Assembly: GCA_964348795.1 (NCBI GenBank)
Contig: CAYGDY010000005.1
Span: 12,027 to 76,026 of the forward strand
Origin: an uncultured Pseudobdellovibrionaceae bacterium
GTDB lineage: Bacteria; Pseudomonadota; Alphaproteobacteria; Micavibrionales; Micavibrionaceae
DNA: 64,000 nt
Reading direction: 5' to 3'
Shown here: piece by piece, positions 1 to 64,000 of the stretch
Numbering within the stretch: position 1 is the first letter of the stretch
Layout of the letters: each line of letters opens with the position of its first letter
Position numbers and translations under genes: made by a program
The notes under the pieces: generated by a model
Databases searched by the model: none
The model's input: the letters and a program-made list of their open reading frames with translations, nothing else
Told to the model about the DNA's origin: nothing

Positions 1-12
1 AAATTCCTCGGG

Positions 13-435
13 ATGAACCTGTATAAGATCGAACTGCAAAGTGCGGTGCTGGATGAATCCGATTTCCGCAATTGCGATATGGAGGGGGCCGATGTGCGCG
101 GGGCGAGTTTCAAGCGGGCCAATTTTTCGCAAGGGCGTTTGAAGGGGATCAACGGCGCACCGCTGATGTTCGGCAGTTCTGCGGGCGCAAAGCGCTTTAG
201 TCCGTGTGATTTTGAAGGGGCCAAGCTTCGCTATGCGGATCTGTCGGGGGCCCAGCTGAAAAGCGCGGTCTTCAAGGGCGCAGATCTGAGCTATGCGGAT
301 TTGTCCGGCGCGGACCTGCGTGATGCGGATTTTACGAACGCACGGCTGGAAGGGGCGAATATGGAGGGTGCTCAGACGGAAGGGGCTATCATGCCTGTAA
401 CCCGTACCCGTGTATTTAAAATACCAGTGGGGTGA
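13..435 (+). CDS. pentapeptide repeat protein (may extend 5' beyond the window; the frame is open to position 1)
   Basis: Tandem A(D/N)LxG-type pentapeptides, e.g. ADLSGAQLKSAVFKGADLSYADLSGADLRDADFTNARLEGANMEGA. Confidence 0.8.
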   Translation: MNLYKIELQSAVLDESDFRNCDMEGADVRGASFKRANFSQGRLKGINGAPLMFGSSAGAKRFSPCDFEGAKLRYADLSGAQLKSAVFKGADLSYADLSGADLRDADFTNARLEGANMEGAQTEGAIMPVTRTRVFKIPVG

Positions 436-445
436 ATGTTTTGTC

Positions 446-522
446 GTCATCGCGAGGCTACGTATGTAGCCGTGGCGATCCAGATAAAAGAACTGGATTG
501 CTTCGCATGCGCTCGCAATGAC
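446..522. repeat. MITE-like palindromic element, family A (GTCATCGCGAG...CTGGATTGC...CTCGCAATGAC)
   Basis: Termini gtcatcgcgag / ctcgcaatgac are inverted repeats. Inner gatccag-loop-ctggattgc hairpin. Same design recurs at 7592, 9371, 24878, 26899, 31914 and 51642. Confidence 0.85.
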
Positions 523-534
523 GGGCTTGAAGGT

Positions 535-1464
535 CTACGCCTTCCCCGTCCATTCCGGAACGGCTTGGAACAGGTCCGCGACAAGGCCGTAATCGGCAAC
601 CTGAAAGATCGGCGCGTCAGGGTCCTTGTTAATCGCCACGATGACTTTGGAGTCCTTCATGCCCGCCAGATGCTGGATCGCGCCGGAGATCCCGACTGCG
701 ATGTAAAGATCCGGCGCAACGACCTTACCCGTTTGCCCGACTTGGCAATCATTGGGTACAAACCCCGCATCCACGGCGGCACGAGAGGCCCCGACAGCGG
801 CTCCGAGCTTGTCGGCCAGCGCCTCGATGATTGAGAAATTCTCCTTCGAGCCTACGCCGCGCCCGCCGGAGACTACGATTTTGGCCGCCGTGAGTTCGGG
901 GCGTTCAGAGAGTGCGGCTTCTGTGGAAAGATAACGGGACAGGCCGCTCTCGCCCTTGTCTGCGATCGTTTCAATCGGCGCATTGCCGCCTGTGGCGGGG
1001 GCGGGGTCAAAGTTTGTACCCCGCACGGTGAGGCAGATGACGGGATCCGAGGATTGCACGGTGGCAATCGCATTGCCGGCATAGACAGGGCGTTCAAAAG
1101 TTCGAGCGTCAATCACTTTTGAAATATCGGAAATCTGCTGTACGTCCAGCAAGGCCGCCGCGCGAGGCAGGATATTTTTGCCATATGTGCCGGACGGCGT
1201 GAGGAGATGGGTATAGTGTTTCCCAAGCTCGGCTAGCAGGGGCGCGATATTTTCCGCCAGCCCGTGCGCCAGAGCAGGGGAATTTGCGTGCAGAACCTTT
1301 GTTACGGCGGGAATTTGGCTCGCTTGCGTGGCGACAGCGTGGGCGTTATGCCCCGCGACAAGGACGTGTATCTCCCCGCCAATGGCAAGGGCGGCCCCGA
1401 TAGTGTTCAGGGTCGAGGGCTTGAGGCCTGTGTTGTCATGTTCGGCGAGGATAAGGAGGGTCAT
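535..1464 (-). CDS. etfA: electron transfer flavoprotein subunit alpha
   Basis: 309 aa. N-terminus [11 protein letters not shown] and a C-terminal FAD-binding region ([37 protein letters not shown]) typical of EtfA. Directly downstream of etfB. Confidence 0.95.
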
Positions 1465-1523
1465 GCGTTTCTTCCTTGTATTATAATGTTTTTAAACCAC
1501 CAAGGCACAAAGTTTTCTCTGTT

Positions 1524-1630
1524 GTCATTCTGAGTGAAGCGAAGAATCCCGCAAACCATAGAAAGAGATCCTTTACTGCGTTCAGGATGACAGAAAAAAG
1601 ACTGGATTGCTTCGCTTTGCTCGCAATGAC
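1524..1630. repeat. Composite palindromic element: complete family C unit (1524-1591) plus family A right half (1602-1630)
   Basis: gtcattctgagtgaagcgaagaatcc...gatcctttactgcgttcaggatgac is followed by ctggattgcttcgctttgctcgcaatgac. Lies between etfB stop and etfA start. Confidence 0.8.
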
Positions 1631-1643
1631 GATTTTATTCATC

Positions 1644-2408
1644 CTAAATCACCTTCGCTTCGTGTTTGAGTTTATCGATGAGTTCGTCAATGGAGGACAC
1701 TTTCCCGCCGCCCTTGCGCACAGGGGGTTCCTTTACGGAGAGGAGCTTCAATCGCGGGGTGTAGTCCAATCCTAGCGCGGAAGGCTCCAGAATCTCAAGC
1801 GGCTTTGATTTGGCCTTCATAATATCGGGGAGCTTGGCATAGCGGGGCTCGTTCAGGCGCAAATCCGTGGTCACAATGGCCGGTAAATTGAGGGAGAGCG
1901 TTTCCAGCCCGCCATCGACCTCCCGCGTGACCGTGGCGGTGGTCCCTTCAACGACAAGTTTCGAGGCAAACGTCCCTTGCGCCCAGCCGAGCAAGGCGGA
2001 GAGCATTTGTCCCGTCTGGTTGGAATCATCGTCGATGGATTGCTTGCCCATCAGGATCAGGTCCGGCTTTTCGCGCTCTGCGATGATTTTGAGGGTCTTG
2101 GCGACCATGAGCGGCTCCACCCCGCCCAGATCAATCGGCAGGTCTGTTTTGATTAAGACCCCGCGATCGGCCCCCAGTGCCATGGCGGTGCGGAGCTGTT
2201 CCTGCGCCCTTTCAGGGCCGATGGTGACCACGATGATTTCCGTGGCCTTGCCGGATTCCTTCAGGCGCACGGCTTCCTCCACCGCGATTTCATCGAACGG
2301 ATTGATCGACATTTTGACGTTGGACAGATCCACGCCCGTTTGATCGGCTTTGACGCGGAGTTTCACGTTATAATCAAGGGCGCGCTTGAGGGGGACAAGG
2401 ATTTTCAT
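1644..2408 (-). CDS. etfB: electron transfer flavoprotein subunit beta
   Basis: The ORF-track frame extends to 2474. Start chosen at [19 protein letters not shown] (ATG 2408), the canonical EtfB N-terminus. 254 aa. Confidence 0.93.
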
Positions 2409-2661
2409 GGGATTTTCTAAGGGCTGTTGTTTGACACTGGAATCGTTTTTAGCACAGAGTTTGAAGAAAAACAAACGCTCCCCCTGTGTCTCACATGAGA
2501 AAGCGCTCTACGAAAACATTTCCTGCAATATTACCATGTCCATTCTTCATCATCAAAGGTGTTTGGTGTTATGTCTGTAAGGGATTCGGCCGGTGTCTTC
2601 TCAGCCACCGCAAATGCCTTTTCCCAGTTCTGGCGTGGCTTTGGTGTGGATGAGGGCATGT

Positions 2662-2865
2662 TTAATGCCCCGAAGACAGGTACGCCAAGGCAAACAGCGC
2701 AAAGGCAAGCCCCTGGAGGATCACGCGGGCGCGCATCAGTGTATTGCCGTATTTTTTGTTGAATTCCCCGCCCTTCATCATGGCGTATACGCCAAGCCCC
2801 AGCACGCCCAAAACGGCGATCATGGCAAGGAGGGTGAGGATCATCATGGTTTGGGTCATCATCAT
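2662..2865 (-). CDS. twin transmembrane helix small protein (HIG1-domain like)
   Basis: 67 aa with two hydrophobic helices separated by MKGGEFNKKYGNTLMRARV. Resembles the alphaproteobacterial HIG_1_N family. Confidence 0.65.
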   Translation of the reverse strand: MMMTQTMMILTLLAMIAVLGVLGLGVYAMMKGGEFNKKYGNTLMRARVILQGLAFALFALAYLSSGH

Positions 2866-2909
2866 AAAGGGAGAGAGGGTTTGCTGTTACAGGTGTCTCC
2901 CTTTAAACA

Positions 2910-3143
2910 TCATACAGCCAGAATTTGCAAGACAGCATCCTGTTTTGGTACTTCTTTCCGAGAGACGCCTATTGTGAGGACCGCATCTTCTGCCGTGATC
3001 GGTGGAAGGCCTGCGGCTTCAAATTGCGCACTGTAGGTGCTTTCAAGGGCGCGCAGTTCCTGCGCGATGACGTCAGGCGCATCGTCTTTTTTGAAAATGA
3101 TTTCGCTGTTTTTAAAAAATTCCTGATTCAGACTCTGGCTCAT
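2910..3143 (-). CDS. hypothetical small protein
   Basis: 77-aa ORF that does not overlap a better gene. No motif recognised. Confidence 0.35.
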   Translation of the reverse strand: MSQSLNQEFFKNSEIIFKKDDAPDVIAQELRALESTYSAQFEAAGLPPITAEDAVLTIGVSRKEVPKQDAVLQILAV

Positions 3144-3242
3144 GTGAAGGGGCTCCCTGTTATTTTTGATAGTAATAGGGTATTATAGTGTATAAAAAAT
3201 GTCAAGATAATATTTTATGAAAATAAAATATTATCCCCTCCT

Positions 3243-3316
3243 GTCATTGCGAGCCATAGCGAAGCAATCTAGTTTTTTCTGGACTGCCACGGCTCCTTAC
3301 GGTGTCTCGCGATGAG
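3243..3316. repeat. MITE-like palindromic element, family A (degenerate right end)
   Basis: gtcattgcgagccatagcgaagcaatctag...ctggactgcc...ctcgcgatgag. Confidence 0.7.
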
Positions 3317-3333
3317 GAGAAGGGAGGATTGCT

Positions 3334-4044
3334 TTATGCTCTCTGGTTTTTTGCACTTAAAAAATAATTCACGGCGATATCGCGTTTGGAAAGGGTGAAA
3401 TCCCCTGTGCAGGGATTGAACATCAGTCCCGTGATATCAATAGGGGACAGGGCGCTGGTTCTGCACATACGGGAGAGCTCGGCAGGGGTAATGAATTTTT
3501 TCCAGCTATGTGTTCTACGCGGCACCCAGCGCAGGATATATTCCGCCGCAACAATCCCCAGTGCAAAGGATTTGGGCGTGCGGTTGAGAGTCGAGAAAAT
3601 CGCAAGGCCGTTCGGATTCAAGCGGTTTGCAATGGCCTGTACGAACGTGCGGATATCCGCGACATGTTCGACAATTTCCAGAGCCAGAACAATATCGTAG
3701 GTTTCTGTCAGGTCCTCGACTGCGCCGTGGATATAGGGGATGGACAGACCGGACTCTGCCGCATGGGATTGGGCCGTTTCAATGGCCACGGGATCGGCAT
3801 CGATTCCGGTGATGTGCGCGCCTAGTCGCGTCAAAGGCTCGCACACCAAGCCGCCGCCGCATCCGACATCAAGGATTTTCAATCCCTCCAGCGTAGCAAA
3901 ATGCTTCAGGATTTGAGCCTTGATATAGCCGATCCGCACCGGATTGAGGCGGTGCAGGGGTTTGAAAGGACCGTTTTCGTCCCACCACTGCGCAGAGTCT
4001 TTGGAAAAATGTTGAATTTCTTTTAGATCGACAGTATGTATCAT
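3334..4044 (-). CDS. ubiG: ubiquinone biosynthesis O-methyltransferase
   Basis: Start taken at MIHTVDLKEIQHFSKDSAQWWDENGPFKPLHRLNPVR (ATG 4044). SAM motif ILDVGCGGGLVCEPL. 236 aa. The longer ORF (to 4200) would overlap lysC. Confidence 0.9.
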   Translation of the reverse strand: MIHTVDLKEIQHFSKDSAQWWDENGPFKPLHRLNPVRIGYIKAQILKHFATLEGLKILDVGCGGGLVCEPLTRLGAHITGIDADPVAIETAQSHAAESGLSIPYIHGAVEDLTETYDIVLALEIVEHVADIRTFVQAIANRLNPNGLAIFSTLNRTPKSFALGIVAAEYILRWVPRRTHSWKKFITPAELSRMCRTSALSPIDITGLMFNPCTGDFTLSKRDIAVNYFLSAKNQRA

Positions 4045-4096
4045 GCTTTGGATGTTACAGGCTCTTTTGGGATGAAGTCGAGGGATTTTTAAGACC

Positions 4097-5329
4097 GTGT
4101 CTTTGATTGTCATGAAATTTGGCGGAACCTCCGTCGCGGATGTGGCCCGTATTGAAAACGCCGCAAACAAGGTGATCCGTGAGGTGCAGGGGGGGCACAA
4201 GGTTGTGGTTGTTGTGTCGGCGATGTCCGGTGTGACGAACCAGCTTGTGGGCTATTGCGAGGCGATTAACAATATTTACGACTTGCGCGAATATGACACG
4301 GTGGTGTCAAGCGGAGAGCAGGTGACGGCGGGTCTGATGGCACTGGCCCTGCAAAAGCGGGGTGTCACGGCGCGCTCGTGGCTGGGCTGGCAGATCCCGT
4401 TCAGAACGGACAATACGCACGGCAAGGCCCGTATTTTGGGTATTGAAACGGATGAACTGCATAAGCGCCTGAACGAAGGGGAGGTTGCGGTTGTGCCTGG
4501 CTTTCAAGGGGTCACGGCCCGTAACCGGATTTCCACGCTGGGGCGGGGCGGATCTGATACCTCTGCTGTGGCTCTGGCGGCCGCGCTCAAGGCAGATCGG
4601 TGCGATATCTATACCGATGTGGACGGGGTTTACACGACAGACCCCCGCATTGTGCCACAGGCCAAGAAACTGAAAAAAATCTCCTATGAGGAAATGATGG
4701 AAATGGCCTCTTTAGGGGCCAAGGTGCTTCAGACCCGTTCGGTGGAAATTTCCATGAAGCACGGCGTAGCGCTACAGGTTTTGTCGAGCTTTGACGAGGC
4801 GGTCGGGAGTGATCTGCCTGGAACATTGGTTGTAAGAGAGGAAGATATTATGGAACAGGAAGTTGTGAGCGGTATTGCCTATAGCAAGGACGAAGCGAAA
4901 ATTACCCTTTTGCGCGTGAAAGACCAGCCAGGCGTCGCGGCCCAGCTGTTTCAGCCCCTTGCCGAAGAATCCATCAATGTGGATATGATCGTCCAGAACA
5001 TTGCCGCAGACGGCAAGACAACGGACATGACGTTCACCGTCACCAAAACCGATTTGCCGCGCGCGCTGGAAACGCTGAGAAAAGCCAACATCGCGTGTGA
5101 TGAAATCCGCCATGATTCCAATGTGGCCAAGGTTTCTGTCGTTGGGATCGGCATGAAGAGCCATTCGGGCGTGGCCAACAAAATGTTTTCCGCACTGGCG
5201 GAAAAGGGGATCAATATTCAGGTGATTTCCACATCGGAAATCAAGATCAGTGTCCTGATCGAACTGGCTTATGTGGAGCTCGCCGTGCGGGCGCTTCATA
5301 CGGCGTATGGGCTGGATGTGGCGGGGTAG
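4097..5329 (+). CDS. lysC: aspartate kinase
   Basis: 410 aa. MKFGGTSV kinase N-terminus and two C-terminal ACT-like regions. GTG start at 4097 (alternative ATG at 4112). Confidence 0.95.
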   Translation: MSLIVMKFGGTSVADVARIENAANKVIREVQGGHKVVVVVSAMSGVTNQLVGYCEAINNIYDLREYDTVVSSGEQVTAGLMALALQKRGVTARSWLGWQIPFRTDNTHGKARILGIETDELHKRLNEGEVAVVPGFQGVTARNRISTLGRGGSDTSAVALAAALKADRCDIYTDVDGVYTTDPRIVPQAKKLKKISYEEMMEMASLGAKVLQTRSVEISMKHGVALQVLSSFDEAVGSDLPGTLVVREEDIMEQEVVSGIAYSKDEAKITLLRVKDQPGVAAQLFQPLAEESINVDMIVQNIAADGKTTDMTFTVTKTDLPRALETLRKANIACDEIRHDSNVAKVSVVGIGMKSHSGVANKMFSALAEKGINIQVISTSEIKISVLIELAYVELAVRALHTAYGLDVAG

Positions 5330-5398
5330 TGTTTTTTTGAAACAAAAAAAACACTAAGAGTTCTGGAATATCACGCGGGAATAGGATAGTCTTCTGCC

Positions 5399-6337
5399 AT
5401 GGCTGATGCTGTACGAAAGTCCGAAGCGGTGAGTGACACGAAACGCAATTCAACCGATATACCGGTCGGAGAGATCCTGCGCCGCGCCCGCGTGCATTAT
5501 AATCAGTCCCTGTATGATATCGAGCGCGCCTTGCGGATCAGGGCCGATCAGCTGGATGCGATCGAGCGGGGCGATCTGGAAAAACTACCGGGCCGCTTTT
5601 ATGCGATGGGGTTTGTGCGGACCTATTCCGAGTATCTGGGGCTGGATGGGGACAAGATGATCCATTTGTTCAAAGTCCAGAGCGCCGGAAAAATCTTTCC
5701 GCAGGAAACGAATGTTGCTGTGATCCCTTCGGAAAACAAGATGCCGCGTCTGTGGCTTGTCGGAGGGACGCTCCTGCTGGCCTGTGTTGTGGCAGGGCTT
5801 GTCGCGTTTTCCCAGATGTCCGGCAGAGCGGTGGTCGAGACCGTGCCGCCTGTGCCCTCCCGTATGAAGGACGTTGCAACGGTGCTCCCTGAAGTCGCCC
5901 CGCCCGCGCCTGCTGTGACGCCGCCTTCCGAGGCCTCATTGCAATCCGCACAGCCCGCAGGGCCCGTACAGGTGGCGCCTGCCGCAGGTCCGGCGGAGAA
6001 GACGGCAGAGCCCCTGCCCGATACGGTCGCGGAAGCCCCGAAAAAAGGCATTATCCTCAATATTCTGGAGAATAGCTGGGTCGAAATTCGGGACCAGACC
6101 GGAAAGGTCGTGCTCTCGCGGGTCCTGCAGGCGGGGGATCAGTATTTTGTACCGGACCGGCCTGACCTGTTTATTTCCATCGGCAATGCCGGCGGGGTGC
6201 AGGTCGAGGTGGACGGGGCCCCGTTGAAACCGCTGGGGGCCGTCGGGGATGTTCGCCGGAACTTGCGGCTGGATGCGCAAAGCCTGAAGCGGGATTTTGC
6301 CCTGCCGCAACAAAAACCTGTTGAAACACAGTATTGA
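5399..6337 (+). CDS. RodZ-like helix-turn-helix membrane protein (DUF4115 C-terminus)
   Basis: N-terminal HTH (GEILRRARVHYNQSLYDIERALRIRADQLDAIE), one TM helix, a Pro/Ala-rich linker, and a C-terminal beta domain (ENSWVEIRD...GNAGGVQVEVDG). Confidence 0.75.
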   Translation: MADAVRKSEAVSDTKRNSTDIPVGEILRRARVHYNQSLYDIERALRIRADQLDAIERGDLEKLPGRFYAMGFVRTYSEYLGLDGDKMIHLFKVQSAGKIFPQETNVAVIPSENKMPRLWLVGGTLLLACVVAGLVAFSQMSGRAVVETVPPVPSRMKDVATVLPEVAPPAPAVTPPSEASLQSAQPAGPVQVAPAAGPAEKTAEPLPDTVAEAPKKGIILNILENSWVEIRDQTGKVVLSRVLQAGDQYFVPDRPDLFISIGNAGGVQVEVDGAPLKPLGAVGDVRRNLRLDAQSLKRDFALPQQKPVETQY

Positions 6338-6365
6338 ATCATGTGTATAACGTGTTGCCTTCTTT

Positions 6366-6452
6366 GTCATGCCTGCGAAAACAGGGCTCGTTCTTGTCTG
6401 AGTGGGCTCAGATCTCTGCTTTCGCAGAGATGAGAGGGAGGGCGCAGATGAC
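6366..6452. repeat. MITE-like palindromic element, family E (GTCAT...ATGAC termini, unique interior)
   Basis: gtcatgcctgcgaaaacagggc ... ctgagtgggctcag atctctgctttcgcagagat ... gcgcagatgac. Two internal perfect hairpins. Confidence 0.6.
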
Positions 6453-6507
6453 GCTGGTGCATATTGTGATCTGGTGCATATTGTAATAACGAACAAGAAG
6501 AAAAAAC

Positions 6508-7572
6508 ATGTCCTTCCAAGCCAAGCTCGCGACTATCAAGGCCCGCCACGAGGAGCTCTCGGTGCTGATGTCGGCCTCGGGGATCAGTGGCGAAGCCTTT
6601 ACGAAAATGTCACGGGAATATGCCGAGCTCACGCCTGTGGTCGAGGCGATTATGGATCTGGAAAAATCACGGACAGAGCGGGCGGGCCTGAAAGAACTCC
6701 TGCAGGACCCCGATATGAAGGTGATGGCGGAAGAGGAATTTTACGCGCTTGAAGCGCGTATTCCGGTGCTGGAGCAGGCCTTGCGTATGGCGTTGATCCC
6801 CAAGGATGTCGATGATACGAAAAATGCTATCCTTGAAATTCGCGCCGGTACAGGCGGGGACGAGGCGGGCCTGTTCGCCGGAGATTTGTTTGTCATGTAC
6901 AAGGGCTATGCGGCCCTGCAGGGCTGGAAACTGGAGGTGCTGGAGGCCTCTGAAAGTGAAATGGGGGGGTATAAGGAAATCATTTCTTCGGTCACGGGCC
7001 GCAATGTGTTTTCCAAATTGAAATATGAATCGGGGACGCACCGCGTGCAACGGGTGCCCAAAACGGAATCCTCGGGCCGGATTCACACGTCTGCGGCTAC
7101 GGTGGCCGTTTTGCCAGAGGCGGAAGAGGTAGATGTCAATATCGAGGAAAAAGATTTGCGGATTGATACGTATCGGTCGCAAGGGGCGGGGGGTCAGCAT
7201 GTGAACACGACAGACAGCGCGGTGCGCATTACGCACATCCCCACCGGCGTGGTGGTGGAAATGCAGGAAGAGCGTTCCCAGCACAAGAACAAGGCCAAGG
7301 CGATGAAAATGCTGGCCACGCGGATTTACGACCAGCAACGCGCAAAACTCCATGCCGAGCGGGCGCAGGACCGGAAATCGCAGGTGGGATCGGGGGACCG
7401 GTCCGAACGCATCCGCACGTATAACTTCCCGCAGGGCCGCGTCACGGAACACCGCGTGAATTTGACGCTCTACAAGCTGGACGAGGTGCTGGGCGGGTCT
7501 GCGCTGGACGAGATTATTACCGCCCTGATCGCCGAAGATCATGCCGGTGCACTGGCGGCGATGGAGGGGTAG
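6508..7572 (+). CDS. prfA: peptide chain release factor 1
   Basis: 354 aa. [20 protein letters not shown] (GGQ motif) and RF1-type domain order. Confidence 0.97.
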
Positions 7573-7591
7573 TCGTACAAATGCGGGATTC

Positions 7592-7680
7592 GTCATTGCG
7601 AGGAAGCCTTAAGGGCTGACGAAGCAATCCAGATAATAAAACTGGATCGCCACAGCCTCTGAAGGAGGCCTCGCGATGAC
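7592..7680. repeat. MITE-like palindromic element, family A
   Basis: gtcattgcgaggaagcc...ctgacgaagcaatccag-loop-ctggatcgcc...cctcgcgatgac. Sits between prfA and prmC. Confidence 0.85.
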
Positions 7681-7741
7681 GGTGCCAAAGTGCAGGGTTT
7701 GTCATTCAAGCACCCCATAACACCTTGAAACTGGAAACGCC

Positions 7742-8584
7742 ATGAGACTCTCCGCCCTGATCCGCGCCCTTGAAGCAGATGTCGCCCCCCAAGAGGCCCG
7801 CTATATCATCAAACAGCGTACGGGACTGGGCTGGGGGGCGTGTATTGCCCGCCCCGAAACGATTCTGCCTGAAACCGTTCTGGCGCAGATTGCAGACGAT
7901 CTGCGGGCGCTGAAAGGCGGCATGCCGCTGTCGCGACTGTATGGTGTACGGGCGTTTTGGGGGCGGGATTTCAGGCTCTCCCCCGAAACACTGGACCCCA
8001 GAATCGATACGGAAACGCTTGTGTCGCGGGTGCTTGCGTCTTTCAAGGATCAAAACGCGCCTCTGAAGGTTTTGGATCTGGGGACGGGATCAGGGTGTCT
8101 CTTGTTGACCCTGCTGTGTGAATTTCCGCAGGCGGTTGGTGTGGGAATCGATCTCTCGGAAGGGGCTTTGCGCACGGCACGGGAGAATGCAAAGGCGCTG
8201 GGCGTGACGGAACGGGCGGGGTTTGTCTGCGGAGATTGGGCCGAATCCGTGCAGGCGCCGTTTGATCTGGTAGTCTCCAATCCGCCCTATATTGTGCGGT
8301 CCGTGATTCCCTCGCTGGCGGACTCTGTGCGAAATTATGATCCGATTCTGGCGCTGGACGGAGGCGAAGACGGGCTGGCGGCGTATGAAATTCTTTTTGC
8401 ACAGCTTCCCCGTCTCCTGAAAAAACATGGGCGGGCGTTTTTTGAAATCGGAGCCGATCAAGGAAAAACTGTGCCACGACTCAGCGCAGACTCTGGCGTT
8501 TTTGATTCCGCGCTGTGCCTTGATTCCGCAGGCCTTCCCCGTGTCGTCGAAATCTTTTTTACTCAGCAGAATGGGGATAAGTAA
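7742..8584 (+). CDS. prmC: release factor glutamine N5-methyltransferase
   Basis: 280 aa. LDLGTGSGC SAM motif and VVSNPPYI catalytic motif. Follows prfA. Confidence 0.9.
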   Translation: MRLSALIRALEADVAPQEARYIIKQRTGLGWGACIARPETILPETVLAQIADDLRALKGGMPLSRLYGVRAFWGRDFRLSPETLDPRIDTETLVSRVLASFKDQNAPLKVLDLGTGSGCLLLTLLCEFPQAVGVGIDLSEGALRTARENAKALGVTERAGFVCGDWAESVQAPFDLVVSNPPYIVRSVIPSLADSVRNYDPILALDGGEDGLAAYEILFAQLPRLLKKHGRAFFEIGADQGKTVPRLSADSGVFDSALCLDSAGLPRVVEIFFTQQNGDK

Positions 8585-8797
8585 TTTTTTTTTTGTTTGG
8601 CTCTTGATCAGAATCGGAGGCGGCAGGTAGGGTGATTTTCATCAACACACAGTCCCGCTAGATGCGGTTGTGGTTTGAGAGCAAGAACCCAAGATATTGT
8701 GCTTTTGAGCCCTTTGGGGCTAGTCACACGTACTGTAATACTGTATGGTGTACGTGTATGTGTGATTCAAAACACGAACAATGAATGGAACGAACAG

Positions 8798-9238
8798 ATG
8801 AGACACGGCACATCAGGCAGACGGCAACGCAACAGGGGAAGCAATAATGGCGGTGGAGGCCAGCGCCGGAGCGCGGGACACAACCGTACGCAGGTGTTCG
8901 ACAGCAACGGGCCGGATGTCCGTATCAGAGGTACGGCCTTTCAGGTTCATGAAAAATATTTGATTCTGGCAAAAGATGCGGCGGCGAGTGGTGACCGGAT
9001 TGTGGCTGAAAGCTACCTGCAACATGCCGAGCATTATCAGAGAATTATCAACGCCTTTGATGAAGGCGTACAGCCCATGAATGCGCCGGACTCTTCCCCT
9101 GTTTCTTTGGAGGACGCGGTGGACCCTGTTGTTGAGTCTGTAATGGATTTATCTTTGCCAACCAGTATCTTGGGAATGAATGCTCAACCAAAAATGCAAG
9201 CACAGTCTGCCCGTACGTCTGAAGGGGTGATGGGGTAG
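8798..9238 (+). CDS. DUF4167 domain protein
   Basis: Start taken at MRHGTSGRRQRNRG (ATG 8798). Arg/Gly-rich N-terminus followed by QVHEKYLILAKDAAASGDRIVAESYLQHAEHYQRI, characteristic of DUF4167. Confidence 0.7.
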   Translation: MRHGTSGRRQRNRGSNNGGGGQRRSAGHNRTQVFDSNGPDVRIRGTAFQVHEKYLILAKDAAASGDRIVAESYLQHAEHYQRIINAFDEGVQPMNAPDSSPVSLEDAVDPVVESVMDLSLPTSILGMNAQPKMQAQSARTSEGVMG

Positions 9239-9276
9239 GGGCTCTCTTCTCTTGTTTGTGGGGCCTTCCGTAGATG

Positions 9277-9309
9277 TAAAAAACCGCTTTTTTAAAAGGC
9301 GGTTTTTTT
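9277..9309. terminator. bidirectional rho-independent terminator candidate
   Basis: aaaaaaccgc tttttt aaaaggcggttttttt: GC stem flanked by an A-run and a T-run, downstream of the DUF4167 gene. Confidence 0.55.
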
Positions 9310-9370
9310 GACTTTTGTCATTGAAAGCCGTTTGCGGGGTTATATATAGTCGTTTAAGACAGTTCACTTC

Positions 9371-9447
9371 GTCATCGCGAGGCCCTGCAAAGGGCCGTGG
9401 CTTTAAAAACTGGATTGCCGCGCTCCCTTGTGGTCGCTCGCAATGAC
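9371..9447. repeat. MITE-like palindromic element, family A
   Basis: gtcatcgcgaggccctgcaaagggccgtgg...ctggattgccgcgc...gctcgcaatgac. Confidence 0.85.
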
Positions 9448-9456
9448 GGAGTCTTA

Positions 9457-9485
9457 TTTGAAATAACTACATATATCCCTTATAT
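9457..9485 (+). promoter_or_regulatory. sigma-32 (RpoH)-like promoter candidate for clpB
   Basis: TTTGAAA (9457-9463), a 13-nt gap, then CCCTTATAT. The -10 part CTTATAT (9479-9485) fits the alphaproteobacterial RpoH -10 CYTATNT. It lies about 30 nt upstream of the clpB ATG. Confidence 0.4.
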
Positions 9486-9513
9486 GCCGTATTGTTGTTG
9501 AGAGAGGCCCCTG

Positions 9514-12138
9514 ATGAATTTCGAGAAATTTACTGAAAAAACAAAGTCTTTTGTGCAGTCCGCCCAGACTCTGGCGGCGCGGCATTCCCACCAGTCGATC
9601 GAGCCGGAGCATTTGCTGAAAGCCATGCTGGAGGATCCGGACGGGCTGGTGCAGAAGGTGCTGAAAATCGCGGGGGTTGACCCCGCACGGCTCAAGCGGG
9701 ATGTCGAGACGGCAATTGCCAAATTTCCGGTGGTGGAAGGGGCGGGCGCGGGGCAACTCCGTATTTCAACTGATTTTATAAAGACGGTCGATAGCGCTTT
9801 GAATGTAGCTGAAAAAGCAGGAGATAAATACGTCACAGCAGAGCGGGTTTTGCAGGCCATGCTGATGGCGCGGAAAATGGAAATTTCAGGCCTTCTGGAG
9901 CGGGCGGGCCTGAAGGACACGGTCCTCAATCAGGCGATCAATGACATGCGCAAGGGTCGCACCGCTGACAGCCCCAGCGCGGAAGATCAGTTCGACGCCC
10001 TCAATAAATACGCCCATGACCTGACGAAGGCCGCGCAGGAAGGGAAAATGGACCCGATTATCGGGCGGGACGAGGAAATCCGCCGGACGATTCAGGTGCT
10101 GTCCCGCCGGACAAAGAACAATCCGGTCCTGATCGGGGAGCCTGGCGTAGGGAAAACGGCCATTATCGAAGGGCTCGCGCAACGGATTATCAATGGGGAC
10201 GTGCCCGAGAGTCTCAAAAACAAACGCCTGATGTCGCTCGATCTGGGCGCGATGCTGGCGGGGGCGAAATATCGCGGAGAGTTCGAGGAACGCCTCAAAG
10301 CCGTGCTGGACGAGGTTAAAGCCGCCACGGGCGAGATTGTCCTGTTTCTGGACGAACTGCATACACTGGTGGGCGCGGGCAAGGCGGAAGGTGCAATGGA
10401 TGCGGGCAATATGCTCAAACCCGCGCTGGCACGGGGCGAACTCCATATGGTTGGGGCTACAACGCTGGATGAATACCGCAAACATATTGAAAAAGATGCG
10501 GCGCTGGCGCGGCGCTTCCAGCCGGTTTTCGTATCTGAACCAACAGTTGAAGATACGATATCTATCCTGCGGGGATTAAAGGAAAAATATGAATTGCATC
10601 ATGGGGTGCGGATCACCGACAGCGCGATTGTCTCTGCCGCCACACTGTCCCACCGCTATATTACGGATCGTTTTTTGCCCGACAAGGCGATTGATCTGGT
10701 GGACGAGGCGGCCTCCCGCATCCGCATGCAGGTTGATAGCAAACCCGAAGCCCTGGACGAGCTGGATCGCCGGATTGTCCAGCTGAAGATCGAACGCGAA
10801 GCCTTGAAGAAGGAAAAGGATAAAGCCTCTCAGGAGCGTTTAAAGGCTCTGGAAGTTGAACTGAAATCTCTGGAATCGCGCTCTGCGGATATCACGGCGC
10901 AATGGCGGGCGGAAAAAGAAAAGCTCAATGTGGGCCAGAAATATACCGAGGCGCTGGATCAGGCGCGCAGTGCGCTGGAACAGGCCGAACGCGAAGGGAA
11001 CTGGGCCAAGGCCAGCGAATTGAAATACGGCAAGATTCCGGAGCTGGAGGGCAAGATTGCGGCCTCGGGCGGTGCGTCCGTGCAGGTGGAGGGCGCTACG
11101 CGCTCGAACCTGATCAACGAAGAGGTGACGGAAGATGATATCGCTAGCATTGTGAGTCGCTGGACGGGTGTGCCTGTTGACAAAATGCTCGAAGGGGAGC
11201 GGGACAAGCTCTTGAAAATGGAAGAAAAGCTTGGACAGCGTGTGGTGGGGCAGACCGAGGCCGTGGTGGCGGTGTCCCATGCCATTCGTCGTTCGCGGGC
11301 AGGCCTGCAGGACCCGCGCAGGCCCATGGGCTCCTTTTTGTTTCTGGGGCCGACAGGTGTTGGGAAAACGGAGCTGACGAAGGCACTGGCGGAATTTATG
11401 TTTGACGATGATACGGCGCTGGTCCGGCTGGATATGTCTGAATATATGGAAAAGCACAGCGTGTCGCGCATGATCGGCGCCCCGCCAGGCTATGTGGGGT
11501 ATGAGGAAGGCGGCGCGTTGACGGAAGCCGTGCGCAGGCGCCCTTATCAGGTGGTGCTGTTCGATGAAATCGAAAAGGCGCATCCGGATGTGTTCAACGT
11601 GTTGTTGCAGGTGCTGGACGACGGACGCTTGACGGACGGGCAGGGGCGCACGGTGGATTTTAGTAACACGCTGTTGATCATGACCTCTAATCTTGGTGCG
11701 GAATATCTGGTAAACCAGCCGGACGGCGCGGATGTGGACGCAGTGCGGGAAGAGGTGATGGAGGTCGTCCGCAGGGCTTTCCGGCCTGAATTCCTGAACC
11801 GTCTGGATGAAATTTTACTCTTCAAGCGGCTGGATCGAAGCCAGATGACGGGCATTGTCGAGATTCGTTTGCAATACTTGCGGGATCTGCTCAAGGACCG
11901 GCATGTGACGCTCGATATCGGGGACGATGCAAAAGTCTGGCTGGGTGATAAGGGGTATCAGCCGGCGTATGGCGCACGGCCCCTGAAACGGGTCATTCAA
12001 ACAGAACTGCAAAACAGGCTGGCGGAGATGATTTTGCGCGGCGATGTGCAGGACGGCGCGGTGGTCAAGATTTCCGTCAGGGGCGGCGCCCTGGATTTTG
12101 CCGTGAAAAAGGCGGAGAGCGTGAAATCTGCGGCGTGA
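9514..12138 (+). CDS. clpB: ATP-dependent chaperone ClpB
   Basis: 874 aa. Two AAA+ modules ([10 protein letters not shown] and [10 protein letters not shown] Walker A motifs) with a long coiled-coil middle domain. Confidence 0.97.
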
Positions 12139-12149
12139 GGCGCATGGTC

Positions 12150-12259
12150 GTCACCCCCGCTTTTATGCGGGGGTCCGTAAAAAAGAGAGCGGCAAAGCCG
12201 CTCATGCCCCTGGATCCCGTGTATGCGAGTTTTGCTTTGCAAAACGCTCACGGGATGAC
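12150..12259. repeat. MITE-like palindromic element, family B (GTCACCCCCGC...CACGGGATGAC)
   Basis: gtcacccccgc ttttat gcgggggt ... aaaaaagagagcggcaaagccgctc ... ggatcccgtg ... cacgggatgac. A near-copy lies at 20999-21127. Confidence 0.85.
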
Positions 12260-12383
12260 GAAGAAGATGGTGGGATGACTTGGGCCCTGCGCAGACGGTC
12301 CATTGCATTACCCTGTAATTTCTAGTACCTTGTAGGGGATAGCTCTTTCGGGCTGTTCTCACCTTCGTTCTTCATCCGGACCC

Positions 12384-13067
12384 ATGTCACACCGTTTTTT
12401 GCCACGCTCTGTTTTGCTCCTGCTCCTCTTCCTGACGGGGTGCGCTTCCGTGTTTGATGGGGCAACGCAGGATGTCAAATTTGAAACGCCCGGGGCGCAG
12501 GATGCCTTGTGTTACGCCTATGTGGAGGGTACGAAATATCTGGTGCGCCCCCCCCAGACCATCAATTTGTATAAATCCGGCCATGATATCACGGTGGATT
12601 GTCAGGCCCCCGGAAATCGCCGGAAGAACAGCGTTGTCGCACCCGCCCTCGCGGGGACTACGGCGTGGAATGCGATGAATGCGGGGGTCGGGGCGGGCTG
12701 GGACTATGCTTCCGGCGCGATGTTCCGGTATCCGGACGTGATTACGATTGATTTTACCGGTATGCCGCTTTTGGATTCCGCGCTTCCCGCGCAGAATAAT
12801 CCCGATATCCGCCCGCCTGATTCCTATGATCTCGAAGAGTTTTTACCGGCTGTGCCCCGCATGAACGCGGACAAGTACAAGGAAGAGGTTGTGCCGCTCA
12901 AACGCCAGAAAAGCGGGGCTGTGCCGGTGGGAAATGAGGGCGGCGCGGAGGCCTTTACAGAAGGGCCAAAGGGCCCCGACAAGGGGGACCTGCAAAGCGT
13001 GATCAAGGCGCTCAATCCGTCTGACACCTCCACACGCAAGCCGACATCGCTTCTGCCCGGGCAGTGA
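12384..13067 (+). CDS. hypothetical lipoprotein
   Basis: Signal peptide with lipobox LLLLLFLTGCASV. 227 aa. Confidence 0.6.
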   Translation: MSHRFLPRSVLLLLLFLTGCASVFDGATQDVKFETPGAQDALCYAYVEGTKYLVRPPQTINLYKSGHDITVDCQAPGNRRKNSVVAPALAGTTAWNAMNAGVGAGWDYASGAMFRYPDVITIDFTGMPLLDSALPAQNNPDIRPPDSYDLEEFLPAVPRMNADKYKEEVVPLKRQKSGAVPVGNEGGAEAFTEGPKGPDKGDLQSVIKALNPSDTSTRKPTSLLPGQ

Positions 13068-13074
13068 TTTCATC

Positions 13075-13113
13075 GTCATCGCTTCGTTGGCCTTAAGGCC
13101 ACCTCGCAATGAC
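13075..13113. repeat. Minimal 39-bp GTCAT...ATGAC palindromic element
   Basis: gtcatcgcttcgttggccttaaggccacctcgcaatgac: family-A-type ends around a single ggcc-ttaa-ggcc hairpin. Confidence 0.6.
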
Positions 13114-13123
13114 GATGTTGTTG

Positions 13124-13984
13124 CTACTCCCTCTCCAATGTCACAAGTGCGATTTCAGGCGGACGGAGAAGGCGCAGGGGCAGGCCTGTCATGCCAAGGC
13201 CGCTGGTGACCACCAGATCCTTTTCACCCTCTGTCACATGCCCGTAGGCGTAGCGCAGACCGTATTGCGAGGGCACTACGGCGGGTACCATGCCGAAGAA
13301 CGGCAGGACGATCTGCCCGCCATGCGTATGGCCCGCAACCATCAAGGCTACGGAATCAGGACTATCCGCAAAAGGGTCCGGATTGTGGGTCATCAGGATA
13401 ACAGGATTGGTATCTGTGACCTGCGCCAGTGTTTCGGGAATATCGGCGTGCTGTGTCCAGCGCTCTGCCAGACCGGCAACCCAGAAAGACAGGTCTTTGC
13501 ATTTTACTGGGAGGGCACGGTTTTCCAAAACGGGAATAGGACTTTTGCGGATCGCTTCGGGCCAGCCTTTGGGGTATTTGTGCAGATCATGATTCCCCAG
13601 TACGGCATACACGCCGCAAGGCGCAGACAGCTTTGTCAGGGGCGCGATGCCGTCTTCCGGTTTGACTTGGATGCCAAACGGGTGTGTGCCGACATAATCG
13701 CCCAGCAGAAGGATCACATCGGGTTTCAGGGCGTTGGCGCGGGCCACAATGCGTGCGACATGCTCGGGCGTGGTGGAAGGCCAGATCACATGCGGATCAC
13801 TCAGCAGGGCAATTTTAAGGGGCGTGTCGTGTGTCCATTTTGGTGTGCGGACGGTATATTCCGTGATTTTAAGCGTAAAGGGTTCGATGGCAGAGGCGTA
13901 GACGCCCATAAGCCCGCCCGTAAAAAACAGGATCAAAAAGAGTTTTGGGATCAGGTGTTTCATGGTGTTTTTTATGTCCTTCAA
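13124..13984 (-). CDS. metallophosphoesterase (calcineurin-like)
   Basis: Motifs LLSDPH, LLLGDYV, LGNHD and GHTHGGQ. N-terminal signal/TM segment. Confidence 0.85.
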   Translation of the reverse strand: MKDIKNTMKHLIPKLFLILFFTGGLMGVYASAIEPFTLKITEYTVRTPKWTHDTPLKIALLSDPHVIWPSTTPEHVARIVARANALKPDVILLLGDYVGTHPFGIQVKPEDGIAPLTKLSAPCGVYAVLGNHDLHKYPKGWPEAIRKSPIPVLENRALPVKCKDLSFWVAGLAERWTQHADIPETLAQVTDTNPVILMTHNPDPFADSPDSVALMVAGHTHGGQIVLPFFGMVPAVVPSQYGLRYAYGHVTEGEKDLVVTSGLGMTGLPLRLLRPPEIALVTLERE

Positions 13985-14000
13985 AAATTATCCCTTTGTT

Positions 14001-14057
14001 GTCACCCCCGCCGCTTGCCGTAGGCACGCTTAATTCGCAAAAGACCAACGGGATGAC
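14001..14057. repeat. Family B palindromic element, shortened form
   Basis: gtcacccccgccgcttgccgtaggcacgcttaattcgcaaaagaccaacgggatgac. Confidence 0.75.
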
Positions 14058-14075
14058 GCTCAGAGGGGCTGTTTT

Positions 14076-14843
14076 TCAAACAAGCCTTCGGATTTTGAGG
14101 AGGCCCCCATAGCCAGCGCACAGATCCTCCAGTGGCTCTAAAACCGTGCGCATAGGACGGGCCGTGGCATTTAAAACCGTGTGCTGGTCCACCATAATCC
14201 CCACATGGCGCTCAAAGAACACAAAATCCCCGCGCTGGCAATGTGTTTTATCCGCCCCCAGATCGGTCCCCAGGTGCAGGATTTGGTCCTTCGTGTCACG
14301 GGGGCAGGGGCGGCCACTGGCTAGCACAGCCAGTTGCACAAGGGCTGAGCAGTCGATCCCCCATGCTGTGCGCCCCCCCCACAGATAAGGCGTACCCAGA
14401 AAACGTAAGGCGGTGTCGATGGGGGAGGATTTGGGCGGGGCATCAAGCGGCGCGATATCTTGCGCCCATATCCACAGGTCCTTTTCAAGGCGCGCAAAGC
14501 CGCTCTGCTGTTCCCCCGTGGGGGTCAGGCGGGACAGGAAGGAGAGGCTGTGCACAGGCGGGGTTTTGAAATCCGGAGTGCGGTACAGGTGGCTTTGCAA
14601 GGTGGTGAGGGCATGGGTGTGGGGGTGTTCCAAGGGCCCCAGCGCAGAAGATTCTACGAACCCCTCGTAGGAATCGGTCTCGCACCGGATTTTGGCCCAG
14701 CCGGACGGTGCGGGCGTATCCAAAACGGTCACGGATTCCCCATAGAGGAGCTCCGAAGCTGTTTCGGCCAAAAGGTCCGGCCCGTCAAGCAGACGCGCGG
14801 AAGGTCGGTTGATCTGCATGTCAGACTTTGGCATAGCGTCCAC
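14076..14843 (-). CDS. NlpC/P60 family peptidase with N-terminal SH3-like region
   Basis: GTPYLWGGRTAWGIDCSALVQ catalytic-Cys motif. Alternative start at 14819 (MQIN) would remove the 23-nt overlap with the upstream gene. Confidence 0.8.
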   Translation of the reverse strand: MDAMPKSDMQINRPSARLLDGPDLLAETASELLYGESVTVLDTPAPSGWAKIRCETDSYEGFVESSALGPLEHPHTHALTTLQSHLYRTPDFKTPPVHSLSFLSRLTPTGEQQSGFARLEKDLWIWAQDIAPLDAPPKSSPIDTALRFLGTPYLWGGRTAWGIDCSALVQLAVLASGRPCPRDTKDQILHLGTDLGADKTHCQRGDFVFFERHVGIMVDQHTVLNATARPMRTVLEPLEDLCAGYGGLLKIRRLV

Positions 14844-16257
14844 TTAAGTAGCTATACACCGCGCGTAAACCGGTATCACATCCGCCAGCGGGTCTGCCGG
14901 CGCGGCCCGAGAGCTCCCACGCGTAAATATCCAGATGCACCCAAGGGACGCTCGGCTCTACAAAATGTTCAAGGAACAGGGCGCTGTAGATCAGATCACC
15001 TGGCGTGCCCGCGCTGTTGATAAGGTCCGAGATGCTATTATCCAGATACTTCCGGTAGGGCCGCCACAAGGGCATGTGCCAGACGGGATCACTGCAGGCA
15101 AAGGCGGTTTTCTGGAGATCGCGGGCTAGCCTGTCATCGTTGGAAAAGAGCGCCGGAATATCAGGCCCCAGCGCCGCGCGCGCCGAGCCTGTCAGAGTTG
15201 CAAAATCAATCAGCAATTCGGGAGAATCCTCGCACGCATAGGCGAGCGCATCGGCCAGAATCAAACGCCCTTCGGCATCGGTGTTGGTGTTTTCAACGGT
15301 GAGCCCCTTGCGCGAGCGGATAATGTCGCCGGGCCGAAAAGATGCGCCACCCACGGCATTCTCCACAGCCGGAATCAGGACGCGGAGCTGGATGGGCAGG
15401 TGATGGGCCATGATGAGGTGCGCGAGCCCTAGCGCATGGGCGGCTCCGCCCATATCTTTTTTCATGGTACGCATGGCGGAAGAAGGCTTGATGTCGAGCC
15501 CGCCCGTATCAAAGCATACCCCCTTGCCAACCAGCGTGATTTTCGGGTGCTTGGGTGAACCCCATCGCAGGTCAATCAGGCGGGGTCTTCGGGGGCTGGC
15601 TTGTCCCACGGTATAAACCAGAGGAAAATTCTGGTCGAGCAGGGCAGTGTCGTGCAGGACCGTGATTTTTGCCTTATGGGTTTTGGCCACGGCGCGGGCA
15701 GACTGTTCCAGTTCATCGGGGCCCATATCGTTGGACGGCATGTTGATCAGGTTGCGGACCATGCATACCGCATCCAGCAGGGTTATGACGGCGTGCTGGT
15801 CTACGGTTTTGGCCATGACAAGCGCGGGTTTTGGAGCAGGGCGGGATGTGTAGGCCGAAAAGGCATAATGTGCCAGCCCCCAGCCCGCATGCGCGGTCAC
15901 AAGGTCCTCGGGTGAGAGCCCCCCTGTGTTTTCCAGCCCGAAACTGGTGCTTTCGATCAGGCTGGCGGGCAGGGCTTTGGCCAGACTCTCCACGGTGTGT
16001 GCGAGGTCATACAGGGCTGTGGGGGTTGAAATTCCCGCTATAACACCTGTGATCTGGCCTTCTGCCCCGTATAGAATCACTGTTTTTTCGGGCGTGGGAA
16101 TGTAGCCCGCCCGCGTGATCTGGGCCCTGATCGCGGGCGACTGGTTTTTCAGCCAGCTGTTGAAGGTTCTGGCTGTGACAGGAAAGACAGGGATGTGGTG
16201 CTTCTTTTTACGGGCCAGAAACGCTTGCGGGGCATCGAGAATCGGATCATGTGGCAT
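14821..16257 (-). CDS. leucyl aminopeptidase family protein (M17)
   Basis: Start taken at MPHDPILD (ATG 16257). M17 signature NTDAEGRLILADAL and VGKGVCFDTGGLDIK. Confidence 0.9.
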   Translation of the reverse strand: MPHDPILDAPQAFLARKKKHHIPVFPVTARTFNSWLKNQSPAIRAQITRAGYIPTPEKTVILYGAEGQITGVIAGISTPTALYDLAHTVESLAKALPASLIESTSFGLENTGGLSPEDLVTAHAGWGLAHYAFSAYTSRPAPKPALVMAKTVDQHAVITLLDAVCMVRNLINMPSNDMGPDELEQSARAVAKTHKAKITVLHDTALLDQNFPLVYTVGQASPRRPRLIDLRWGSPKHPKITLVGKGVCFDTGGLDIKPSSAMRTMKKDMGGAAHALGLAHLIMAHHLPIQLRVLIPAVENAVGGASFRPGDIIRSRKGLTVENTNTDAEGRLILADALAYACEDSPELLIDFATLTGSARAALGPDIPALFSNDDRLARDLQKTAFACSDPVWHMPLWRPYRKYLDNSISDLINSAGTPGDLIYSALFLEHFVEPSVPWVHLDIYAWELSGRAGRPAGGCDTGLRAVYSYLSGRYAKV

Positions 16258-16373
16258 GGGGTTTTTTCTGAGAGTGCGAGGGTTGTTTGGGTGAAGTTTA
16301 TAGTGATTCCCGTTCAAAATCACCAGATGTGTGAGGAAAGGTGCAGGGGAATAACAGGCAGGCGGTCTTTATA

Positions 16374-16402
16374 TTGACACGGCGCAGGAAGTGTACTAAT
16401 TT
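16374..16402 (+). promoter_or_regulatory. sigma-70-like promoter candidate for tRNA-Asn
   Basis: TTGACA (16374-16379), 17-nt spacer, TAATTT (16397-16402), about 20 nt upstream of the tRNA 5' end. Confidence 0.45.
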
Positions 16403-16424
16403 GCGCGGACTTTTTACCGAGCAT

Positions 16425-16499
16425 TCCTCGATAGCTCAGCGGTAGAGCAGTTGACTGTTAATCAATTGGTCCCAGGTTCGAATCCTGGTCGAGGAGCCA
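16425..16499 (+). tRNA. tRNA-Asn (anticodon GTT), CCA encoded
   Basis: Acceptor stem tcctcga/tcgagga, D arm agctcagcggtagagc, anticodon loop ctGTTaa, T arm ccaggttcgaatcctgg, terminal gcca. Confidence 0.95.
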
Positions 16500-16652
16500 T
16501 TTTCCCCTCAAAAATTTTCGGTATAGAGTATGATTTCCGATCGTGTGATCTCTGTTTTGGATGAGAGATATGGTCGAACTCTCTTGTCGGGTTCAAATCC
16601 TCTGTCGTTATGTATTAAAAACCCCGCCACAAGGGCAGGTTTTTTTAATAAA

Positions 16653-16743
16653 TGGCGGAGACGGAGGGATTCGAACCCTCGATGAGTGATTAACCCATAC
16701 ACCCTTAGCAGGGGCGCGCCTTCAGCCTCTCGGCCACGTCTCC
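16653..16743 (-). tRNA. tRNA-Ser (anticodon GCT), long variable arm, CCA encoded
   Basis: Reverse complement ggagacgtggccgagaggctgaaggcgcgcccctGCTaagggtg...gagggttcgaatccctccgtctccgcca. 91 nt, class II tRNA. Confidence 0.93.
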
Positions 16744-16793
16744 GTTGTGTTTTTGGGGCTCCTTTGGAGGGATAACCCCTTTGCTAGGGCAGA

Positions 16794-16822
16794 GTTGTAA
16801 AGCCAAACCCCCGCTTTGGCAA
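16794..16822 (-). promoter_or_regulatory. sigma-70-like promoter candidate upstream of tRNA-Ser
   Basis: On the minus strand: TTGCCA, 17-nt spacer, TACAAC, about 50 nt upstream of the tRNA 5' end. Confidence 0.3.
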
Positions 16823-16857
16823 GACGGGAGTGTGTGGGCGTGAAAAAAATATCCGCT

Positions 16858-18309
16858 TTACCCCAATTTCGCTTTTAAAATCTCATTCACCATGTCCGGA
16901 TTCACCTTGCCGCCCGATTTTTTCATGGCCTGACCGACAAAAAAGCCGAAGAGCTTATCCTTGCCCGCGCGGTAAGCCGCCACGTTGTCGGGGTTTTCGG
17001 CTAAAATTTCATCAATCAGGGTTTCGATCGCGCCCGTGTCTGTGACTTGTTTCAGGCCCTTTTCCTCAACGATCTGCGCGGGTGCACCGCCCGTTTCAAA
17101 CATAATGGCAAAGACATCCTTGGCGATTTTACCGGAGATGGTGTTGTCCGCAATCAGACCTATCAGCGCGGCCAGATTTTGCGCGGAGATGGGCGAGGAT
17201 TCAAGCCCCTTGCCGGCTTTATTCAACGCGCCCAAAAGCTCGTTAATCACCCAGTTGGCGGCCAGTTTGGGGTCGCTGTTTTTTGCCACGGTTTCAAAGT
17301 AATAGGCGCGGGCGCGCTCTGCGATCAGGACGCTGGCATCATAGAGCGATAAACCATAATCCTTCATAAAGCGGTGCTTTTTCTGGTCCGGCAGTTCAGG
17401 CAGGGTGGCTTTGATCTGCGCAATCCAGTTGTCATTCACGTGCAGGGGCAGGAGGTCAGGGTCAGGGAAGTAGCGGTAATCATGCGCCTCTTCCTTCGAG
17501 CGCATGGAGCGCGTCATGCCCTTGACGGGGTCCCACAGGCGGGTTTCCTGCCGGATGGTGCCGCCGTCTTCAATGATTTCGATTTGTCTTTGGACTTCGT
17601 AGTCAATGGCTTGCGAGACGGCCTTGAGGGAGTTCACGTTCTTGATTTCCGCCCGTGTGCCGAGTTTATCCCCGGGCTTGCGCACAGAGATATTCACATC
17701 CGCCCGCATGGAGCCTTCCTCCATATTCCCGTCACAGGTGCCCAGATACCGCAGGATCATCCGCAGTTTAGACAGGTAGGCGGTGGCTTCTTCCGGCCCT
17801 GAGATATCAGGCTCGGACACGATTTCCATCAGCGCGCATCCGGAGCGGTTCAAGTCCACAAAGGATTTGGTGGGGTGAAGATCATGCACGGATTTGCCCG
17901 CATCTTGCTCCAGATGCAAACGCGTGATGCCGATATTTTTTGTGGTGCCGTCGGGCAGGTCGATCTCGATCACACCCTTGCCCACGATGGGATGCAGAAA
18001 CTGGGAAATCTGGTATCCTTGGGGCAGATCAGGGTAAAAATAGTTTTTACGCTCGAAGACCGAAATATTGTTGATTTGAGCATTGAGCCCCAATCCAGTA
18101 CGCACGGCTTGCTCCACGCATTTTTCATTGAGCACGGGAAGCATGCCAGGCATGGCCGCATCCACGAGAGAAACTTGGCTATTGGGCTCTGCCCCGAATT
18201 GTGTGGCCGCACCCGAAAACAGTTTGGACTGGCAGGTCACTTGCGCGTGGACCTCCATCCCGATCACGATTTCCCAGTTGCCGGTTTCGCCTTTGATAAG
18301 TTGTGCCAT
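16858..18309 (-). CDS. gatB: Asp-tRNA(Asn)/Glu-tRNA(Gln) amidotransferase subunit B
   Basis: 483 aa. N-terminus [13 protein letters not shown] and a C-terminal YqeY-like tail, both typical of GatB. Confidence 0.97.
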
Positions 18310-18335
18310 GGTTTTTTGTCCTTGTTGTTCGTGAA

Positions 18336-19127
18336 TTACTGATAAGCCTGTCCGAGTTCATAAAGGGCCATGCAATCCTGCAGGGCGGCTTGGGAGGCCT
18401 TGTCGAAGGCCTTGCTTTGCATGAGGCTTCCCAAGGGGTCCAGATCCTTGACATTGCGGCGCAGGGCGCCTTCGATGACTCGGGGCCCGCGTTCCTTCAT
18501 AAATTTTCCCATTTCATCCCCGAGGCATTCGCATACGCGGTTGGCGTGTTTCAGCCCGTTTCGGACTTTCGGGTCGCCCATGCATTGATCAAGGATCAGG
18601 GCTTTGGTGGGGTGTTCCATACACGGCGCATAGACAAACATCATCATCCGGCTTCGTTGCAGGTCGCCTTCGGCGGTGCTGGTCGCCATGGCCTGCAACT
18701 GGGGGATGGTCATGGCCTCCGGCAACTTGGCCGCCGTACAGCCACACAGTAATTTGAGAGACTCCCCCTTGAGAATCGGGTGGTCCTGCGCCATACAGTT
18801 TTTGTAATAGGCGTTGGAGAAATCCTTCATACTGGAGGGTGGTGGTGTATTTTCCGCAGGCTTTGCTGGAATGTCTTCCAGTTCCGGCACATCTACAACG
18901 GGCGGGGTATTTTGGGGGGGGATCTGCGCGGACTTGGGGCGCACGAAAATGTCTGCGGCGTGTGCTGATTCTGGGGCAAGGAGTAAAAAGAGGCACAGGA
19001 GAAAAACAAGAGGCGCGGCTTTGACGCTTGCGTTCTTTGGATCCCGTTTGTGCAAGCGCTCCCAAAGGGAACGCGCCAACGGGATGACAGGAAGGTGTGA
19101 ATGGATGACGGGGTGTGATGATGTCAT
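18336..19127 (-). CDS. hypothetical secreted Cys-rich protein
   Basis: Signal-like segment [21 protein letters not shown], a Pro-rich linker, then an 8-Cys domain. ATG at 19127 (GTG at 19142 would overlap the gatA stop). Located between gatA and gatB. Confidence 0.6.
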
Positions 19128-19138
19128 CTTTTTGCTCC

Positions 19139-20626
19139 TCACGCCGCCTTTTTTAAAAGTGTCTGGGGTATGGCTTTGAAATCAGCCGCAATCTCGAGGG
19201 AACGTCCGATGTTAAAGACCGTTTGCTCGTCCCATGCCTTACCTAAAATCTGCAAACCCAAAGGCAGGCCCCGCGCATCCAGCCCTGCAGGGACCGACAT
19301 GGCCGGAATGCCTGCCAGATTGGCCGTGACGGTAAAGACGTCGTTCAGGTACATCTTGATTGGGTCATCTTCATTTTCACCGATGGCAAAGGCGCCGGAC
19401 GGCGCGGTCGGTGTCAAAATCGCATCGCAGGTCTCGAAGGCTTTTTCAAAATCCTGCAGGATCAACCGGCGGACCTTTTGCGCCTTGATATAGTACGCAT
19501 CGTAATAGCCGGCGGACAACACATAGGTGCCGATCAGAATCCGGCGTTTGACTTCCTCCCCGAACCCTTCGGCGCGGGTTTTGGTGTACATGTCATTGAG
19601 TGTGCCTTCGGCCTTGCTCCGGTGCCCATAGCGCACCCCGTCATAGCGGGCGAGGTTGGAGGAGGCCTCTGCCGGCGCAATGATGTAATAGGTCGGCAAG
19701 GCATATTTCGTATGGGGCAGGGAGATGTCTACGATCTCGGCTCCGGCCTCTTTCAACCAGCGGATGCCGTTTTGCCAGAGGGTTTCAATCTCGGCAGGGA
19801 TGCCCTCCAGCCGGTATTCCTTCGGAATGCCGATTTTGAGGCCCTTGATGTCACCGGTGAGGGCTTTGGCAAAATCAGGGACGGGGAGGTTGGCGGATGT
19901 GCTGTCCATCGGGTCATGCCCGCTCATGGATTGAAGCAGGAGCGCACAATCTTCCACCGTACGGGCAATCGGGCCCGGATGGTCGAGGGAGGACGCGTAG
20001 GCAATCACGCCCCAGCGCGAACAGCGCCCATAGGTGGGTTTGATCCCCGCAAGGCCGCAGAAGGACGCAGGTTGGCGGATGGAGCCGCCCGTGTCGGTGG
20101 CTGTGGCCCCCATGGCAATGCGGGCAGACACTGCAGAGGCTGAACCGCCGGAGGAGCCGCCCGGGACGAGATCCTTGCCATCGCTGGCGTGCCAAGGGTT
20201 GATGACATTGCCGAATGCGCTGGTGGTGTTGGAGGAGCCCATGGCAAACTGGTCCAGATTGGCCTTGCCCAGCATCACCGCGCCGTCATCGAACAGTTTG
20301 CGGGTAACGGTGGATTCATAGCGCGGGATAAAGCCCCGCAAAATGTTGCTGGCGGCGGTGGTTTGCACGCCGTCCGTGCAGAACAGATCCTTGATGGCCA
20401 GTGGAATGCCGTCCAGCAGGCCGGTTTGCGCGCCCTTGGCTCTGCGGGTGTCGCTGTCTTGCGCTTGTTTGATGGCAATCTCCGGTGTTTCCACAATATA
20501 GGCGTTGAGAGCCCGTGCCTTTTCCATGGCGGACAGGTGATCTTGCGTGAGCTCTACGGCAGAGAATTGTTTTTTCTCCAGTCCGGTAAGGGCTTCGGCG
20601 ATTGTCAGGTGTGTCAGTGTGCTCAT
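19139..20626 (-). CDS. gatA: Asp-tRNA(Asn)/Glu-tRNA(Gln) amidotransferase subunit A
   Basis: 495 aa. Amidase signature [11 protein letters not shown]. Confidence 0.97.
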
Positions 20627-20919
20627 TCTGCCTGCTCCACGATTTTAGGGACCACGAAAAATCCTTGGGTGTGTTCGGGCGCATTGGCCAGCACTTTGTC
20701 CTGACAGGCGCCGTCTGTGATCGCATCGGTGCGCAGGATAAGCGGCATCTGGATAACATTGGCCAAAGGCTCCACGCCATCCGTGTTGACTTCGGCCAGT
20801 TGTTCGATCCAGTTCAAGATACCGCCAACCTGAGGGGTTGCACGGTCCAGCGCGGCCTCGCTCATCTCCAGATAGGCCAGATGGGCAATTTTCCGGACTG
20901 TTTCCTTGGGGAGGGACAT
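20623..20919 (-). CDS. gatC: Asp-tRNA(Asn)/Glu-tRNA(Gln) amidotransferase subunit C
   Basis: 98 aa ([21 protein letters not shown]...). 4-nt overlap with the gatA start. Confidence 0.9.
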
Positions 20920-20998
20920 TTTATGGTGTCTTTCTTGTGTAGGTGTTATCTTGCATCGGTGTTATATAGTCGCTCTATAAGAAAAATAGTTCTCAATC

Positions 20999-21127
20999 GT
21001 CACCCCCGCCGCTTGCCGCATGCAAGCTGAAAGTGCGGGGGGGCCAGTAATGTGAGCCGTTTACGGCTCTCTTTTTTCTGGATCCCGTGCGTGCGAATTT
21101 TGCTTCGCAAAATGCCCACGGGATGAC
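20999..21127. repeat. MITE-like palindromic element, family B (full length)
   Basis: gtcacccccgccgcttgccgcatgcaagc...gcggggggg...gagccgtttacggctctctttttt ctggatcccgtg...cacgggatgac. Confidence 0.85.
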
Positions 21128-21188
21128 AGGTCAGGGGGCAGGTTTTATTCTTTAAACGACTATTCAATATAGTTTTTAGCATTATAGG

Positions 21189-21692
21189 ATGAGGATGCCA
21201 ACAGGATTATTGCAAGATATTCAAGGTTTCTGCCCCAAAGAAGGCCGGTTGATGGGACTGGATGTCGGGACAAAGACGATTGGGCTGGCGCTCTCCGATC
21301 CTGCGCGGGCCTATGCCATGCCGCTCCAGACGATAGAGCGGGTCAAGTTTACTAAGGATATGGCCGCTTTAACCATAATCGTAAAGGAATATGAGGTCAC
21401 CGGTTTTGTTGTAGGCTATCCCTTGAATATGGATGGCAGTAGTGGGCGACGGGCCCAATCGGTACGGGATTTTGTAGCGGAGATGGTCAGGATTCCCGAG
21501 GTTGTGGGCCCCGCGCCATGGGTGGCGCTGTGGGATGAACGGTTATCCACAGTTTCAGTGGAAAACCTTGTGGATGAACTGGTGGAAAAACGAAAAACAC
21601 GTGTTAATGCAAAAGCTTCTGGCTTGATTGATAAACTGGCGGCGCAGGTGATCTTGAACGGCGCGCTGGGGTATTTGAATGGAAGGCCATAA
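21189..21692 (+). CDS. ruvX: Holliday junction resolvase RuvX (YqgF)
   Basis: LMGLDVGTKTIGLALSD N-terminal RNase H-like motif. 167 aa. Confidence 0.85.
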   Translation: MRMPTGLLQDIQGFCPKEGRLMGLDVGTKTIGLALSDPARAYAMPLQTIERVKFTKDMAALTIIVKEYEVTGFVVGYPLNMDGSSGRRAQSVRDFVAEMVRIPEVVGPAPWVALWDERLSTVSVENLVDELVEKRKTRVNAKASGLIDKLAAQVILNGALGYLNGRP

Positions 21693-21731
21693 ATATTGAC
21701 ATAGTGCATTTTTTTCCGTATAAGAAAAAAT

Positions 21732-22469
21732 ATGTCCGGTGTACCAAATGAAGAGATCCGTGCCCTCGAAGGGATTTTTGAGGCTGAAATCGAGGCCGCC
21801 TCCTTTGTGATGGAAGGGGAGGTGGGCTTGTCTGTGCTTTTCGCGCAGGAAAGTTGTGTGGATGCTATTTTCATAGATGAGAGGCACAAAAAAGCGCTGA
21901 TTGCAAAAACCCATGCGCTTTCTTTCTTGTCCTTGTGCAGAGCCTTTTCACGCAAGGCTGTCGGACAATTTGACATGGTCAATCGTGGTAGGACGCTTGA
22001 TAATTGCCTGATGCAAGATCCGTTTCACAGGGATGAATTTTCGTTCGGTGCAAGACATGTCTCCATGCTGTGCAAGCCGTTTGTAGGGGCCTCGCGTTCC
22101 ACGCCCACATGCTACGCTAAAACAAGCGCCGTGCGCTCTGCGATTCAAAATCTCGCTGTGCCGGAAGGGTTGCCGGTGCATGTGACAGTGGCTGTTGATA
22201 AAATGCGGGAAAACTCTTATGGCTTTTCCCTGACATCGGGGGTCGATGCGCTCCCCAGAAATACCCTGAGAACTGCATATCCTGATTTTATGTCTCATGT
22301 GTTGGCTCTTATTCCGGAAGGCAAAAAATATGCCCAGACGTGGGGCGCCTCTGACAACACACTTGTGGTGCATTCCAATTTGCCGGAAGATATTGTGCAT
22401 GGTCGCCCCAAGGGCGGGGAGTTTGCAAAGGAAGTGGATGTGCTGGTTGCCTGTGATATCCGGCTTTAG
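21732..22469 (+). CDS. hypothetical protein (orphan)
   Basis: 245-aa ORF filling the gap between ruvX and the next gene. No motif recognised. The competing antisense ORF 21948..22757 looks less protein-like. Confidence 0.4.
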   Translation: MSGVPNEEIRALEGIFEAEIEAASFVMEGEVGLSVLFAQESCVDAIFIDERHKKALIAKTHALSFLSLCRAFSRKAVGQFDMVNRGRTLDNCLMQDPFHRDEFSFGARHVSMLCKPFVGASRSTPTCYAKTSAVRSAIQNLAVPEGLPVHVTVAVDKMRENSYGFSLTSGVDALPRNTLRTAYPDFMSHVLALIPEGKKYAQTWGASDNTLVVHSNLPEDIVHGRPKGGEFAKEVDVLVACDIRL

Positions 22470-22470
22470 G

Positions 22471-22518
22471 GTCGTTTGAAAGTGTGAATTTTTCTTCGCA
22501 AAAGACCAACGGGATGAC
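22471..22518. repeat. Family B element, right-half fragment
   Basis: ...tttttcttcgcaaaagaccaacgggatgac matches the right arm at 14030-14057. Confidence 0.6.
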
Positions 22519-22525
22519 GGAAGAC

Positions 22526-23248
22526 CTAACGCTCCGCGCCGAATCGCATGAGCTCGTGTCCGTGATTTTGCATCCAGAACTGGCCTTCGAGAAAGTCTTC
22601 GGACAGTTTCCGGCACAGCGCCCAGAATTTCGCGGAATGATCCAGATGGCGTAAATGGGCGACCTCGTGGGCGACCACGTAATCCAGCGCCTCGTGCGGG
22701 GCAAAAACCAGCCGCCACGAATAGGAAATATTGCCTTCCGAGTTGCAGGACCCCCAACGGCTTTTGGTATCGCGGACGGAGACATTCTGCAACGGCTCGC
22801 GGATACGGCGGGCTTTCTCGCGGGACAGCTTTTCCAGCTCGCCCAGCACAAGGCGCTTCAGGAAGCGCTCGATCCGGCTGGAGGGGTCCTTTTGATTGGT
22901 CAAAACTTGTAATTTCGTGAGTTTGAGCTCTATTTCCGTGGTCTTGCGGGACGGATCATAGATAATCTCGATCCGGCGGTTGCGGCCAAAAATGGGCAGA
23001 ACGGTCCCGTCTTCATAAGGGATGGCCTCGGGGAGTTTGCGCAGGTTGTCCAGCATCCAGTCGTCATGCTCTTCGGCAAAACGGTAGGCACGGGTGAGGG
23101 AGGTACCACGGGGCAAGATCAGGTGAAAGGCGCGGTCCTTGGGATCAAAGCGCAGAGCCATACGGCGCGCACGGGCACTCCGTTTGACCTGAATGTGGTC
23201 TGGAAACTCGACAGTCTCCGGCTCTTTCAGAATCATGCGTTTTAGCAT
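22526..23248 (-). CDS. YgjP-like metallopeptidase (DUF45 / M48 family)
   Basis: Start taken at MLKRMILKEP (ATG 23248). Zn motif HEVAHLRHLDHSAKFW near the C-terminus. Confidence 0.8.
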   Translation of the reverse strand: MLKRMILKEPETVEFPDHIQVKRSARARRMALRFDPKDRAFHLILPRGTSLTRAYRFAEEHDDWMLDNLRKLPEAIPYEDGTVLPIFGRNRRIEIIYDPSRKTTEIELKLTKLQVLTNQKDPSSRIERFLKRLVLGELEKLSREKARRIREPLQNVSVRDTKSRWGSCNSEGNISYSWRLVFAPHEALDYVVAHEVAHLRHLDHSAKFWALCRKLSEDFLEGQFWMQNHGHELMRFGAER

Positions 23249-23366
23249 CAACCTGCACCTGTCCCCAAAAGTTGTATGTGTGTGTGACGTGAGTAAACTC
23301 CATTTCAAAAGGTTTTGCAAGCCCCTGTTTTATTGTATTATGAAAAAACAAGGGAAATCAACAGTT

Positions 23367-24749
23367 TTAATCGGCATTTTCCCGATGGCTTTCCATCCGG
23401 TTTTCCTTGATCCATCGGCGGATCGCGGCAATGCCGTGCCTGTCCCGATTATATTTTTCAGTGGCGATATCGGGGATGGACAAGAGGTCCTTTTCGGGGA
23501 CGGGGTCCTTGTCCGGATCAAAATGCCTTATAAAGTGCCGGATACGGGGCATGATTTCCTCCCGCCAGCGCCGGCCGTTGAAGATCCCGTAATGCCCGCA
23601 TTCCAGCTGGAAATGGTGATATTGCTTGCGTTGGGGCAGGGAATGGCAGATTTCATGCGCCGCTGTGGTCTGGCCACGGGCGGAAATGTCATCCAGCTCC
23701 CCCTCGATGGTGAGAAGGGCGGTGTGCTCGATATCTTGCGGACGGACATCCATCAGGTGACCGGTCAGGGAATCACGCCATTTCATGCGCCCCCGTGGCA
23801 AAAGCTGGCGCATGAAGACCGTTTCGATGGTCTGGAGGTAGAATTCTGCCGGAATATCCATGACAGAGAGATATTCATTGTAAAATTTCCTGTGCCCTTC
23901 GGCGCTTTCACCATCCCCTTGTATGAGGTGTGTGTAAAATTTCATGTAGGAGCCGACATGCCGGTCCAGATTCATGGACATAAAGCCTGTGAGCTGGAGA
24001 AAGCCCGGGTAGACCCGCCGGAACGCGCCCGGGTAGTAAAAGGGTACGTCATAGACCACGCTTTTTTCAAACCATTTGAGGGGGCGGGTCTCGGCCAGCT
24101 CTGTCACGGTCGTTTTGGAAATACGGGTATCCACCGGCCCGCCCATGAGGGTCATGGTCAAGGGCTGGTTCGGGTCGTTGTCCGTGGCCATCAGGGATAC
24201 GGCGGCCAGCACAGGGACTGTCGGCTGGCACACGGCAATCACGTGCGTTTCCGGCCCTAGAAGGCTCATGAAATCGCGTAAATAGGAAATATAGGTGTCC
24301 AGATTGAACATTTCATCTTGCAAAGGCACTTGCCGCGCATCTTCCCAATCGGTGATATAGACATCGTGGTGGGGCAAAAGGGCCTCCACCGTGCCACGGA
24401 GCAAGGTGGCGTAGTGGCCCGACATGGGCGCCACCAGAAGGATTTTAGGGTCATTGCGCTTGGTTTTACGGTGAAAATTGAGCAGGCTACAAAAAGGTTT
24501 TTGCACGATGACCTCTTCCAGCACATCCACCTTTTTTCCATTGATCATGGTCTCGGACAGGCCAAACTCGGGCCGTCCGAATCGGCGTGTCAAACGCTCC
24601 ATCATTTCCGCATTGGCCGCCATGGAGCGTCCGATCTGCGAATAGGAGAGGGGATTCCAGGGGTTTTGAAACACCGTGCGGGCCAGTTCTGCCTGAAAAC
24701 GAAGAGGGGTCAGGAGGGCATGTTGCATTTCATACAGTTGGTAAAGCAT
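23367..24749 (-). CDS. phaZ: intracellular polyhydroxyalkanoate depolymerase
   Basis: 460 aa. N-terminus MLYQLYEMQHALLTPLR and overall layout resemble the PhaZ/TIGR01849-type family, from memory. Confidence 0.8.
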   Translation of the reverse strand: MLYQLYEMQHALLTPLRFQAELARTVFQNPWNPLSYSQIGRSMAANAEMMERLTRRFGRPEFGLSETMINGKKVDVLEEVIVQKPFCSLLNFHRKTKRNDPKILLVAPMSGHYATLLRGTVEALLPHHDVYITDWEDARQVPLQDEMFNLDTYISYLRDFMSLLGPETHVIAVCQPTVPVLAAVSLMATDNDPNQPLTMTLMGGPVDTRISKTTVTELAETRPLKWFEKSVVYDVPFYYPGAFRRVYPGFLQLTGFMSMNLDRHVGSYMKFYTHLIQGDGESAEGHRKFYNEYLSVMDIPAEFYLQTIETVFMRQLLPRGRMKWRDSLTGHLMDVRPQDIEHTALLTIEGELDDISARGQTTAAHEICHSLPQRKQYHHFQLECGHYGIFNGRRWREEIMPRIRHFIRHFDPDKDPVPEKDLLSIPDIATEKYNRDRHGIAAIRRWIKENRMESHRENAD

Positions 24750-24877
24750 GAAGAAAATCCTTGTGGCGGGCGTGTGACCAAGACGGGTTTGTCTTTGTTT
24801 TTATATGAGGGTATCATACAGGAAAAAAAAGGAGTCTGGAATGGATTCTTGTGGGTTATAATTGTGACCGTTCTATC

Positions 24878-24960
24878 GTCATCGCGAGGCTCGGGCAAGA
24901 GCCGTGGCGATCCAGAAAAACTGGATTGCTTCGTCAGCCATGCGGCTTCCTCGCAATGAC
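24878..24960. repeat. MITE-like palindromic element, family A
   Basis: gtcatcgcgaggctcgggcaagagccgtggcgatccag-aaaaa-ctggattgcttcgtcagccatgcggcttcctcgcaatgac. Confidence 0.9.
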
Positions 24961-24962
24961 GG

Positions 24963-26048
24963 ATGAAAGGACAGACAGGGAGAGATGAGTTGACTCAAGA
25001 TGCGTGGTCTAAAATCGCGGATAACGTGCAGACATTGAATATTGGTCTAATGGGGGTGCAATCCCATATCATAGAAGCTGTGATAGCCCTTCTGTTGTCC
25101 TCTGTCGGCGGGCTGTTGATCGGGCCAATCGCGGGACGGGCTGTCCCTTTTTTCTGGATTCTCTGCGATATGCTGTTTGGTGGGCTGGGTGAACGGCTGG
25201 ACAAGCCCAAGCGGCGGGCGCTGGTTCTCGTGGGGCGGGGGATATTCCTGACGGTCCTTGTGCTGGGTTTTTCAGCGCTGGTCGGGGGATTGCTGGAAAC
25301 GCTCTGTGCCCTTGAACCGTTGAAGGGGCTGGCGCCGGTTTTGTTTTTATGTCTGTTTTTCGCAAGCGGGAGCGTGTGGTTCGCGCTCGGGCGTTTATAC
25401 CGTGTCATGGATGAGGGAAATCCCAAGTATAAAGCCAGACAAAAGGGCGGCTATTACGCCATGGCGCGCTCGACACGGATCAATCTGGCGGTAGGGGATG
25501 CGTACGGGATTGCCCGCGCAGGGCTGGGATTTGTCGCCACATCGTTTGACAAGGGGGTGGTCGCGCCGGCCTTTTGGTATATTCTGGGCGGGTTTACTGC
25601 GCTGGGGCTTTATAGCGGCCTGTCTTTTCTGGTCTGGCGCTTTGGCAAGCGGGGGTTTACGAAGGGATTTGGCAGGGTGCCAATTTTTTTAGAGCGCGTG
25701 ATGGGGATCGTGCCATCGTTTTTGTCTGCGCTCTGTCTGATCTGGGCGGCATTGTTTACCCCCACGGCGAAGCTCCATCGGGGGTTTGTGGCGCTGTGGG
25801 GACGGAAAAACCGTGCCCCGTACGAGGAAGGGGGGTGGCCGCTCTCTGCGCTGGCGTGGTCTTTAAGCGTTTCACTGGGCGGCGCGGTGCAGGAGATTAC
25901 AGGGAGCGCCATTCAGGGCGTGTGGGTGGGGCCCGAGAACGCTACCGCCCGTATCGGGCACAGACACCTGCGGCGGGGGCTGTATATCAGTGTGATCGCG
26001 CATTTGCTCTTTTTTGCGCTTCTGCTGGGGTGTTATAAGGGCTTGTAG
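24963..26048 (+). CDS. CobD/CbiB-family-like integral membrane protein (divergent)
   Basis: Multi-TM protein. C-terminal segment EGGWPLSALAWSLSVSLGGAVQ...GVWVGPENATARIGHRHLRRGL resembles the SPNAGWPEAAMAGALGVRLGG...G block of CbiB, without the SPN. The start is uncertain because it abuts a repeat. Confidence 0.45.
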   Translation: MKGQTGRDELTQDAWSKIADNVQTLNIGLMGVQSHIIEAVIALLLSSVGGLLIGPIAGRAVPFFWILCDMLFGGLGERLDKPKRRALVLVGRGIFLTVLVLGFSALVGGLLETLCALEPLKGLAPVLFLCLFFASGSVWFALGRLYRVMDEGNPKYKARQKGGYYAMARSTRINLAVGDAYGIARAGLGFVATSFDKGVVAPAFWYILGGFTALGLYSGLSFLVWRFGKRGFTKGFGRVPIFLERVMGIVPSFLSALCLIWAALFTPTAKLHRGFVALWGRKNRAPYEEGGWPLSALAWSLSVSLGGAVQEITGSAIQGVWVGPENATARIGHRHLRRGLYISVIAHLLFFALLLGCYKGL

Positions 26049-26057
26049 TTTTTTGGC

Positions 26058-26087
26058 TTGACTTTGCCTGTGGAACTGGACTATCTT
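26058..26087 (+). promoter_or_regulatory. sigma-70-like promoter candidate for rpmB
   Basis: TTGACT, 18-nt spacer, TATCTT, about 45 nt upstream of the rpmB ATG. Confidence 0.4.
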
Positions 26088-26133
26088 CCCCCGTCTGATA
26101 ACACATATTTTGATTTTTTAAAGGATAGAGCCG

Positions 26134-26427
26134 ATGAGCCGCCGTTGTATGATCACAGGTAAAGGCGTAATGAGCGGGAACAATGTGTCCCACGCCAATA
26201 ACAGAACGCGCAGACGTTTTCTGCCCAATATTCAAGATACCAGCATTTACAGCGAGGCGCTGAAAATCTGGGTTAAAATCCGCACCAGCACGGCGGGTCT
26301 GCGCACGGTTGAGCATATGGGTGGGTTTGACGCCTTTTTGCTGGCCACGCCCAAGACCAAGCTGGACCCTGATTTGCGCCCCGTGAAGGCGAAGCTGGAA
26401 AAGGCTGTAGGCTCCAAGGCGGCTTAA
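26134..26427 (+). CDS. rpmB: 50S ribosomal protein L28
   Basis: MSRRCMITGKGVMSGNNVSHANNRTRRRFLPNIQ is the canonical L28 N-terminus. 97 aa. Confidence 0.95.
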   Translation: MSRRCMITGKGVMSGNNVSHANNRTRRRFLPNIQDTSIYSEALKIWVKIRTSTAGLRTVEHMGGFDAFLLATPKTKLDPDLRPVKAKLEKAVGSKAA

Positions 26428-26452
26428 TTGCTCGTTTGATCTGTTTTAAAAC

Positions 26453-26479
26453 CCCGCCCCGACAATGGCGGGTTTTTTG
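26453..26479 (+). terminator. rho-independent terminator of rpmB
   Basis: cccgcc-ccgacaat-ggcggg followed by tttttt. Confidence 0.7.
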
Positions 26480-26538
26480 TTGACATATTTTTCAGTGGCA
26501 TGTATTTATGTTTAATTGCAACAGGAGAGGCGCGTACT

Positions 26539-26718
26539 ATGGTAGACAAGATTACAGGCAAATTTGAAGACAATGCCACGGTTGTTGTGCCGGACCAAGA
26601 AACATTGGGGACGATTTCTCAAGTCAAAACTGTTCCCGAGGCGATAAAGTCTGAAGGGAAATACAGCTTGCTGGATAATTTTGGTGATTTTTACGGGATG
26701 AAACTGGATCTGGAGTAA
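26539..26718 (+). CDS. hypothetical small protein
   Basis: 59-aa ORF (MVDKITGKFEDN...) with aggagagg 8 nt upstream of the ATG. No motif recognised. Confidence 0.3.
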   Translation: MVDKITGKFEDNATVVVPDQETLGTISQVKTVPEAIKSEGKYSLLDNFGDFYGMKLDLE

Positions 26719-26741
26719 AGGTTCCACCAAAGGCTTGTAAC

Positions 26742-26811
26742 GAGAGCGGCAAAGCCACTCACCTTGCTGGGCCCCCGCATTATGACACGCTTCGCGTGTG
26801 ACGGGGGTGAC
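26742..26811. repeat. Family B element fragment, rearranged
   Basis: gagagcggcaaagccactc ... gcccccgc ... gacgggggtgac. Same modules as 12150-12259 but in a different order and orientation. Confidence 0.6.
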
Positions 26812-26898
26812 GAGGGAGAAGGGGCCTTGAGTTTGCTTGATGGTTTTTAGGATTTTGAGGATGTACAGCCTGTCCCAAATAAAATGATTCATATTTCC

Positions 26899-26988
26899 GT
26901 CATTGCGAGCGACCATAAGGGCGCGCGGCAATCCAGAGTTTCTTTTTTCTGGATTGCTTCGTCAGCCATACGGCTTCCTCGCAATGAC
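26899..26988. repeat. MITE-like palindromic element, family A
   Basis: gtcattgcgagcgaccataagggcgcgcggcaatccag...ctggattgcttcgtcagccatacggcttcctcgcaatgac. The right half is nearly identical to 24929-24960. Confidence 0.9.
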
Positions 26989-27070
26989 GATTTTATGACC
27001 TAAAGGCTTCTTGCTCGCACTTGAAAAGTTTGCTATGGCATGCTCTAAAGAAAGAAATCCTTGGAATATC

Positions 27071-28261
27071 ATGCCGACCTATCCGCAATTTTCCTTTGAG
27101 ATCCTGCACAAAGACCCTGTCAGCGGGGCGCGGGTCGGGCGGCTCGAAACCCCGCATGGCACCATTGAGACCCCCAATTATATTTTCTGCGGCACGAAAG
27201 CCGCGATCAAGGGCGTGGCCCCCGCCCAGATGCGCGAGGCCCAGACGGACATTATTTTGGCCAATACGTATCATTTGATGCTCCAGCCCGGGGCAGACCT
27301 GATAGAAAAGATGGGTGGCTTGCACAAATTTATGGGCTGGGACGGGCCGATGCTCACCGATAGCGGGGGGTTTCAGGTCTTTTCAATGGGGCATGGCTGG
27401 TGCGCCGATGAAATCAAAGGCCGGAACAAGGATAAGGCGGAGAAGGGCCATAACAGCCTGCTGGAGATCAGGGAGCAGGGATGCACGTTTCGCTCTTACG
27501 TGGACGGGCAGAAAATTACCCTCACCCCCGAAAGCGCCATGGAGATCCAGCGCAAGCTGGGCGCGGATTTGCTGATGCAATTCGATGAATGCACGCCGTA
27601 TCATGTGACAAAGGATTACACGGCCCGCTCGATGGAGATGAGCATGCGCTGGGGGGATCGATGTCTGGCCGAATTTGTGCGGCATGACAACGGTGCGCAG
27701 GCGCTCTATGGGATTATTCAGGGCGGCGTGCATGGAGATTTGCGCCGGATTTCTGCGGAATATACGAAGGACCGCCCATTTTTTGGTACGGCGCTGGGCG
27801 GCTGTCTGGGTGGCACGGACGAGGAAATGGAAACGGTGGTGGCGGAAAGCTTGCCCTATGCGCACCCTGCGCGGCCTGTGCATTTCTTGGGGATCGGGCG
27901 CCTGCGGGATGTCTTCCGCTTTGTCCGGATGGGGGTGGATACGTTTGATTGTGTGATCCCGACGCGTCTGGCACGGCATGGGACGGCTTTCATGCAAGGG
28001 GTGAAGGGCGAAACGGTGAATGTGATGAATGCCCGCTACCGCGAGGATCACACGCCACTGGACGAGAGAAACGGGATTGCGGCCTCCAGCCTCTTTTCCA
28101 AGGCGTATATCCATCACTTGCTGAAGGCGAAGGAACAACTGGCGGTGCAGATTTTGGCCCAGCACAACGTGGCCACGATCAACCGTCTGATGCGCGAGGT
28201 GCGCACTGCGATCAGGGCCGGTACGCTCGATTCCCTTGAGAAAACATGGTGTCCGGTTTGA
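27071..28261 (+). CDS. tgt: queuine tRNA-ribosyltransferase
   Basis: Start taken at MPTYPQFSFEILHKD (ATG 27071). LTDSGGFQVFS catalytic Asp motif. About 396 aa. I did not see a clear CxCxxC...H zinc site. Confidence 0.93.
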   Translation: MPTYPQFSFEILHKDPVSGARVGRLETPHGTIETPNYIFCGTKAAIKGVAPAQMREAQTDIILANTYHLMLQPGADLIEKMGGLHKFMGWDGPMLTDSGGFQVFSMGHGWCADEIKGRNKDKAEKGHNSLLEIREQGCTFRSYVDGQKITLTPESAMEIQRKLGADLLMQFDECTPYHVTKDYTARSMEMSMRWGDRCLAEFVRHDNGAQALYGIIQGGVHGDLRRISAEYTKDRPFFGTALGGCLGGTDEEMETVVAESLPYAHPARPVHFLGIGRLRDVFRFVRMGVDTFDCVIPTRLARHGTAFMQGVKGETVNVMNARYREDHTPLDERNGIAASSLFSKAYIHHLLKAKEQLAVQILAQHNVATINRLMREVRTAIRAGTLDSLEKTWCPV

Positions 28262-28369
28262 GAGATTTTTTCAAAACAGTATCGCGTACCACACATTTTA
28301 CTAGAGAGTTTTATTTTTTCCTTTAGAATGAAAAGACTTTGATCTTTATAGCATGAAATGTGGTGATCC

Positions 28370-29296
28370 ATGTCCGAGAAATATGACTTACAGCAGGAAC
28401 TCTCCAGTCTGAATGATCTTCTGGTGGATTACCACAGCTGGTTTTTCAGCGTTCTGAAGCAGGCTCTTTATCCGGATCAGGCCAGCAGGCGTTTGGTTCT
28501 TTCCATGCCTTCCTTGTTTGTAGAGTCCCTCAAGGGGATGGAGGATGAAGACGGGGCTTTGGATTCCGCAATGGCCAATTCCTTGACACATCTCAAGGAC
28601 ACGCATCATCGCTTGCAGGAGGCCGCGCAGGATATTCTGGCTGAGGTCGAGCGGACGAAACAGCCTTTGGAACAAAAGATTTTCGAGAATTTTTCCGAGT
28701 TGTTCAAAGTCTTTGTCAACGGGATGCAAAAGGCCTGTCAAAATCATATCCTGGAAGAATGGGGGCTGGATATCCTGACCGCTTTGAAAAGCCGGCATGT
28801 GATGATTCAGGAAATTTCTCAGGAGATGGAGCGCGTGGCGCGTCAGGGGCGATCCTTTGCGATAGCGCTGGCCCGCATCGACCATTTCAAGGAAATCGAT
28901 CAGGCTCTGGGCCGTCACGAGGGTGATCGTCTGATCAAGCTGGTGGCCGATTTTATTGGCCGGAGCCTCCGGATTTTCGACACAGCCTATCGTCTGGATC
29001 GGGATCATTTTATCCTGTTGCTCAAGCAATCCGATTTGATGGGCGGGCAAAAGGCGCTGGAGCGCCTGAGAGACCAGCTGGAAAAATCGGAGGAAACCTA
29101 CGTGATAGACGGAGAGGTCCGGCCCCTGACGATGTCGTGTTGTGTGGCCATGCCTGCCGCAGAGGACAATATCCAGTATTTGCTTGAGGATTTGCGCAAG
29201 GATCTGGACACGCAGGTGCGGGAAAAGGGCGCGGTTTTGGCATATTATGAAATGAGTCCTCTCCAGCGTTTTATGAAGACGGGTGGTGAGAATTGA
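28370..29296 (+). CDS. GGDEF-domain protein with degenerate active site
   Basis: C-terminal GGDEF fold (FAIALARIDHFKEIDQALGRHEGDRLIKLVADFI...AYRLDRDHFILLL). The GG(D/E)EF position reads DRDHF (nt 28997-29011). Confidence 0.7.
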   Translation: MSEKYDLQQELSSLNDLLVDYHSWFFSVLKQALYPDQASRRLVLSMPSLFVESLKGMEDEDGALDSAMANSLTHLKDTHHRLQEAAQDILAEVERTKQPLEQKIFENFSELFKVFVNGMQKACQNHILEEWGLDILTALKSRHVMIQEISQEMERVARQGRSFAIALARIDHFKEIDQALGRHEGDRLIKLVADFIGRSLRIFDTAYRLDRDHFILLLKQSDLMGGQKALERLRDQLEKSEETYVIDGEVRPLTMSCCVAMPAAEDNIQYLLEDLRKDLDTQVREKGAVLAYYEMSPLQRFMKTGGEN

Positions 29297-29302
29297 TTTT
29301 TT

Positions 29303-30841
29303 GTGACGCAGGATAGGGTTTTACGAAAATCCATGACACAGGACGCTCTTGATTTTCAGCAGTTCTTTTACAAGATGCCGATCCCGCGTTTTATCCTCCG
29401 TGTGTCCGGCGCGGAGACTTTTTCCTTTGTGGCCGCCAATGAACTGGCCCTGAAATATCTTGATCTACCGGCAACGGAAGTCCTGCACAAAACAATACAG
29501 GCGGTTTTCAGTCAGGAGGCCGCGTTGCACTTTCAACAGTCTTTCGAGGTCTGTGTTTCCAAGAAGCGCTCCGTAACTATTCAATCCCTTCCAGGTGTGC
29601 CTGGAAAAATCAAGGTGTACGGGTTTTATATCACCCCTGTGTTGGGGGCGGACGAAGAACTGGCATATCTGGATGTGATCGGGCAACTCGATGTGGTGGA
29701 TCAATCTATCCTGCAAAGGGAGCGGGACGATGCGGTGTCCCTGATGACATCCATTTTCGATGTGAGCGAGGTCGGGATTGTTGTCACAGACTATAACGCG
29801 CAAATCGTGCGGGTGAACGACAGTTTTGTCCGGACATATGGCTGGTCGAGGGGGGAGCTGATCCGTAAGAATTTTTCGGATCTGGTCACCAGTGACGAGC
29901 GCGAAATGCTGAGAAAAAACCACGAGGAATTCATTCGCTCCGGCATCCGGTCCGCGGGGGAAATCAAGATTATGCACAAGGAAGGGGGTGTGGCCAATAC
30001 ACTCTACACCACGGCAACGCTGGAGTTTAGCCAGAAACAGCGCTTTCAGATTATTACGGTGATGGATATTACGCTCCGGAAACAGATGGAGCAATCCCTG
30101 CGCGTGGCCAAGGATGACGCGGATGCGGCCAACAGGGCCAAGTCGGTCTTTCTGGCCAATATGTCGCATGAGCTCCGGACGCCGCTTAATGCGATTATCG
30201 GGTTCTCGGAGATGATGATCCACGAGACGTTCGGGCCCTTGGGGCATGAAAAATACAGGGAATACAACAAGGATGTGTACTCCAGCGCACATCATTTGCT
30301 TGAAATTATCAATGAAGTGCTGGATATGTCCAAGATCGAGGCGGGCCGGATTGATCTGGACGAGGTGGAGATGGATGTTTCGGCCCTGATGCGCTCTGTG
30401 GTGCGGATGGTGGATTCGCGGGCTTTTGGCCAGAATATCCAGCTCCGGCTGGATCTGGAGCCGGCGCTTCCCATCCTGTTCGGCGACCAGAGGCTGGTGC
30501 GGCAGATTTTTATCAATCTGGTGACAAACGCCGTCAAGTTTTCCAAGCCGGATGGCAAGGTCTATATTTCCGTTAGAATGCTTGAAGACGGGCGGATGCA
30601 GATGATTGTCAGGGACGAGGGGATCGGCATTCCGCTCGACAAGCTGGACCGTGTGATGGAGCCCTTCGGGCAGGTGTCGGATCGTCCGGAAAGCGCTCAT
30701 GTGCAGGGCACAGGTCTGGGCCTGCCTCTTGCCAAGGCGATGGCGGGCCTTCATTCTGCCACGTTCCATCTGGAATCGGAAGTCGGGCGCGGGACATCCG
30801 TGTTTGTTGAATTTCCGGCGTTCCGGATTGTGAAAACGTAA
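29303..30841 (+). CDS. PAS-domain sensor histidine kinase
   Basis: H-box FLANMSHELRTPLNAIIGFSE, N/G boxes (NLVTNAVKFS, DEGIGIP, GTGLGLPLAK), and two PAS-like regions upstream. GTG start at 29303 (ATG alternative at 29333). Confidence 0.9.
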   Translation: MTQDRVLRKSMTQDALDFQQFFYKMPIPRFILRVSGAETFSFVAANELALKYLDLPATEVLHKTIQAVFSQEAALHFQQSFEVCVSKKRSVTIQSLPGVPGKIKVYGFYITPVLGADEELAYLDVIGQLDVVDQSILQRERDDAVSLMTSIFDVSEVGIVVTDYNAQIVRVNDSFVRTYGWSRGELIRKNFSDLVTSDEREMLRKNHEEFIRSGIRSAGEIKIMHKEGGVANTLYTTATLEFSQKQRFQIITVMDITLRKQMEQSLRVAKDDADAANRAKSVFLANMSHELRTPLNAIIGFSEMMIHETFGPLGHEKYREYNKDVYSSAHHLLEIINEVLDMSKIEAGRIDLDEVEMDVSALMRSVVRMVDSRAFGQNIQLRLDLEPALPILFGDQRLVRQIFINLVTNAVKFSKPDGKVYISVRMLEDGRMQMIVRDEGIGIPLDKLDRVMEPFGQVSDRPESAHVQGTGLGLPLAKAMAGLHSATFHLESEVGRGTSVFVEFPAFRIVKT

Positions 30842-30922
30842 CAGGGCGCTCTTCTTCTTGCCTCTTTTGCAAAGCGCTTGTATGGTAGGCCTATGGAATG
30901 CTGAACACGGGAGGCAGGCAAT

Positions 30923-31336
30923 ATGTCTGATTTGGAACGGCGCTGTGCAGAGGCTGGCCTTAAAATGACAGGCCAGCGCCGCGTGATTTTAAAAGTTTTG
31001 GGTATGGCGGAAGATCATCCGTCTGTGGAGGCCGTGTATGAACGGGCAAGAGGGATAGACTCCTCGATCAGTATTGCCACCGTGTACCGGACGCTGAGCC
31101 TGCTGGATGAAATGGATTTGGTCACCCGCCATGAATTTCAGGAAGGCTATGCACGCTATGAGGTGTCCCAGGAGCATCATCATCATCTGGTGGATCTGGA
31201 AACCGGCGCGGTGATCGAATTCCGGAACGAGGAACTTGAGAAACTGAAAGAAAAAATCGCCCGTGATCTGGGCTATGCGCTGGTGGATCACAGGCTGGAG
31301 CTTTACGGCAAGAAATTGCCGAAACAGAAAAAATAG
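30923..31336 (+). CDS. Fur family transcriptional regulator (Irr/Fur-like, no CxxC pairs)
   Basis: Winged-helix part MTGQRRVILKVL...ATVYRTLSLLDEMDLV, His run QEHHHHLVD. 137 aa with no structural-Zn cysteines. Confidence 0.85.
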   Translation: MSDLERRCAEAGLKMTGQRRVILKVLGMAEDHPSVEAVYERARGIDSSISIATVYRTLSLLDEMDLVTRHEFQEGYARYEVSQEHHHHLVDLETGAVIEFRNEELEKLKEKIARDLGYALVDHRLELYGKKLPKQKK

Positions 31337-31350
31337 GGGAAATAAACGGC

Positions 31351-31575
31351 ATGACATGTAACCTGCCTATACAAAATGGTGTAAAAGAGGCCGCAGATTG
31401 TAAATGTTACGGTGCGGTGATGAAGGCGTACGGCGCTTTGGTGGAGGCGGGACAGCCCGAGTCTGTGGCGCTGGAGGCCGCAAAAATTATTTACAGCTAT
31501 CACCACCCCGAAGATTCCGTTCAGGATGCGTATCTCACGGTCGAGCGCTGGACCAGTGCAGGGCATGTGCATTAG
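31351..31575 (+). CDS. hypothetical small protein
   Basis: 74-aa ORF tightly packed between the fur-like gene and the DUF1491 gene (2-nt gap downstream). gggga lies upstream of the ATG. Confidence 0.4.
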   Translation: MTCNLPIQNGVKEAADCKCYGAVMKAYGALVEAGQPESVALEAAKIIYSYHHPEDSVQDAYLTVERWTSAGHVH

Positions 31576-31577
31576 GT

Positions 31578-31901
31578 ATGTCTGATCGCCTCTCCGTTGG
31601 GTTGTGGCTGGAGGCGGAAATTCGCCGTTTGAATGAGGCGTTAACGCCTTGTTTTGTCATCAAGCGCGGCAATTATGATACGGGGCTCGTGATCCTCAAA
31701 AGCAATGGGCTGAAGGGGCAGGTCCGCCTGTACGAGCAAGAGCGGGATTTTATGACGAACCGGCTGGTTTGGCGGGCGCTGACCGAAGACCCACAGCCAG
31801 AGGCGGAGGCCGATGCCTCTATTGCCCGCGCCCTCTCTCGTGATCCTGACATTTGGGTGATTGAGGTGGAGGACAGCGGGATGGGGAATGTGTTTCTTTA
31901 G
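31578..31901 (+). CDS. DUF1491 family protein
   Basis: Start taken at MSDRLSVGLWLEAEIRRL (ATG 31578). C-terminal DPDIWVIEVEDSG is typical of alphaproteobacterial DUF1491, from memory. Confidence 0.6.
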   Translation: MSDRLSVGLWLEAEIRRLNEALTPCFVIKRGNYDTGLVILKSNGLKGQVRLYEQERDFMTNRLVWRALTEDPQPEAEADASIARALSRDPDIWVIEVEDSGMGNVFL

Positions 31902-31913
31902 AGTCTACGGATC

Positions 31914-31998
31914 GTCATTGCGCGGAAGCCAATAGGGCTGACGAAGCAATCCAGTTTTTCTGGATCGCCACGGGCTTTTAAAAAGCCCTCGCGATGAC
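31914..31998. repeat. MITE-like palindromic element, family A
   Basis: gtcattgcgcggaagccaatagggctgacgaagcaatccag-ttttt-ctggatcgccacgggcttttaaaaagccctcgcgatgac. Confidence 0.9.
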
Positions 31999-32054
31999 AA
32001 TGTCATGTCATTTTCCCTTCCCTTCCTTTCCTGCCTCCGCTATAACTCCCCCTT

Positions 32055-33626
32055 ATGTTACAAGACCTGATCAAAGCCCGCAGGACGTTTGCGATTATTT
32101 CCCACCCCGATGCGGGGAAGACGACTCTCACCGAAAAACTCCTCCTGTTTGGTGGTGCGATCGAGCTGGCGGGGGCGGTGAAGGCCAAGGGGGACCGCAG
32201 GCGCGCGCGCTCTGACTGGATGAAGGTGGAGCAGGAGCGGGGGATTTCCGTGGCCTCCTCTGTCATGACATTTGAAAACGGCGGGATGACGTATAACCTG
32301 CTGGATACCCCCGGCCACGAAGATTTTTCCGAGGATACGTACCGCGTCCTGACGGCGGTGGACAGCGCGATTATGGTGCTGGATTGCGCCAAGGGGATCG
32401 AAACCCAGACGTATAAACTGTTCGAGGTGTGCCGTTTGCGCGACATGCCCATTATGACCTTTATCAATAAAATGGACCGCGAGGGGCTGGACCCTTTTGA
32501 CCTTCTGGACGAGATCGAGCAAAAACTGGCGCTGGACGTTACGCCTGCAAGCTGGCCGATTGGCATGGGCCGTGCTTTCAAGGGCTGTTATGATTTGATA
32601 CAGGACCAGCTCATCCTGTTCGGGCGCGGGAAGGGGGAGAAGCTGGAATCCGGTATTCAGTGTAGCGGTCTGGACGATCCGAAATTATCGGAATTTCTGG
32701 ACCCGCAGGAACTGGCCAAATTGCGGGAAGATGTGGATATGGTCCGCGGGCTGTGCAAGCCCTTTGACCGGAAAGCCTATCTGGAAGGCACTATGACGCC
32801 GGTGTTTTTCGGCTCGGCGGTGAATAATTTTGGTGTGCGGGAATTGCTGGCGGGGATTGGCACGTATGCGCCCGCCCCGCGCCCGCAGAAAACGCACAGC
32901 CGTTTGATTGACCCGATGGAGCCGAAGGTTACGGCTTTTGTCTTTAAAATTCAGGCCAATATGGACCCCAAGCACCGTGACCGGATGGCCTTTGCCCGTA
33001 TTTGTTCAGGGCAATTCAAGCGCGGGATGAAGCTCAAGCATGTGCGCTCCGGCAAGGTGCAGATGATGCACTCCCCCCAGATGTTTATGGCACAGGACCG
33101 CGAAATGGCGGAAGAGGCCGTGGCGGGCGATATTATCGGCCTTCCCAATTACGGCGGCTTGCGGATCGGGGACGCCCTGACAGAAGGAGAGGATCTGATC
33201 TTCAAGGATATTCCGTCCTTTGCGCCGGAATTGATGCAACGGGCCCGCCCTGAAGACCCCTTGAAGGCCAAGCATCTGGGTAAGGCGCTGGAGCAGTTGG
33301 CTGAAGAAGGCGCGGCGCGGGTGTTCAAGCCCGTGATGGGGTCGGACTGGATTGTGGGCGTGGTCGGTGCGCTCCAGTTTGATGTGCTGGTGGACCGCAT
33401 CCGGACAGAATACAATATTCCAGTGAAATTTGAAGCCACAGCGCTGTATACGGCGCGGTGGCTCTTTGCTGAAAACCCTTTGGTCTTGAAAAAATTTCTG
33501 GATGGGATGCAGTCATCCGTTGCGATGGACCATGATGGGGACCCTGTGTTTCTAGCCAGAAACGCTTGGCATTTGAACGATGCCATCGACAAGAACAGGG
33601 ACATTGATTTCAGGGCGGTGAAGTAG
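32055..33626 (+). CDS. prfC: peptide chain release factor 3
   Basis: 523 aa. GTPase motifs ISHPDAGKTTLTEKLL, DTPGHEDF and NKMD. Confidence 0.97.
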   Translation: MLQDLIKARRTFAIISHPDAGKTTLTEKLLLFGGAIELAGAVKAKGDRRRARSDWMKVEQERGISVASSVMTFENGGMTYNLLDTPGHEDFSEDTYRVLTAVDSAIMVLDCAKGIETQTYKLFEVCRLRDMPIMTFINKMDREGLDPFDLLDEIEQKLALDVTPASWPIGMGRAFKGCYDLIQDQLILFGRGKGEKLESGIQCSGLDDPKLSEFLDPQELAKLREDVDMVRGLCKPFDRKAYLEGTMTPVFFGSAVNNFGVRELLAGIGTYAPAPRPQKTHSRLIDPMEPKVTAFVFKIQANMDPKHRDRMAFARICSGQFKRGMKLKHVRSGKVQMMHSPQMFMAQDREMAEEAVAGDIIGLPNYGGLRIGDALTEGEDLIFKDIPSFAPELMQRARPEDPLKAKHLGKALEQLAEEGAARVFKPVMGSDWIVGVVGALQFDVLVDRIRTEYNIPVKFEATALYTARWLFAENPLVLKKFLDGMQSSVAMDHDGDPVFLARNAWHLNDAIDKNRDIDFRAVK

Positions 33627-36003
33627 ATGTTTTTGGGGGAGAACCTTCCGCCTTCTCTTTGGCTTTTTGCGCATCCGTTTTTTCCTTCAGGCGGGCCTGA
33701 AGGGTGTTCGTTCCGAAGATACTGAAGAGATTGGAATATTGATCGGTCCAGCCCTTTACACCATCCCGAAAACGGGCTGGATCCCAGCCTTTGGATTTGA
33801 GATACGCGAGTTTTTCAGGAGAGCGCGTAAAAATAATATAGCTTGAAGGTGCAACAGAAATGTTGCTTGCCCCGAGCGTTCCACCGCTTGTGGCTTTCCC
33901 GCGTGCCGGAATATTGAGGTTTTTTGCAATCTGTGCCAGAACAGGCTCAAGGTCAAGGTACCGATTGCTGATATGAAAGACTAGAAAACCATCTGTTTTG
34001 AGTTTTTTCAGATAAATTTTGACGGCCTCTTCCGTAATAATATGGATTGGAACATTATCAGAACTGAAGGCATCGAGCAGAATCAGGTCATATCGTTCAT
34101 CGGGTTGTTTCTGGATGGTGAGGCGCGCATCCCCCAGCACGATGTCATAGGGGGATTTGCAGTCTGAAAGATATGTGAAATAGGCTTTGTTTTCAGCTAT
34201 TTTTTTTGTTTCCGGATTGATTTCAAAAAAATCAAAATGACGATCCGGATGGGCAAAACAGGCCACCGTTCCTACGCCAAGCCCAACGGCACCAATCTGT
34301 TGTGGCGCGTTTTTTGTGTCGAGATAGGAAAAGGCATCCTGTAGGGGGCTGAGTGTGCTGTAATAACTGGTGCGTTCCAGTCGATATTGGGGATCAAGGG
34401 GTTGTTGCCCGTGCAGGGTTGTCCCGTTCAGAAGAATAGTGGTTTTATGATCTGATGTATCCTCCAAGACCTTCAGTGTTCCAAAAAAGTTCCGGCTTTG
34501 CATCACGATTTTGGAATGCGCGCTACTCCAGACACCAGGGGGAAAAAAAGTCAGGATAAATACGGTGATAAGCGTATAAATCCAGCGTTCGCTGTTGATT
34601 GACAGAAACATCAGAAACAAAAGCGTACCCGAGAAAAAGAAGGTGATGTTCTGTTTGTCTTGTGGCGCCAGAAAGATAATGGCGGGAATCCCAATTAAAA
34701 TACCCATGGCAAAGAGCGTTTTTTTGGTAAAGAGGGGGTGCAGGGATTTTTCAAAGAACGGGGCCAGAAGCACGGAAAATAAAAACTGGAAAGTTTTTCC
34801 TGTGCTCTCATGAACGCGAATAAGGGGGAGGATCGCCAGAACAAGGCCGTATTCAATGGTGTTCACGAAAATCCGTGGCGCCACAAGGGCATTGAACACA
34901 CCGCCCAGTGCGCCGCCCAGAGACATGATCAGGAAAAACTCGGTCAGGTGGGTGCTGTGGGGTTTTTTATCGGCCAGCGCGGTGTGACAGAGAAGCGCGG
35001 AGAAGAAAAAGAGGGCCAGATGCAACGGTACAAGAAAGAAAGGGTTGAGGAGCATACCGGCACACAGTATCAGCAAGACCAGCAGAACACTGAAAGACAC
35101 TTCAAAACAGATTGCAACGGTTGTGTTGCTCAGGAAGGGTTTTTTCGCAAAAACCAGAATGAAGGTCCCGACATACAGGCCGAGTGGTATAATCCAGATC
35201 AGGGGCAAGGAGGCAATATCTGTTGTCAGAAAGGTCGTCACGCCCAGCATCAGGGATGAGGGGACGAAGGCCAGAAAGAGCCATGATGCACGATCAAACC
35301 ACGTGATGTTTCCGGCAGGGCCTGACGCGGGAGCACTGTCGTCCGGCGTCAGGCGCACGATATGCCAGACGAACAGCAATGCGGACACGAACAAGGCTAC
35401 CAGCGCAAAATAGCCGAACATCCAGCTATAGGCCTGCTGGGGAAGCGTGAGAAGGGGCTCTGTTATAAAAGGATAAGTAAAGAGCGCAATCATGGAACCC
35501 AGATTGCTGGCCCCATAAAGGAAATAGGGATTTTCAGAATGGGCGTGGTCAGACAGGGAAAACCAGCGTTGTAGAAGGGGCGCAGAGCCCGCAAGAATAA
35601 AGAAGGGCCCCCCGACCGTAGAGAGCATCACGGAAATTTGCCAGAATGTGGGGTCTTCGTTTTTCGGAGGTTCCCAGCTTTCGGGAATGACAAACGGCAA
35701 CGCCACGGTAAAAAGCAGGAGCAGGCAGATGTGCAAAACCCCCTGTACCTTGAAACTCAGGAATCGGGTTACCCCGTGCGCATAGGCGTACCCGCCGAGC
35801 AGGCAGACCTGAAAGAACAGCATGGCCGTATTCCAGACATTGGGCGTGCCGCCGAGCAAAGGCAGGACCATCTTCGAGAACATGGGCTGTACAGAAAACA
35901 GGAGCATGGCGCTCAGGAACAATGTCGTGGTAAAGACAGGAACAATCAGGGCATGACGCATGGGCGGAGTGACCTCGGGATCTTCTATGTATGAAAGGGG
36001 CAA
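33610..36003 (-). CDS. fused polytopic membrane / spermidine synthase-like protein
   Basis: About 500 aa of TM helices, then a methyltransferase-fold C-terminus (GAVGLGVGTVA...DLILLDAFSSDNVPIHIIT...GFLVFHISN) typical of spermidine-synthase-like domains. Confidence 0.8.
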   Translation of the reverse strand: MPLSYIEDPEVTPPMRHALIVPVFTTTLFLSAMLLFSVQPMFSKMVLPLLGGTPNVWNTAMLFFQVCLLGGYAYAHGVTRFLSFKVQGVLHICLLLLFTVALPFVIPESWEPPKNEDPTFWQISVMLSTVGGPFFILAGSAPLLQRWFSLSDHAHSENPYFLYGASNLGSMIALFTYPFITEPLLTLPQQAYSWMFGYFALVALFVSALLFVWHIVRLTPDDSAPASGPAGNITWFDRASWLFLAFVPSSLMLGVTTFLTTDIASLPLIWIIPLGLYVGTFILVFAKKPFLSNTTVAICFEVSFSVLLVLLILCAGMLLNPFFLVPLHLALFFFSALLCHTALADKKPHSTHLTEFFLIMSLGGALGGVFNALVAPRIFVNTIEYGLVLAILPLIRVHESTGKTFQFLFSVLLAPFFEKSLHPLFTKKTLFAMGILIGIPAIIFLAPQDKQNITFFFSGTLLFLMFLSINSERWIYTLITVFILTFFPPGVWSSAHSKIVMQSRNFFGTLKVLEDTSDHKTTILLNGTTLHGQQPLDPQYRLERTSYYSTLSPLQDAFSYLDTKNAPQQIGAVGLGVGTVACFAHPDRHFDFFEINPETKKIAENKAYFTYLSDCKSPYDIVLGDARLTIQKQPDERYDLILLDAFSSDNVPIHIITEEAVKIYLKKLKTDGFLVFHISNRYLDLEPVLAQIAKNLNIPARGKATSGGTLGASNISVAPSSYIIFTRSPEKLAYLKSKGWDPARFRDGVKGWTDQYSNLFSIFGTNTLQARLKEKTDAQKAKEKAEGSPPKTSTSPP

Positions 36004-36078
36004 AAGGAGAAGGGAAGAAGAAATAATGTCCGATTCTAATTTTTTTTCCTTGAAATGTACAGTATAAAGTGGGATGAA

Positions 36079-36099
36079 ACAGGACGTTTTTGGTCCTGT
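36079..36099. promoter_or_regulatory. inverted repeat, candidate operator upstream of the Rrf2/suf operon
   Basis: ACAGGAC-gtttttg-GTCCTGT: perfect 7-bp arms, 30 nt upstream of the Rrf2 regulator ATG. Confidence 0.35.
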
Positions 36100-36129
36100 A
36101 TTGTGCGGGACGGTGGAAAGCTCTTTTTT

Positions 36130-36555
36130 ATGATCAATATTTCACGCTTGTCGGACTATGCTGTTGTGGTGCTGTCGGTGCTGGAGCAGGGGCGTGTGTC
36201 ACAGGCGGGTCCCTTGTCTGCCGGAGATATTGCCTTCCGGAGCACGTTGCCGGAGCCCACGGTGGCCAAGATTTTGAAAATGCTGGCCCGAAAGGGATTT
36301 GTGGGCTCGGTGCGCGGCGCGCATGGCGGCTACACCATTTCAAAGCGCCTGTCCGAGATCAATGTGGCGGATATCGTTCTGGCGCTGGAGGGGCCTGTGT
36401 CCATGACGGCGTGTTCGGATCATCTGGCGGCGGAGTCTTGCGCGTATCAATCGCATTGCGCGTTCAAGGGGAAATGGGGCGGCGTGAACAAGGCCATTCA
36501 CGAGGCTCTGGAGAAAATATCCTTGCAGGATATGCTGGGGACGGAGGCGCTATGA
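36130..36555 (+). CDS. Rrf2 family transcriptional regulator (suf-associated, IscR-like)
   Basis: Start taken at [18 protein letters not shown] (ATG 36130). wHTH and a three-Cys cluster [20 protein letters not shown] overlap with sufB. Confidence 0.85.
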
Positions 36556-38033
36556 GCCAGATTTCCAAAGACACCGTGGCGCGGGTTGCCGGTCTTTCGG
36601 GGCCCTATGAGGCCGGTTTTGTCACGGACATTGAATCGGACAAGGCCCCGAAGGGCCTCTCCGAGGAGATCGTGCGTTTTATTTCCGCCAAAAAAGAAGA
36701 GCCTTCATGGATGCTGGAATGGCGCCTGAAAGCGTATCGGCGCTGGCTTGGAATGCCGGAGCCCCGCTGGGCCAATGTGGATTTCCCGCCCATTGATTAT
36801 CAGGACGCCTATTACTACTCTGCGCCGAAAAATGCCGGAGAGGCCCCCAAATCTCTGGACGAGATTGATCCAGCCCTGCGGGAGACGTACGAAAAACTGG
36901 GCATTCCGATACGGGAGCAAGAGCTTTTGGCCGGTGTCAAAAATCCGGACCGTGCGCCTGTCGCCGTGGATTACGTGTTTGACTCTGTGTCTGTGGCTAC
37001 GACCTTTAAAAAGACGCTCTCGGAGGCCGGTGTGATATTTTGCTCTATCTCCGAAGCCATACGGGTGCATCCGGAACTTGTGCAAAAATATATGGGCTCT
37101 GTGGTGCCGCCTGCCGATAACAAGCATGCGTGCCTGAATTCTGCTGTTTTTACAGATGGTTCGTTTGTGTACGTGCCCGAAGGGGTGCGGTGCCCTATGG
37201 AGCTGTCGACCTATTTTCGGATCAATGAAATGAACACAGGGCAGTTCGAGCGCACGCTTCTGATTGCGGAAAAAGGGGCAAGCGTGTCCTATCTGGAGGG
37301 GTGTACGGCCCCGATGCGCGATACACGTCAGCTCCATGCGGCCGTGGTGGAGCTGATCGCCCACGAGGATGCGGAAATCAAATATTCCACGGTGCAGAAC
37401 TGGTTCCCGGGCGACGCGGAAGGCAAGGGCGGGATCTATAATTTCGTGACCAAGCGGGGCCTGTGCGAAGGACGGAACGCCAAAATCAGCTGGACGCAGG
37501 TTGAAACGGGTTCGGCCATTACGTGGAAATATCCGTCCTGTGTATTAAAAGGGGATAATTCTGTGGGGGAATTTTACTCCGTGGCGATCACCAATGGATT
37601 CCAGCAGGCCGATACGGGGACGAAAATGATCCATCTCGGGAAGAATACGAAAAGCCGGATTATCTCGAAAGGCATCAGCGCGGGCCAAAGCAATAACACG
37701 TACAGGGGGCTGGTCAAGATTATGCCCAAGGCCGAAGGTGCACGGAATTTCACGCAATGCGACAGCTTGTTGATCGGGGGCCATTGCGGCGCGCACACGG
37801 TGCCTTATATTGAAAGCAGAAATAAAACCGCGACTTTGGAGCATGAGGCCACAACCAGCAGAATCTCGGAAGACCAGATGTTCTATTGCAGACAGCGCGG
37901 GATTTCTCAGGAAGAGGCTCTGGCCCTGATCGTCAATGGTTTTGCCCGTGAGGTGATGCAAAAACTCCCTATGGAGTTTGCCGTGGAAGCACAAAAACTG
38001 ATTGGCATCAGTCTCGAGGGAAGTGTGGGGTAA
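36552..38033 (+). CDS. sufB: Fe-S cluster assembly protein SufB
   Basis: Start taken at [12 protein letters not shown] (ATG 36552). 493 aa with conserved SufB blocks ([32 protein letters not shown]). The 647-aa track ORF has a spurious N-terminal extension. Confidence 0.97.
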
Positions 38034-38105
38034 AAGGCCAGAAATTATGCTAGAATAAAAGAACTGAAAATGTAACAACAGTCAAAAGTCGAAGGAGACA
38101 AGAGT

Positions 38106-38507
38106 ATGGGGAATATGGCACAGATCAATTTGGATTTGATCAACACGGATCCGTTTTTACTGTTTTTCGGGACGTTTTATATTGTGCTGGGGTGTTCGAT
38201 TTTTCTGGCGGTCAAGCCGTGGAAAGAGTTCATGCACCTGTTTATCGAACATGACGCCCTGAGCTTGGTGCTCGGAGTGTTGTGTCTGCCCATCTCCTTG
38301 TTTGTCATTGTCTTTTACAATGACTGGGAGGGGTTGGGGTCTGTCATCCTGATGGTTACGGGGTATATTGGTCTTTTGAAGGCCTTGCTTCTCCTCCTGC
38401 GGCCCAACTGGATGCAGTCCTTCATGCGGATCGAGTTCGTGCAGAAATGGCTCTGGCTGGACGCCTTGTCCGGTATTGTGCTGGGCACGGCGATGCTGGT
38501 TTTGTGA
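38106..38507 (+). CDS. hypothetical 4-TM membrane protein
   Basis: 133 aa with four hydrophobic segments. Inserted between sufB and sufC. No motif recognised. Confidence 0.5.
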   Translation: MGNMAQINLDLINTDPFLLFFGTFYIVLGCSIFLAVKPWKEFMHLFIEHDALSLVLGVLCLPISLFVIVFYNDWEGLGSVILMVTGYIGLLKALLLLLRPNWMQSFMRIEFVQKWLWLDALSGIVLGTAMLVL

Positions 38508-38514
38508 GAGATAA

Positions 38515-38796
38515 ATGTATGTTTATATTTTGGCAAGTGATTACAACGGAACGCTTTATGTCGGTATGACATCGGATTTAAAGAAAAGAATTTGGGAGCA
38601 TAAAGAAGAGGTTTGCGAAGGTTTTACAAAGAAATACGACGTTAAAAATCTGGTGTATTTTGAGGTGCTGGATGATCCAGAAAATGCAATAAAACGTGAA
38701 AAACGCCTGAAGAAATACACAAGACAAGCCAAAATAAAGCTGATTGAACAAAATAACCTAGAGTGGAAAGATTTGTACGAAGAAATATGCAAATAA
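38515..38796 (+). CDS. GIY-YIG nuclease family protein (small URI-domain type)
   Basis: MYVYILASDYNGTLYVGMTSDLKKRIWEHK...KREKRLKKY: GIY...YVG motif, conserved R and E. Visibly AT-rich. Confidence 0.85.
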   Translation: MYVYILASDYNGTLYVGMTSDLKKRIWEHKEEVCEGFTKKYDVKNLVYFEVLDDPENAIKREKRLKKYTRQAKIKLIEQNNLEWKDLYEEICK

Positions 38797-38808
38797 TATT
38801 GGGGTATG

Positions 38809-38902
38809 GTCATTCCCCGAATTTGCAACGCAAATTCTAGGGGAATCCATAAAATTAAAGGTGGATCGCCCTAGAATTTCTTTCAGAAATTCAGGCGATG
38901 AC
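38809..38902. repeat. MITE-like palindromic element, family D
   Basis: gtcattccccgaatttgc-aacg-caaattctaggggaatcc ... ggatcgccctagaatttc-tttca-gaaattcaggcgatgac. Shares only the GTCAT/ATGAC ends with the other families. Confidence 0.75.
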
Positions 38903-38920
38903 GAAACAAGAAAGAAAAAC

Positions 38921-39682
38921 ATGCTAAAAATCCATAACCTCCATGCCAGCCTCTCTGCCGAACAGGGCGGAAAGGAAATTTTGAAAGGCTTGAACCTTGA
39001 GATCCCCAAGGGGCAGGTGCATGCGATTATGGGCCCGAACGGAAGCGGGAAATCCACACTGTCCTACGTTTTGGCGGGGCGGGACGGGTATGAGGTCACG
39101 CAGGGTACGGCCACGCTCGGCGAAGTGGATCTTCTGGCGCTGGCACCCGAGGAACGCGCGGCGGCAGGCCTGTTTCTGGCGTTTCAATATCCAGTGGAAA
39201 TTCCGGGGGTGAGTATGAACGTATTTCTGAAAACCGCGCTCAATGCGATACGGAAACAGCGTGGCGAGGCGGAATTGGACGCGCTGGGGCTCCTCAAGCT
39301 GATGAAAGCCAAATGCTCTGCGCTGGGCATTTCGGATGAGATGATGAAACGCGCCGTAAATGTCGGGTTTTCGGGCGGAGAGAAAAAGCGCAACGAAGTC
39401 CTGCAAATGGCCCTGCTGGAGCCCCAATTCTGCGTGCTGGACGAAACCGATAGCGGGCTGGATATTGACGCGCTCAAAATCGTGGCGGACGGGGTGAATG
39501 CCTTGCGCGGGCCGGACCGGTCATTTCTGGTGATCACCCATTACCAGCGCTTGCTGGATTATATCACGCCCGATGTGGTGCATGTGCTGGCGGACGGGCG
39601 GATCGTCAAAACAGGCGGGCCGGAGCTGGCAAAAGAACTGGAGCGCAACGGCTACGCTGAATTTATCGGGAAAGCCGCGTGA
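38921..39682 (+). CDS. sufC: Fe-S cluster assembly ATPase SufC
   Basis: Start taken at MLKIHNLHASL (ATG 38921). Walker A GPNGSGKST, ABC signature FSGGEKKR, Walker B CVLDETDSGLD. Confidence 0.97.
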   Translation: MLKIHNLHASLSAEQGGKEILKGLNLEIPKGQVHAIMGPNGSGKSTLSYVLAGRDGYEVTQGTATLGEVDLLALAPEERAAAGLFLAFQYPVEIPGVSMNVFLKTALNAIRKQRGEAELDALGLLKLMKAKCSALGISDEMMKRAVNVGFSGGEKKRNEVLQMALLEPQFCVLDETDSGLDIDALKIVADGVNALRGPDRSFLVITHYQRLLDYITPDVVHVLADGRIVKTGGPELAKELERNGYAEFIGKAA

Positions 39683-40647
39683 AACCCATGACCCGCACGG
39701 CCCTTGATCTCCGGCATCTGCCATCTCCCACGGAGGAAACGTGGAAATACACGAACTTGCCCCGCGCGGTGCCGGAAGGGCTGGGGTCCGCTTTACCGGA
39801 AGAGCGGATGATTCATATCCCCCGTGGAAAAGTCTGTGCAGAACCTGTGGAAATTCTGTGGACCGGTGTGGAAAATCAGCACCAACAGCCTGTATTCAAA
39901 ATTATCCTTGAGGCGGGGGCGCAAGTGACCGTGATCGAGCGGCATGAAGGGCAGGGTGCTTATTGGAAAAACATGGTCACGGAGATCCGCCTCGGGGACG
40001 GCGCTGTTTTAAATCATGTCCGTCTGCAGGCGGACTCTTTGCAGGCTGTGCATACCAACATGAGCACTGTGACACTCGGGCGGGATTCTGTCTATGAAGG
40101 ATTTTCCTGCAATAGCGGGGCGAAGCTCTCCCGCCATGAGATCTCTGCGACTCTCGCGGGCGAAAATGGAAGATGTACGTTTGCAGGGGTGAATCTTTTA
40201 AGAGACGTACAGCATGGCGATACGACCATCACGTTGGCACATACAGCCCCTCATGGTTTTTCGGAGCAGTTTTACCGGACGATTCTAGAGGGTATGGCGC
40301 GCGGGGTCTTTCAGGGGAAGGTCCATGTGCACAGGTCTGCGCAGAAAACCGATGCCTACCAGCTCTCCAAGGCGCTGTTGCTCTCGGACGGGTGCGAAAT
40401 GGATACGAAGCCCGAGCTTGAAATCTATGCCGATGATGTGAAATGTGCGCACGGGGCCACAACAGGCCAGATGGATGAGACAGCGTTGTTTTATCTGCGT
40501 TCGCGGGGCGTACCTGTGCCAGAGGCACGACGTTTGCTGATACGGGCCTTTGTGGATGAAGCGGTGGACAAGATCGGGGATGGGTTTTTAAGACACACCG
40601 TACACGAAAGGGTCATGCAATGGCTCCGGAACGCGCACACGCCATGA
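39679..40647 (+). CDS. sufD: Fe-S cluster assembly protein SufD (short form)
   Basis: C-terminal SufBD beta-helix blocks (KPELEIYADDVKCAHGATTGQMDETALFYLRSRG). GTG start overlaps the sufC stop. 322 aa. Confidence 0.85.
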   Translation: MKPMTRTALDLRHLPSPTEETWKYTNLPRAVPEGLGSALPEERMIHIPRGKVCAEPVEILWTGVENQHQQPVFKIILEAGAQVTVIERHEGQGAYWKNMVTEIRLGDGAVLNHVRLQADSLQAVHTNMSTVTLGRDSVYEGFSCNSGAKLSRHEISATLAGENGRCTFAGVNLLRDVQHGDTTITLAHTAPHGFSEQFYRTILEGMARGVFQGKVHVHRSAQKTDAYQLSKALLLSDGCEMDTKPELEIYADDVKCAHGATTGQMDETALFYLRSRGVPVPEARRLLIRAFVDEAVDKIGDGFLRHTVHERVMQWLRNAHTP

Positions 40648-41870
40648 GGACGCCGTCTGAAAATCTACGGCGGGCTGATTTTCCGGCTCTGAGCCAGACC
40701 ATGAATGGCAAACGGCTGGTGTTTTTGGACACGGCGGCCAGCGCGCAAAAGCCCCGTGCGGTTATAGGGGCCATGAACAAGGTGCTGGAAACAGGATATG
40801 CGAATATTCATCGGGGAATTTACCGGATTTCACAGGATTTGACAGCGGAATTTGAAGGGGTGCGCGCCAAAATCGGGCGTTTTATCGGGGCAGAAAGCGA
40901 AAAAACGATTGTGTTTACCCGCAATGCCACGGAATCCATCAATCTGGTGGCTCAAAGCTGGGGGCGTACGCATCTGCAGGCGGGCGATGAGATTATTCTG
41001 ACGGAGATGGAACATCACGCCAATATTGTGCCGTGGCAGTTGCTGGCGGGGCAGATCGGGAGTGTGATCAAGGTCGTACCCGTGATGGAAAACGGTCATC
41101 TGGATCATACCGCATTTGAAAATCTGTTAAGTAAAAAAACACGGCTGGTGTCTTGTGTTCATGTTTCCAATGCGATCGGAACGGTCAATGACGCGGGGGC
41201 TCTCATCAAAACGGCCCGTGCTTTTGATCCGGCCATTAAAATTTTGATAGACGGTTCGCAGGCTGTGCCCCATATGCCGGTGGATGTCCGGAAACTGGAT
41301 GCAGATTTTTATGTGTTTACGGGACACAAACTGTATGGCCCGACGGGCATTGGGGTTCTGTACGGAAAATATGAAGTGCTGGACACCATGCCTCCCTATC
41401 AGGGCGGGGGGGATATGATCGAACAGGTCAGTTTTACGGGCACCACGTTCAAGCCGCCGCCTGCGCGGTTCGAGGCCGGCACACCTGCCATTGTCGAGGT
41501 GATTGGACTGGGCGCCGCTGTGGACTATATGGAGTCTCAGGGGCTGGAAGATATTTTTGCGTATGAGAGGCAGATGATGGCGTATGCTGTGGCACGACTG
41601 GAGGGCATTAAGGGGCTGAGGCTGTATCATGGCGCCAATAGCTTGAGTGTGTTGCCGTTTATGCTGGAAGGCGTACACCCCTCCGATGCAGGGATGATCC
41701 TTGATCAGTGTGGTGTCGCAGTACGTACAGGCCACCATTGCTGTATGCCGCTTATGGCGCATTTGGGGGTGACGGGCACGATCAGAGCCTCTGTGGGGCT
41801 GTATACCGGTGGTCCGGAGATAGAGGCCTTGGTGCAGGGCATTGAAAAAGCGAAGGACTTGCTGGCATGA
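40644..41870 (+). CDS. sufS: cysteine desulfurase SufS
   Basis: Start taken at MRTPSENL (ATGA overlap with sufD). PLP-lysine region FTGHKLYGPTGIGVLYG and RTGHHCCMP active-site Cys loop. Confidence 0.95.
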   Translation: MRTPSENLRRADFPALSQTMNGKRLVFLDTAASAQKPRAVIGAMNKVLETGYANIHRGIYRISQDLTAEFEGVRAKIGRFIGAESEKTIVFTRNATESINLVAQSWGRTHLQAGDEIILTEMEHHANIVPWQLLAGQIGSVIKVVPVMENGHLDHTAFENLLSKKTRLVSCVHVSNAIGTVNDAGALIKTARAFDPAIKILIDGSQAVPHMPVDVRKLDADFYVFTGHKLYGPTGIGVLYGKYEVLDTMPPYQGGGDMIEQVSFTGTTFKPPPARFEAGTPAIVEVIGLGAAVDYMESQGLEDIFAYERQMMAYAVARLEGIKGLRLYHGANSLSVLPFMLEGVHPSDAGMILDQCGVAVRTGHHCCMPLMAHLGVTGTIRASVGLYTGGPEIEALVQGIEKAKDLLA

Positions 41871-42271
41871 ACGCAGTGAAAGAAGAAACGCAGACGACCG
41901 AAACGGGGTATGACGTGCTGGCCGAACCGCCGCATGCCGATGTGCCGCGGGATCATCCGCTCTGGCCTTTGATGTGCAAGGCCCTGAAGGAGGTGTATGA
42001 TCCGGAAATCCCTGTGAATGTATACGAGCTGGGCCTGATTTACACGGTCCGTCTCCTCGAACGGGCAGATGGTCTGGCCGATGCCAACGTACAGATGACC
42101 CTGACCTCGCCCGGGTGCCCTGTGGCGCAGGAAATGCCAGGCTGGGTGCAGGGCGCCCTGCTTCCGCTCGACGGGATCGGGGACGTGGATGTGGAAATTA
42201 TATGGGACCCCACATGGTCCCCCGCGATGATGGCGGAAACGGCCAAAATGCAACTCAATATGTTTTATTAA
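41867..42271 (+). CDS. sufT: SUF-associated DUF59 (SufT/MIP18-like) protein
   Basis: 134 aa. VYDPEIPVNVYELGLIY and LTSPGCPV motifs. Confidence 0.8.
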   Translation: MNAVKEETQTTETGYDVLAEPPHADVPRDHPLWPLMCKALKEVYDPEIPVNVYELGLIYTVRLLERADGLADANVQMTLTSPGCPVAQEMPGWVQGALLPLDGIGDVDVEIIWDPTWSPAMMAETAKMQLNMFY

Positions 42272-42296
42272 CGCTGTGGCGGGAAGGGGTTGGACA

Positions 42297-42650
42297 ATGG
42301 ATCTGGGAATAACAGTGACGCAGGCCGCACAGGCGCAGATGAAAAGCCTGATGGACTCTGCCGGAGAAGGCGCGCAAGGCCTTCGTCTGGCGATCAAGGC
42401 CACGGGATGTTCCGGCAACTCCTATAAAATGGAATATGTCTCGGCGGACGATTCAGGGGCGGCGGATGATATTCTCACGCTTTCCGATGGTGTCCGTCTT
42501 TATATTCCCAAGGTTGTGTCGTGGATGCTGATCGGTATGACGGTGGAGCATGTCACGGATGCGCTTGGCAATGCCCGTTTTGACTTCAAAAACCCCAATG
42601 AAACGGGGCGCTGTGGGTGTGGGGAAAGCTTTCAGGTTCAAAAACCTTAG
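42297..42650 (+). CDS. iron-sulfur cluster insertion protein (HesB/IscA/SufA family)
   Basis: Start taken at MDLGITVTQAA (ATG 42297, ggaagggg upstream). C-terminal CGCGESF motif and ATGCSGNSY. Confidence 0.85.
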   Translation: MDLGITVTQAAQAQMKSLMDSAGEGAQGLRLAIKATGCSGNSYKMEYVSADDSGAADDILTLSDGVRLYIPKVVSWMLIGMTVEHVTDALGNARFDFKNPNETGRCGCGESFQVQKP

Positions 42651-42690
42651 CCCTATTTTTGTCTTACAGCCCTTCTTGGCGCAAAATCCT

Positions 42691-43707
42691 TCAATGGGAG
42701 GAGAGCGAACTGGAGAGAGATCTTTCTGCCTTCTGTTGCGCCTCGAGCGCTGTTTCGATAACCTCCGGCCCCGCATGGTCTGTATAGGGCAGGGTGCTCA
42801 GAGCCCGTTTCCACGCTTTGGCCCCCCTTTGCCCCTGATAGAGCCCCAGAATATGCCGCGTAACCGATTTGACGGGCGTGTTGTATTTTTGCGCCTGTTC
42901 TGCGGCATAGTGCATCATCTGCCGTGCGATATCGCCCCTGTCCGGCAAGGGGGTGTTGTGAAGGTCCTGCGCAAGTTCTGCAAGGAGATAAGGGTTCTGG
43001 TAGGCCTCCCGCCCGATCATGACACCATCAAAACGGGCGATTTGCGTCAGGACAGCTTCACGGGTCGTCAGTCCGCCATTGAGAATAACGCGCAAAGCCG
43101 GATAGCGGGATTTGATGGCAAAAGCGCGGTCATAATCCAGTGGCGGCTTTTGCCGGTTCTCTTTCGGTGAAAGTCCCTTCAGCCAAGCTTTTCGCGCATG
43201 GATGATCAGGGTTTTACAGCCATGATCCACAAGGTTGTCCACAAAGCGGAGGAGAAAATCCAGATCATCCTGATCATCCACCCCGATCCGGCATTTGACG
43301 GTGATGGGGGTCCGTGTTGCCGAAACCATCGCGGAAACAAGGGCGCCAACATGCGCCGGCTCTTGCATCAGGCAGGCCCCGAAACGCCCGTTTTGCACAC
43401 GATCGGACGGACAACCGCAATTGAGGTTGATCTCGTCATAGCCGGCCGCCTCCCCCAGTCTGGCACAAAGCGCGAGGGCTTTCGGCTCGGAACCACCCAA
43501 TTGCAGGGCTATCGGGTGCTCGGCGGCGCTATAGCGCAGGTGACGGTCCACATCCCCGTGCAAGAGCGCGCCTGTCGTGACCATTTCGGTATAGAGTTTG
43601 GCACGGGGATTGAGAAGCCGGTGGAAAAAACGGCAATGCCGGTCTGTCCAGTCCATCATGGGGGCCACAGAAATTTCAGTGTTTTTGTGCGCGGGCTCTT
43701 GATTCAT
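42691..43707 (-). CDS. dusA: tRNA dihydrouridine(20/20a) synthase DusA
   Basis: Start taken at MNQEPAHKNTEISVAPMMDWTDRHCRFFHR (ATG 43707). 338 aa, NLNCGCPS catalytic Cys. The 763-aa track ORF has a spurious upstream extension. Confidence 0.93.
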   Translation of the reverse strand: MNQEPAHKNTEISVAPMMDWTDRHCRFFHRLLNPRAKLYTEMVTTGALLHGDVDRHLRYSAAEHPIALQLGGSEPKALALCARLGEAAGYDEINLNCGCPSDRVQNGRFGACLMQEPAHVGALVSAMVSATRTPITVKCRIGVDDQDDLDFLLRFVDNLVDHGCKTLIIHARKAWLKGLSPKENRQKPPLDYDRAFAIKSRYPALRVILNGGLTTREAVLTQIARFDGVMIGREAYQNPYLLAELAQDLHNTPLPDRGDIARQMMHYAAEQAQKYNTPVKSVTRHILGLYQGQRGAKAWKRALSTLPYTDHAGPEVIETALEAQQKAERSLSSSLSSH

Positions 43708-43734
43708 CGCCCGTTTTTTATCATAAACAAGGGT

Positions 43735-44283
43735 ATGCGCGTCTATAAAAAACAATCCCTCCTGCTTTTTTTTCTGTTGTGCCTTGCGGGAGAGCCTGCG
43801 GGCGTTTTGCGAGCGCAGGAAAAGGCACCTGTCGAGGCGGTGTCTAAAATCTCTCCGGCCTTCCGGTCTACGGAATATCCTTTGCCGCGTTTTGTGTCTT
43901 TGGGGGCAGACGAGGTGTTTGTGCGCACGGGGCCAGGCCAGAAATACCCTGTGGAATGGGCGTACAAGCGCAAAGGTCTGCCGGTCGAGATCATTCTGGA
44001 GTACGATATCTGGCGGAAAATCAGGGATTTTGACGGGCAGGTGGGCTGGGTGCATCATACGTTGCTCAATGGTCGCAGGACCGCTTTTGTCACGGTCAAA
44101 ACCCTCCCTTTGAGAAAAAACAACGATGAAAACAGCACGGTTATGGCGTATATCGCCGAGAAAGCTGTTGTGGATGTCGTGAAGTGTGACGGACAGTGGT
44201 GCCTTGTGAACGCCTCCGGATACAAGGGCTGGGTTCCACAAAAATTGCTCTGGGGTGTTTACGAGTCCGAGGTTTTCGATTAG
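43735..44283 (+). CDS. SH3-like domain protein (DUF1058)
   Basis: Start taken at MRVYKKQSLLLFFLLCLAG (signal peptide). PRFVSLGADEVFVRTGPGQKYPVEWAYKRKGLPVEII...GQVGWVHHTLL matches the DUF1058 pattern, from memory. Confidence 0.7.
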   Translation: MRVYKKQSLLLFFLLCLAGEPAGVLRAQEKAPVEAVSKISPAFRSTEYPLPRFVSLGADEVFVRTGPGQKYPVEWAYKRKGLPVEIILEYDIWRKIRDFDGQVGWVHHTLLNGRRTAFVTVKTLPLRKNNDENSTVMAYIAEKAVVDVVKCDGQWCLVNASGYKGWVPQKLLWGVYESEVFD

Positions 44284-44367
44284 ATTGAATCCTGAGATTT
44301 GATTCTTCTGCGTTTGTCCTGTTCTTTCCCCTTTTTCCTTCTTTTTAGCCATTGTCGGGCCATTTTC

Positions 44368-45342
44368 ATGTTTGCACTGACCAATAAGCCAGAAATGGCG
44401 GCGCGTTTGTATGCCGGTTTGATTCAACTGGCGACCGATCCGGCGCAAGGCACTGACGCCATGCGGCTGATCCAGCATATGGCGGGAGTGCTGGTCGAAA
44501 CCTTTCTGGTTTTTGACGAGCCCGACGAGGTCATGGAGGTCACCTTGCGCCGTTTGTCCGACATGCTGGAGTGCGCTCCGATCGGGGGCGCTCTCGGGCA
44601 GAGGGTGTTGCCGCCGGCCCATGTGATGGATTACGAAACCGAACGGGGCCGGATGGCGGCGCGCAGGTTTTTCGAGGAATGGCTGGATTGTGTTTTTGAA
44701 TTTCATGCTCTGGTTCTGGTGATTATCCACAATATTATCGTGAGCTGGGAAGCCGATGGCCAGACTCGGGATGAGTCCCTGCGCCTGCTGGTCGAATGTA
44801 CGCACAGGGCCATGGGCTTCGAGATTGCCGCGCAGGAGCTGTGCGATGTGGTCATCGACCGGAAAGTGGCTTCGGAAGGCTGGAGTCTGGGTGACTGCAT
44901 TGCCTCGCTGAGCGCTGTGGCTGGCCGGCGGCTGGCGCTCTCCCTGAATTCCGATGCTTGCATGCTCTTTCGGGGGGCGCATTTGCCGGAATGTCTGGAC
45001 AAGATTGTCTATGTCATGACGCAGGAAGCGGTGCGCCTGGGCGTGCCCGCAGGCTCTGACTGGCGATTCGGACTGGCGGCCAATGACGTGCCGATCAACG
45101 CACCGATGGATCTGGTCTACGGGATCGAGCCCTATTGCCAGAGTTTTTTCGATGCGATGCAGATCAAGAACCAGTATGAACAGGCCGTATGCTGTGCGAA
45201 GGCCGCAGGCCGGATGCTGGCCGTGGCGGCCGGTGGGGAGTTGCCCGAACTGGAGCCTGCCATTGCCAAACCGCTTGCCATGGCGGCGATTACAGAGACG
45301 TACAAGTCTGTTTGCATGGAACAGACGGCCTTTTCCGTTTAA
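44368..45342 (+). CDS. hypothetical protein
   Basis: 324-aa ORF from ATG 44368 with host-like composition. No motif recognised. Confidence 0.5.
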   Translation: MFALTNKPEMAARLYAGLIQLATDPAQGTDAMRLIQHMAGVLVETFLVFDEPDEVMEVTLRRLSDMLECAPIGGALGQRVLPPAHVMDYETERGRMAARRFFEEWLDCVFEFHALVLVIIHNIIVSWEADGQTRDESLRLLVECTHRAMGFEIAAQELCDVVIDRKVASEGWSLGDCIASLSAVAGRRLALSLNSDACMLFRGAHLPECLDKIVYVMTQEAVRLGVPAGSDWRFGLAANDVPINAPMDLVYGIEPYCQSFFDAMQIKNQYEQAVCCAKAAGRMLAVAAGGELPELEPAIAKPLAMAAITETYKSVCMEQTAFSV

Positions 45343-45379
45343 AAATTACGGATGCTAGGGGGTGAAAATCTCCCCACCC

Positions 45380-45408
45380 TTGCAAGCCCTCCTGAACTTG
45401 CCTATAAC
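45380..45408 (+). promoter_or_regulatory. sigma-70-like promoter candidate for fabA
   Basis: TTGCAA, 17-nt spacer, TATAAC, 28 nt upstream of the fabA ATG. Confidence 0.45.
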
Positions 45409-45435
45409 AGGGGGAAACGGGAATCATTTTAGAGC

Positions 45436-45963
45436 ATGACCATGATATTTGAACAAAAATCCCATTACGGGTATGACGAAATTATCGCTTGTGGCGAAGG
45501 AAACATGTTTGGGGCAGGCAATGCGAAGCTTCCCCTGCCGCCCATGCTCATGTTTGACCGGATTACGGATGTTTCTCTGGAAGGTGGGGCGCATGGCAAG
45601 GGACTCATCGCGGCGGAATTTGATATTCATCCCGATCTGTGGTTTTTTGCGTGCCATTTCAAAGGAGATCCTGTTATGCCAGGCTGTCTGGGGCTTGACG
45701 CGCTGTGGCAATTGCTGGGGTTTTATCTGGGCTGGACGGGTGCGAAAGGCTCTGGTCGTGCTTTAGGATTGGGCGAGTTGAAGCTTACGGGGCAGGTTCA
45801 GCCTACCACAAAACTGGTCAAATACGTGGTGGACATCAAGCGCGTGATCAACCGCAAGCTGGTGCTTGGTATCGGCGATGGGAAAATGTACGCCGATGGG
45901 CAGTTGATCTATGAGGCCGAGGGCCTCAAGGTCGGGCTGTTTGAAAATACGGCGGCGATGTAG
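45436..45963 (+). CDS. fabA: 3-hydroxydecanoyl-ACP dehydratase/isomerase
   Basis: 175 aa. Active-site region [34 protein letters not shown] is diagnostic of FabA. Confidence 0.95.
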
Positions 45964-45976
45964 GGCATTGCCTTTA

Positions 45977-46669
45977 TCATTGGTTCTGGGGGTACATAAA
46001 ATTTACCATCTCAATGGTGTGTGCAGATATTTCGGGAAGTTTTAGCCCTTCTTCCTCGAGACGGTCTTTGATTTCCCTGAATGTTTTTGTTCTTGGGCCT
46101 ATTTTGGGCATATGTTTTAAGGCATCCTCTGAAAACTGGAGCAGTTCTCCAATGGTTTCAATGCCGTTGGACCGCAGAGCGTTTTTGGTACGTTCTGTAA
46201 AGCCGAAATGTTTGACAGATAGGTCTTTGATGTCTTGTTTTTGCAAATCATCTTCTGTAACTGGGATCATGGGGCCAAATTGTCTGTAAGGCTCTCGGTG
46301 TCCTATAAACTCAACATCTGTGTTTTCTAGGTCAGCAATCATACAACGGGGCGTGGGGCCTTGTGTATTCACCGTTTGTGCAAAGGTGATAGAGAGTGTA
46401 TGGGCGGGATGTTTAAAGTTTCCATTGGGATGGACTTCTTGGGCCTCGACAGTTTGGGAGTTGTAAGGAGTACTTGGTTGCTCTGCCTGTGTGATTAAGA
46501 AAAATTTGTCTTTGAGCGAAGGGCCTGTATCACGAGAGAGATGCTCTTTTTTCAATAAAAAAAATTCGTTATCTCGCCATCCATCATTGCCCCTTATAAG
46601 TTCGGCTCCATGCGAATTTCCTATTTTGATCACATCGCCTTCTTTTAAAAAATCCTGCACCAGTTTCAT
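45977..46669 (-). CDS. hypothetical protein with C-terminal RNA polymerase alpha-CTD-like helix-hairpin-helix domain
   Basis: 230 aa. Residues about 147-212 (nt 46034-46231), [63 protein letters not shown], follow the RpoA CTD pattern L.LS.R..N.L...I.TIGEL......L....N.G.KS..EI...L...GL. The N-terminal 145 aa are unrecognised. AT-rich. Confidence 0.6.
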
Positions 46670-46776
46670 GGCCTTGCCCTTCTTTTTGGTATGGCTGGTA
46701 TATTAGACAGAAAACAATGGTTCTGTCAAATAAAATCTGCGTGACCTCTTCTCGCTTCCTTGCTAGAAAGGAAGCC

Positions 46777-48012
46777 ATGAATCAGACACACAGACGGATT
46801 GTGGTTACGGGGCTCGGGATTGTTTCCTGTATTGGAAATTCTGTGCCTGCGGTTTTGGAATCGTTACGCGCAGGGCGCTCGGGGATTACGTTTTCCCCCG
46901 AATACGCCGAGATGGGCTTTCGCTCCCATGTCTACGGGAGGCCGGATATCACCCTTGAAGACCACATCGACAAGCGTTTGTGGCGTTTTATGGGCGATTC
47001 TGCGGGCTATACGCATCTGGCGATGGAGCAGGCGATTGCAGATTCCGGCCTTGAGGAAAAAGATGTCGTGAATGAGCGCACGGGGATTATCATGGGCTCC
47101 GGCGGTCCCTCGACGCGGGCGCAGGTTCTGGCGGCGGATATTACGCGGGAAAAGGGGCCCAAACGCGTGGGGCCGTTTGCTGTGCCGAAATGTATGTCCT
47201 CCACCACGTCGGCTACGATTGCGACGAATTTCAAGATCAAGGGCGTGAATTATTCGATTTCCTCGGCCTGCTCGACCTCCGCGCATTGTATCGGCAACGC
47301 GGCGGAACAGATTTTGTTGGGCAAACAGGATGTCATGTTCGCGGGCGGGGGGGAGGAGCTGGACTGGACGCTTTCTGTCCTGTTTGACGCGATGGGCGCG
47401 ATGTCCTCTAAATACAATGATACGCCGGAGCGGTCTGCGCGCGCCTATGATGCGAATCGCGATGGTTTTGTGATTGCGGGCGGCGGCGCGGTTGTGGTGC
47501 TGGAGGAGCTGTCCCATGCCAGGGCGCGGGGCGCAAAGATTTATGCCGAACTCACGGGCTATGGTGCAACGTCTGACGGCGCGGATATGGTGGCCCCGAG
47601 CGGGGAGGGGGCTGTGCGGTGTATGCGTCAGGCGCTCTCTACCATTAAAACCCCCGTCACCTATATCAACACGCATGGCACGAGTACGCCTGTGGGCGAT
47701 ATGACGGAGCTGAACGCCATTCGGGAGGTTTTCGGTGCGCGCGAAGATAAGCCGTATATCAGTGCGACAAAATCCATGACGGGGCATTCCCTCGGCGCGA
47801 CGGGCGCGCAGGAGGCTATTTATTCTATCCTCATGATGCAGAACGATTTCGTTGCGCCGAGCATCAATGTCGAAACGCTGGACGAGGGCGCCGTTGGCAT
47901 GAATGTTGCGACCGCCCGCGTGGACGGGGTCAAGCACCAAACGGTGCTGTCCAATAGTTTTGGTTTCGGCGGCACGAATGCGACGCTGGCGTTGAGTAGG
48001 TTTGAGGGGTAG
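46777..48012 (+). CDS. fabB: beta-ketoacyl-ACP synthase I
   Basis: Start taken at [21 protein letters not shown] (ATG 46777). Active-site [21 protein letters not shown] and GHSLGATGA. Adjacent to fabA. Confidence 0.95.
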
Positions 48013-48027
48013 ATCGGGTTCAGTATG

Positions 48028-48097
48028 TCTCCAAAACTCCGAGTCTCCGCTTGAATTTTTTGGGGTTTGTTTTAAGCGGAGTTTAGGAGATACGGAG
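48028..48097. repeat. Cassette junction J0: L-arm (3x CTCC at 8-nt phase), 17-nt spacer, R-arm (3x GGAG at 8-nt phase)
   Basis: tCTCCaaaaCTCCgagtCTCCgcttga / attttttggggtttgtt / ttaagcGGAGtttaGGAGatacGGAG. Confidence 0.8.
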
Positions 48098-48122
48098 TTT
48101 TTTGTAGGAGCGGGCTGTAAAA

Positions 48123-48239
48123 ATGAAAATCGGAGAAATTGTTAAGATCCATATACCTGAAATTATTCGGTATTGTGAAGAAGTTGATCCACAGGAGTTT
48201 ATTCGTTTTAAAACTCCAAAACTCCGAGTCTCCGCTTGA
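48123..48239 (+). CDS. 38-aa ORF inside the tandem unit (copy 1), coding status doubtful
   Basis: MKIGEIVKIHIPEIIRYCEEVDPQEFIRFKTPKLRVSA*. The last 9 codons and the stop lie in the L-arm. Could be a gene fragment. Confidence 0.2.
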   Translation: MKIGEIVKIHIPEIIRYCEEVDPQEFIRFKTPKLRVSA

Positions 48240-48282
48240 ATTTTTTGGGGTTTGTTTTAAGCGGAGTTTAGGAGATACGGAG
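48210..48282. repeat. Cassette junction J1 (L-arm, spacer, R-arm)
   Basis: Identical to J0 apart from the extended 5' aaaactcc. Confidence 0.8.
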
Positions 48283-48307
48283 TTTTTTGTAGGAGCGGGC
48301 TGTAAAA

Positions 48308-48424
48308 ATGAAAATCGGAGAAATTGTTAAGATCCATATACCTGAAATTATTCGGTATTGTGAAGAAGTTGATCCACAGGAGTTTATTCGTTTTAAAACT
48401 CCAAAACTCCGAGTCTCCGCTTGA
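48308..48424 (+). CDS. 38-aa ORF inside the tandem unit (copy 2), coding status doubtful
   Basis: Identical to 48123..48239. Confidence 0.2.
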   Translation: MKIGEIVKIHIPEIIRYCEEVDPQEFIRFKTPKLRVSA

Positions 48425-48467
48425 ATTTTTTGGGGTTTGTTTTAAGCGGAGTTTAGGAGATACGGAG
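48395..48467. repeat. Cassette junction J2 (L-arm, spacer, R-arm)
   Basis: Identical to J1. The last GGAG(G) of the R-arm sits 7 nt upstream of the GxxExxY ATG and can serve as its Shine-Dalgarno. Confidence 0.8.
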
Positions 48468-48475
48468 GTTTTTAT

Positions 48476-48907
48476 ATGGCACTTTTGAAACAGCATTCTG
48501 ATTTTCCAGACTCTTTGAATGTTTTAACGGGCGAAGTGATGGATTGTTTTTATCAAGTTCATCAGGAGTTGGGTGCCGGTTATACTGAAAATATTTATGA
48601 GGAAGCCTGTTGTATTGAGTTTCAGAGGAAGGGGCTTTCTTTTGAAAAACAGAAATCTATACCGATTTTTTATAAGGGAGAGGTACTGAATAACAATTTC
48701 AGACTAGACCTTGTTGTAGAAAATGAAATTTTGATTGAATTGAAAGCCGTAGAACATGTTTTACCTGTTCATCAGGCGCAAATATATTCTTATCTTAAGG
48801 CCACAAAATACCCGATTGGCTTTTTAGTGAATTTCAATGTGTCGTTGATTAAAGAGGGCGTAAGACGCTACGTGAATAAAACTCCGAAACTTCAAAACTC
48901 CGCTTGA
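48476..48907 (+). CDS. GxxExxY protein (PD-(D/E)XK nuclease-fold family)
   Basis: 143 aa. GYTENIY (GxxExxY) motif and a D...E.K-like block RLDLVVENEILIELKAV. AT-rich. The C-terminal KTPKLQNSA* is encoded by the L-arm repeat. Confidence 0.8.
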   Translation: MALLKQHSDFPDSLNVLTGEVMDCFYQVHQELGAGYTENIYEEACCIEFQRKGLSFEKQKSIPIFYKGEVLNNNFRLDLVVENEILIELKAVEHVLPVHQAQIYSYLKATKYPIGFLVNFNVSLIKEGVRRYVNKTPKLQNSA

Positions 48908-48949
48908 GTTTTTAATATGGCATTAAAGCGGAGCTTGGGAGATACGGAG
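48878..48949. repeat. Cassette junction J3 (diverged L-arm, 15-nt spacer, R-arm)
   Basis: aaaaCTCCgaaaCTTCaaaaCTCCgcttga / gtttttaatatggca / ttaaagcGGAGcttgGGAGatacGGAG. Confidence 0.75.
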
Positions 48950-49058
48950 GTTTTTTGCTCCCAGATCAAAAGAAGCGCCCTGTAGGCTCTATAAAATTTT
49001 TTATAATTGTTTTAGATATTGATGGATAAGAAAAAATGTTGGGTTGTGATATGAATTT

Positions 49059-49084
49059 CTCCGAATCTCCAAAACTCCGCTTAA
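49059..49084. repeat. Terminal L-arm J4 (no partner R-arm), abutting the fabI RBS
   Basis: CTCCgaatCTCCaaaaCTCCgcttaa. Its reverse complement ttaagcGGAGttttGGAGattcGGAG matches the R-arm at 24 of 26 positions. Confidence 0.8.
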
Positions 49085-49104
49085 AAAAATAAAGGTAAAA
49101 TAAA

Positions 49105-49911
49105 ATGCAACTGATGAACAATAAAAAAGGGCTTATCATGGGGGTGGCGAATGACCACTCCATCGCGTGGGGGATGGCGCAGGCGTTGCATGGCGCGGGG
49201 GCGGAGTTGGCCTTTACGTATCAGGGCGAGGCGTTCGGCAAGCGCGTGAAGCCGCTCGCCGCGTCTTTGGGCTCGGATTTTCTGATTGATTGTGATGTTA
49301 CCTCGGAAGAGGATCTGGACAAGGTGTTTGCCGAAATCGAACAGCGTTGGGGCGTGCTGGATTTTGTGGTCCATGCCATTGCCTATTCGGACAAGAACGA
49401 GCTTCAGGGGCGGTATGTTGACACGACGCTGGCCAATTTCCTGCAGACCATGCATATTTCCTGTTATTCCTTTACTTCTGTCATGCGCCGCGCCCGTCCC
49501 TTGATGAAGCGGGGGGGCTCTGCGGTCACGCTGTCCTATTTCGGGGCGGAGAAGGTTATGCCCAATTACAACGTGATGGGCGTGGCGAAGTCTGCGCTGG
49601 AGGCCTCTGTGCGGTATCTGGCGGCGGATCTGGGGCCCGAGGGTATCCGTGTGAATGCGATCAGTGCGGGACCGATGCGCACGCTTGCGGGGGCCGTCAT
49701 TGGGGGCGCACGGAAAACATTCAAATATAACACGATCACCGCGCCTCTGCGCCGCTCGGTCGAGTTAGAGGAGCTGGGCGGGACGGGATTATACTTGCTC
49801 TCGGACATGTCATCCGCCGTGACGGGCGAAGTGCACTACGTGGATTGCGGGTATAATATCATGGGCATGCCCGCCCATGACCAGCTCGATGAATTTGGTA
49901 AGGGCGGGTAA
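49105..49911 (+). CDS. fabI: enoyl-ACP reductase (NADH) FabI
   Basis: 268 aa. KKGLIMGVANDHSIAWG N-terminus and the Y..M...K catalytic region (SYFGAEKVMPNYNVMGVAKSALEA). Confidence 0.95.
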   Translation: MQLMNNKKGLIMGVANDHSIAWGMAQALHGAGAELAFTYQGEAFGKRVKPLAASLGSDFLIDCDVTSEEDLDKVFAEIEQRWGVLDFVVHAIAYSDKNELQGRYVDTTLANFLQTMHISCYSFTSVMRRARPLMKRGGSAVTLSYFGAEKVMPNYNVMGVAKSALEASVRYLAADLGPEGIRVNAISAGPMRTLAGAVIGGARKTFKYNTITAPLRRSVELEELGGTGLYLLSDMSSAVTGEVHYVDCGYNIMGMPAHDQLDEFGKGG

Positions 49912-49926
49912 GAAGCGGCTCTTAGG

Positions 49927-50277
49927 CTAGGCGTAGAGCTCAGCCCCAGTAAATTCTTTTTTGCAACCCTTTGAACGCTCCAAAACAATGCGGGCGGCGT
50001 CATAGCTGTCTTCCAGCATCAGTTTAAATTTCTCGCTGTCTTGAGGGATGTTGAGGTTGTATTGATCGATTTGTCTTTTAAGGAAAAGGGCTGTCAGGGG
50101 GCCCTTTAAGGTGAGGTTCTCGACAGCATCATTCCATGTCTTTTGAAGGGAGTTTGATTTCAAATTATTCATCTCTTCAATCGTAATATCGTCAAAAGAT
50201 AAAATCAAATCTCTGGTCTCTGCGATGCAGAGTTCTTCTTTAATTGTTGATACAGGTTTTGTTGTTGCAAGAGACAT
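49927..50277 (-). CDS. hypothetical protein (orphan)
   Basis: 116-aa ORF, AT-rich, 12-nt gap to the upstream ORF on the same strand. No motif recognised. Confidence 0.4.
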   Translation of the reverse strand: MSLATTKPVSTIKEELCIAETRDLILSFDDITIEEMNNLKSNSLQKTWNDAVENLTLKGPLTALFLKRQIDQYNLNIPQDSEKFKLMLEDSYDAARIVLERSKGCKKEFTGAELYA

Positions 50278-50289
50278 GTGTTCTTTCCT

Positions 50290-50661
50290 TTATAAAGAGG
50301 CGGTTTGAGGTTCAAAAACGGTGTTATCATGCGATAGGCCTTGCAAAGGCACAGAATGCGGCGCATGGGACACAACCACCCGCGCAGACTCAAACACAGC
50401 GCGAAGCATGGCGGTATGTTCGGTAGCATCCCGATAGCGTCCCTTCATCGCAATGGCAAGGGTCGATACAATATCGTTATGGGCGTTAAATTGCCCTCGG
50501 ACACCAGAGCCTGTAGTCTGAATAGTGGAAATTTGCTCCAGTTTTTCTTCCGGTGTGCCCTTAAGTCTGCCTAAAAGGCTCTCCCTGCCGAGGGCGACAG
50601 CGTAGTGTTTTAAAATATCGTTGGAGTCTTCTAATACGATTGTACCGTCTTTAAAAGCCAT
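50290..50661 (-). CDS. hypothetical protein (orphan)
   Basis: 123-aa ORF with ggagat 7 nt upstream of the ATG. No motif recognised. Confidence 0.45.
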   Translation of the reverse strand: MAFKDGTIVLEDSNDILKHYAVALGRESLLGRLKGTPEEKLEQISTIQTTGSGVRGQFNAHNDIVSTLAIAMKGRYRDATEHTAMLRAVFESARVVVSHAPHSVPLQGLSHDNTVFEPQTASL

Positions 50662-50715
50662 TATAATCTCCTTTTTTGTGTTTTATAAACCACAAAAAAC
50701 AATATGTCAATATTT

Positions 50716-51465
50716 TTAATGCACGCGAAACACGGCGTCTTTGATGACATCCGGTGTGTCGGAGAAAAATCCGTCTACGCCCCAACGCAGGAGGAACCGC
50801 GCGCGGTCTGGGTCATTGATGGTGTAGGCCAGAACAGGTTTTTCAAGATCGGCCAGCATTTCAATCTGTTCCTGCGTGGCCGTGTTGCCGTTCACGTGAT
50901 GGGTGGACACCTCGAGATATTCTGCCAGTTTTTGCCATTCGTCCGGCCATTCTTCGGGCAGGAGGAACCCGCGGTGCCAATCAGGGGCCATGTCGAGCGC
51001 GGTTTCAAGGCAGACGGCCTCGAAGGAGGAAATAATCAGGCGGGCGTGGTCATCCCAGATGGTGGAAAGCAGATCGAGCACAACTTCCGCCGTTTCGCGC
51101 GCCCGCCCCGCGCAGGGCTTGATTTCAAGGTTCAGGCCCATATTGCGGTCGATCAAGACTTCGAGCGCCTCCTCCAGCGTGGGGATGTGGATACCTGAAA
51201 ACCCTTCGGAAAACCAGCTTCCCGCTTCGAGTTGTTTAAGGTCTTCGTATAATATCTCTGCCACGGGGCCGTAGCCGTTGGTTGTGCGGTCCAGCGTATC
51301 GTCGTGGAAGATAATGGGGACGTGATCCTTGGTGAGCTTCACGTCCAGCTCCACCCATTCTACGCCCAGATCGGCGGCGGTGTGAATAGCCTCAAGCGTG
51401 TTTTCGGGCGCATAGCCCGCGGCCCCGCGATGGCCTATAATTTGTGGGATTTGCAGTGGTTTCAT
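50716..51465 (-). CDS. glycerophosphodiester phosphodiesterase
   Basis: Start taken at MKPLQIPQIIGHRGAAGYAPENTLEAI (ATG 51465). HRG...ENT and ELDVKLTKD motifs of the GDPD family. Confidence 0.85.
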   Translation of the reverse strand: MKPLQIPQIIGHRGAAGYAPENTLEAIHTAADLGVEWVELDVKLTKDHVPIIFHDDTLDRTTNGYGPVAEILYEDLKQLEAGSWFSEGFSGIHIPTLEEALEVLIDRNMGLNLEIKPCAGRARETAEVVLDLLSTIWDDHARLIISSFEAVCLETALDMAPDWHRGFLLPEEWPDEWQKLAEYLEVSTHHVNGNTATQEQIEMLADLEKPVLAYTINDPDRARFLLRWGVDGFFSDTPDVIKDAVFRVH

Positions 51466-51641
51466 GGTACCAATTCGTTTTCTTTGTGTGAGGGCGTTGC
51501 CCATCGGTTTCGCCGTGCTCATGTACGAAAAGGTACATGCCGCGCGTCTCGCCTCCGGACGCCTGCTCACACTTTGAAACCAAAATGGTACAAGATGTGC
51601 TTTTATACGGAACCGTGCAGAAGGTAAAGGGTATAAAAATC

Positions 51642-51733
51642 GTCATTGCGAGGAGGCTTTAGCTGACGAAGCAATCCAGACAAGTAAAACAAAAACTGGA
51701 TTGCCGCGCGCCCTAATGGTCGCTCGCAATGAC
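51642..51733. repeat. MITE-like palindromic element, family A
   Basis: gtcattgcgaggaggctttagctgacgaagcaatccag...ctggattgccgcgcgccctaatggtcgctcgcaatgac. Confidence 0.9.
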
Positions 51734-51755
51734 GGAAATCTGAAACATTCTTAGC

Positions 51756-52175
51756 TTAATCGTTCCCGAAAGCATCGCTGTTTTCAAGGAGTGTAATAGC
51801 CGCTTGATTTTTGAAGGCGGCCTGATTTTTATTTTCTATCGCGGCGGCACTTTTATAGACCTTGTCCAGTAAAAAATCGAGATCCTCATCTTTAAACTCC
51901 ATATGGACAGTATTCAATGTTCGTTTGAGCTGTATTTTTATTGTATTGGCCAAAAAGGTTCTGCCATGTTTTTGCGCGGTTTCATTCAATTCTTCTGTGA
52001 GGGAAGACGGGGTAGTTCTGAGAGCTTCTAGGGCTACTTTTTTGCTTTGATGGAGATCCTCTAAAAGGCCTAATGTGAATTCTGCGGTGTTTGCAATGGC
52101 ATAGCGCAGGTAGTGTGTCGCAGAGGATTCTGTTGTATTATAGTCTCCAATAATGGCATTGAGTGTTGGTTTCAT
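51756..52175 (-). CDS. hypothetical protein (orphan)
   Basis: 139-aa ORF, AT-rich, predicted helical, aggagagag upstream of the ATG. No motif recognised. Confidence 0.45.
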   Translation of the reverse strand: MKPTLNAIIGDYNTTESSATHYLRYAIANTAEFTLGLLEDLHQSKKVALEALRTTPSSLTEELNETAQKHGRTFLANTIKIQLKRTLNTVHMEFKDEDLDFLLDKVYKSAAAIENKNQAAFKNQAAITLLENSDAFGND

Positions 52176-52233
52176 GGTTCTCTCTCCTTGTTTTTCGCGT
52201 TCTTAGCAGAGATGTTTTTATATGTCAATAATT

Positions 52234-53001
52234 TTATGGAATTATAGATTTATAGAGCAGGTAGGCCCCTGAGAGGATCGTCACGGCTTCGAACCCGCGT
52301 TTGATCCAGAGATTGCCCTTGAGCGCGCCCATATGCGCCCCCGCATACCCGCCCGCGAAGGAGCCGAGGAGGAGCGTGGGAACCCACGCCCAATAGACCG
52401 GATGGCCGAGCAGGGAGACGGCCATCGCGCCCGTGAGGTTCCAGAAAATCCCCACCAGTGTCATGGTGTACATGACCGCGCTTTTGTAATCGACCCCGAA
52501 CCACAGGATCAGCCAGACGGTGACGAACAGGCCGCTCCCCGAAGACAGGGAGCCGTTAAACACCCCGATCAGAAACAGGACGAAACCGCCGAGGACAAAG
52601 CCTTTCAGATCACGGTTTTTTGGTGCGGAAGCTTGCCCGAGCGATTTTTTGAAAATGGAATAGACCCCCAGTGCAATGGTCAGAAGACCCAAAGACAGGC
52701 CTGCGATGCGGTCGGGGATGTTCACAATGATCCCTGCGCCGACAATGGTGCCGAGCACACCACAGAGCATGACGATCAACGCAAAATGCCAGTCAATCGG
52801 GGCCTTGTGTTTGACATGGCGATAGGTGGAGCCAAGCCCCAGAGCCACGGTTGCGATTTTATGGGTGGCCAGCGCCGTGGCAAAGGGCAGGCCGAGAAAC
52901 AAAAGCGCTGGAAACTGCACCAGCCCCGAACCACCCCCCGCAAAGGCCGACATCGTGTTAGCGATGAAGGAGATGAGGAGGAGGGCGGCGTGCTCGGTCA
53001 T
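52234..53001 (-). CDS. TauE/SafE (TSUP) family membrane transporter
   Basis: 255 aa, about 8 TM helices, N-terminal SAFAGGGSGLVQFPALLFLGLP motif. Confidence 0.85.
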   Translation of the reverse strand: MTEHAALLLISFIANTMSAFAGGGSGLVQFPALLFLGLPFATALATHKIATVALGLGSTYRHVKHKAPIDWHFALIVMLCGVLGTIVGAGIIVNIPDRIAGLSLGLLTIALGVYSIFKKSLGQASAPKNRDLKGFVLGGFVLFLIGVFNGSLSSGSGLFVTVWLILWFGVDYKSAVMYTMTLVGIFWNLTGAMAVSLLGHPVYWAWVPTLLLGSFAGGYAGAHMGALKGNLWIKRGFEAVTILSGAYLLYKSIIP

Positions 53002-53018
53002 GGTGTTTTCCTGTTTCT

Positions 53019-53101
53019 GTCATTCTGAGCGGAGCGAAGGATCTCTTTCGGGATTCTTCGCCTTTGGCTCAGAATGACAAAGGAAGGGGGCTCAGAATGA
53101 C
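53019..53101. repeat. MITE-like palindromic element, family C, with duplicated right terminus
   Basis: gtcattctgagcggagcgaaggatc...gattcttcgcctttggctcagaatgac (to 53078), then aaaggaagggggctcagaatgac (to 53101). Confidence 0.85.
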
Positions 53102-53114
53102 ATGAGAGAGTGCG

Positions 53115-55253
53115 TTACCCCTTCGCCTCTTTCTTTTTATCCTCGGTTTCGATGATCGCGCCAGTTTCCTGGTCTACGCGCTTCATGGAGAGTTTGATCT
53201 TGCCGCGGTCATCCACGCCGAGCAGGAGGACTTTCACCATCTGGCCCTCTTGTACCACATCCGATGTCTGCGCGACGCGGTAGTCGGCGAGTTCAGAGAT
53301 ATGCACCAGACCGTCCTTTGCGCCCATAAAGTTTACAAACGCGCCGAAATCAACGCATTTTACGACTTTGCCTTCATAGACCTTGCCTGTTTCCGGCTCA
53401 TCCGTAATGTCACGGATCATTTTAACCGCCGCCTCGATCGCTTCCGAGTTGCTGGCCGCGACTTTGATCGTGCCGTCATCTTCGATGTCGATTTTGGTGT
53501 TGGTGGCTTCGATAATGCCGCGAATGACTTTCCCGCCCGTGCCGATGACTTCGCGGATTTTATCCGTGGGGACTGTCAAGGTCACGATTTGCGGCGCATT
53601 GGCGTTGAGTTCGGCGCGGGCCTCTGTCAAGGCTTTGGCCATTTCACCCAGAATGTGCAAACGGCCGTCTTTGGCTTGCGCCAAGGCAATCGTCATGATT
53701 TCATCCGTGATGGATGTGATTTTAATGTCCATCTGGAGCGCGGTGATCCCGTTTTCCGTTCCAGCCACTTTGAAATCCATATCGCCGAGATGATCTTCAT
53801 CACCCAGAATATCAGTGAGAACGGCAAAATCTTTCCCTTCCTTGATCAGGCCCATGGCAATGCCCGCTACCGGACTTTGCAAGGGAACCCCCGCATCCAT
53901 CAGCGCCAAAGACGTACCGCAGACGGTTGCCATAGAGGAGGAACCGTTGGATTCTGTGATTTCAGAGACGACCCGCATCGTGTAAGGGAAGGCCTCAACT
54001 GAAGGTAAAAGCGGGCGAATAGCGCGCCATGCCAGTTTACCATGACCGATTTCGCGTCTGCCTGGCGGGCCCATGCGTCCGGCTTCGCCGACCGAATAGG
54101 GCGGGAAGTTGTAATGCAGAAGGAAACGCTCCTTGTATTCGCCTTCCAGCGCATCAATAATTTGCTCATCCTGTCCGGTGCCGAGCGTGGCGACCACGAG
54201 GGCTTGTGTCTCTCCGCGTGTAAACAGAGCGGAGCCGTGTGTGCGAGGCAAAATCCCTGCTTCGGCCACAATCGGGCGCACCGTTTTGGTATCGCGTGCG
54301 TCAATCCGCTTACCGGTTTTCAGGATCTGCCCCCGCACGACATCGGCCTCGACCGACTTGAACTTGGCTTTGATGGTGTTTTCATCCAGACCATTTTCAG
54401 TATCGAGGAATGCGGCTGTGGCGGCTTTACGGACATCATCCACGGCAGACTGGCGTTGCAGTTTGTTGGTAATGGCGTAAGCCTTCTCCACATCCTTGCT
54501 GTATTGGGACTTGATGGCGGCTTCGAGTTTTTTGAGAGGCTCCGGTGTTTCCGGTACATCCCAAGGCTCTTTCGCGCACATTTCGGCCAGCGCGATAATC
54601 CCGTCAATCACGGGTTGAAAGGCTTTGAACCCTGTTCGGACAGCACCCAGCATGATGTCTTCGCTCAGCTCGGAGGCTTCGGATTCTACCATCAAAACGC
54701 CTTCTTGTGTTCCGGCTACGACCAGATCCAGATCCATGTCATCAATTTCGTTCATCGCGGGGTTGATGAGGTATTGACCGTTTTTATAGGCCACGCGCGC
54801 GCCGCCAATGGGCCCCATGAAGGGAATACCTGAGAGGGTGAGTGCGGCGGAACAGCCGATCATCGCAATGATATCCGGATCATTTTCCAGATCGTGTGAC
54901 ACCACCGTTGCGACAATCTGGACCTCGTTCAGGAAGGTTTTGGGAAACAGCGGGCGAATGGGGCGGTCAATCAGGCGGGAGGTGAGTGTTTCCTTCTCGC
55001 TGGGGCGCGCTTCCCGTTTGAAGAAGCCGCCCGGGATTTTTCCGGCGGCGTAGGTTTTTTCCTGATAATGTACGGAAAGCGGGAAGAAATCTTGGCCCTG
55101 CTTGATGGATTTCGATCCGGTCACACAGCACAAGACGCTGGTTTCGCCTATGGTGGCGAGCACGGCGCCATCGGCCTGACGGGCAATTTTTCCTGTTTCC
55201 AGAACGAGTGTTTTTCCTGCAAAATCAATTTCTTTGCGGTAAATTTTAAACAT
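53115..55253 (-). CDS. pnp: polyribonucleotide nucleotidyltransferase (PNPase)
   Basis: Start taken at [31 protein letters not shown] (ATG 55253). 712 aa: two RNase PH domains, KH and S1. Confidence 0.97.
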
Positions 55254-55500
55254 AGTGATATTTTCCTTTGTGTATATGGTTTTGCGCCACCCTTTCATGA
55301 AATATGAAAAGTGATGAGCGCGTATAGTTGATGTGAAAGGGGAAGCGCCAGTTTCGGCGGACAGTGAAAAGCAGGATCAAAACCCCCTGCGCTTGACAGT
55401 CGACCGGAAACGGGCAAAATGCCACCTTTCCAACTCTCGGGAAACATGGCACTCTTTGACCGTAAAGTCAAAGAATCTTTTATTGGAACAGGAGCGGGGC

Positions 55501-55944
55501 GTGCGCACGAAAATTTTATGTCTCTTGGGGGTGTTGGTCTTGTTTGCGGGGACAGCCCATGCGGGGGCGCAGGAAGACGTTACGGGCACATTGCAGAAAT
55601 ACCTGCAGGCATTGGAGGCGGGAGATGTCACAACGGTGCAGGGGATCTATACCCCAGATACCGCACAGATGATGGCCAAACGCCCTGTGAGTAGCGGCAT
55701 GATGGCCCATGAAGCCACAACCATCAAGGGATGTGGGCAAATGCTGGTGCTTGTAAAAAAATCCCGTGCTGTTGTGGCGTTTCCCCATGGTTCCAAACAA
55801 TGCACACCCTACTTTTTGCGCTTGACGGACGGGGGATGGAATCTGGATTTTGCCACGATGATGCATGTGATCCGGTTTGATGGCGGAAACAATTGGTGGA
55901 TTGACCGGACGGTCAAAAATCCGTACGGTTTCGCATTTCAATAA
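55501..55944 (+). CDS. hypothetical secreted protein (NTF2/SnoaL-like fold guess)
   Basis: GTG start at 55501 gives the signal peptide VRTKILCLLGVLVLFAGTAHAGA. The longer track ORF (from 55333) lacks a signal and has no better support. Confidence 0.45.
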   Translation: MRTKILCLLGVLVLFAGTAHAGAQEDVTGTLQKYLQALEAGDVTTVQGIYTPDTAQMMAKRPVSSGMMAHEATTIKGCGQMLVLVKKSRAVVAFPHGSKQCTPYFLRLTDGGWNLDFATMMHVIRFDGGNNWWIDRTVKNPYGFAFQ

Positions 55945-55971
55945 TGAAAAATCTCATAGAGGGTGCCTTAC

Positions 55972-56592
55972 ATGAATTACCTTGTTCTTCTCCGTCACGG
56001 TCAAAGCCAGTGGAATTTGGAAAACCGCTTTACGGGCTTTCACGATGTGGACCTGACGGAAAAAGGTGTGGCCGAGGCCATTTCTGCCGGTGAGAAGCTG
56101 AAAGCCTCCGGCATTCATTTCGATCAGGCTTTTACCAGTACCCAGACACGCGCGAACCGCACCACGCGGTTGGCGCTGGAGCATGCGGGGCAGGGAGGCT
56201 TGATTGCGACGCTCAAGGCGCATGATGATCTACGGGAGCGGGATTACGGCGACCTCACAGGGCTGGACAAGGATGAAACCCGCGAAAAATACGGCGCGGA
56301 TCAGGTGCATATCTGGCGCAGGTCCTATGATGTGGCCCCGCCGAACGGGGAGTGCCTGAAGGATGTCGTGGAAAATCGTGTCCGGCCCTATTTCACGGCG
56401 GAAATCAAGCCGTTGCTGGAGGCAGGCAAAAATATCCTTGTGGGTGCGCATGGAAATTCTTTGCGGGCGCTGTTGATCATCGTCGGGGCGGAAACGCCGA
56501 AGACCATCAATGAAGCCGAATTTCCCACCGGCGTACCATTGGTCTTTGGATTTGAGCAAGGCAAGATTGTGAAACGCGCGTTTTTGAAGTAG
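55972..56592 (+). CDS. gpmA: 2,3-bisphosphoglycerate-dependent phosphoglycerate mutase
   Basis: MNYLVLLRHGQSQWNLENRFTG (RHG catalytic motif) and GAHGNSLRAL. 206 aa short form. Confidence 0.9.
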   Translation: MNYLVLLRHGQSQWNLENRFTGFHDVDLTEKGVAEAISAGEKLKASGIHFDQAFTSTQTRANRTTRLALEHAGQGGLIATLKAHDDLRERDYGDLTGLDKDETREKYGADQVHIWRRSYDVAPPNGECLKDVVENRVRPYFTAEIKPLLEAGKNILVGAHGNSLRALLIIVGAETPKTINEAEFPTGVPLVFGFEQGKIVKRAFLK

Positions 56593-56625
56593 AATGATTG
56601 TAAGGCTCAAGGGAGGGCTTGGATC

Positions 56626-57021
56626 ATGCGGCAGATATCGGGTATGCATGTCGTTGTGGCGTCTTTAAGCCTTCTGTTTTTTGCCTATTTCTATTTTTCA
56701 GGCTATCAGAAGAGCGGCTTGTCGTCTTTCGGGATGTATCTGTTCTATCAATTCGAGTTCGGGAAGCTCAGTCCCAACCAGCTTTTGTTTTGGACGTCTG
56801 TCTTCAGTCCCTTGTTTTTGATGTTTCCGTATTTCTGGGAGCGTCTATTTTCGTTTCTCAAGCGGCCTTCGAGCGGGGAGCCCCTGTTGGATGTCGGGAA
56901 TATTATCGGTCTGGGGTATTTGTTCCTTTTAGTCTTTGTCTTGCTGACCTTCCCGGGCGTAAGAGACGGTATTCAACCGCCAAGAACACGCGGACCTTTG
57001 GCTTCGGAGGCTGTGCGGTAG
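56626..57021 (+). CDS. hypothetical membrane protein
   Basis: 131-aa ORF with 3-4 aromatic-rich hydrophobic segments. Preferred over the overlapping frame 56619..57125. Confidence 0.35.
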   Translation: MRQISGMHVVVASLSLLFFAYFYFSGYQKSGLSSFGMYLFYQFEFGKLSPNQLLFWTSVFSPLFLMFPYFWERLFSFLKRPSSGEPLLDVGNIIGLGYLFLLVFVLLTFPGVRDGIQPPRTRGPLASEAVR

Positions 57022-57033
57022 GGGGGGAAGCCA

Positions 57034-57062
57034 TAAAAAAGAGAGCCGCTTCGCGCGGCTCA
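57034..57062 (-). terminator. rho-independent terminator of rpsO
   Basis: Minus strand: gagccgc-gcgaa-gcggctc followed by tctttttt. Resembles the gagagcggcaaagccgctc module of the family B repeats. Confidence 0.7.
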
Positions 57063-57085
57063 TCTTACGGGATGACGTTTTTTTG

Positions 57086-57355
57086 TTACCGTCTGATATT
57101 CAGGCGCTTGATAAGCGTCTGGTAACGGGATTCATCCTTGCGTTTCAGGTAATCCAGCAATTTACGGCGTTTTGCCACCATGGCCAGAAGGCCGTGACGG
57201 GAGTGGAAATCCTTTTTATGGGCATCCATGTGACCTGACAGATAGGCAATGCGGTCTGTCAGGAGGGCGACTTGTACTTCGGGGGAGCCTGTGTCCCCTG
57301 GTTTGGTTGCAAAATCTGCTACGATTTTGGCGCGGTCTTCTACGGTCGTCGACAT
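57086..57355 (-). CDS. rpsO: 30S ribosomal protein S15
   Basis: 89 aa. ...[38 protein letters not shown]... is canonical S15. Confidence 0.97.
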
Positions 57356-57376
57356 CGGTTTTCTCCTGTTTCTTTT

Positions 57377-58318
57377 CTAAAGGTTGAACACGCGAACGGG
57401 TTTGATTGTGGCGCCTTCGGTTTCAACCAGAGCGACAGGGCGGGCATGTAAAACCGCCAGAGCCATTCCGTGTTGTTCCAGCCCTAGCGCCTCTAAACGG
57501 GCAAAATCGGGTCTGGAAATGAAGGACAAAACCTGCCCGTTCCGAAGCCTTGCACATTCGCCCTCTTTTATGGCCAGAGCCGGGATGTCGTCCAGCACGG
57601 TCTCAAGAGGATGCAAAACCTCGTCCAAAACATCTGTCATGGAAGCGGCACCTTGCACAAGTTTTTCCAGTTTGTCCAGAGATATTGCATTTTTTTCTGT
57701 AAACGGGCCGACCTGTGTGCGCCGGAGGGCTGAAATATAGCCGCAGGTGCCGAGCCTCTCGCCCATATCCCGTGCCAGAGAACGGACATAGGTGCCCTTG
57801 CCGCACAGCATCGTAAAACTGGCGGTCTCTGGTGTGGTGTGGTCAAGGGTCAGGGTTTCGATATAGACGGTGCGGGGCGCAATTTCGAGCGTTTCGCCCG
57901 CACGTGCCAGATCATACGCCCGCTGTCCGTCAATTTTGATGGCTGAAAAATCGGGCGGAATTTGGTCAATTTCGCCGATGAAGCGGGGCAGAGCGGCGGT
58001 AATGGCCTCGGGCGTGGGGCGAACGGGTGATGTGGCGATGATGTCGCCCTCGCTGTCCTCCGTATTGCGGCGTTCCCCCCATGTGATCGTAAATTCATAG
58101 ATTTTGAGGCGGTCCTGCGCAAAGGCGATGGTTTTGGTGGCTTCGCCGAGCGCAATGGGTAAAATCCCGCTCGCCAGCGGATCGAGCGTGCCCGCATGGC
58201 CCGCCTTTTGAGCCTGAAGAAGCCAGCGCACCTTGGCAAGGGCCTGCGTGGAGGTCGGGCCCACGGGCTTGTCCAGCACGACCCAGCCGTCGATTTTTTG
58301 TCCTTTTTTTCGTGCCAT
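57377..58318 (-). CDS. truB: tRNA pseudouridine(55) synthase
   Basis: Start taken at MARKKGQKIDGWVVLDKPVGPTS (ATG 58318). Catalytic GHAGTLDPLASGILPI. Confidence 0.93.
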   Translation of the reverse strand: MARKKGQKIDGWVVLDKPVGPTSTQALAKVRWLLQAQKAGHAGTLDPLASGILPIALGEATKTIAFAQDRLKIYEFTITWGERRNTEDSEGDIIATSPVRPTPEAITAALPRFIGEIDQIPPDFSAIKIDGQRAYDLARAGETLEIAPRTVYIETLTLDHTTPETASFTMLCGKGTYVRSLARDMGERLGTCGYISALRRTQVGPFTEKNAISLDKLEKLVQGAASMTDVLDEVLHPLETVLDDIPALAIKEGECARLRNGQVLSFISRPDFARLEALGLEQHGMALAVLHARPVALVETEGATIKPVRVFNL

Positions 58319-58322
58319 AGGG

Positions 58323-58727
58323 TCAGGAACCCATGTCTTCTTCGGAGATGTGAATGTCCCGCAAAATGTCTTCGATCCGTTGGGCCTTGTCAAAGGAATC
58401 GTCCTTGACGAATTGGATTTTCGGCGTGAATTTGAGGGCAGACTGGCGGTTGATTTCCTTCTGGAAGATGTGGGCTTCCGCCGCAAGGGCCGTGAGAAGG
58501 GGGGCGATATCCGCACCGCCCAGTGCTACGACATAGGCTCTGGCGTGTTTGAGGTCTGGGGAGACGCGCACTTCCGTCACGGTGATGTTTTTGGCCATAT
58601 CGAGCAAAGGGGCTGTGTGGAAATGTCCACGCTGAAGCGTTTCGGCGATAATATGCCGGAGCTGTTCCCCCACGCGGAGCTGGCGCTGGGACGGGGTATT
58701 GGTTGTGGCGCGGTGTTTTTGTGTCAT
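58323..58727 (-). CDS. rbfA: ribosome-binding factor A
   Basis: 134 aa. QRQLRVGEQLRHIIAETL...VTEVRVSPDLKHARAYV. Confidence 0.9.
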   Translation of the reverse strand: MTQKHRATTNTPSQRQLRVGEQLRHIIAETLQRGHFHTAPLLDMAKNITVTEVRVSPDLKHARAYVVALGGADIAPLLTALAAEAHIFQKEINRQSALKFTPKIQFVKDDSFDKAQRIEDILRDIHISEEDMGS

Positions 58728-58751
58728 GGTTTTGTTGTTTCTTGGTTATTC

Positions 58752-58818
58752 GTCATCCTGAGGCGAAGCCGAAGGATCCCTGTTGTCAAAGGAGATCCTT
58801 CGCGGTGCTCAGGATGAC
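58752..58818. repeat. MITE-like palindromic element, family C
   Basis: gtcatcctgaggcgaagccgaaggatccc-tgttgtcaaa-ggagatccttcgcggtgctcaggatgac. Lies between infB and rbfA. Confidence 0.9.
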
Positions 58819-58831
58819 AATAAATAAGGCG

Positions 58832-61354
58832 TTACTGCACCGTTCTGGCTTCTTCGATCACATCAAAGCATTCGATGATGTCGCCCGCGCGGATGTCTTC
58901 GTATTTCTCGAACGCCATCCCGCATTCCGTACCTTCCTTGACCTCCGTCACCTCGTCCTTGAAGCGTTGAAGAGTCTTGAGCGTGCCTTCGTGGATCACG
59001 ACATCCTCGCGCAGGAGGCGGACTTTCGCGCCGCGCTTGACGGACCCGATGGAGACCTCGCACCCTGCGACCTTGCCAACCTTTGTAATGTTGAAGACCT
59101 GCTTGATGAGGGCTTGACCCAGATATTCCTCGCGCTTGATGGGCGCCAGAAGCCCCGTCAAAATCGCCTTCGCATCGTCGATGACGTTGTAAATGATGTT
59201 GTAGTAGCGGATATCCACGCCCTCGTGCGCGGCCAGCGCGCGGGCTTGCGCATTGGCGCGGACGTTAAAGCCGATGATCAAGGCTTTGGAGGCTTTCGCC
59301 AGTTTCACATCGGATTCTGTAATGCCGCCCACGCCGGTATGGAGCACCTGAATGCGGATATCGGGGTTTTCCTCTTCCATCTTGCGGAAAGAGCCAGCAA
59401 TCGCCTCCACCGAGCCATGAACATCGGCGCGGATGATGACTTGCATCGCGGTTTTCTCGCCCGTCTCGCGCAAGGCAATGAGATCGTCAATCGTCGTCCG
59501 GCCCTTGACAGCCAGAGCCGCTTGCGCCCCCCGCCGTTTGTACTGGCGGTAGTTGCTGATCTGGCGGGCCTTGCTTTCATCACCCACCACGCTGAACGGA
59601 TCGCCCGCATCAGGTGTGCCGTTGAGTCCCAGAACCTCGACAGGCTGGCCAGGAATGGCTTCGGTGACATGTTTCCCCTGATCGTTAATCAGGGCGCGGA
59701 CTTTCCCGTATTCTGCCCCCGCCACGAAAATATCCCCGATGCGCAAGGTCCCGTTTTGAATCAGAACCGTAGAGACAGAGCCCCTGCCTTTTTCCATCTT
59801 GGATTCAATCACCACGCCTTGTGCTTCGCGGTTCGGGTTGGCTTTGAGCTCGAGGACTTCGGCCTGCACGAGGATGGCGTCTTCCAGCTTGTCCAGATTG
59901 ATTCGTTTTTTAGCTGAAATCTCAACGCACTGGACTTCTCCGCTGAGTTCTTCTACCACGATTCCGTATTGCAACAGCGCGGTTTTAACTTTGTGCGGGT
60001 CGGCCTCGGGCAGGTCGATTTTATTGACGGCAATGATAATAGGAACATTTGCGGCCTTGGCATGGCTGATGGCCTCGATCGTCTGTGGCATCACGCTGTC
60101 GGTGGCGGAGACGATAATCACGACAATGTCCGTGACGTGCGCGCCGCGCGCCCGCATTTCGGTAAAGGCCGCGTGACCTGGCGTATCCAGAAAGGTAATC
60201 TTCTGTCCGGAGTCCATCGAGACCTGATAGGCCCCGATATGCTGGGTAATGCCACCCGCTTCGCCAGACACCACGTTTGTGGAGCGCAGGGCATCAAGCA
60301 GGGAGGTTTTTCCGTGGTCAACGTGCCCCATAATCGTCACAACAGGGGGACGGAAAACCAGATCATCTGCGGTATCGGTCCCGCCCAGCAAGCCTTCCTC
60401 GACATCAGCATCGGTGACGCGTTTGATTTTATGGCCGAATTCGGAAATGATGAGTTCTGCTGTGTCGGCATCAATGGTCTGTGTGATCGTGGCCATCACA
60501 CCCAGTTTCATCAGGGCCTTGACGACATCGCCGCCAGGCTCGGCCATCCGGTTGGCCAGTTCGCTGACGGTCAGGGTTTCGGGAATGATCACTTCGCGCA
60601 GGATTTTTTTCGTTTCCAACGGGCCCAGTGCCGCAAGACGGGCTTTCTCGCGTGCCCGTTTCTGAGCCGCCATGGATTTGCTTCGGTCGCTGTCAAAATC
60701 CTTGTTCAGGGCTTGTGTCACGGTAATCCGGCCACCACGCCGATTGTCAACGACTTTGGGCGGGGCTTTGGGTGCCACTTTTTTCAGACGGTCGCGATAG
60801 CTTTCGGTTTCCTCTTCTCCACCGCCCACGCGAAATCTGCGGGCGATATCCGGCGCACCGGCGGGCAGGGCAGGGGCACCGGCAGGACGGGGCGCATTTT
60901 GCTGGAGCTCGGCATTTTTCTGACGTTCGTCGCGCTCAATCGCTTCGAGTTCCTGCAGTTCTTTTTCACGTGCGCTCAGGACGGCTTCCTTGGTCGCGGC
61001 TTCTTCTTTCTTCTTGTCTTCGATAGTGGTCCGGCGTTTGGGAAGGCTGGAGGGGACTTTACTGCCTTCCGCCAGCGCATTCTGGAGGGCGCGGGCGCGG
61101 GTTTCGCGTTCGTCCTGTGTCAGGCGTTCGTCTTCGTCATGCCGGCCCCCGCCCTGAGACATATGGGGGGCATTTGTACGTTTTCTCCGGACTTCAACAG
61201 CGACACCGGCAGAGGGACTTGCGTTGCGGGCTTGCGCGCCTGCATTGCCCTTGAGCCCAAGACTCAAGGTGCCTTTCCCGCCAAGGCTGAGGGTTTTTTT
61301 GTTATCCCCTGCGCCGGCCTCTTGATTGTTTTTGTCTGTTTTTGTCTCTGTCAT
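58832..61354 (-). CDS. infB: translation initiation factor IF-2
   Basis: 840 aa. GTPase domain VTIMGHVDHGKTSLLD, DTPGH and NKID. Charged N-terminal region. Confidence 0.97.
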   Translation of the reverse strand: MTETKTDKNNQEAGAGDNKKTLSLGGKGTLSLGLKGNAGAQARNASPSAGVAVEVRRKRTNAPHMSQGGGRHDEDERLTQDERETRARALQNALAEGSKVPSSLPKRRTTIEDKKKEEAATKEAVLSAREKELQELEAIERDERQKNAELQQNAPRPAGAPALPAGAPDIARRFRVGGGEEETESYRDRLKKVAPKAPPKVVDNRRGGRITVTQALNKDFDSDRSKSMAAQKRAREKARLAALGPLETKKILREVIIPETLTVSELANRMAEPGGDVVKALMKLGVMATITQTIDADTAELIISEFGHKIKRVTDADVEEGLLGGTDTADDLVFRPPVVTIMGHVDHGKTSLLDALRSTNVVSGEAGGITQHIGAYQVSMDSGQKITFLDTPGHAAFTEMRARGAHVTDIVVIIVSATDSVMPQTIEAISHAKAANVPIIIAVNKIDLPEADPHKVKTALLQYGIVVEELSGEVQCVEISAKKRINLDKLEDAILVQAEVLELKANPNREAQGVVIESKMEKGRGSVSTVLIQNGTLRIGDIFVAGAEYGKVRALINDQGKHVTEAIPGQPVEVLGLNGTPDAGDPFSVVGDESKARQISNYRQYKRRGAQAALAVKGRTTIDDLIALRETGEKTAMQVIIRADVHGSVEAIAGSFRKMEEENPDIRIQVLHTGVGGITESDVKLAKASKALIIGFNVRANAQARALAAHEGVDIRYYNIIYNVIDDAKAILTGLLAPIKREEYLGQALIKQVFNITKVGKVAGCEVSIGSVKRGAKVRLLREDVVIHEGTLKTLQRFKDEVTEVKEGTECGMAFEKYEDIRAGDIIECFDVIEEARTVQ

Positions 61355-61457
61355 ACGCTCGTCATTCTGTTCTGCACGCCCCGAACGTCACCAAGACATT
61401 CGGGGAAAATCCGTTTCAAGGGATGGTTATACACAAGCCAAAGCCTTGTGTAAAATG

Positions 61458-62963
61458 TTATCCCTCTGCGCTCTCCTCCGTAAACCAGTGGGCACGGGCT
61501 GACATGATGATGTCATTGGCTTCCTTATGGGTCACTTGCCCTTCTCCCAGAAGCTCGATGAGTTCGTCACTGGCCAGATCACCGAGATCATCAAGGGTTT
61601 TGATCCCTTTTTCCGCAAGTGCGATGACCTGGGACGATGTCAGTCCTTCCAGCGCAATCAGGGCGCTTTCAATGCCCAGTTCCGCTTGTTTCTTGTTGAG
61701 CTCTTCCTGCTTGGCGGCCAGAAAATTCTGGGCCCGCGTTTGCAGTTCGCGGGAAATCTCTTCCTCGAACCCCTGAATTTCATTGAGTTCATCAATGGGG
61801 GTTTCCGCGATTTCCTCGACCTTGGTAAAGCCTTCGGCCACCAGAAGATGCGCAATCACGTCATCCACGTCCAGCGCTTCGATAAACAGACCGGAGCGTG
61901 TTTTGAATTCCTCGGCTCTGCGTTCGGACTCTTCGGCCTCCGTCAGGATGTCAATGTCCCAGCCCACGAGGATCGAGGCCAGACGCACGTTCTGACCGCG
62001 CCGTCCAATTGCCAGAGAGAGCTGTTCGTCCGGTACCACGACTTCCATGCGGTTTTTCTCTTCGTCCAGCACCACTTTTGTCACAGAGGCGGGTTGGAGT
62101 GCGCTGACGACAAAGCTGGCAATGTCCTGGGACCATGGGATAATGTCGATTTTCTCCCCGCCCAGTTCGCCGACAACCGCTTGCACGCGGGAACCCCGCA
62201 TTCCGACACAGGCCCCGACAGGATCAATGGAACTGTCCCGCGAAATGACGGCGATTTTGGCGCGGCTTCCCGGGTCGCGGGCTACGGATTTGATTTCTAT
62301 CACGCCGTCATAGATTTCCGGCACTTCCTGCATGAACAATTTGGCCATAAATTCCGGATGCGTACGGGAGAGGAAAATCTGTGGTCCGCGCATTTCTTCG
62401 CGGACTTCGTAAATAATGGCGCGGACGCGGTCCCCGTTTTTGAGATGCTCGCGGGGCAGGGTTTCATCACGGCGCAGAACGGCTTCGGCACGCCCCTGAA
62501 TATCAATTGTGGCATTGCCGTATTCCACACGCTTGACCACGCCGTTGACGATCTCGCCCACACGGGATTTGAATTCGGCGTATTGGCGGGCGCGTTCGGC
62601 CTCGCGGACTTTTTGCATGATGACCTGCTTGGCGGTCTGGGCGGCAATCCGTCCGAAATCCAGAGGCGGCAGGCTGTCAACCAGAAACTCCCCGACTGTG
62701 GCATCCGGCTTGATCCGTTTGGCCTGTGTCAGGGTCAGTTGTGAAATTTCGTTTTCGATTTCAGCATCGTCAGCCAGAACTTCGCGATAGCGCTTGAGCT
62801 CGATAGCCCCGTTCTTGCGGTCGATTTGTGCGCGGATATCGTGGTCGTGCCCGTATTTGGAGCGCCCTGCCTTTTGGATGGCTTCTTCCATGGCTTCCAG
62901 AACAACCTGACGATCAATGTTTTTTTCTCTGGCGACGTTATCGGCGACTTGTAGCAATTCCAT
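61458..62963 (-). CDS. nusA: transcription termination/antitermination factor NusA
   Basis: 501 aa. S1, KH1 and KH2 followed by two acidic HhH repeats. Confidence 0.97.
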   Translation of the reverse strand: MELLQVADNVAREKNIDRQVVLEAMEEAIQKAGRSKYGHDHDIRAQIDRKNGAIELKRYREVLADDAEIENEISQLTLTQAKRIKPDATVGEFLVDSLPPLDFGRIAAQTAKQVIMQKVREAERARQYAEFKSRVGEIVNGVVKRVEYGNATIDIQGRAEAVLRRDETLPREHLKNGDRVRAIIYEVREEMRGPQIFLSRTHPEFMAKLFMQEVPEIYDGVIEIKSVARDPGSRAKIAVISRDSSIDPVGACVGMRGSRVQAVVGELGGEKIDIIPWSQDIASFVVSALQPASVTKVVLDEEKNRMEVVVPDEQLSLAIGRRGQNVRLASILVGWDIDILTEAEESERRAEEFKTRSGLFIEALDVDDVIAHLLVAEGFTKVEEIAETPIDELNEIQGFEEEISRELQTRAQNFLAAKQEELNKKQAELGIESALIALEGLTSSQVIALAEKGIKTLDDLGDLASDELIELLGEGQVTHKEANDIIMSARAHWFTEESAEG

Positions 62964-62980
62964 GGTCTTTTCCTCTTTGG

Positions 62981-63538
62981 TTAGTGGGTCTGTTGTTTGG
63001 GGTTATGTGTTGAATCTGTGTTTTCCTCGGATGTTTCGTCAGAGGGCAAGGCCGTGGCCTTGATCAGAGAATCTGTCAAAACAAGCCGTGCCTTGGTCAT
63101 GGCAGAAAAGGGAATTTTGGCTTCGCCCTGATCGGTTACCATTGTGATGGTATCGCCTTCCACGCCCGTGATGGGGCCCTTGAAACGCTTTTGTCCGGTT
63201 GGGAGCGGGGTTTCGGTTTCCAGCCGTGCCTCAAAACCGATATAGGTTTTAAAATCTTCCACAGACAAAAGCGGGCGGTCAATGCCTGGTGAGCTGACTT
63301 CGAGCCGGTAACGGCCACTGATAGGGTCTTCAACATCGAGCGTGGCCGAAATCGCCTTGCTCAACGTCGTGCAATCATCAAGCGTGAGACGCTTGGTTGC
63401 AGAATTTTCTGCTAAAATCTGAACAGTCTGCATGCCGGACTCACCGATGATTTTCACCCAGACGAGCGCAAACCCCAGATCCTGTACGACAGGCTCCACG
63501 ATTTTACTGATGCGTTGCTCGATAGGTGTTTGTCTCAT
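62981..63538 (-). CDS. rimP: ribosome maturation factor RimP
   Basis: Start taken at MRQTPIEQRISKIVEPVVQDLGFALVWVKI (ATG 63538). LEVSSPGIDRPL motif. Confidence 0.9.
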   Translation of the reverse strand: MRQTPIEQRISKIVEPVVQDLGFALVWVKIIGESGMQTVQILAENSATKRLTLDDCTTLSKAISATLDVEDPISGRYRLEVSSPGIDRPLLSVEDFKTYIGFEARLETETPLPTGQKRFKGPITGVEGDTITMVTDQGEAKIPFSAMTKARLVLTDSLIKATALPSDETSEENTDSTHNPKQQTH

Positions 63539-63570
63539 TTTTTCCTTGCGGTTTTTCCCGTCTTTCCAAC

Positions 63571-63601
63571 AAAAAAGGCGGGCCTTTTTATGAGCCCACC
63601 C
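63571..63601 (-). terminator. rho-independent terminator candidate downstream of trmB
   Basis: Minus strand: ggtgggc-tcataaaaa-gcccgcc followed by tttttt, with one mismatch in the stem. Confidence 0.5.
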
Positions 63602-63658
63602 TGTCATAACGATCGGGATGTAGGGGTTTTATAGTCCTGTTTGAAAGAAAAGGCAAGG

Positions 63659-64000
63659 TTATTTTCGGGTAAAAATCAAATAGGTTTGCTTCCTGCCTGC
63701 GGTTATCCCTTTTTGCTCATAGCGGGTGGGGATCCAGCCTTCTGGCATGATTTGCCAATCGGCCTTGGTGCGGGCGGTCCATGTGAAGGCCGGATGGTTC
63801 GAGGCGTGCGTGACCATCCATTCGGCCAGGTCATCGACATCGGTGCTCATGATGAGCGCGCCGCCGGATTTGAGGATACGGGCAAAGACATCGAGCGTAT
63901 CGGGCCGGATGATCCGCCGGTTATGGTGGCGTTTTTTGGGCCACGGATCGGGGTTGAGCACGTAAATACCGTCCAAAGAGGCCGGCGTGAAGGAAAGGGC
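63659..64000 (-). CDS. trmB: tRNA (guanine-N7)-methyltransferase, 3' part (5' end outside the window)
   Basis: ...YVLNPDPWPKKRHHNRRIIRPD... matches the TrmB FPDPWxKxRHxKRR block. The frame stays open to position 64000. Confidence 0.85.
   Translation of the reverse strand, partial: ALSFTPASLDGIYVLNPDPWPKKRHHNRRIIRPDTLDVFARILKSGGALIMSTDVDDLAEWMVTHASNHPAFTWTARTKADWQIMPEGWIPTRYEQKGITAGRKQTYLIFTRK

Follow-up and report, generated by a model that had tools for sequence, protein, structure and literature searches.

In the window, by which we mean the whole 64,000-nucleotide stretch of DNA analysed here, hairpin units occupy 19 intergenic loci, and all copies lie within the non-coding part, about 12% of the sequence. 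The first-pass annotation had listed some 20 intergenic palindromic elements, and the sequences described were found at every listed coordinate; one unit, on the minus strand at 19038-19089, had been missed. A strict detector, requiring YGTCAY, a stem free of mismatches over 5 bp or more from the A onward and a CC tail, selected 23 units, against 0.44 +/- 0.68 by chance, with a maximum of 3, in 100 dinucleotide-preserving shuffles: the termini are established to be about 50 times more frequent than expected. Recurrent 11-12-mers include GTCATYGCGAG, present 7 times, and CTCGCRATGAC, present 9 times.

The palindromes of 39-130 bp, delimited by GTCAY...RTGAC, are head-to-head dimers of a smaller unit, the anatomy of which is established by the present analysis. 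All families follow a single plan: a (C/T)GTC tag precedes a stem that in most units begins with AT, and a variable loop then leads to the closing stem, which ends in a CC(A) tail; tag and tail are unpaired, and the loop is often widened by a variable inner hairpin. Being all built on this plan, the interiors are not the five or more unrelated sequences originally proposed. Families A and C even share the layout GTC-AT(YSY)-GAG...GA-(RSR)AT-CC, and families B and D are heterodimers, made of two different units each. Pairing is mostly head-to-head (HH), with tags outward and partners alike or different. The common terminus had been correctly recognized as conserved, but is one base longer than described, reading (C/T)GTCA...TGAC(G/A). 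Across the window and 124 additional loci, 360 units were counted, with CGTC (257) or TGTC (64) as tag and a CCA tail in 284; they form 110 head-to-head, 12 tail-to-tail and 10 tandem pairs, and the flanks conform to the consensus Y-C-GTC...GAC-G-R.

Seventeen elements were folded as single-stranded DNA and compared with 200 shuffles; the z values given below refer to this test. Eleven of them have z between -3.5 and -8.1, none of the 200 shuffles being as stable, and for these the claimed strong self-complementarity holds; most complete dimers are much more stable than shuffled sequence. It does not for three degenerate copies, at 1523, 3242 and 14000, where folding is not significant, and is marginal (z about -2.1 to -2.4) for element E, located at 6365, and for two short copies, at 9370 and 13074.

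Most family A elements were recognized by the strict detector. The HH heterodimer at 445-523 (z -3.9) combines CGTC-ATCGC..GCGAT-CCA (445-482, plus strand) with CGTC-ATTGC..GCAAT-CCA (494-523, minus strand), between convergent genes, the stops of which are 9 and 11 nt away. Other HH heterodimers were found at 7591-7681 (z -6.3), 24877-24961 (z -3.6) and 31913-31999 (z -4.3), HH dimers at 26898-26989 (z -7.8) and 51641-51734 (z -4.8), a dimer with truncated left unit at 9370-9448 (z -2.3), and a single unit, CGTC-ATTGC-gagcaaagcgaa-GCAAT-CCA, on the minus strand at 1603-1631, 12 nt beyond the stop of gene 1644-2474. Two further copies were identified from the sequence: a degenerate dimer at 3242-3316 (z -0.9), where the tag of the right unit has mutated to CTC and the tail of the left one to CTA, and a single A-type hairpin with a tag at each end, CGTC-ATCGC...GCAAT-GACG, at 13074-13114 (z -2.4), which looks like a dimer collapsed through internal deletion.

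Family B features two HH heterodimers recognized by the detector. The one at 12149-12263 (z -6.2), the units of which fold separately, is composed of CGTC-ACCCCCGC-ttttat-GCGGGGGT-CCG and CGTC-ATCCCGTG-(27 nt)-CACGGGAT-CCA, with a spacer hairpin in between; the other, at 20998-21128 (z -5.8), separates the divergent genes GatC and RuvX. The detector also found a B-type single unit, TGTC-ATCCCGTT-(29 nt)-AACGGGAT-CCA, on the minus strand at 19038-19089, within an N-terminal extension, devoid of Pfam matches, of ORF 18336-19142: this is the sole, and doubtful, exception to extragenic placement. The remaining copies were read from the sequence. They comprise a deletion derivative at 14000-14058, in which the start of the left unit is fused to the end of the right one; a half element at 22471-22519 (minus strand), made of the terminal part of the right-hand unit, ...CAACGGGATGACG, and flanked by convergent genes; and a left-type unit, CGTC-ACCCCCG...GCGGGGG-CCC, at 26742-26812 (minus strand), carrying a GCGAAGC-centred hairpin in its loop and the family B spacer hairpin, the partner unit being absent.

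Family C HH dimers, all selected by the detector, lie at 1523-1592 (degenerate, z -1.3, with units TGTC-ATTCT..AGAAT-CCC and TGTC-ATCCT..AGGAT-CTC), 58751-58819 (z -7.4) and 53018-53102 (z -8.1); in the last, an additional incomplete end, GCTCAGAATGACA, is present at 53091-53102, past the dimer proper (53018-53079). Family D, the rarest in the window, was found by unit search as a HH heterodimer at 38808-38903 (z -6.3), made of GGTC-ATTCCCC-(hairpin)-GGGGAAT-CCA and CGTC-ATCGCC-(hairpin)-GGCGAT-CCA. Element E, at 6365-6452 (z -2.1), is a degenerate composite identified from the sequence, in which a decayed TGTC-ATGCCTGC unit is accompanied by a spacer hairpin and, on the right, by a terminal CGTCATCTGCGC remnant; a minus-strand unit, TCTC-ATCTCTGC-GAAA-GCAGAGAT-CTG, can be read straight from its sequence.

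Gene context was evaluated on a curated gene list made for the analysis. Sixteen of 21 elements separate unidirectional genes, 3 convergent and 2 divergent ones, and in 14 of the 21 a gene 3' end lies within 27 nt. This arrangement, with 19 elements between unidirectional or convergent neighbors, would suit 3'-UTR hairpins acting at the RNA level, where they would stop exonucleases or transcription and be maintained by selection on the host genes, with no dedicated protein partner. Stable hairpins would form in RNA too, and Di Nocera et al. argue for transcription of many REPs. We nevertheless regard this explanation as unlikely: no element is followed by a T-run or matches an Rfam family, two lie between divergent genes, and the orientation of the heterodimers, few as they are, is not consistently related to transcription direction. 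Moreover, selection for structure only would not preserve an unpaired tag (GTC) and tail (CC), or 24-base arms that match exactly from one phylum to another, and RNA is not bound by SsnA (PMC11893778), the nuclease described below. An RNA-level role may still accompany, as a secondary effect, the explanation favored here, namely that the elements are repeats recognized as single-stranded DNA by a dedicated nuclease.

Comparison with relatives establishes that the sites are polymorphic. In L122, where ClpB is 88% identical, and in L124, gene order is kept and none of five REP sites is occupied; since syntenic relatives lack the REPs of the window, occupancy varies. L122, L123 and L124 all lack the elements at 7591-7681, in their orthologous RF1-PrmC spacer, and at 12149-12263; the element at 9370-9448 is missing from L122 and L124. 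At the 13074 site, the convergent stop codons are 56 nt apart in the window versus 5 nt in L122; at the 14000 site, the two flanking genes overlap in L122; at the element E site, the spacer is 170 nt long versus 43-47 nt in relatives. The units are also repeated elsewhere, as anticipated. In the same organism, contigs assembled from short reads are interrupted within family A units, L205 terminating within that at 1603-1631 and L001 beginning within the element at 9370-9448, and exact 24-base matches to family A arms occur in 120 loci of other genomes, from many phyla and more than 110 species, including a Rickettsia endosymbiont (L069).

Polymorphic insertion sites, small size, terminal inverted repeats and internally deleted copies, such as those at 13074 and 14000, are also features of MITEs, here deletion derivatives of a DDE-type IS recognizing GTCAT terminal inverted repeats in double-stranded DNA. 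Such an origin is highly improbable. The duplicated target sites which had been suggested as a signature were not found at the flanks, which show just the palindromic Y-C...G-R extension; in B and D dimers, the hairpin at one end differs from that at the other, so that they do not make up one inverted repeat; units also occur singly, and are widespread in this form; and no associated transposase was detected, either within the window or as an enrichment near family A units in the 120 loci.

The earlier statement that the window contains no transposase is thus literally true, but a nuclease gene of the cognate type had been overlooked. At 38515-38796, on the plus strand, lies an ssn-type gene, encoding a 93-aa single-domain GIY-YIG nuclease (Pfam PF01541, E 2.2e-14), with a GC content of 34% versus 54% for the window; element D begins 11 nt past its stop codon. 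Residues shared by 90% or more of 79 homologues are all kept in the protein, with the single exception of a Leu replacing Pro in the NP.W motif. No unit was found upstream of the gene, the dimer being on the 3' side only.

A metagenome scan with this protein retrieved 221 relatives, and the association of gene and repeat is established among homologues. In 45 of 70 cases, a correctly oriented strict unit precedes the gene by 90 nt or less, and in 53 of 71 one follows it by 160 nt or less, on a background of 0.26 units per kb, and 33 of 54 non-redundant loci feature a flanking inverted repeat with a score of at least 14, versus none of 142 shifted controls. The homologue of L169, 66% identical, is flanked by both unit types of the D dimer of the window; those of group L172-L203 by family A-type units, TGTC-ATTGC-GAGG...GCAAT-CC; and those of L173, L175 and L177 (62-66% identical) by sequences with at most one mismatch to the Neisseria NTS. 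When 0.86 Mb of sequence surrounding family A units in other genomes was searched by tblastn, no ssn homologue was detected, as expected of a single-copy gene; this result provides no support.

A partnership with a RAYT had been envisaged, and the elements do resemble REPINs, REP doublets mobilized by this IS200/IS605-type Y1 HUH transposase, which would have to be encoded elsewhere in the genome: tagged hairpin units in inverted pairs, polymorphic among relatives, hundreds of intergenic copies without gene, and a single-copy nuclease-type gene between two units (Bertels & Rainey 2011; Nunvar 2010). Di Nocera et al. (PMC3733652) encountered no species with a tyrosine transposase flanked by CGTC units. 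Furthermore, the tag is CGTC or TGTC, not GTAG, no transposase family is enriched in the 120 family A loci, and the gene embedded in such dimers encodes an enzyme of another class, a GIY-YIG nuclease, making a RAYT very unlikely. Y1 HUH transposases form a covalent intermediate and are able to rejoin DNA; to our knowledge, no joining activity is known for GIY-YIG hydrolytic nucleases.

The elements are therefore very probably CGTC-tagged REPs, equivalent to the Ssn-related motifs (SRMs) acted on by Ssn GIY-YIG nucleases, although they had been considered not assignable to any named family. Single-strand-specific binding and cleavage are drawn from work on N. meningitidis SsnA (Chenal et al. 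2025, PMC11893778). By analogy, each unit would fold when exposed as single-stranded DNA, on the lagging-strand template or in incoming transforming or conjugating DNA; an Ssn-family nuclease would bind the hairpin, reading the stem sequence and the C after it, and would introduce a nick into the same strand, a few bases to the 5' side of the GTC tag. A nuclease of this family is encoded at 38515-38796, its nicking activity being predicted from sequence, and the adjacent D dimer is its probable cognate site. Because D is the rarest family, and yet the one adjoining the gene, the abundant families A, B and C are left with no enzyme in view; for these, paralogues encoded at other genomic sites, or cross-specificity, probably provide the activity, pairings of enzyme and family that we infer. 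The notion of one trans-acting activity reading the ends was right in kind, but several paralogues with differing specificities are more likely than a single one. Dimers without a gene probably represent non-autonomous relatives of the repeat-ssn-repeat cassettes; these dimers have been gained or lost recently, because they are absent from syntenic relatives, and Ssn enzymes may have taken part in their spread. We know of no experiment reporting that these enzymes move or copy repeats. Overall, the original observation is partly confirmed and its interpretation partly supported, and the three refuting cases named at the outset are all contradicted, by repetition in other places, by the excess of termini and by the empty orthologous sites.

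Among known systems, the closest is the CGTC-tagged REP superfamily, with families CGTC-1 to CGTC-4 (Di Nocera, De Gregorio & Rocco 2013, BMC Genomics 14:522, PMC3733652). Its repeats, mostly from Alphaproteobacteria, share with those of the window the unpaired CGTC or TGTC tag, the AT-initial stem and the CCA tail, the predominance of head-to-head homo- or heterodimers, with spacers able to hold small hairpins, the intergenic location just past ORFs, between unidirectional or convergent genes, and the coexistence of several families per genome with no neighboring transposase. Outer stems are 5-7 bp long in families A, C and D versus typically 8-9 bp, and loops measure 11-25 nt, with variable inner hairpins, versus typically 4-5 nt; in A and C, the stem is only 5 bp and loops 11-24 nt. 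The only cases of such variable loops noted in that paper are Bradyrhizobium CGTC-1 and two sets of CGTC-3. Families A-D are placed at the superfamily level, with no family number.

In the system of Chenal et al. (2025, Nat Commun 16:2388, PMC11893778), the NTS, defined as CGTCATTCCCGCGMAVGCGGGAATCYRG, flanks the gene in the layout NTS-ssnA-NTS, and the 94-aa GIY-YIG SsnA, of the widespread nuclease family cd10448, binds and cuts hairpins as single-stranded DNA only. In N. meningitidis cleavage is governed by the base triplet 5' of the palindrome, GTC, and binding by the C immediately 3' of it, precisely the positions conserved in the units of the window. The likeness extends to the gene, by domain, length (about 94 aa) and position next to or between repeats, the window gene having repeats on one side only; it is judged from sequence. 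Ssn systems match many repeat types with many enzyme variants, a role in restricting transformation has been demonstrated for Neisseria only, and SRMs are plentiful in Alphaproteobacteria, among them Sphingomonas, Rickettsia and Wolbachia (PMC11893778). The published degenerate SRM pattern has no match in the window, nor is any sequence there within one mismatch of NTS, so that these units would go uncounted under the literal criterion of that paper. The present families have unusually long, variable loops, which that pattern misses.

The superfamily includes, according to PMC3733652, Rickettsia RPE-4 and RPE-6 and the Neisseria dRS3/NTS repeats of dRS3/NIME arrays, so that the resemblance to Rickettsia palindromic elements proposed at first goes beyond analogy to documented membership. 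RPEs are frequently located in genes and translated, and in Neisseria the units form large mosaic clusters; those of the window, in contrast, are dispersed, one per intergenic region.

The palindromic elements of the window are a dense population of a known superfamily of repeats, the CGTC-tagged REPs, in an uncultured alphaproteobacterium. Once the elements are divided into their single arms, a unit plan common to all families becomes evident: a (C/T)GTC tag is followed by a stem opening with A,T, a loop, the closing stem and a CC(A) tail. Direct reading of the window established that every position listed in the first-pass annotation carries the sequence described there. The palindromes start with GTCAY and finish with RTGAC because two units stand head-to-head (HH), with tags pointing outward; 14 such dimers, and no tail-to-tail ones, are found in the window. 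The loose terminus pattern GTCAY-N(25-55)-RTGAC, with 10 matches against 4.5 expected, is too loose to be informative, and a structural detector was hence adopted, which requires YGTCAY, a perfect stem of at least 5 bp and a CC tail. This selected 23 units in the window, against 0.44 +/- 0.68 in 100 dinucleotide-preserving shuffles of the same sequence, taken as the chance level.

The tag is CGTC in 15 of these 23 units and TGTC in the remaining 8, while tails are CCA in 18, CCC in 4 and CCG in one. The stem starts with AT in 22 units, the exception being the left unit of family B, which starts with ACCCCCGC. A census of 360 units, from the window and 124 loci fetched from other contigs or genomes, includes 257 CGTC and 64 TGTC tags, and dimers oriented HH in 110 cases, tail-to-tail in 12 and in tandem in 10. 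Nonstandard tags are found in the left unit of family D (GGTC) and in element E (TCTC).

Family A units have the form CGTC-ATYGC-(GAG...GAA or GTG)-GCRAT-CCA, and family C units the form (C/T)GTC-ATYCT-(GAG...GA)-AGRAT-CC; both have 5-bp outer stems, and loops of 11-24 nt with inner hairpins. Family B pairs two unlike units, CGTC-ACCCCCGC-ttttat-GCGGGGGT-CCG and CGTC-ATCCCGTG-(27 nt)-CACGGGAT-CCA, featuring 8-bp stems and loops of 6 and 27-29 nt, respectively. In the family D pair (38808-38903), GGTC-ATTCCCC-(hairpin)-GGGGAAT-CCA and CGTC-ATCGCC-(hairpin)-GGCGAT-CCA, stems are 6-7 bp long. Taken together, A, C and D units have outer stems of 5-7 bp and loops of 11-25 nt, usually with a second hairpin inside. 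Short or half copies consisting of a single unit are located at 1603, 19038, 22471 and 26742; those at 13074 and 14000 are products of internal deletion, and element E (6365-6452) is a decayed composite with its TCTC-tagged unit as the only recognisable one.

DNA folding produced z-scores from -3.5 to -8.1 for 11 of the 17 elements tested; three visibly degenerate copies were not significant, and element E and two short copies were marginal. A and C dimers fold as a single long branched hairpin, B and D dimers as two separate hairpins. Loops are highly variable: A-type units, in the window and at other loci, feature 130 different loops among 239 units, the commonest short one being GAGCGNAGCGAA, and 43 of 99 long A-type loops exceed shuffled sequences in self-complementarity at the 5% level. 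In one family A subtype of the window, the inner stem differs wholly from copy to copy (CTAC/GTAG, CCTC/GAGG, GCTTTT/AAAAGC, CCCT/AGGG) within a constant GAGG...CGTG-GCGAT frame. The heptamer GCGAAGC, a classic and very stable DNA mini-hairpin, recurs in unit loops, which would agree with structure at the DNA level.

The elements lie in non-coding DNA. According to a gene list curated within this analysis, 21 elements are flanked by unidirectional (16), convergent (3) or divergent (2) genes, and 14 of the 21 lie at most 27 nt from the stop codon ending a gene. A side effect at the RNA level, for instance as a 3' hairpin, may be exerted by the elements; searching the whole window against Rfam at gathering thresholds returned two tRNAs only, neither on an element. 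Element sequence falls within several mechanical ORF calls, such as 436-834 and 26512-26931, and REP elements can thus pass as spurious ORFs in annotation. A well-formed B-type unit (19038-19089) falls within codons 1-35 of an ORF called mechanically at 18336-19142 (-), which has no Pfam match: either the true start codon is located downstream, or this is an intragenic REP, as reported for Rickettsia. Past the DUF4167 gene, at 9278-9312, lies an ordinary hairpin resembling an intrinsic terminator and bordered by runs of A and T (AAAAAACCGCTTTTTTAAAAGGCGGTTTTTTT); it is distinct from the REP found 60 nt further on, and its equivalent lies at the same place, with no REP, in two related contigs, L122 and L124.

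Recurrence of the elements elsewhere, on which the first-pass annotation had made its reading depend, was verified: the 24-base family A arm, searched exactly as CTGGATTGCTTCG-N4-30-CTCGCAATGAC, is present in at least 120 loci. Most of the listed loci belong to Alphaproteobacteria (Bradyrhizobium, Sphingomonadales, Rhodospirillales, Rickettsiales), the other listed hosts being Gamma- and Betaproteobacteria, Bacteroidales, Spirochaetaceae, Opitutaceae, Melainabacteria, Bacillota and Parcubacteria MAGs; some matches in odd phyla could reflect MAG contamination. Family A arms match Bradyrhizobium repeats exactly. A text search of the literature for GTCATTGCGAG retrieved unrelated primer lists only. 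Runs ERR3094292 and ERR3094302 include short-read (Logan) contigs that belong to this organism and match the window with 100% identity. Three of them, corresponding to 9434-12649 (L001), 495-1626 (L205) and 495-1602 (L206), begin or break off within family A units, the behaviour expected of a repeat present in many copies, which indicates that the repeats fragment short-read assemblies.

The window spans 64 kb, with 54% GC. No ClpB on record exceeds 88% identity to its own, and the best relatives with a name come from uncultured Alphaproteobacteria, Rhodospirillales and Micavibrio MAGs. In three relatives (L122-L124), synteny covers RF1-PrmC-DUF4167-ClpB-hypothetical gene and, further downstream, peptidase M17, with partial retention of the metallophosphatase and NlpC genes in the interval. 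All five sites that hold units in the window are empty in both L122 and L124. At one orthologous site, L122 has 5 nt between the convergent stop codons; in the window the distance is 56 nt and includes a 41-nt element. Occupancy is thus polymorphic, as the comparison of relatives suggested at first pass was meant to reveal, in genomes with ClpB up to 88% identical; gain in the lineage of the window is a simpler reading than loss, two outgroups being empty. L123, whose ClpB is 84% identical, features a single textbook pair at a different place, the heterodimer CGTC-ATTGCACGG-cttgt-CCGTGCAAT-CCA and CGTC-ATCACACGC-cccgt-GCGTGTGAT-CCA (10061-10128), with 9-bp stems, 5-nt loops and CCA tails, showing that related genomes carry different unit families at different sites. 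With ClpB 88% identical, the nearest real relative is too diverged for base-by-base junctions. Closer strains were sought through the L28 protein and through the gene located at 62981-63607: neither is on record, other matches being identical short contigs of the same organism. Sequences flanking 110 dimers revealed no target-site duplication, the sole feature seen being a continuation of the palindrome as Y-C...G-R.

The first-pass annotation ascribed the common termini to one trans-acting activity, and pointed to transposases with matching ends as candidates. No transposase was found to be enriched near family A units by all-against-all clustering of 4,857 ORFs from the 120 listed loci: the clusters obtained are large housekeeping paralogue families, such as ABC transporters, short-chain dehydrogenases and sigma-54 activators. 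Similarly, among the window ORFs scanned, none is a Y1 transposase gene flanked by units. A REPIN-RAYT system was accordingly rejected, both for this reason and because the tag is CGTC or TGTC instead of GTAG. A tblastn search of the same 120 loci (0.86 Mb) found no GIY-YIG gene linked to family A units, a result uninformative for a single-copy gene; the flanks of ssn homologues were therefore examined instead.

The window does contain a gene of the cognate type. The association of repeats with a GIY-YIG gene was published in 2025 by Chenal et al. (PMC11893778), who described Ssn as 94-aa GIY-YIG proteins (CDD cd10448). The ssn-type gene at 38515-38796 (+) encodes a 93-aa single-domain protein, recognized as PF01541 (E 2.2e-14, residues 1-73) when ambiguous ORFs were scanned with Pfam; its homologues measure 91-96 aa, and its sole, weak, relatives in the PDB are the minimal GIY-YIG proteins 1ywl and 1zg2. 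Apart from one Leu-for-Pro change in the NP.W motif, it keeps the residues shared by at least 90% of 79 homologues, among them Y4, Y15, R25, H29 and E62. Judging by position only, Y4, Y15 and E62 would correspond to the catalytic and metal residues of SsnA, Y6 (GIY Tyr), Y17 (YIG Tyr) and E64 (Glu) (PMC11893778). The observation made at first pass is sound, and its interpretation right in spirit; the phenomenon had already been published, and the window is not devoid of a candidate enzyme. The gene is an island of 34% GC between neighbours of 50% and 58%, and begins 8 nt past the upstream stop codon. The D heterodimer lies 11 nt downstream, and no unit is found upstream; the lack of a 5' unit, unlike in most homologues, suggests a rearranged or partly decayed cassette.

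A metagenome scan with the window protein yielded 221 relatives, from which 80 loci were kept. Homologue genes typically sit between two outward-tagged units of many stem types, including ATCGCCCGG, ATGCCCCGC, ATCGTCCGC, ATTCCCGC, ATCCCCGC and the family A type ATTGC-GAGG...; one homologue (L169) is flanked by the D pair types of the window itself. Of 70 evaluable genes, 45 have a correctly oriented unit in the 90 nt upstream; of 71, 53 have one in the 160 nt downstream. Units occur in these loci at a background of 0.26 per kb, both strands counted. Flanking inverted repeats scoring at least 14 were found in 33 of 54 non-redundant homologue loci, against none of 142 shifted controls. In three loci (L173, L175, L177), encoding proteins 62-66% identical to that of the window, the flanks are within one mismatch of the consensus of NTS, the Neisseria repeat described by Chenal et al. 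In a group of GC-rich soil contigs (L126-L168; L128, L134 and L140 are examples), one unit often lies upstream of the ssn homologue and a full HH heterodimer of two other types (ATGCCCCGC, ATCGTCCGC) downstream, so that a single ssn-type gene can have three different hairpin types around it; spacers beside these units carry an inverted repeat of their own, CCAGTATCCCAGAGGC...GCCTCTGGGATACTGG.

Unit anatomy, enrichment over chance, dimer geometry, polymorphic occupancy and the association of gene and repeats are established by the present analysis, and recognition and nicking specific for single-stranded DNA are known from the literature (PMC11893778). We infer that the enzyme of the window would be active, preferring D units, and that families A, B and C would be served by other paralogues, gene-less dimers being probable derivatives of gene-bearing cassettes. 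In HH dimers tags lie on opposite strands, and nicks are hence predicted just outside each dimer end; such geometry, bracketing the dimer, would suit excision or copying. Hydrolytic GIY-YIG enzymes are not known to have a joining activity, and any mobility would therefore need host repair or replication. It is conceivable, if rather doubtful, that gene-less HH dimers derive from repeat-ssn-repeat cassettes as active, non-autonomous elements, and that nicks of the GIY-YIG nuclease serve to move or copy them; if so, this would be a mobility route distinct from those of HUH, DDE, serine or tyrosine recombinases. The inner hairpins of family A, hypervariable yet always self-complementary, might have been left as scars by such mobility, for example through fold-back repair synthesis. 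Were this the case, long-loop units, missed by the published search pattern, would mark new Ssn specificities, in a family larger than counted.

A second, unrelated repeat system was observed at 48029-49085, where four to five copies of a roughly 75-nt hairpin module (AAAACTCCGAGTCTCCGCTTGAA...TTTAAGCGGAGTTTAGGAGATACGGAGTTTT) occur, in a region including a 185-bp tandem duplication. Between the modules lies a 143-aa PD-(D/E)XK 'GxxExxY' gene (48476-48907; PF13366, E 8.5e-41; TIGR04256, E 1.6e-41), with 37% GC against 54% in the window. Its sole homologue among the fetched loci, 43% identical and found in a Prevotellaceae contig (L117), is flanked by a 57-nt inverted repeat made of short direct repeats. 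The layout, a small nuclease gene between hairpin repeats, parallels that of repeat-ssn-repeat cassettes, in two cases only. Nothing was found in the literature on GxxExxY genes between hairpin repeats, and no relatives of the gene were found among viral contigs.

The window, where four or five unit families coexist with one ssn gene and relatives offer cleanly empty sites, could serve as a compact system for testing whether and how Ssn nucleases spread repeats. New enzyme-hairpin pairs are, in addition, candidate sequence-specific cutters of single-stranded DNA, a use proposed by Chenal et al. (PMC11893778).

NTS is a 28-nt Neisseria repeat, CGTCATTCCCGCGMAVGCGGGAATCYRG, with relatives in other bacteria known as SRM (Ssn-related motif); binding and cleavage of NTS by SsnA require single-stranded DNA and are confined to the tagged strand, where the cut falls a few bases 5' of the motif, and the enzyme lowers transformation by NTS-bearing DNA (PMC11893778). 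The NTS-ssnA-NTS arrangement has been called IS-like, its mobility being a proposal of Chenal et al. (PMC11893778). Cutting is controlled by the three bases before the NTS palindrome, and binding by the C after it (PMC11893778): these are the very positions conserved in the window units, which keep GTC directly 5' and C directly 3' of the palindrome. The literal NTS pattern has no match in the window, and the SRM search pattern, HGTCWYN(0-2)YYVSBRHN(0-5)WNVSBRGN(0-2)RNCYNB (PMC11893778), has none on either strand, the shuffle mean being 0.27; even among loci holding homologues of the window Ssn, just 27 of 81 are matched. The pattern assumes short loops, and therefore misses units with loops as long as those of the window, which are SRM-like but not SRMs by that criterion. 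Since whole long-loop unit types escape it (no matches despite 23 units), the reach of Ssn-repeat systems is probably underestimated.

The CGTC-tagged REPs were defined by Di Nocera, De Gregorio and Rocco (PMC3733652) as repeats with a CGTC tag (variants TGTC and CCTC), an AT stem start and mostly a CCA tail, dominated by homo- and heterodimeric HH dimers, tail-to-tail and tandem arrangements being rare, with spacers of 20-100 bp, sometimes structured. Their location is intergenic, mostly past the ends of ORFs and between genes in unidirectional or convergent orientation, and they are found mainly in Alphaproteobacteria, with several families per genome; the absence of an associated transposase was stressed (PMC3733652). 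Window units are alike in tag, AT start, tail, HH dimers and position after ORFs, and the 360-unit census reproduces the proportions of that study. Rickettsia RPE-4/6 and Neisseria dRS3-type repeats have been placed in the same superfamily (PMC3733652), so that the likeness to Rickettsia palindromic elements, remarked on at first pass, turns out to be a real relationship. Variable loops were mentioned for Bradyrhizobium CGTC-1 and some GTAG families (PMC3733652), and those of the window are thus an extreme of known variation, and no new kind. The four published CGTC families feature, with listed exceptions, stems of 8-9 bp and loops of 4-5 nt (PMC3733652), whereas A, C and D units have shorter stems and longer loops. 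In the window, a phenomenon already described in two papers takes a form with unusually elaborate loops.

Follow-up and report, generated by a model that had tools for sequence, protein, structure and literature searches.

Several described bacterial systems combine short inverted repeats with a single small gene. Among those closest to the locus presented here are REP repeats, which are imperfect palindromes of 20–40 bp with a GTAG or CGTC tag (PMC3733652), together with REPINs, their RAYT enzymes and BIMEs (PMC3116915, PMC3337134, PMC2817692). As portrayed in these accounts, REP/REPIN–RAYT systems contain one small enzyme gene between inverted copies of a short repeat, show geneless inverted doublets elsewhere in intergenic DNA and leave no target duplication, and BIMEs display an alternating orientation of repeats, alternating short and long linkers and growth by tandem duplication. 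The same features are found in the family of modules described below, where a right (R) and a left (L) arm enclose either a gene of the GxxExxY family or no gene at all. Geneless doublets occur as R..L and L..R in many genomes, and growth by tandem duplication is exemplified by a 185-bp unit in the window, as we call the entire 64-kb stretch of DNA analysed here, and by a 15-copy L-arm array in another locus (L045). The modules differ from REP/REPIN–RAYT systems in their enzyme, a PD-(D/E)XK nuclease by prediction of about 125 residues and not an HUH/Y1 IS200-like transposase, and in their repeat, which is a palindrome in REP and here consists of three direct units in 8–9-nt phase with an outer end of the type TTnAMGC. 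They also differ in their residence inside operons as GC-poor inserts and may differ in their copy number, which is low in the window and in 100 kb of Sphingomonas parapaucimobilis, compared to the tens to hundreds per genome of REPIN–RAYT and BIME systems.

Insertion sequences and MITEs share with the modules terminal inverted repeats of about 26–35 bp around a single enzyme gene, short geneless derivatives with the same ends and discrete boundaries between related copies. In contrast to these elements, the modules show neither a target-site duplication nor a DDE, HUH, serine or tyrosine recombinase, their ends are composed of three phased sub-repeats and their geneless interiors are unrelated to the gene. 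Free-standing homing genes, as known from T4-like phages and exemplified further by I-Ssp6803I, resemble the modules in being small nuclease genes wedged co-directionally between conserved essential genes, with relatives that contain empty sites, a gene that diverges faster than its neighbours and no target duplication. However, conserved inverted arms and geneless palindromic derivatives are not known from them, whereas here one module family is found in unrelated operons and GxxExxY proteins are nearly absent from viral contigs (two matches). Integron cassettes are likewise promoterless ORFs of the same orientation placed between imperfect hairpin-forming inverted repeats, with a content that varies at one locus, but in the modules the repeat halves flank the gene (R..gene..L) instead of being located 3′ of it, integrase, attI and a GTTRRRY core are missing and the cargo is one gene family or nothing. 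A further parallel exists with the Correia elements of Neisseria and with intervening sequences of rRNA, some of which, as in the 23S rRNA of Leptospira, carry a small ORF. All of them are short, have inverted repeats at their ends, are transcribed together with host genes and can form long stems in RNA. However, the proteins of 23S rRNA intervening sequences, which are the subject of a note in CDD, belong to a different family, and the arms of the modules bear no sign of constraint at the RNA level.

Organisation of the fabB–fabI spacer

In the window, fabB (46717–48012, + strand) and fabI (49105–49911, + strand) are separated by a spacer with a GC content of 36.6% compared to 57.6% and 57.9% in the two genes, whereas in relatives fabI starts 0–23 nt past the fabB stop codon. 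The neighbourhood comprises fabA, an RpoA-CTD-like ORF, fabB, fabI, two ORFans and a GDPD gene. A scan of the window for the pattern GGAG-N4-GGAG-N4-GGAG with at most one mismatch retrieved nine matches, all located within 48029–49084, compared to a chance expectation of 0.29 and a maximum of two per shuffle in 100 shuffles. Four matches on the + strand (at 48078, 48263, 48448 and 48930) define R-arms and five on the – strand (at 48029, 48214, 48399, 48882 and 49059) define L-arms, and a scan with the relaxed pattern RRAG ×3 recovered the identical nine arms and no others.

The exact coordinates of all arms, spacers and interiors reproduce the layout that had been proposed from inspection of the letters, hereafter termed the sequence-only reading, including the claimed AT-richness of the region. 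Starting 16 nt past the fabB stop codon at 48012, a solo L-arm (L1, 48029–48055, CTCCaaaaCTCCgagtCTCCGCTTGAA) is followed, after a spacer of 16 nt, by R1 (48072–48097, TTAAGCGGAGtttaGGAGatacGGAG), a 116-nt interior (48098–48213) and L2 (48214–48240), which closes the first copy of a geneless module. Another spacer leads to R2 (48257–48282), an identical interior and L3 (48399–48425), which closes the second copy. After a further spacer follows the complete module (48442–48908), consisting of R3 (48442–48467) at its left end, a gene encoding a GxxExxY protein of 143 residues (48476–48907, + strand) and L4 (48882–48908, CTCCgaaaCTTCaaaaCTCCGCTTGAG) at its right end. A 15-nt spacer then separates L4 from R4 (48924–48949, TAAAGCGGAGcttgGGAGatacGGAG), the 109-nt interior of another geneless module (48950–49058), in which we found no ORF, and L5 (49059–49084, CTCCgaatCTCCaaaaCTCCGCTTAA), which is located 20 nt ahead of the fabI start codon. 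As had been noted, L5 and the reverse complement of R1 agree in 24 of 26 positions.

L-arms encode the final codons and the stop codon of each ORF (..KTPKLRVSA*, ..KTPKLQNSA*), in case of the GxxExxY gene its last nine codons and the stop within L4, and the last GGAG of R3, which is located 8 nt ahead of the ATG of this gene, acts as its Shine-Dalgarno sequence. The two units that had been described as each containing a 38-aa ORF (48123–48239 in the first copy, most of it in the interior) are indeed present, but they are a single 185-bp unit of L-arm, 16-nt spacer, R-arm and interior that is exactly duplicated in tandem (48029–48398, with 48029–48213 being 100% identical to 48214–48398). They reflect a recent duplication or an estimate of the assembly and not two independent events, and their copy number is uncertain; an independent Logan contig of the same DNA (L001) ends within R3. 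Nothing speaks in favour of the 38-aa ORF being a real gene, and neither this ORF nor the two geneless interiors have a relative among any of the sequences retrieved. A derivation of the geneless interiors from the nuclease gene by deletion was rejected, as they show no similarity to it.

The GxxExxY protein and its arms

The 143-aa ORF matches the profiles PF13366 (E=8.5e-41, 139.4 bits, cut-off 22) and TIGR04256 (E=1.6e-41, 141.4 bits, cut-off 35), both above their curated cut-offs, and is thus a GxxExxY/PDDEXK_3 protein; these are its sole matches among Pfam and NCBIfam families. The residues G35, E38 and Y41 of the GxxExxY motif and D78, E88 and K90 of the catalytic D..ExK signature are intact and invariant or nearly so in an alignment of 45 sequences. 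When a confident AF2 model of the protein (pLDDT 89.5) was used in a fold search, PD-(D/E)XK nucleases were the only matches. All of them were weak (best E 6e-3) and generic, so that no specific enzymatic analogue can be named, and a search of the PDB by sequence returned no match. We thus assign a nuclease fold to the protein, with putative nuclease activity. Two-domain tandem fusions that occur in the family provide a hint of a possibly dimeric enzyme. Searches with PADLOC and PHROGs gave no match and hence lend no support to an origin from a defence system or a phage. The family is very large, comprising 14,068 clusters at 50% identity (E≤1e-10), and its name has been applied by NCBI in thousands of genomes, while our search of the accessible literature returned no functional study of any member.

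The two arms of a module are inverted copies of each other, with a family consensus unit of CRCNRAG, of which the lineage of the window retains only the RRAG tetramer and the phase. Unit sequences vary between loci and match within a locus (as in GGAG/CTCC, GAAG/CTTC and CCAAG/CTTGG), and the type of unit follows protein similarity weakly (permutation p<0.0005). Since many unit types are not Shine-Dalgarno-like, we rejected the idea that arms generally are Shine-Dalgarno repeats. In a comparison of the window with two other loci (L004 and L002), the units are conserved and the N4 spacers between them drift. Mismatches between the two arms on the sense strand of 59 modules are equally distributed between G.U-type and A.C-type (48 vs 48) and thus show no wobble bias. 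Conservation of units next to drifting N4 and the equal mismatch classes point to a constraint at the level of DNA rather than RNA pairing, and the 8-nt phasing is consistent with a multimeric protein-binding array, as the sequence-only reading had suspected.

The strength of this constraint is illustrated by two loci (L043 and L064) whose genes differ by a dN of 0.094 and a dS of 0.98 (dN/dS of about 0.1) and whose arms are 88–91% identical, although synonymous sites differ at 55%. In the comparison with a third locus (L026), synonymous differences are saturated at 81% of sites, and the arm units are still aligned and largely identical. Gene and arms are both under purifying selection, and we regard the arms as the conserved and functional ends of an insertion module. 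This ties the GxxExxY family to a precise cis-architecture of phased, inverted arms. Direct repeats at the ends of 89 R..L pairs are distributed in the same way as in a control with shuffled partners. The TTAA/TGAA motifs that had been pointed out at the boundaries are the outer part of the inverted repeat and not a target-site duplication.

Modules in other genomes

The strict arm pattern is found within 400 nt of 68 of the 84 GxxExxY genes that we retrieved from metagenomes, with three phased units of 8–9 nt inverted on both sides. Thirty-one of the arm-bearing loci are organised as R-gene-L and 24 more are compatible with this order. When the 5′ flank of a gene is compared with its own 3′ flank, 58 of 78 loci yield an inverted repeat with a score of 12 or more, versus 17 of 234 mismatched flank pairs. 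In lone modules (L002, L004, L005, L201, L207), a single GxxExxY gene is preceded by an R-arm and followed by an L-arm, and an L-spacer-R junction is missing. The loci L043, L064 and L026 have the module in common at 82%, 70% and 71% nucleotide identity within unrelated surrounding sequence, which in L043 and L064 consists of a two-component operon and carbamoyltransferase genes, and the homology between them begins with TT(T/C)ACCGC and stops at GCGGT(A/G)A, which are the outer ends of the arms. The comparison shows modules as discrete units in unrelated genomic contexts. Among adjacent arm pairs, the combination RL is most frequent (95), followed by RR (29), LR (27) and LL (21). Of the two interpretations offered by the sequence-only reading, these data bear out the one that takes each [R...L] as a small element with terminal inverted repeats, and they contradict the one in which L-spacer-R serves as an attC-like junction, since lone modules lack such a junction, the boundaries contain no GTTRRRY and no recombinase recurs as a neighbour of the arms in the loci examined for it (L002, L004, L005, L207).

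Modules are placed straight after a stop codon in the tight gaps of operons and in the direction of transcription, with an orientation relative to both neighbours of (+,+) in 33 loci and (–,–) in three. Their GC content is 10–18 points below that of host genes which, together with their location inside operons, points to a horizontal acquisition and not to prolonged vertical inheritance. The GxxExxY family is in this way also tied to a lifestyle as compact promoterless modules in fatty-acid and pyruvate-dehydrogenase operons, with geneless derivatives. At the site of the window, the fabB|fabI gap is filled by the array in the window itself, by a single module in L004 and empty (0–23 nt) in L211, L212/L213 and L215/L216, thus providing invaded and empty alleles of one conserved site, and in L206 and L214 it contains other inserts without arms. 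Between L004 and the window, FabI is 82% identical and the nuclease only 59%. We set aside the top-scoring FabI match (L210), a GC-rich gene that is chimeric or duplicated, as irrelevant. Further occupied gaps are found in fabD|fabG (L201 and L207, with different unit types; the order fabD–GxxExxY–fabG is that of S. parapaucimobilis YK209) and in pdh operons (L002 and L005), and strongly diverged modules reside between orthologous flanks in L010/L067 and L014/L035.

Geneless R..L palindromes with interiors of 15–250 nt account for about 40 of 120 arm-pattern loci from many phyla, are found in Sphingomonadales, Acidobacteria, Planctomycetes and other groups, and at many loci have intact, near-perfect arms. 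Arm loci number one in the 64 kb of the window and several per 8 kb in L138, L131, L172 and L198. No strict arms were detected in 100 kb around the GxxExxY gene of S. parapaucimobilis; a BLAST search of plasmids and these 100 kb of a complete Sphingomonas replicon gave too few matches for an estimate of copy number, the low-complexity filter of BLAST limiting short repetitive queries. Solo L..R palindromes (L089, L094, L189) and interleaved arms (L138) fall outside the module scheme, which also does not account for GxxExxY genes that lie outside arms (L010, L012, L058). Some of the genome matches obtained with the arm pattern represent long microsatellites of octamers that have no relation to modules (L180, L106, L087, L202). 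Judged from the loci retrieved, the design is spread across many bacterial phyla, and we found no description of the arms or of the module architecture in the literature accessible to our searches, in line with the earlier statement that no element of this kind had been described.

Proposed mobilisation of the modules and competing explanations

We consider it probable that the spacer consists of clustered small insertion modules from a single family, comprising a complete nuclease module and geneless versions whose mobilisation would be driven by the nuclease. Having no promoter or terminator of its own, a module would be expressed by read-through of the operon, with a Shine-Dalgarno sequence in or beside the R-arm. 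A multimer of the nuclease would bind the phased units of both arms and cut at their outer ends, upon which the module would be copied or moved, with geneless copies being mobilised in trans. As in BIMEs, arrays may become longer when a module inserts next to another one and when arms recombine unequally or slip against each other. By analogy, we infer that the nuclease might act on its arms as RAYT acts on REP/REPIN, and the hypothesis that the GxxExxY protein binds and cuts its own arms is testable. Against this explanation stand the low copy number in the window and around the S. parapaucimobilis gene, the 8–9-bp phase, which differs from the helical repeat of DNA, and the presence of a GxxExxY gene within 8 kb in only two of the 120 arm-pattern loci. 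Moreover, we know of no stand-alone PD-(D/E)XK transposase of such size, and co-inheritance alone could produce the association of gene and arms. More tentatively, and in our estimate somewhat short of an even chance, GxxExxY modules may constitute a new class of prokaryotic mobile elements, in which a stand-alone PD-(D/E)XK nuclease of about 125 residues recognises the three phased 8–9-nt units at both ends and mobilises its own module as well as geneless palindromes. These would enter the gaps of essential operons in many bacterial phyla and leave no target duplication, which would make the system a second, non-RAYT functional counterpart of REPINs, with the variable dinucleotide of the unit as a specificity code that co-evolves between nuclease and arms. 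If the nuclease does mobilise modules, this would introduce a new enzyme class into bacterial transposition, one whose code for recognising DNA is short, modular and apparently re-programmable.

Identical gaps that are filled in different lineages, as found for fabB|fabI, fabD|fabG and pdh, agree with site-specific homing no less than with transposition. In such a scenario the GxxExxY protein would act as homing endonuclease of a selfish gene that cuts the empty intergenic target of an uninvaded allele and is copied in by recombinational repair, with arms that would not be its recognition sites but an insulator or expression signal brought along by the module, and with geneless R..L copies being decayed remnants. 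Homing endonucleases of the PD-(D/E)XK type, such as I-Ssp6803I, exist, and the empty sites in closer relatives, the missing target duplication and the diverged modules between orthologous flanks would all be accommodated. We nevertheless regard this explanation as unlikely, because the presence of one module family in three unrelated operons is incompatible with a single conserved target site, conservation of the arms far exceeds neutral expectation, geneless copies with near-perfect arms elsewhere are not predicted by a homing cycle and the geneless interiors are unrelated to the gene. Still less probable appears an element operating at the level of RNA, where R and L (or L and the following R) would pair in the transcript and the stem would either be processed, comparable to the excision of rRNA intervening sequences or Correia elements by RNase III, or control translation by pairing of the Shine-Dalgarno GGAG with CUCC, thus limiting the cost of the insert, the nuclease gene being mere cargo. 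The predicted folding is better than that of shuffled sequences (L-spacer-R –27.4 kcal/mol, z –3.6; R..L z –2.7 to –2.9), modules strongly tend to share the orientation of host operons, neither a promoter nor a terminator is present in the array and in the window the last GGAG provides the Shine-Dalgarno sequence and the L-arm the stop codon. Yet the mismatches show no wobble bias, the N4 spacers of both arms are non-complementary in the window lineage, leaving helices of 4 bp only, and neither arm is constrained at position 4 of the unit. Likewise, unit types such as CCAAG and CACCAAG do not resemble a Shine-Dalgarno sequence, geneless copies reside between genes in various orientations, and the array and nine related loci match no Rfam family, with only sub-threshold chance matches to miRNA hairpin models.

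The remaining two explanations both strike us as very improbable. An integron-like array, where L-spacer-R would be an attC-type site folded as single-stranded DNA and used by a trans-acting recombinase to exchange promoterless cassettes, would agree with the proposed imperfect hairpin, which on folding is indeed obtained with unpaired 4×4 loops, with the lack of promoters in front of ORFs and with a gene content that differs among relatives. However, single modules elsewhere have only an R-arm upstream and an L-arm downstream and hence no such site, the sole recurrent cargo is GxxExxY or nothing, and other inserts in the fabB|fabI gap are devoid of arms. As the sequence-only reading had stated, no integrase is found beside the array, nor is there one at any locus we looked at, and the GTTRRRY core is missing from arm boundaries, its two occurrences in the spacer (48568 and 49038) being located in interiors. 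That the arms might be ordinary intrinsic terminators or chance structures, in an array that is partly an assembly artefact, is suggested by a T run after each of R1–R4, by the perfect identity of the 185-bp repeat and by the break of the other assembly inside R3. This is at odds with the scan for terminators in 48013–49104, which found none, with the inner flank of R-arms, which is A-rich and not T-rich across the wider family, with the excess of nine arms over chance and with the recurrence of the architecture in dozens of independent assemblies, one of them a complete genome. The three outcomes that the sequence-only reading had named as speaking against it, arms that occur nowhere else, a locus that is invariant and arms that are ordinary terminators, are thus not what we observe, since arms are found in relatives and many phyla and the content of fabB|fabI differs between close relatives. 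The most that an artefact of the assembly could change is how many 185-bp units there are, and the existence of the arms is beyond doubt. Arrays of modules are a source of assembly breaks and of spurious small ORFs, and translation of arms explains the unusual repetitive tails at the N- and C-termini of many annotated GxxExxY proteins (such as ..SASPRLRV and TESTEGTE..).

An array of phased arms between fabB and fabI

The spacer between fabB (46717..48012, + strand) and fabI (49105..49911, + strand) extends from 48013 to 49104 and comprises 1,092 bp with a GC content of 36.6%, compared to 57.6% in fabB and 57.9% in fabI. All nine matches of the 64-kb window to the pattern GGAG-N4-GGAG-N4-GGAG with at most one mismatch fall within 48029-49078, where 0.29 would be expected by chance in the window; the + strand has four of them (R-arms) and the - strand five (L-arms). 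A looser scan of the window for three RRAG units recovered the same nine arms and no others. The array proceeds from the fabB stop codon through L1, a 16-nt spacer, R1, a 116-nt interior, L2, a spacer, R2, an identical interior and L3, and continues with a spacer, R3, a 143-aa ORF, L4, a 15-nt spacer, R4, a 109-nt interior and L5, which is followed after 20 nt by the fabI start. The array described in the sequence-only reading is thus real, with coordinates, arm sequences and the match of two arms at 24 of 26 positions all confirmed on re-examination. The layout does include its two 38-aa-ORF cassettes, but since 48029-48213 and 48214-48398 are 100% identical, they constitute a single 185-bp unit in tandem duplicate. 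The copy number of this unit is best treated as uncertain, given that in an independent Logan assembly of this DNA a break falls within R3. Any effect of an assembly artefact would be confined to the number of 185-bp units.

In each ORF of the array, the final codons and the stop are supplied by the L-arm, and the Shine-Dalgarno sequence is the R-arm's last GGAG. The 143-aa ORF encodes a GxxExxY/PDDEXK_3 protein with intact GxxExxY and D..ExK residues, and neither the 38-aa ORF nor the two geneless interiors resemble anything among all sequences fetched. We found no promoter or terminator within the array, and an assignment of the arms as ordinary terminators consequently fails.

The GxxExxY module and its arms

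Homologues of the window nuclease contain odd termini, for instance LRNSASPR, NSASPDLRV and NLRNFVTSR at the C-terminus of the closest ones, and an N-terminal TTESTEGTE and a C-terminal SVPSVVKNS in more distant proteins, which the corresponding DNA confirmed to be translated phased CTCCG/CGGAG repeats. The gene occupies the pdhB|pdhC gap in L002, the pdhA|pdhB gap in L005 and the fabB|fabI gap of a relative in L004. Each time it has TT(T)ACGC-GGAG-N4-GGAG-N4-GGAG on its upstream side and an inverted copy downstream, one arm of L005 displaying GAAG units and its other arm CTTC. We have retrieved 80 metagenome loci encoding GxxExxY relatives at 38-49% identity. When the 5' flank of a gene was paired with its own 3' flank, an inverted repeat with a score of 12 or more resulted at 58 of 78 loci, compared to 17 of 234 mismatched flank pairs. 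Of 84 loci, 68 have strict arms, defined as three [CGA][GA][CG]N[GA]AG units 1-3 nt apart, no further than 400 nt from the gene; 31 of these show the order R-gene-L and another 24 are compatible with it. Units vary from locus to locus (CGCGGAG, CACAGAG, CACGAAG, CGCCAAG, CGCCGAG, CACCAAG and others) and track protein similarity weakly, although both arms of a locus agree. These comparisons yield a family design in which an outer end T-T-T/C-A-C/A precedes three CRCNRAG units with a period of 8-9, the arrangement being inverted beyond the gene. Since the window has retained the GGAG tetramers while every spacer differs from L004 and L002, CRCN has evidently drifted to a free N4 in its lineage, as judged from the sequences, leaving RRAG, the phase and the outer TTAAGC/TTACGC.

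The loci L043, L064 and L026 have the entire R-gene-L module in common at 82%, 70% and 71% nucleotide identity and nothing alike outside of it, the contexts of the first two being a response-regulator/histidine-kinase operon and carbamoyltransferase genes. The homologous stretch runs from TT(T/C)ACCGC to GCGGT(A/G)A, so that the proposal of each [R...L] as a small TIR-bounded element was right in essence. No target-site duplication was found at module ends. Between L043 and L064 (dN 0.094, dS 0.98), the arms are 88-91% identical whereas 55% of synonymous sites differ, and in comparison to L026 synonymous differences have reached saturation at 81% of sites with arm units still aligned and mostly identical. 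In the pairs L010/L067 and L014/L035, modules are much more diverged than their orthologous flanks. The GC content of inserts is 10-18 points below that of neighbouring genes. In 33 loci, the neighbours run in the direction of the nuclease gene, and in three both run against it. As conserved ends, the arms bound a discrete module, which in most cases contains a GxxExxY nuclease gene, is found in unrelated sites, exists in geneless derivatives and prefers co-directional operon gaps a few nucleotides after a stop codon.

The nearest named relatives of the window by FabI are MAGs labelled Alphaproteobacteria and Micavibrio. As the sequence-only reading had envisaged, the fabB|fabI gap is variable among relatives, also within the window's own clade, and is either empty (0 nt in L211, 23 nt in L212 and L213, 4 nt in L215 and L216), or occupied by a single module (L004, with FabI, FabB and nuclease 82%, 75% and 59% identical to the window), the array (the window itself) or other inserts (L206 and L214). 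In sphingomonads, the module resides in the fabD|fabG gap, with arms mainly of the GGAG type and an R-arm mixing GGAG and GAAG units in L201, and with GAAG-type arms in the complete record of S. parapaucimobilis YK209. The latter, NZ_CP155749.1 (L207, L217, L218), is an 880-kb 'plasmid unnamed1' whose content is chromosomal, with genes for ribosomal proteins, dnaE, recA, alaS and the fab operon.

As also anticipated, the arms occur elsewhere, in relatives and in many phyla. A scan for AMGCGGAG-N4-GGAG-N4-GGAG in one genome per species identified at least 120 loci, with Sphingomonas, Novosphingobium, Sphingobium, Parvibaculum, Rhizomicrobium, Bryobacteraceae/Solibacter, Pyrinomonadaceae, Planctomycetes, Verrucomicrobia, Gemmatimonadetes and cyanobacteria among the matches listed. 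About 40 of the 120 listed loci contain an R-arm followed by an L-arm 15-250 nt on, with the consensus TTCACGCGGAG[AG]CGCGGAG[AG]CGCGGAG ... inverted, some nested or interleaved with sister types bearing CAGAG, CGAAG or CCAAG units, and a GxxExxY gene is present at two. Adjacent arm pairs in all 205 loci are distributed as 95 RL, 29 RR, 27 LR and 21 LL, with RL gaps being either short (up to 60 nt and 61-250 nt) or gene-sized (251-700 nt, nearly all GxxExxY). Two short R-loop-L palindromes flank the gene in L010, L012 and L058, solo L-spacer-R palindromes resembling the window junction are found in L089, L094 and L189, and L024 shows the order R-R-R-gene-L.

In L045, 15 tandem copies of a 37-nt unit with L-arm-like sequence (2898-3460) directly follow the GxxExxY gene, with two R-type copies upstream (2290-2367); arms can therefore expand into minisatellites. 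Some pattern matches were set aside as octamer microsatellites apparently unrelated to modules, long GGAG-containing arrays of tens of copies being found in L180 (6771-7160), L106 (4752-5056, a cyanobacterial MAG), L087 (7-90, a Chloroflexota MAG) and L202 (8-107). Three arm types are interleaved in L138 (370-633) as R(GGAG) R(CAGAG) R(CGAAG) ... L(CAGAG) L(CGAAG) L(GGAG), an order that is not explained by simple insertion of module into module.

Proposed mechanism and relation to known systems

Because the array is devoid of promoters and terminators, modules would be expressed by operon read-through, using a Shine-Dalgarno sequence located within or next to the R-arm. The nuclease would recognise the phased units of both arms and cut near their outer end, geneless copies would be served in trans, and arrays may arise via adjacent insertion and unequal exchange between arms. 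We favour recognition at the level of DNA over that of an RNA stem, since arm units are retained with free spacers and a free unit position 4, and since sense-strand mismatches between arms include equal numbers of G.U-type (48) and A.C-type (48). The same equality, together with the non-complementary spacers, weakens an RNA-level role of the arms in processing or translational coupling, which would be compatible with module co-orientation and predicted folds. The confident structure model of the nuclease (pLDDT 89.5) finds weak matches to generic PD-(D/E)XK nucleases alone, namely Cas4 SSO0001, lambda exonuclease, tRNA-splicing endonuclease and EcoRV, and frequent tandem two-domain GxxExxY fusions suggest that the enzyme is a dimer. 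P0242-P0252 and about 30 more top-scoring family members of 260-295 aa contain two tandem GxxExxY domains with a non-repetitive linker, the second seemingly divergent near the ExK motif, and may be covalent pseudo-dimers. The proposed mechanism does not account for the 8-9-bp phase, the solo L..R palindromes, the interleaved arms of L138, genes outside arms or the copy number of arms and modules, which is low where checked.

A homing-endonuclease behaviour of GxxExxY modules would account for the repeated occupancy of the same gaps and for empty alleles, but it leaves the selected arms, the geneless palindromes and the presence of one module family in three unrelated operons unexplained. The alternative of L-spacer-R as attC-like recombination junction in an integron array was wrong, as every defining feature tested came out against it. 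Functionally, the closest system is REP/REPIN-RAYT with BIME arrays, where inverted repeats on both sides of an enzyme gene, inverted doublets devoid of a gene, arrays of alternating orientation and the absence of target duplication are described (PMC3116915, PMC2817692), traits that are common to the modules. Membership was rejected on enzyme class, repeat anatomy and operon-internal position, in which the modules differ. IS/MITE pairs and free-standing homing endonuclease genes each have some traits in common with the modules, which lack one defining feature of either. We found no Rfam family for the arms and no paper on the arms or the role of GxxExxY in the literature searched, which covered few subscription journals. 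The window array belongs to a large module family that extends across phyla and is apparently undescribed, its GxxExxY proteins alone forming 14,068 clusters at 50% identity (E<=1e-10). We rate the module as a repeat-plus-nuclease selfish module, with a substantial chance of being a new class of mobile element.

Further inserts in operon gaps

Across 48010-48054, the fabB frame read past its TAG stop continues into the solo L1 as TAG-I-G-F-S-M-S-P-K-L-R-V-S-A-TGA, and the TAGAT at and just past the stop equals the empty-site sequence in L211. The window, L004, L206 and the relatives with an empty site have different first codons in fabI, as though the start of this gene had been reshaped by insertions. 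In L206, the closest relative from the same 90% FabI cluster, the fabB|fabI gap (4772-5236) holds a different palindrome family, GTCATTCTGAGCGGAGCGAAGAATC...GATCCTTCAGCTTCGCTTCAGGATGAC, beside a 122-aa hydrophobic ORFan. Akin palindromes (GTCAT..CGAGCG../GTCATCCCGG..) are nested within R..L interiors elsewhere, in the loops of L151, L185 and L192. In L214, the gap contains a 126-aa LprI-domain ORF (2116-2496, PF07007, 38% GC) with 4 nt on each side and without arms, and it thus accepts several unrelated small genes.

The fabA|fabB gap of the window harbours an AT-rich (~43% GC) 230-aa ORF (45977-46669, - strand) with a helix-hairpin-helix region resembling the RNA polymerase alpha C-terminal domain (PF03118, E=3.4e-11), which is a further insertion into the same operon given that this gap spans just 8-38 nt in L212 and L215. 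The - strand has a promoter-like site with 10/12 matches at 46729-46700. A pair of AT-rich ORFans of 116 and 123 aa (49927-50661, - strand), neither with a family match, separates fabI from the GDPD gene, and L212, L215 and L216 carry other small ORFs or none at this position. It seems that GC-poor ORFans accumulate at many gaps between core genes in the window lineage.

Follow-up and report, generated by a model that had tools for sequence, protein, structure and literature searches.

Among the closest described systems are the REPtrons, in which the gene of a RAYT, an HUH/Y1 transposase, is flanked by an inverted repeat (REP/REPIN), tens of further copies of which occur without the gene; the genes are old and vertically inherited, each has a repeat class of its own that co-varies with it, and several diverged systems coexist in one genome. 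The locus described here, an array of repeat-bounded units between fabB and fabI, resembles a REPtron in these respects. It differs in its enzyme, a putative PD-(D/E)XK nuclease of Cas4/RecB-like type (~125-145 aa) where a RAYT has its HUH/Y1 transposase; in its repeats, which are arms of three to four phased 8-10-nt units where a REP is a single palindrome; and in the placement of its cassettes within operons and in sense orientation. That the arms are the REPs of a RAYT was considered and rejected: the genome that carries the locus gave no PF01797 (Y1) match, and the flanked gene belongs to PF13366.

The GIY-YIG single-strand nucleases (Ssn) offer a second comparison. Their NTS/SRM repeats are dispersed and correlate with the gene, at 42% of the genes hairpin repeats, which the enzyme cuts, lie on either side, and the specificities of homologues have diverged (PMC11893778). 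As with Ssn, a small stand-alone nuclease gene is here framed by dispersed repeats that correlate with it, cleavage being presumed in our case. Unlike Ssn, the repeats are arrays of units and the protein is PF13366 and not cd10448 GIY-YIG; a Pfam search of the protein returned PF13366 only.

Terminal inverted repeats with several phased sites are a likeness to MITEs and insertion sequences and to the multi-site ends of Mu and Tn7. As with MITEs and insertion sequences, gene-less copies outnumber gene-bearing ones, and empty and occupied sites occur, two of them with flanking direct repeats; unlike them, the elements described here have no known transposase family, no recent gene-bearing duplicates and no general target duplication of fixed length. 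An integron cassette array (CALIN) was rejected as a description, with no IntI found and arms that are not attC-like. The best TIGR02249 match in the genome scored 78 bits (a generic tyrosine recombinase) against a cut-off of 265, matches below the cut-off being present in all 14 control genomes, and by inspection the arms, three like units ending TTTTAAG/CTTAAAA, contain no GTTRRRY.

In our literature search we found no description of PF13366-type repeat-bounded elements or of a nuclease/repeat partnership for GxxExxY proteins, and no assigned function for the GxxExxY/PF13366 family, in line with the statement in an earlier note on this DNA that these proteins have no established function. 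We read the locus as an array of repeat-bounded cassettes in which a putative nuclease is paired with its cognate repeats in the manner of REP/RAYT or Ssn/SRM, and we put the probability of this reading at roughly 0.55.

An array of arm-bounded units between fabB and fabI

The features of the locus are collected in Table 1, in positions of the window, by which we mean the whole 64,000-nucleotide stretch of DNA that was analysed.

Table 1. Features of the interval between fabB and fabI and of the neighbouring host genes
Feature	Positions	Strand	Basis
fabA	45436-45963	+	ORF list
fabB, upstream host gene, stop 48010-12	46717-48012	+	ORF list; FabB comparison
Solo L arm (L0), first element of array	48029-48055	+	Repeat and pattern search
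Two 185-bp tandem units, each L arm, 15-nt spacer, R arm, 108-nt cargo	48029-48398	+	
R arm, unit 1	48071-48097; second copy 48256-48282	+	Repeat and pattern search
38-aa ORF in cargo c1	48123-48239; repeated 48308-48424	+	Sequence
L arm, unit 1	48214-48240; second copy 48399-48425	+	Repeat and pattern search
78-nt partial third copy of 185-bp unit	48399-48476	+	
R arm of gene-bearing unit, T-rich outer end included	48437-48467	+	Sequence, repeat and pattern search
GxxExxY/PF13366 putative nuclease gene, 143 aa	48476-48907	+	Profiles, alignment, model
L arm of gene-bearing unit, inside 3' end of ORF	48878-48905	+	Sequence, repeat and pattern search
R arm of last, gene-less unit	48923-48949	+	Repeat and pattern search
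Cargo c3, 109 nt, without recognisable gene	48950-49058	+	Sequence, profile search
L arm of last unit and A-rich outer end	49059-49089	+	Repeat and pattern search
fabI, downstream host gene	49105-49911	+	ORF list; FabI comparison

The insert (48020-49090) is 1.07 kb long, has 38% G+C against a window mean of ~54%, and consists of four arm-bounded units, one of which holds the GxxExxY gene. The array opens with a solo L arm at 48029-55, a point on which the earlier note laid no stress. The two tandem units (48029-48213 and 48214-48398) are 100% identical. Every arm of the array consists of three units of 8-9 nt in phase, with a core of the CGGAG type; in the gene-bearing R arm a T-rich outer end is followed by AAGCGGAG TTTAGGAG ATACGGAG. 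The pattern AAGCGGAG-N4-GGAGA-N2-CGGAG has 9 matches in the window, all of them within 48029-49082, where shuffled sequences lead one to expect 0.06.

The gene-bearing R arm (48444-67) and L arm (48878-905) are 82% complementary over 28 nt, and the bracketing of the gene by an R and an L arm, as reported earlier, is confirmed with coordinates that agree to within a few bases. The arms are closely fitted to the reading frame. With its final GGAG 8 nt upstream of the GxxExxY ATG, the R arm can, judged by position, provide the Shine-Dalgarno sequence of that ORF. Translation continues through the L arm, which encodes the C-terminal residues KTPKLQNSA and contributes the TGA stop; the 38-aa ORF of cargo c1 likewise runs through an L arm and ends KTPKLRVSA-TGA. 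A spacer of 20 nt separates the gene-bearing L arm from the next R arm, and 19 nt, which include the Shine-Dalgarno sequence of fabI, separate the last L arm (to 49085) from the fabI ATG.

The 185-bp units and the 162-bp empty unit of the earlier note are present as described, the latter as an R-109 nt-L unit at 48926-49082; the proposal that they derive from the gene is not borne out. Deletion of GxxExxY genes as the origin of the short cargos was rejected and is without support, since the cargos show no detectable similarity to the gene in hmmsearch with its profile (E >= 1.8), and the 38-aa ORF has no Pfam or PHROG match. Exact-protein look-ups returned only one further contig, which breaks off at the repeats and seems to come from the same sample. 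A 93-aa GIY-YIG gene also lies in the window, between sufB and sufC.

The GxxExxY protein

The 143-aa protein matched TIGR04256 with 141.4 bits (E 1.6e-41; cut-off 35) and PF13366 (PDDEXK_3) with 139.4 bits (E 8.5e-41; cut-off 22). In an alignment of 39 sequences, residues G33, G35, Y41, D78, E88, K90, Q102, Y106, N119 and F120 were invariant and E38 nearly so. The two profiles, together with the invariance of D78, E88 and K90, bear out the earlier identification of a GxxExxY protein with a D..E.K block of PD-(D/E)XK type. The motifs are G35xxE38xxY41, D78, E88-x-K90 and, after the ExK strand, Q102xxxY106; the series E...D...ExK...QxxxY is the motif set of RecB/Cas4-type nucleases. All catalytic motifs are kept in 131 of the 135 genes found in the order.

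An AlphaFold2 model of the protein (pLDDT 91.6) had as its best Foldseek match in the PDB the Cas4 protein SSO0001 (4ic1), a weak match (E 5e-3, TM-score 0.45) followed by proteins of lambda exonuclease type at E > 0.1; a sequence search of the PDB gave no match. The 39-sequence alignment contains no conserved cysteine column, and the protein is therefore not Cas4 proper: it does not have the four conserved cysteines of the Fe-S cluster, its context is not CRISPR/cas (the neighbours are fabB and fabI), and with 143 aa against about 203 aa it falls ~60 residues short of the SSO0001 chain. By its motifs, the GxxExxY protein is a putative minimal Cas4/RecB-like PD-(D/E)XK nuclease.

The GxxExxY/PF13366 family comprises 17,838 clusters at 50% identity (E <= 1e-3). 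Since 30 of the best 150 relatives are two-domain fusions, the family suggests a dimeric working unit. A search with PADLOC for a defence system gave no match, and the nearest homologue of the window protein among 5.8 billion proteins was 62% identical to it.

Arm design across the order

GxxExxY genes were present in 76 of the 201 genomes of the order, with 1-7 genes each, and 135 loci were retrieved from these 76 genomes. At 104 of the 135 loci the inverted repeats that flank the gene exceeded the 99th percentile of shifted controls. The arms follow a common grammar of a T-rich outer end, AAC, and 3-4 units of the form C(A/G)C plus a variable 4-mer, placed 1-3 nt apart. The 4-mer (TAAG, GAAG, AGAG, CAAG, AAAG, GGAG, GAAT, AGAT, AACG and others) is common to all units within one element. 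The genome that carries the window has three GxxExxY genes with arms of like design, their cores being CGGAG, CCAAG and CAAAG/CGAAG. Arm units of like grammar were also seen at two distant Bacteroidota loci, found by a single-protein scan of genome contigs and used only as a cross-phylum check of the grammar. The survey of homologues for flanking inverted phased arms thus came out as the earlier note had anticipated, in 104 of 135 loci of the order and at the two Bacteroidota loci.

When R arms were compared with reverse-complemented L arms, the constant core letters were 96% identical and the two variable letters 83%, while the spacers between units were 47% identical (baseline 29-32%). Sixty percent of the R/L mismatches were transversions, with no excess of G:U-compatible ones. 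Because the cores are 96% and the spacers 47% identical, the conserved feature of the aligned arms is a phased motif array mirrored at both ends and not a continuous DNA or RNA stem. Along the protein tree there are 31 changes of core class, where shuffled labels give 72; linkage between gene and arms alone would also yield such a signal. That all units of an element have one core class suggests to us that they are read by a common factor, the simplest candidate being the encoded protein.

Gene presence and arm abundance

Arms were counted by grammar patterns, a scan for exact triples of 5-mers or 4-mers being too strict. In the genome that carries the window, 45 pattern-matched arms were found at 33 places (0 in shuffles), and several further arms are degenerate or solo. 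Across the 201 genomes, the pattern CRCNNAG x3 had a median of 10 matches in the 76 gene-bearing and 1 in the 125 gene-less genomes (Mann-Whitney p = 3e-21, Spearman 0.70; these statistics ignore kinship), while a control pattern occurred 1.2 times in both groups alike. Within one genus (g11), four gene-less species had 0-1 arm matches and nine gene-bearing species had 4-74.

The association also holds class by class. TAAG arms had a median of 13 in genomes with a TAAG-armed gene, a median of 0 where all genes were of other classes, and a mean of 0.03 in genomes without the gene; for CGGAG arms the corresponding values were 6, 0 and 0.11. Five arm-rich genomes without a detected gene are exceptions, as are some arm classes without a matching gene, among them the CAGAG arms of the genome that carries the window. 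By these pattern counts, gene-less arms of a core class are shown to be abundant mainly where a gene with that arm class is present, and the correlation between arm copy number and gene presence proposed in the earlier note is found both overall and class by class. Since the homologue-arm survey and the arm-copy check were both positive, the analogy with REP/RAYT that had been drawn for this locus holds for genome architecture and population structure, that is, for old diverged genes with repeat classes of their own.

The same counts bear on whether the GxxExxY protein is a frequent passenger between arms that are run by another, integron- or REP/RAYT-like enzyme. The window array, with arm-bounded units around unrelated cargos, would suit a passive cargo, and so would one locus (L080) at which a second, unrelated 92-aa ORF without Pfam or PHROG match lies inside the same arms. 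We nevertheless consider a passenger role highly improbable: no integron integrase above the cut-off and no Y1/RAYT transposase were found in the genome that carries the window, arm numbers in the 201 genomes go with the GxxExxY gene and its class, and GxxExxY is the only recognisable family between arms in that genome, the other cargos having no match.

Operon setting

Both neighbouring genes are on the strand of the GxxExxY gene at 98 loci and both on the opposite strand at 1, and the window cassette is oriented in sense with the fab operon. R arms lie a median of 5 nt after the stop codon of the gene upstream, and L arms leave a median of 15 nt before the following start codon. No promoter or terminator signal beyond chance was found within the cassette, and no Rfam family matches it. 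The junction hairpins fold with a z-score of about -4; one gene-less foldback folded no better than its shuffles.

An element acting at the RNA level would account for several of these features. Its arms would pair in the operon transcript into a processing or insulating stem, likened to the rRNA intervening sequences that RNase III cuts, and the nuclease would be a selfish ORF that rides in the operon without any specific relation to the arms. The sense orientation, the tight fill of the intercistronic gap, the hairpin folding, the cassette's lack of a promoter or terminator of its own, and the R arm that ends in a Shine-Dalgarno sequence and L arm that overlaps the stop codon all fit such an element, which we still regard as quite unlikely. 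A stem needs neither three like units per arm nor a joint change of core in six units, and the barely complementary spacers, with mismatches that are mostly transversions and show no G:U bias, are not what it would maintain. The gene-less arms also occur solo and at many other sites, their abundance is tied to the nuclease gene class by class, and the absence of an Rfam match likewise counts against the RNA-level element.

Empty and occupied sites

In most of 40 relatives the gap between fabB and fabI measures 0-30 nt, and in some it holds unrelated small genes. In one relative (G012) the gap contains a CGGAG foldback without a gene, and a member of another family of the order (G040) has a GxxExxY gene with CGGAG arms there. 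A further NCBI assembly (L079) carries a cassette between fabB and fabI as in the window, with amino acid identities to the window of 59% for GxxExxY, 82% for FabI and 75% for FabB; the window FabB is 75-77% identical to the FabB proteins that adjoin related cassettes. This comparison of relatives shows the cassette between fabB and fabI to be an insertion into an otherwise tiny intercistronic gap.

Two of the closest homologues (58-59% identical) lie between pdhB and pdhC and have CGGAG arms, so that gene and arms co-occur in different operons. In genus g11, the pdhB-pdhC junction is empty in four species (G202, G149, G011 and G189), in two of which (G202 and G149) pdhB and pdhC overlap by ATGCCGATTAA, while a footprint is suspected in the other two; it holds a CGGAG cassette in three (G114, G066 and G120) and unrelated inserts, some with an apparent reverse-strand ORF, in five others. 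The overlap 12-mer ATGCCGATT[G/A]AT stands on both sides of the cassette in G120 (12 nt, 1 mismatch), and an overlap 11-mer flanks the cassette of G114 with 9/11 identical positions. At the fabB-fabI site of L079, the direct repeat ATGATGA[T/A]TAATTT (14 nt, 1 mismatch) flanks the cassette. Cross-paired controls for flanking repeats reached at least 12 nt in 31 of 3000 cases and at least 14 nt in 2 of 3000.

Direct repeats of at least 11 nt were found at 11 of 103 loci against 17 of 600 controls (2.9 expected; p = 0.001). Over the same 103 loci there was no general target duplication of fixed length, the mean best direct repeat being 8.0 nt against 7.7 nt in controls. Such flanking duplications can be the product of an insertion that duplicates its target; alternatively, the duplication may have been there before the insertion. 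At both clear duplications the host genes either overlap or, by prediction, once did, and at such sites only insertions that duplicated the overlap could therefore survive.

The position of the gene exactly between R and L also suits a homing-type nuclease that would cut an intact R-L foldback, with repair from a gene-bearing copy placing the gene between the two half-sites, which thereby become immune. Same-class gene-less R-L foldbacks with 6-8-nt loops do exist in the genome that carries the window, and inverted half-sites suit a dimeric PD-(D/E)XK enzyme. Homing predicts several near-identical copies per class and genome, yet what is seen is one old copy beside tens of unconverted foldbacks; moreover, a repair-mediated route makes no target duplications of 12-14 nt such as those at two sites, and at one locus (L075) a complete foldback stands on each side of the gene instead of a single one around it. 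We consider homing very unlikely.

Inheritance

GxxExxY paralogues within one genome are at most 67% identical (median 44%), whereas gene-less copies within the genome that carries the window are 80-97% alike over 30-96 nt. Among 12 cross-genome pairs of genes with at least 80% identity, 10 share both flanks. Neither the paralogue and cross-genome identities nor the identity to the nearest homologue gave any sign of recent movement of gene-bearing copies. Because the paralogues are so diverged, the close cross-genome pairs share their flanks and the catalytic motifs are kept, the gene-bearing cassettes are, as far as these comparisons go, old and mostly vertically inherited residents, like RAYTs and unlike active insertion sequences. 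The relationship of an autonomous element to its MITEs, which the earlier note had also invoked, finds no support here: with same-genome paralogues at most 67% identical, the gene copies are unlike an active autonomous transposon.

Vertical inheritance is also what one would expect of a domesticated, repeat-directed nuclease that binds or cuts the arms (for example as single-stranded DNA, as Ssn does) for a host process such as transformation control, recombination or replication restart, without mobilisation, the arms near the gene serving autoregulation or being simply cognate sites. Cas4 enzymes act on single-stranded overhangs, and the Cas4-like fold of the GxxExxY protein would be in keeping with domestication, as would genes that stay intact over long times and number about one old gene per arm class. 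A precedent exists in Ssn/SRM (PMC11893778). We hold domestication to be unlikely all the same. The gene is absent from 62% of the genomes of the order, related cassettes are found in different essential operons (fabB-fabI and pdhB-pdhC), and the presence of the gene is patchy within genera; this patchiness, together with empty and occupied sites with flanking duplications, shows that the cassette itself is inserted DNA.

Proposed mechanism

For the reading that we prefer, a putative nuclease paired with cognate repeats, we infer binding, cleavage and mobility of the GxxExxY cassette from sequence comparison. The GxxExxY protein, which is probably dimeric or of a higher oligomeric state, would read the phased cores on both arms and cut at or near them, the arms being its cognate sites and the gene-less arm pairs partners that it would serve in trans. 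The nuclease-repeat system would persist mainly by vertical descent; new insertions would be rare and, at least sometimes, would duplicate ~11-14 bp of target.

The pairing of GxxExxY/PF13366 proteins with a motif array that is easily synthesised makes a large family directly testable by biochemistry. If it holds, a third enzyme fold would join HUH/Y1 and GIY-YIG among single genes with repeats of their own, many AT-rich inserts within essential operons would be explained, and small sequence-specific nucleases whose specificities differ between close paralogues may be obtained.

More tentatively, and with considerable doubt, we extend the proposal to PF13366/GxxExxY proteins at large, which would be nucleases dedicated to a class of minimal repeat-bounded elements found across several bacterial phyla. 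The 7-nt unit that an enzyme reads would consist of the constant C(A/G)C and the variable 4-mer, a few residues around 19 and 56-60 would set the specificity for the 4-mer, and the enzyme would assemble on three to four phased units per end. It would promote rare insertion into intercistronic gaps with duplication of ~11-14 bp of target, and would also maintain the population of gene-less arm pairs. Were this extension true, the family would amount to a natural library of small nucleases with short specificities that are easily re-targeted.

Candidate specificity residues

Comparison of proteins between core classes marks residues 19, 56, 57 and 60 as possible specificity positions, a lead and not a result. 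Residue 19 is K or R in 39 of 44 proteins of the xAAG class and in 1 of 33 of the xGAG class, where it is Gly in 22 of 33. This signal is only a lead because just 4 supported independent contrasts of residue 19 with core class are available, an underpowered comparison in which 2-3 go in the same direction and none in the opposite one. Positions 56, 57 and 60, which surround the nearly invariant Q59, differ in 77-92% of the pairs that switch class versus 23-35% of same-class pairs.

Sequence of the GxxExxY unit in the window

The ORF of the predicted GxxExxY nuclease (143 aa) and its L arm are together bracketed by a 17-nt direct repeat, the two copies of which are identical at 15 of 17 positions. 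The second copy, which immediately precedes the next R arm, duplicates the Shine-Dalgarno spacer and codons 1-2 of the GxxExxY gene, and the repeat may be a scar of recombination or duplication. The L arm is translated in one common frame by the nuclease ORF and by a 38-aa ORF carried as cargo in another unit of the window, and both proteins take their C-terminal end, a KTPKL..SA tail followed by a TGA stop, from the arm.

Coordinates of the features described
Feature	Location	Detail
17-nt direct repeat, copy 1	window 48465-48481	GAGGTTTTTATATGGCA
17-nt direct repeat, copy 2	window 48906-48922	GAGTTTTTAATATGGCA
38-aa cargo ORF	window 48123-48239	
Nuclease ORF	window 48476-48907 (+)	
GIY-YIG gene	window 38515-38796	sufB-sufC interval
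Nested foldback and palindrome	G000:C13:40351-40518	REP-like palindrome CCCTGCTTTCGCAGGG
Cassettes flanking fabB	G040:C2:78958-81021 (L088, L028)	TAAG arms upstream of fabB; CGGAG arms in fabB-fabI interval
Two-ORF cassette	L080:2188-2937	
GxxExxY gene between foldbacks	L075:2870-3468	Marinilabiliaceae MAG

Nested, multiple and gene-less arm arrangements

Elsewhere in the window's own genome (G000), a complete foldback (an R-L arm pair without a gene) of the CGGAG core class lies together with a REP-like palindrome inside a CCAAG-class arm pair. The pairing of foldback and palindrome recurs on contigs C27 and C28 of the same genome, where the palindrome is GGATCCCTGCTTTCGCAGGGATGAC. In genome G040 of the order set, GxxExxY cassettes of different core classes flank fabB on both sides, with an additional cassette ~6 kb away. 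A single arm pair at locus L080 encloses two ORFs, an unrelated one of 92 aa, which had no Pfam match, and then a GxxExxY gene. At the Marinilabiliaceae locus the GxxExxY gene is not within one arm pair; it is flanked by two complete gene-less foldbacks, each R-37 nt-L, whose units share the CAC-NN-AG type with those of the order to which the window belongs. Contigs C7 and C9 of genome G164 carry at their ends long tandem runs, (CGGAGAAA)n, which are an arm unit expanded to a satellite-like array.

The pdhB-pdhC junction

In genomes G011 (locus L187) and G189 (L188), pdhB and pdhC do not overlap. At the pdhB 3' end stands ATAAGGATTAG, a degenerate copy of the flanking 11-mer, and a spacer of 6 nt separates it from ATGCC. 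The copy may have been left behind when a cassette was lost, or it may stem from a duplication older than the insertion.

Two-domain proteins and a GIY-YIG gene

Two-domain forms occur among the protein hits P0122-P0261: of the 150 best representatives of the family, 30 are proteins of 250-295 aa that contain a tandem pair of GxxExxY domains.

The window also encodes a 93-aa GIY-YIG protein (PF01541, E 2.2e-14), and a GTCAT...ATGAC-type palindrome follows its gene. The protein may be an Ssn-like nuclease, so that a published analogue of the GxxExxY/arm system may be present in the same window.
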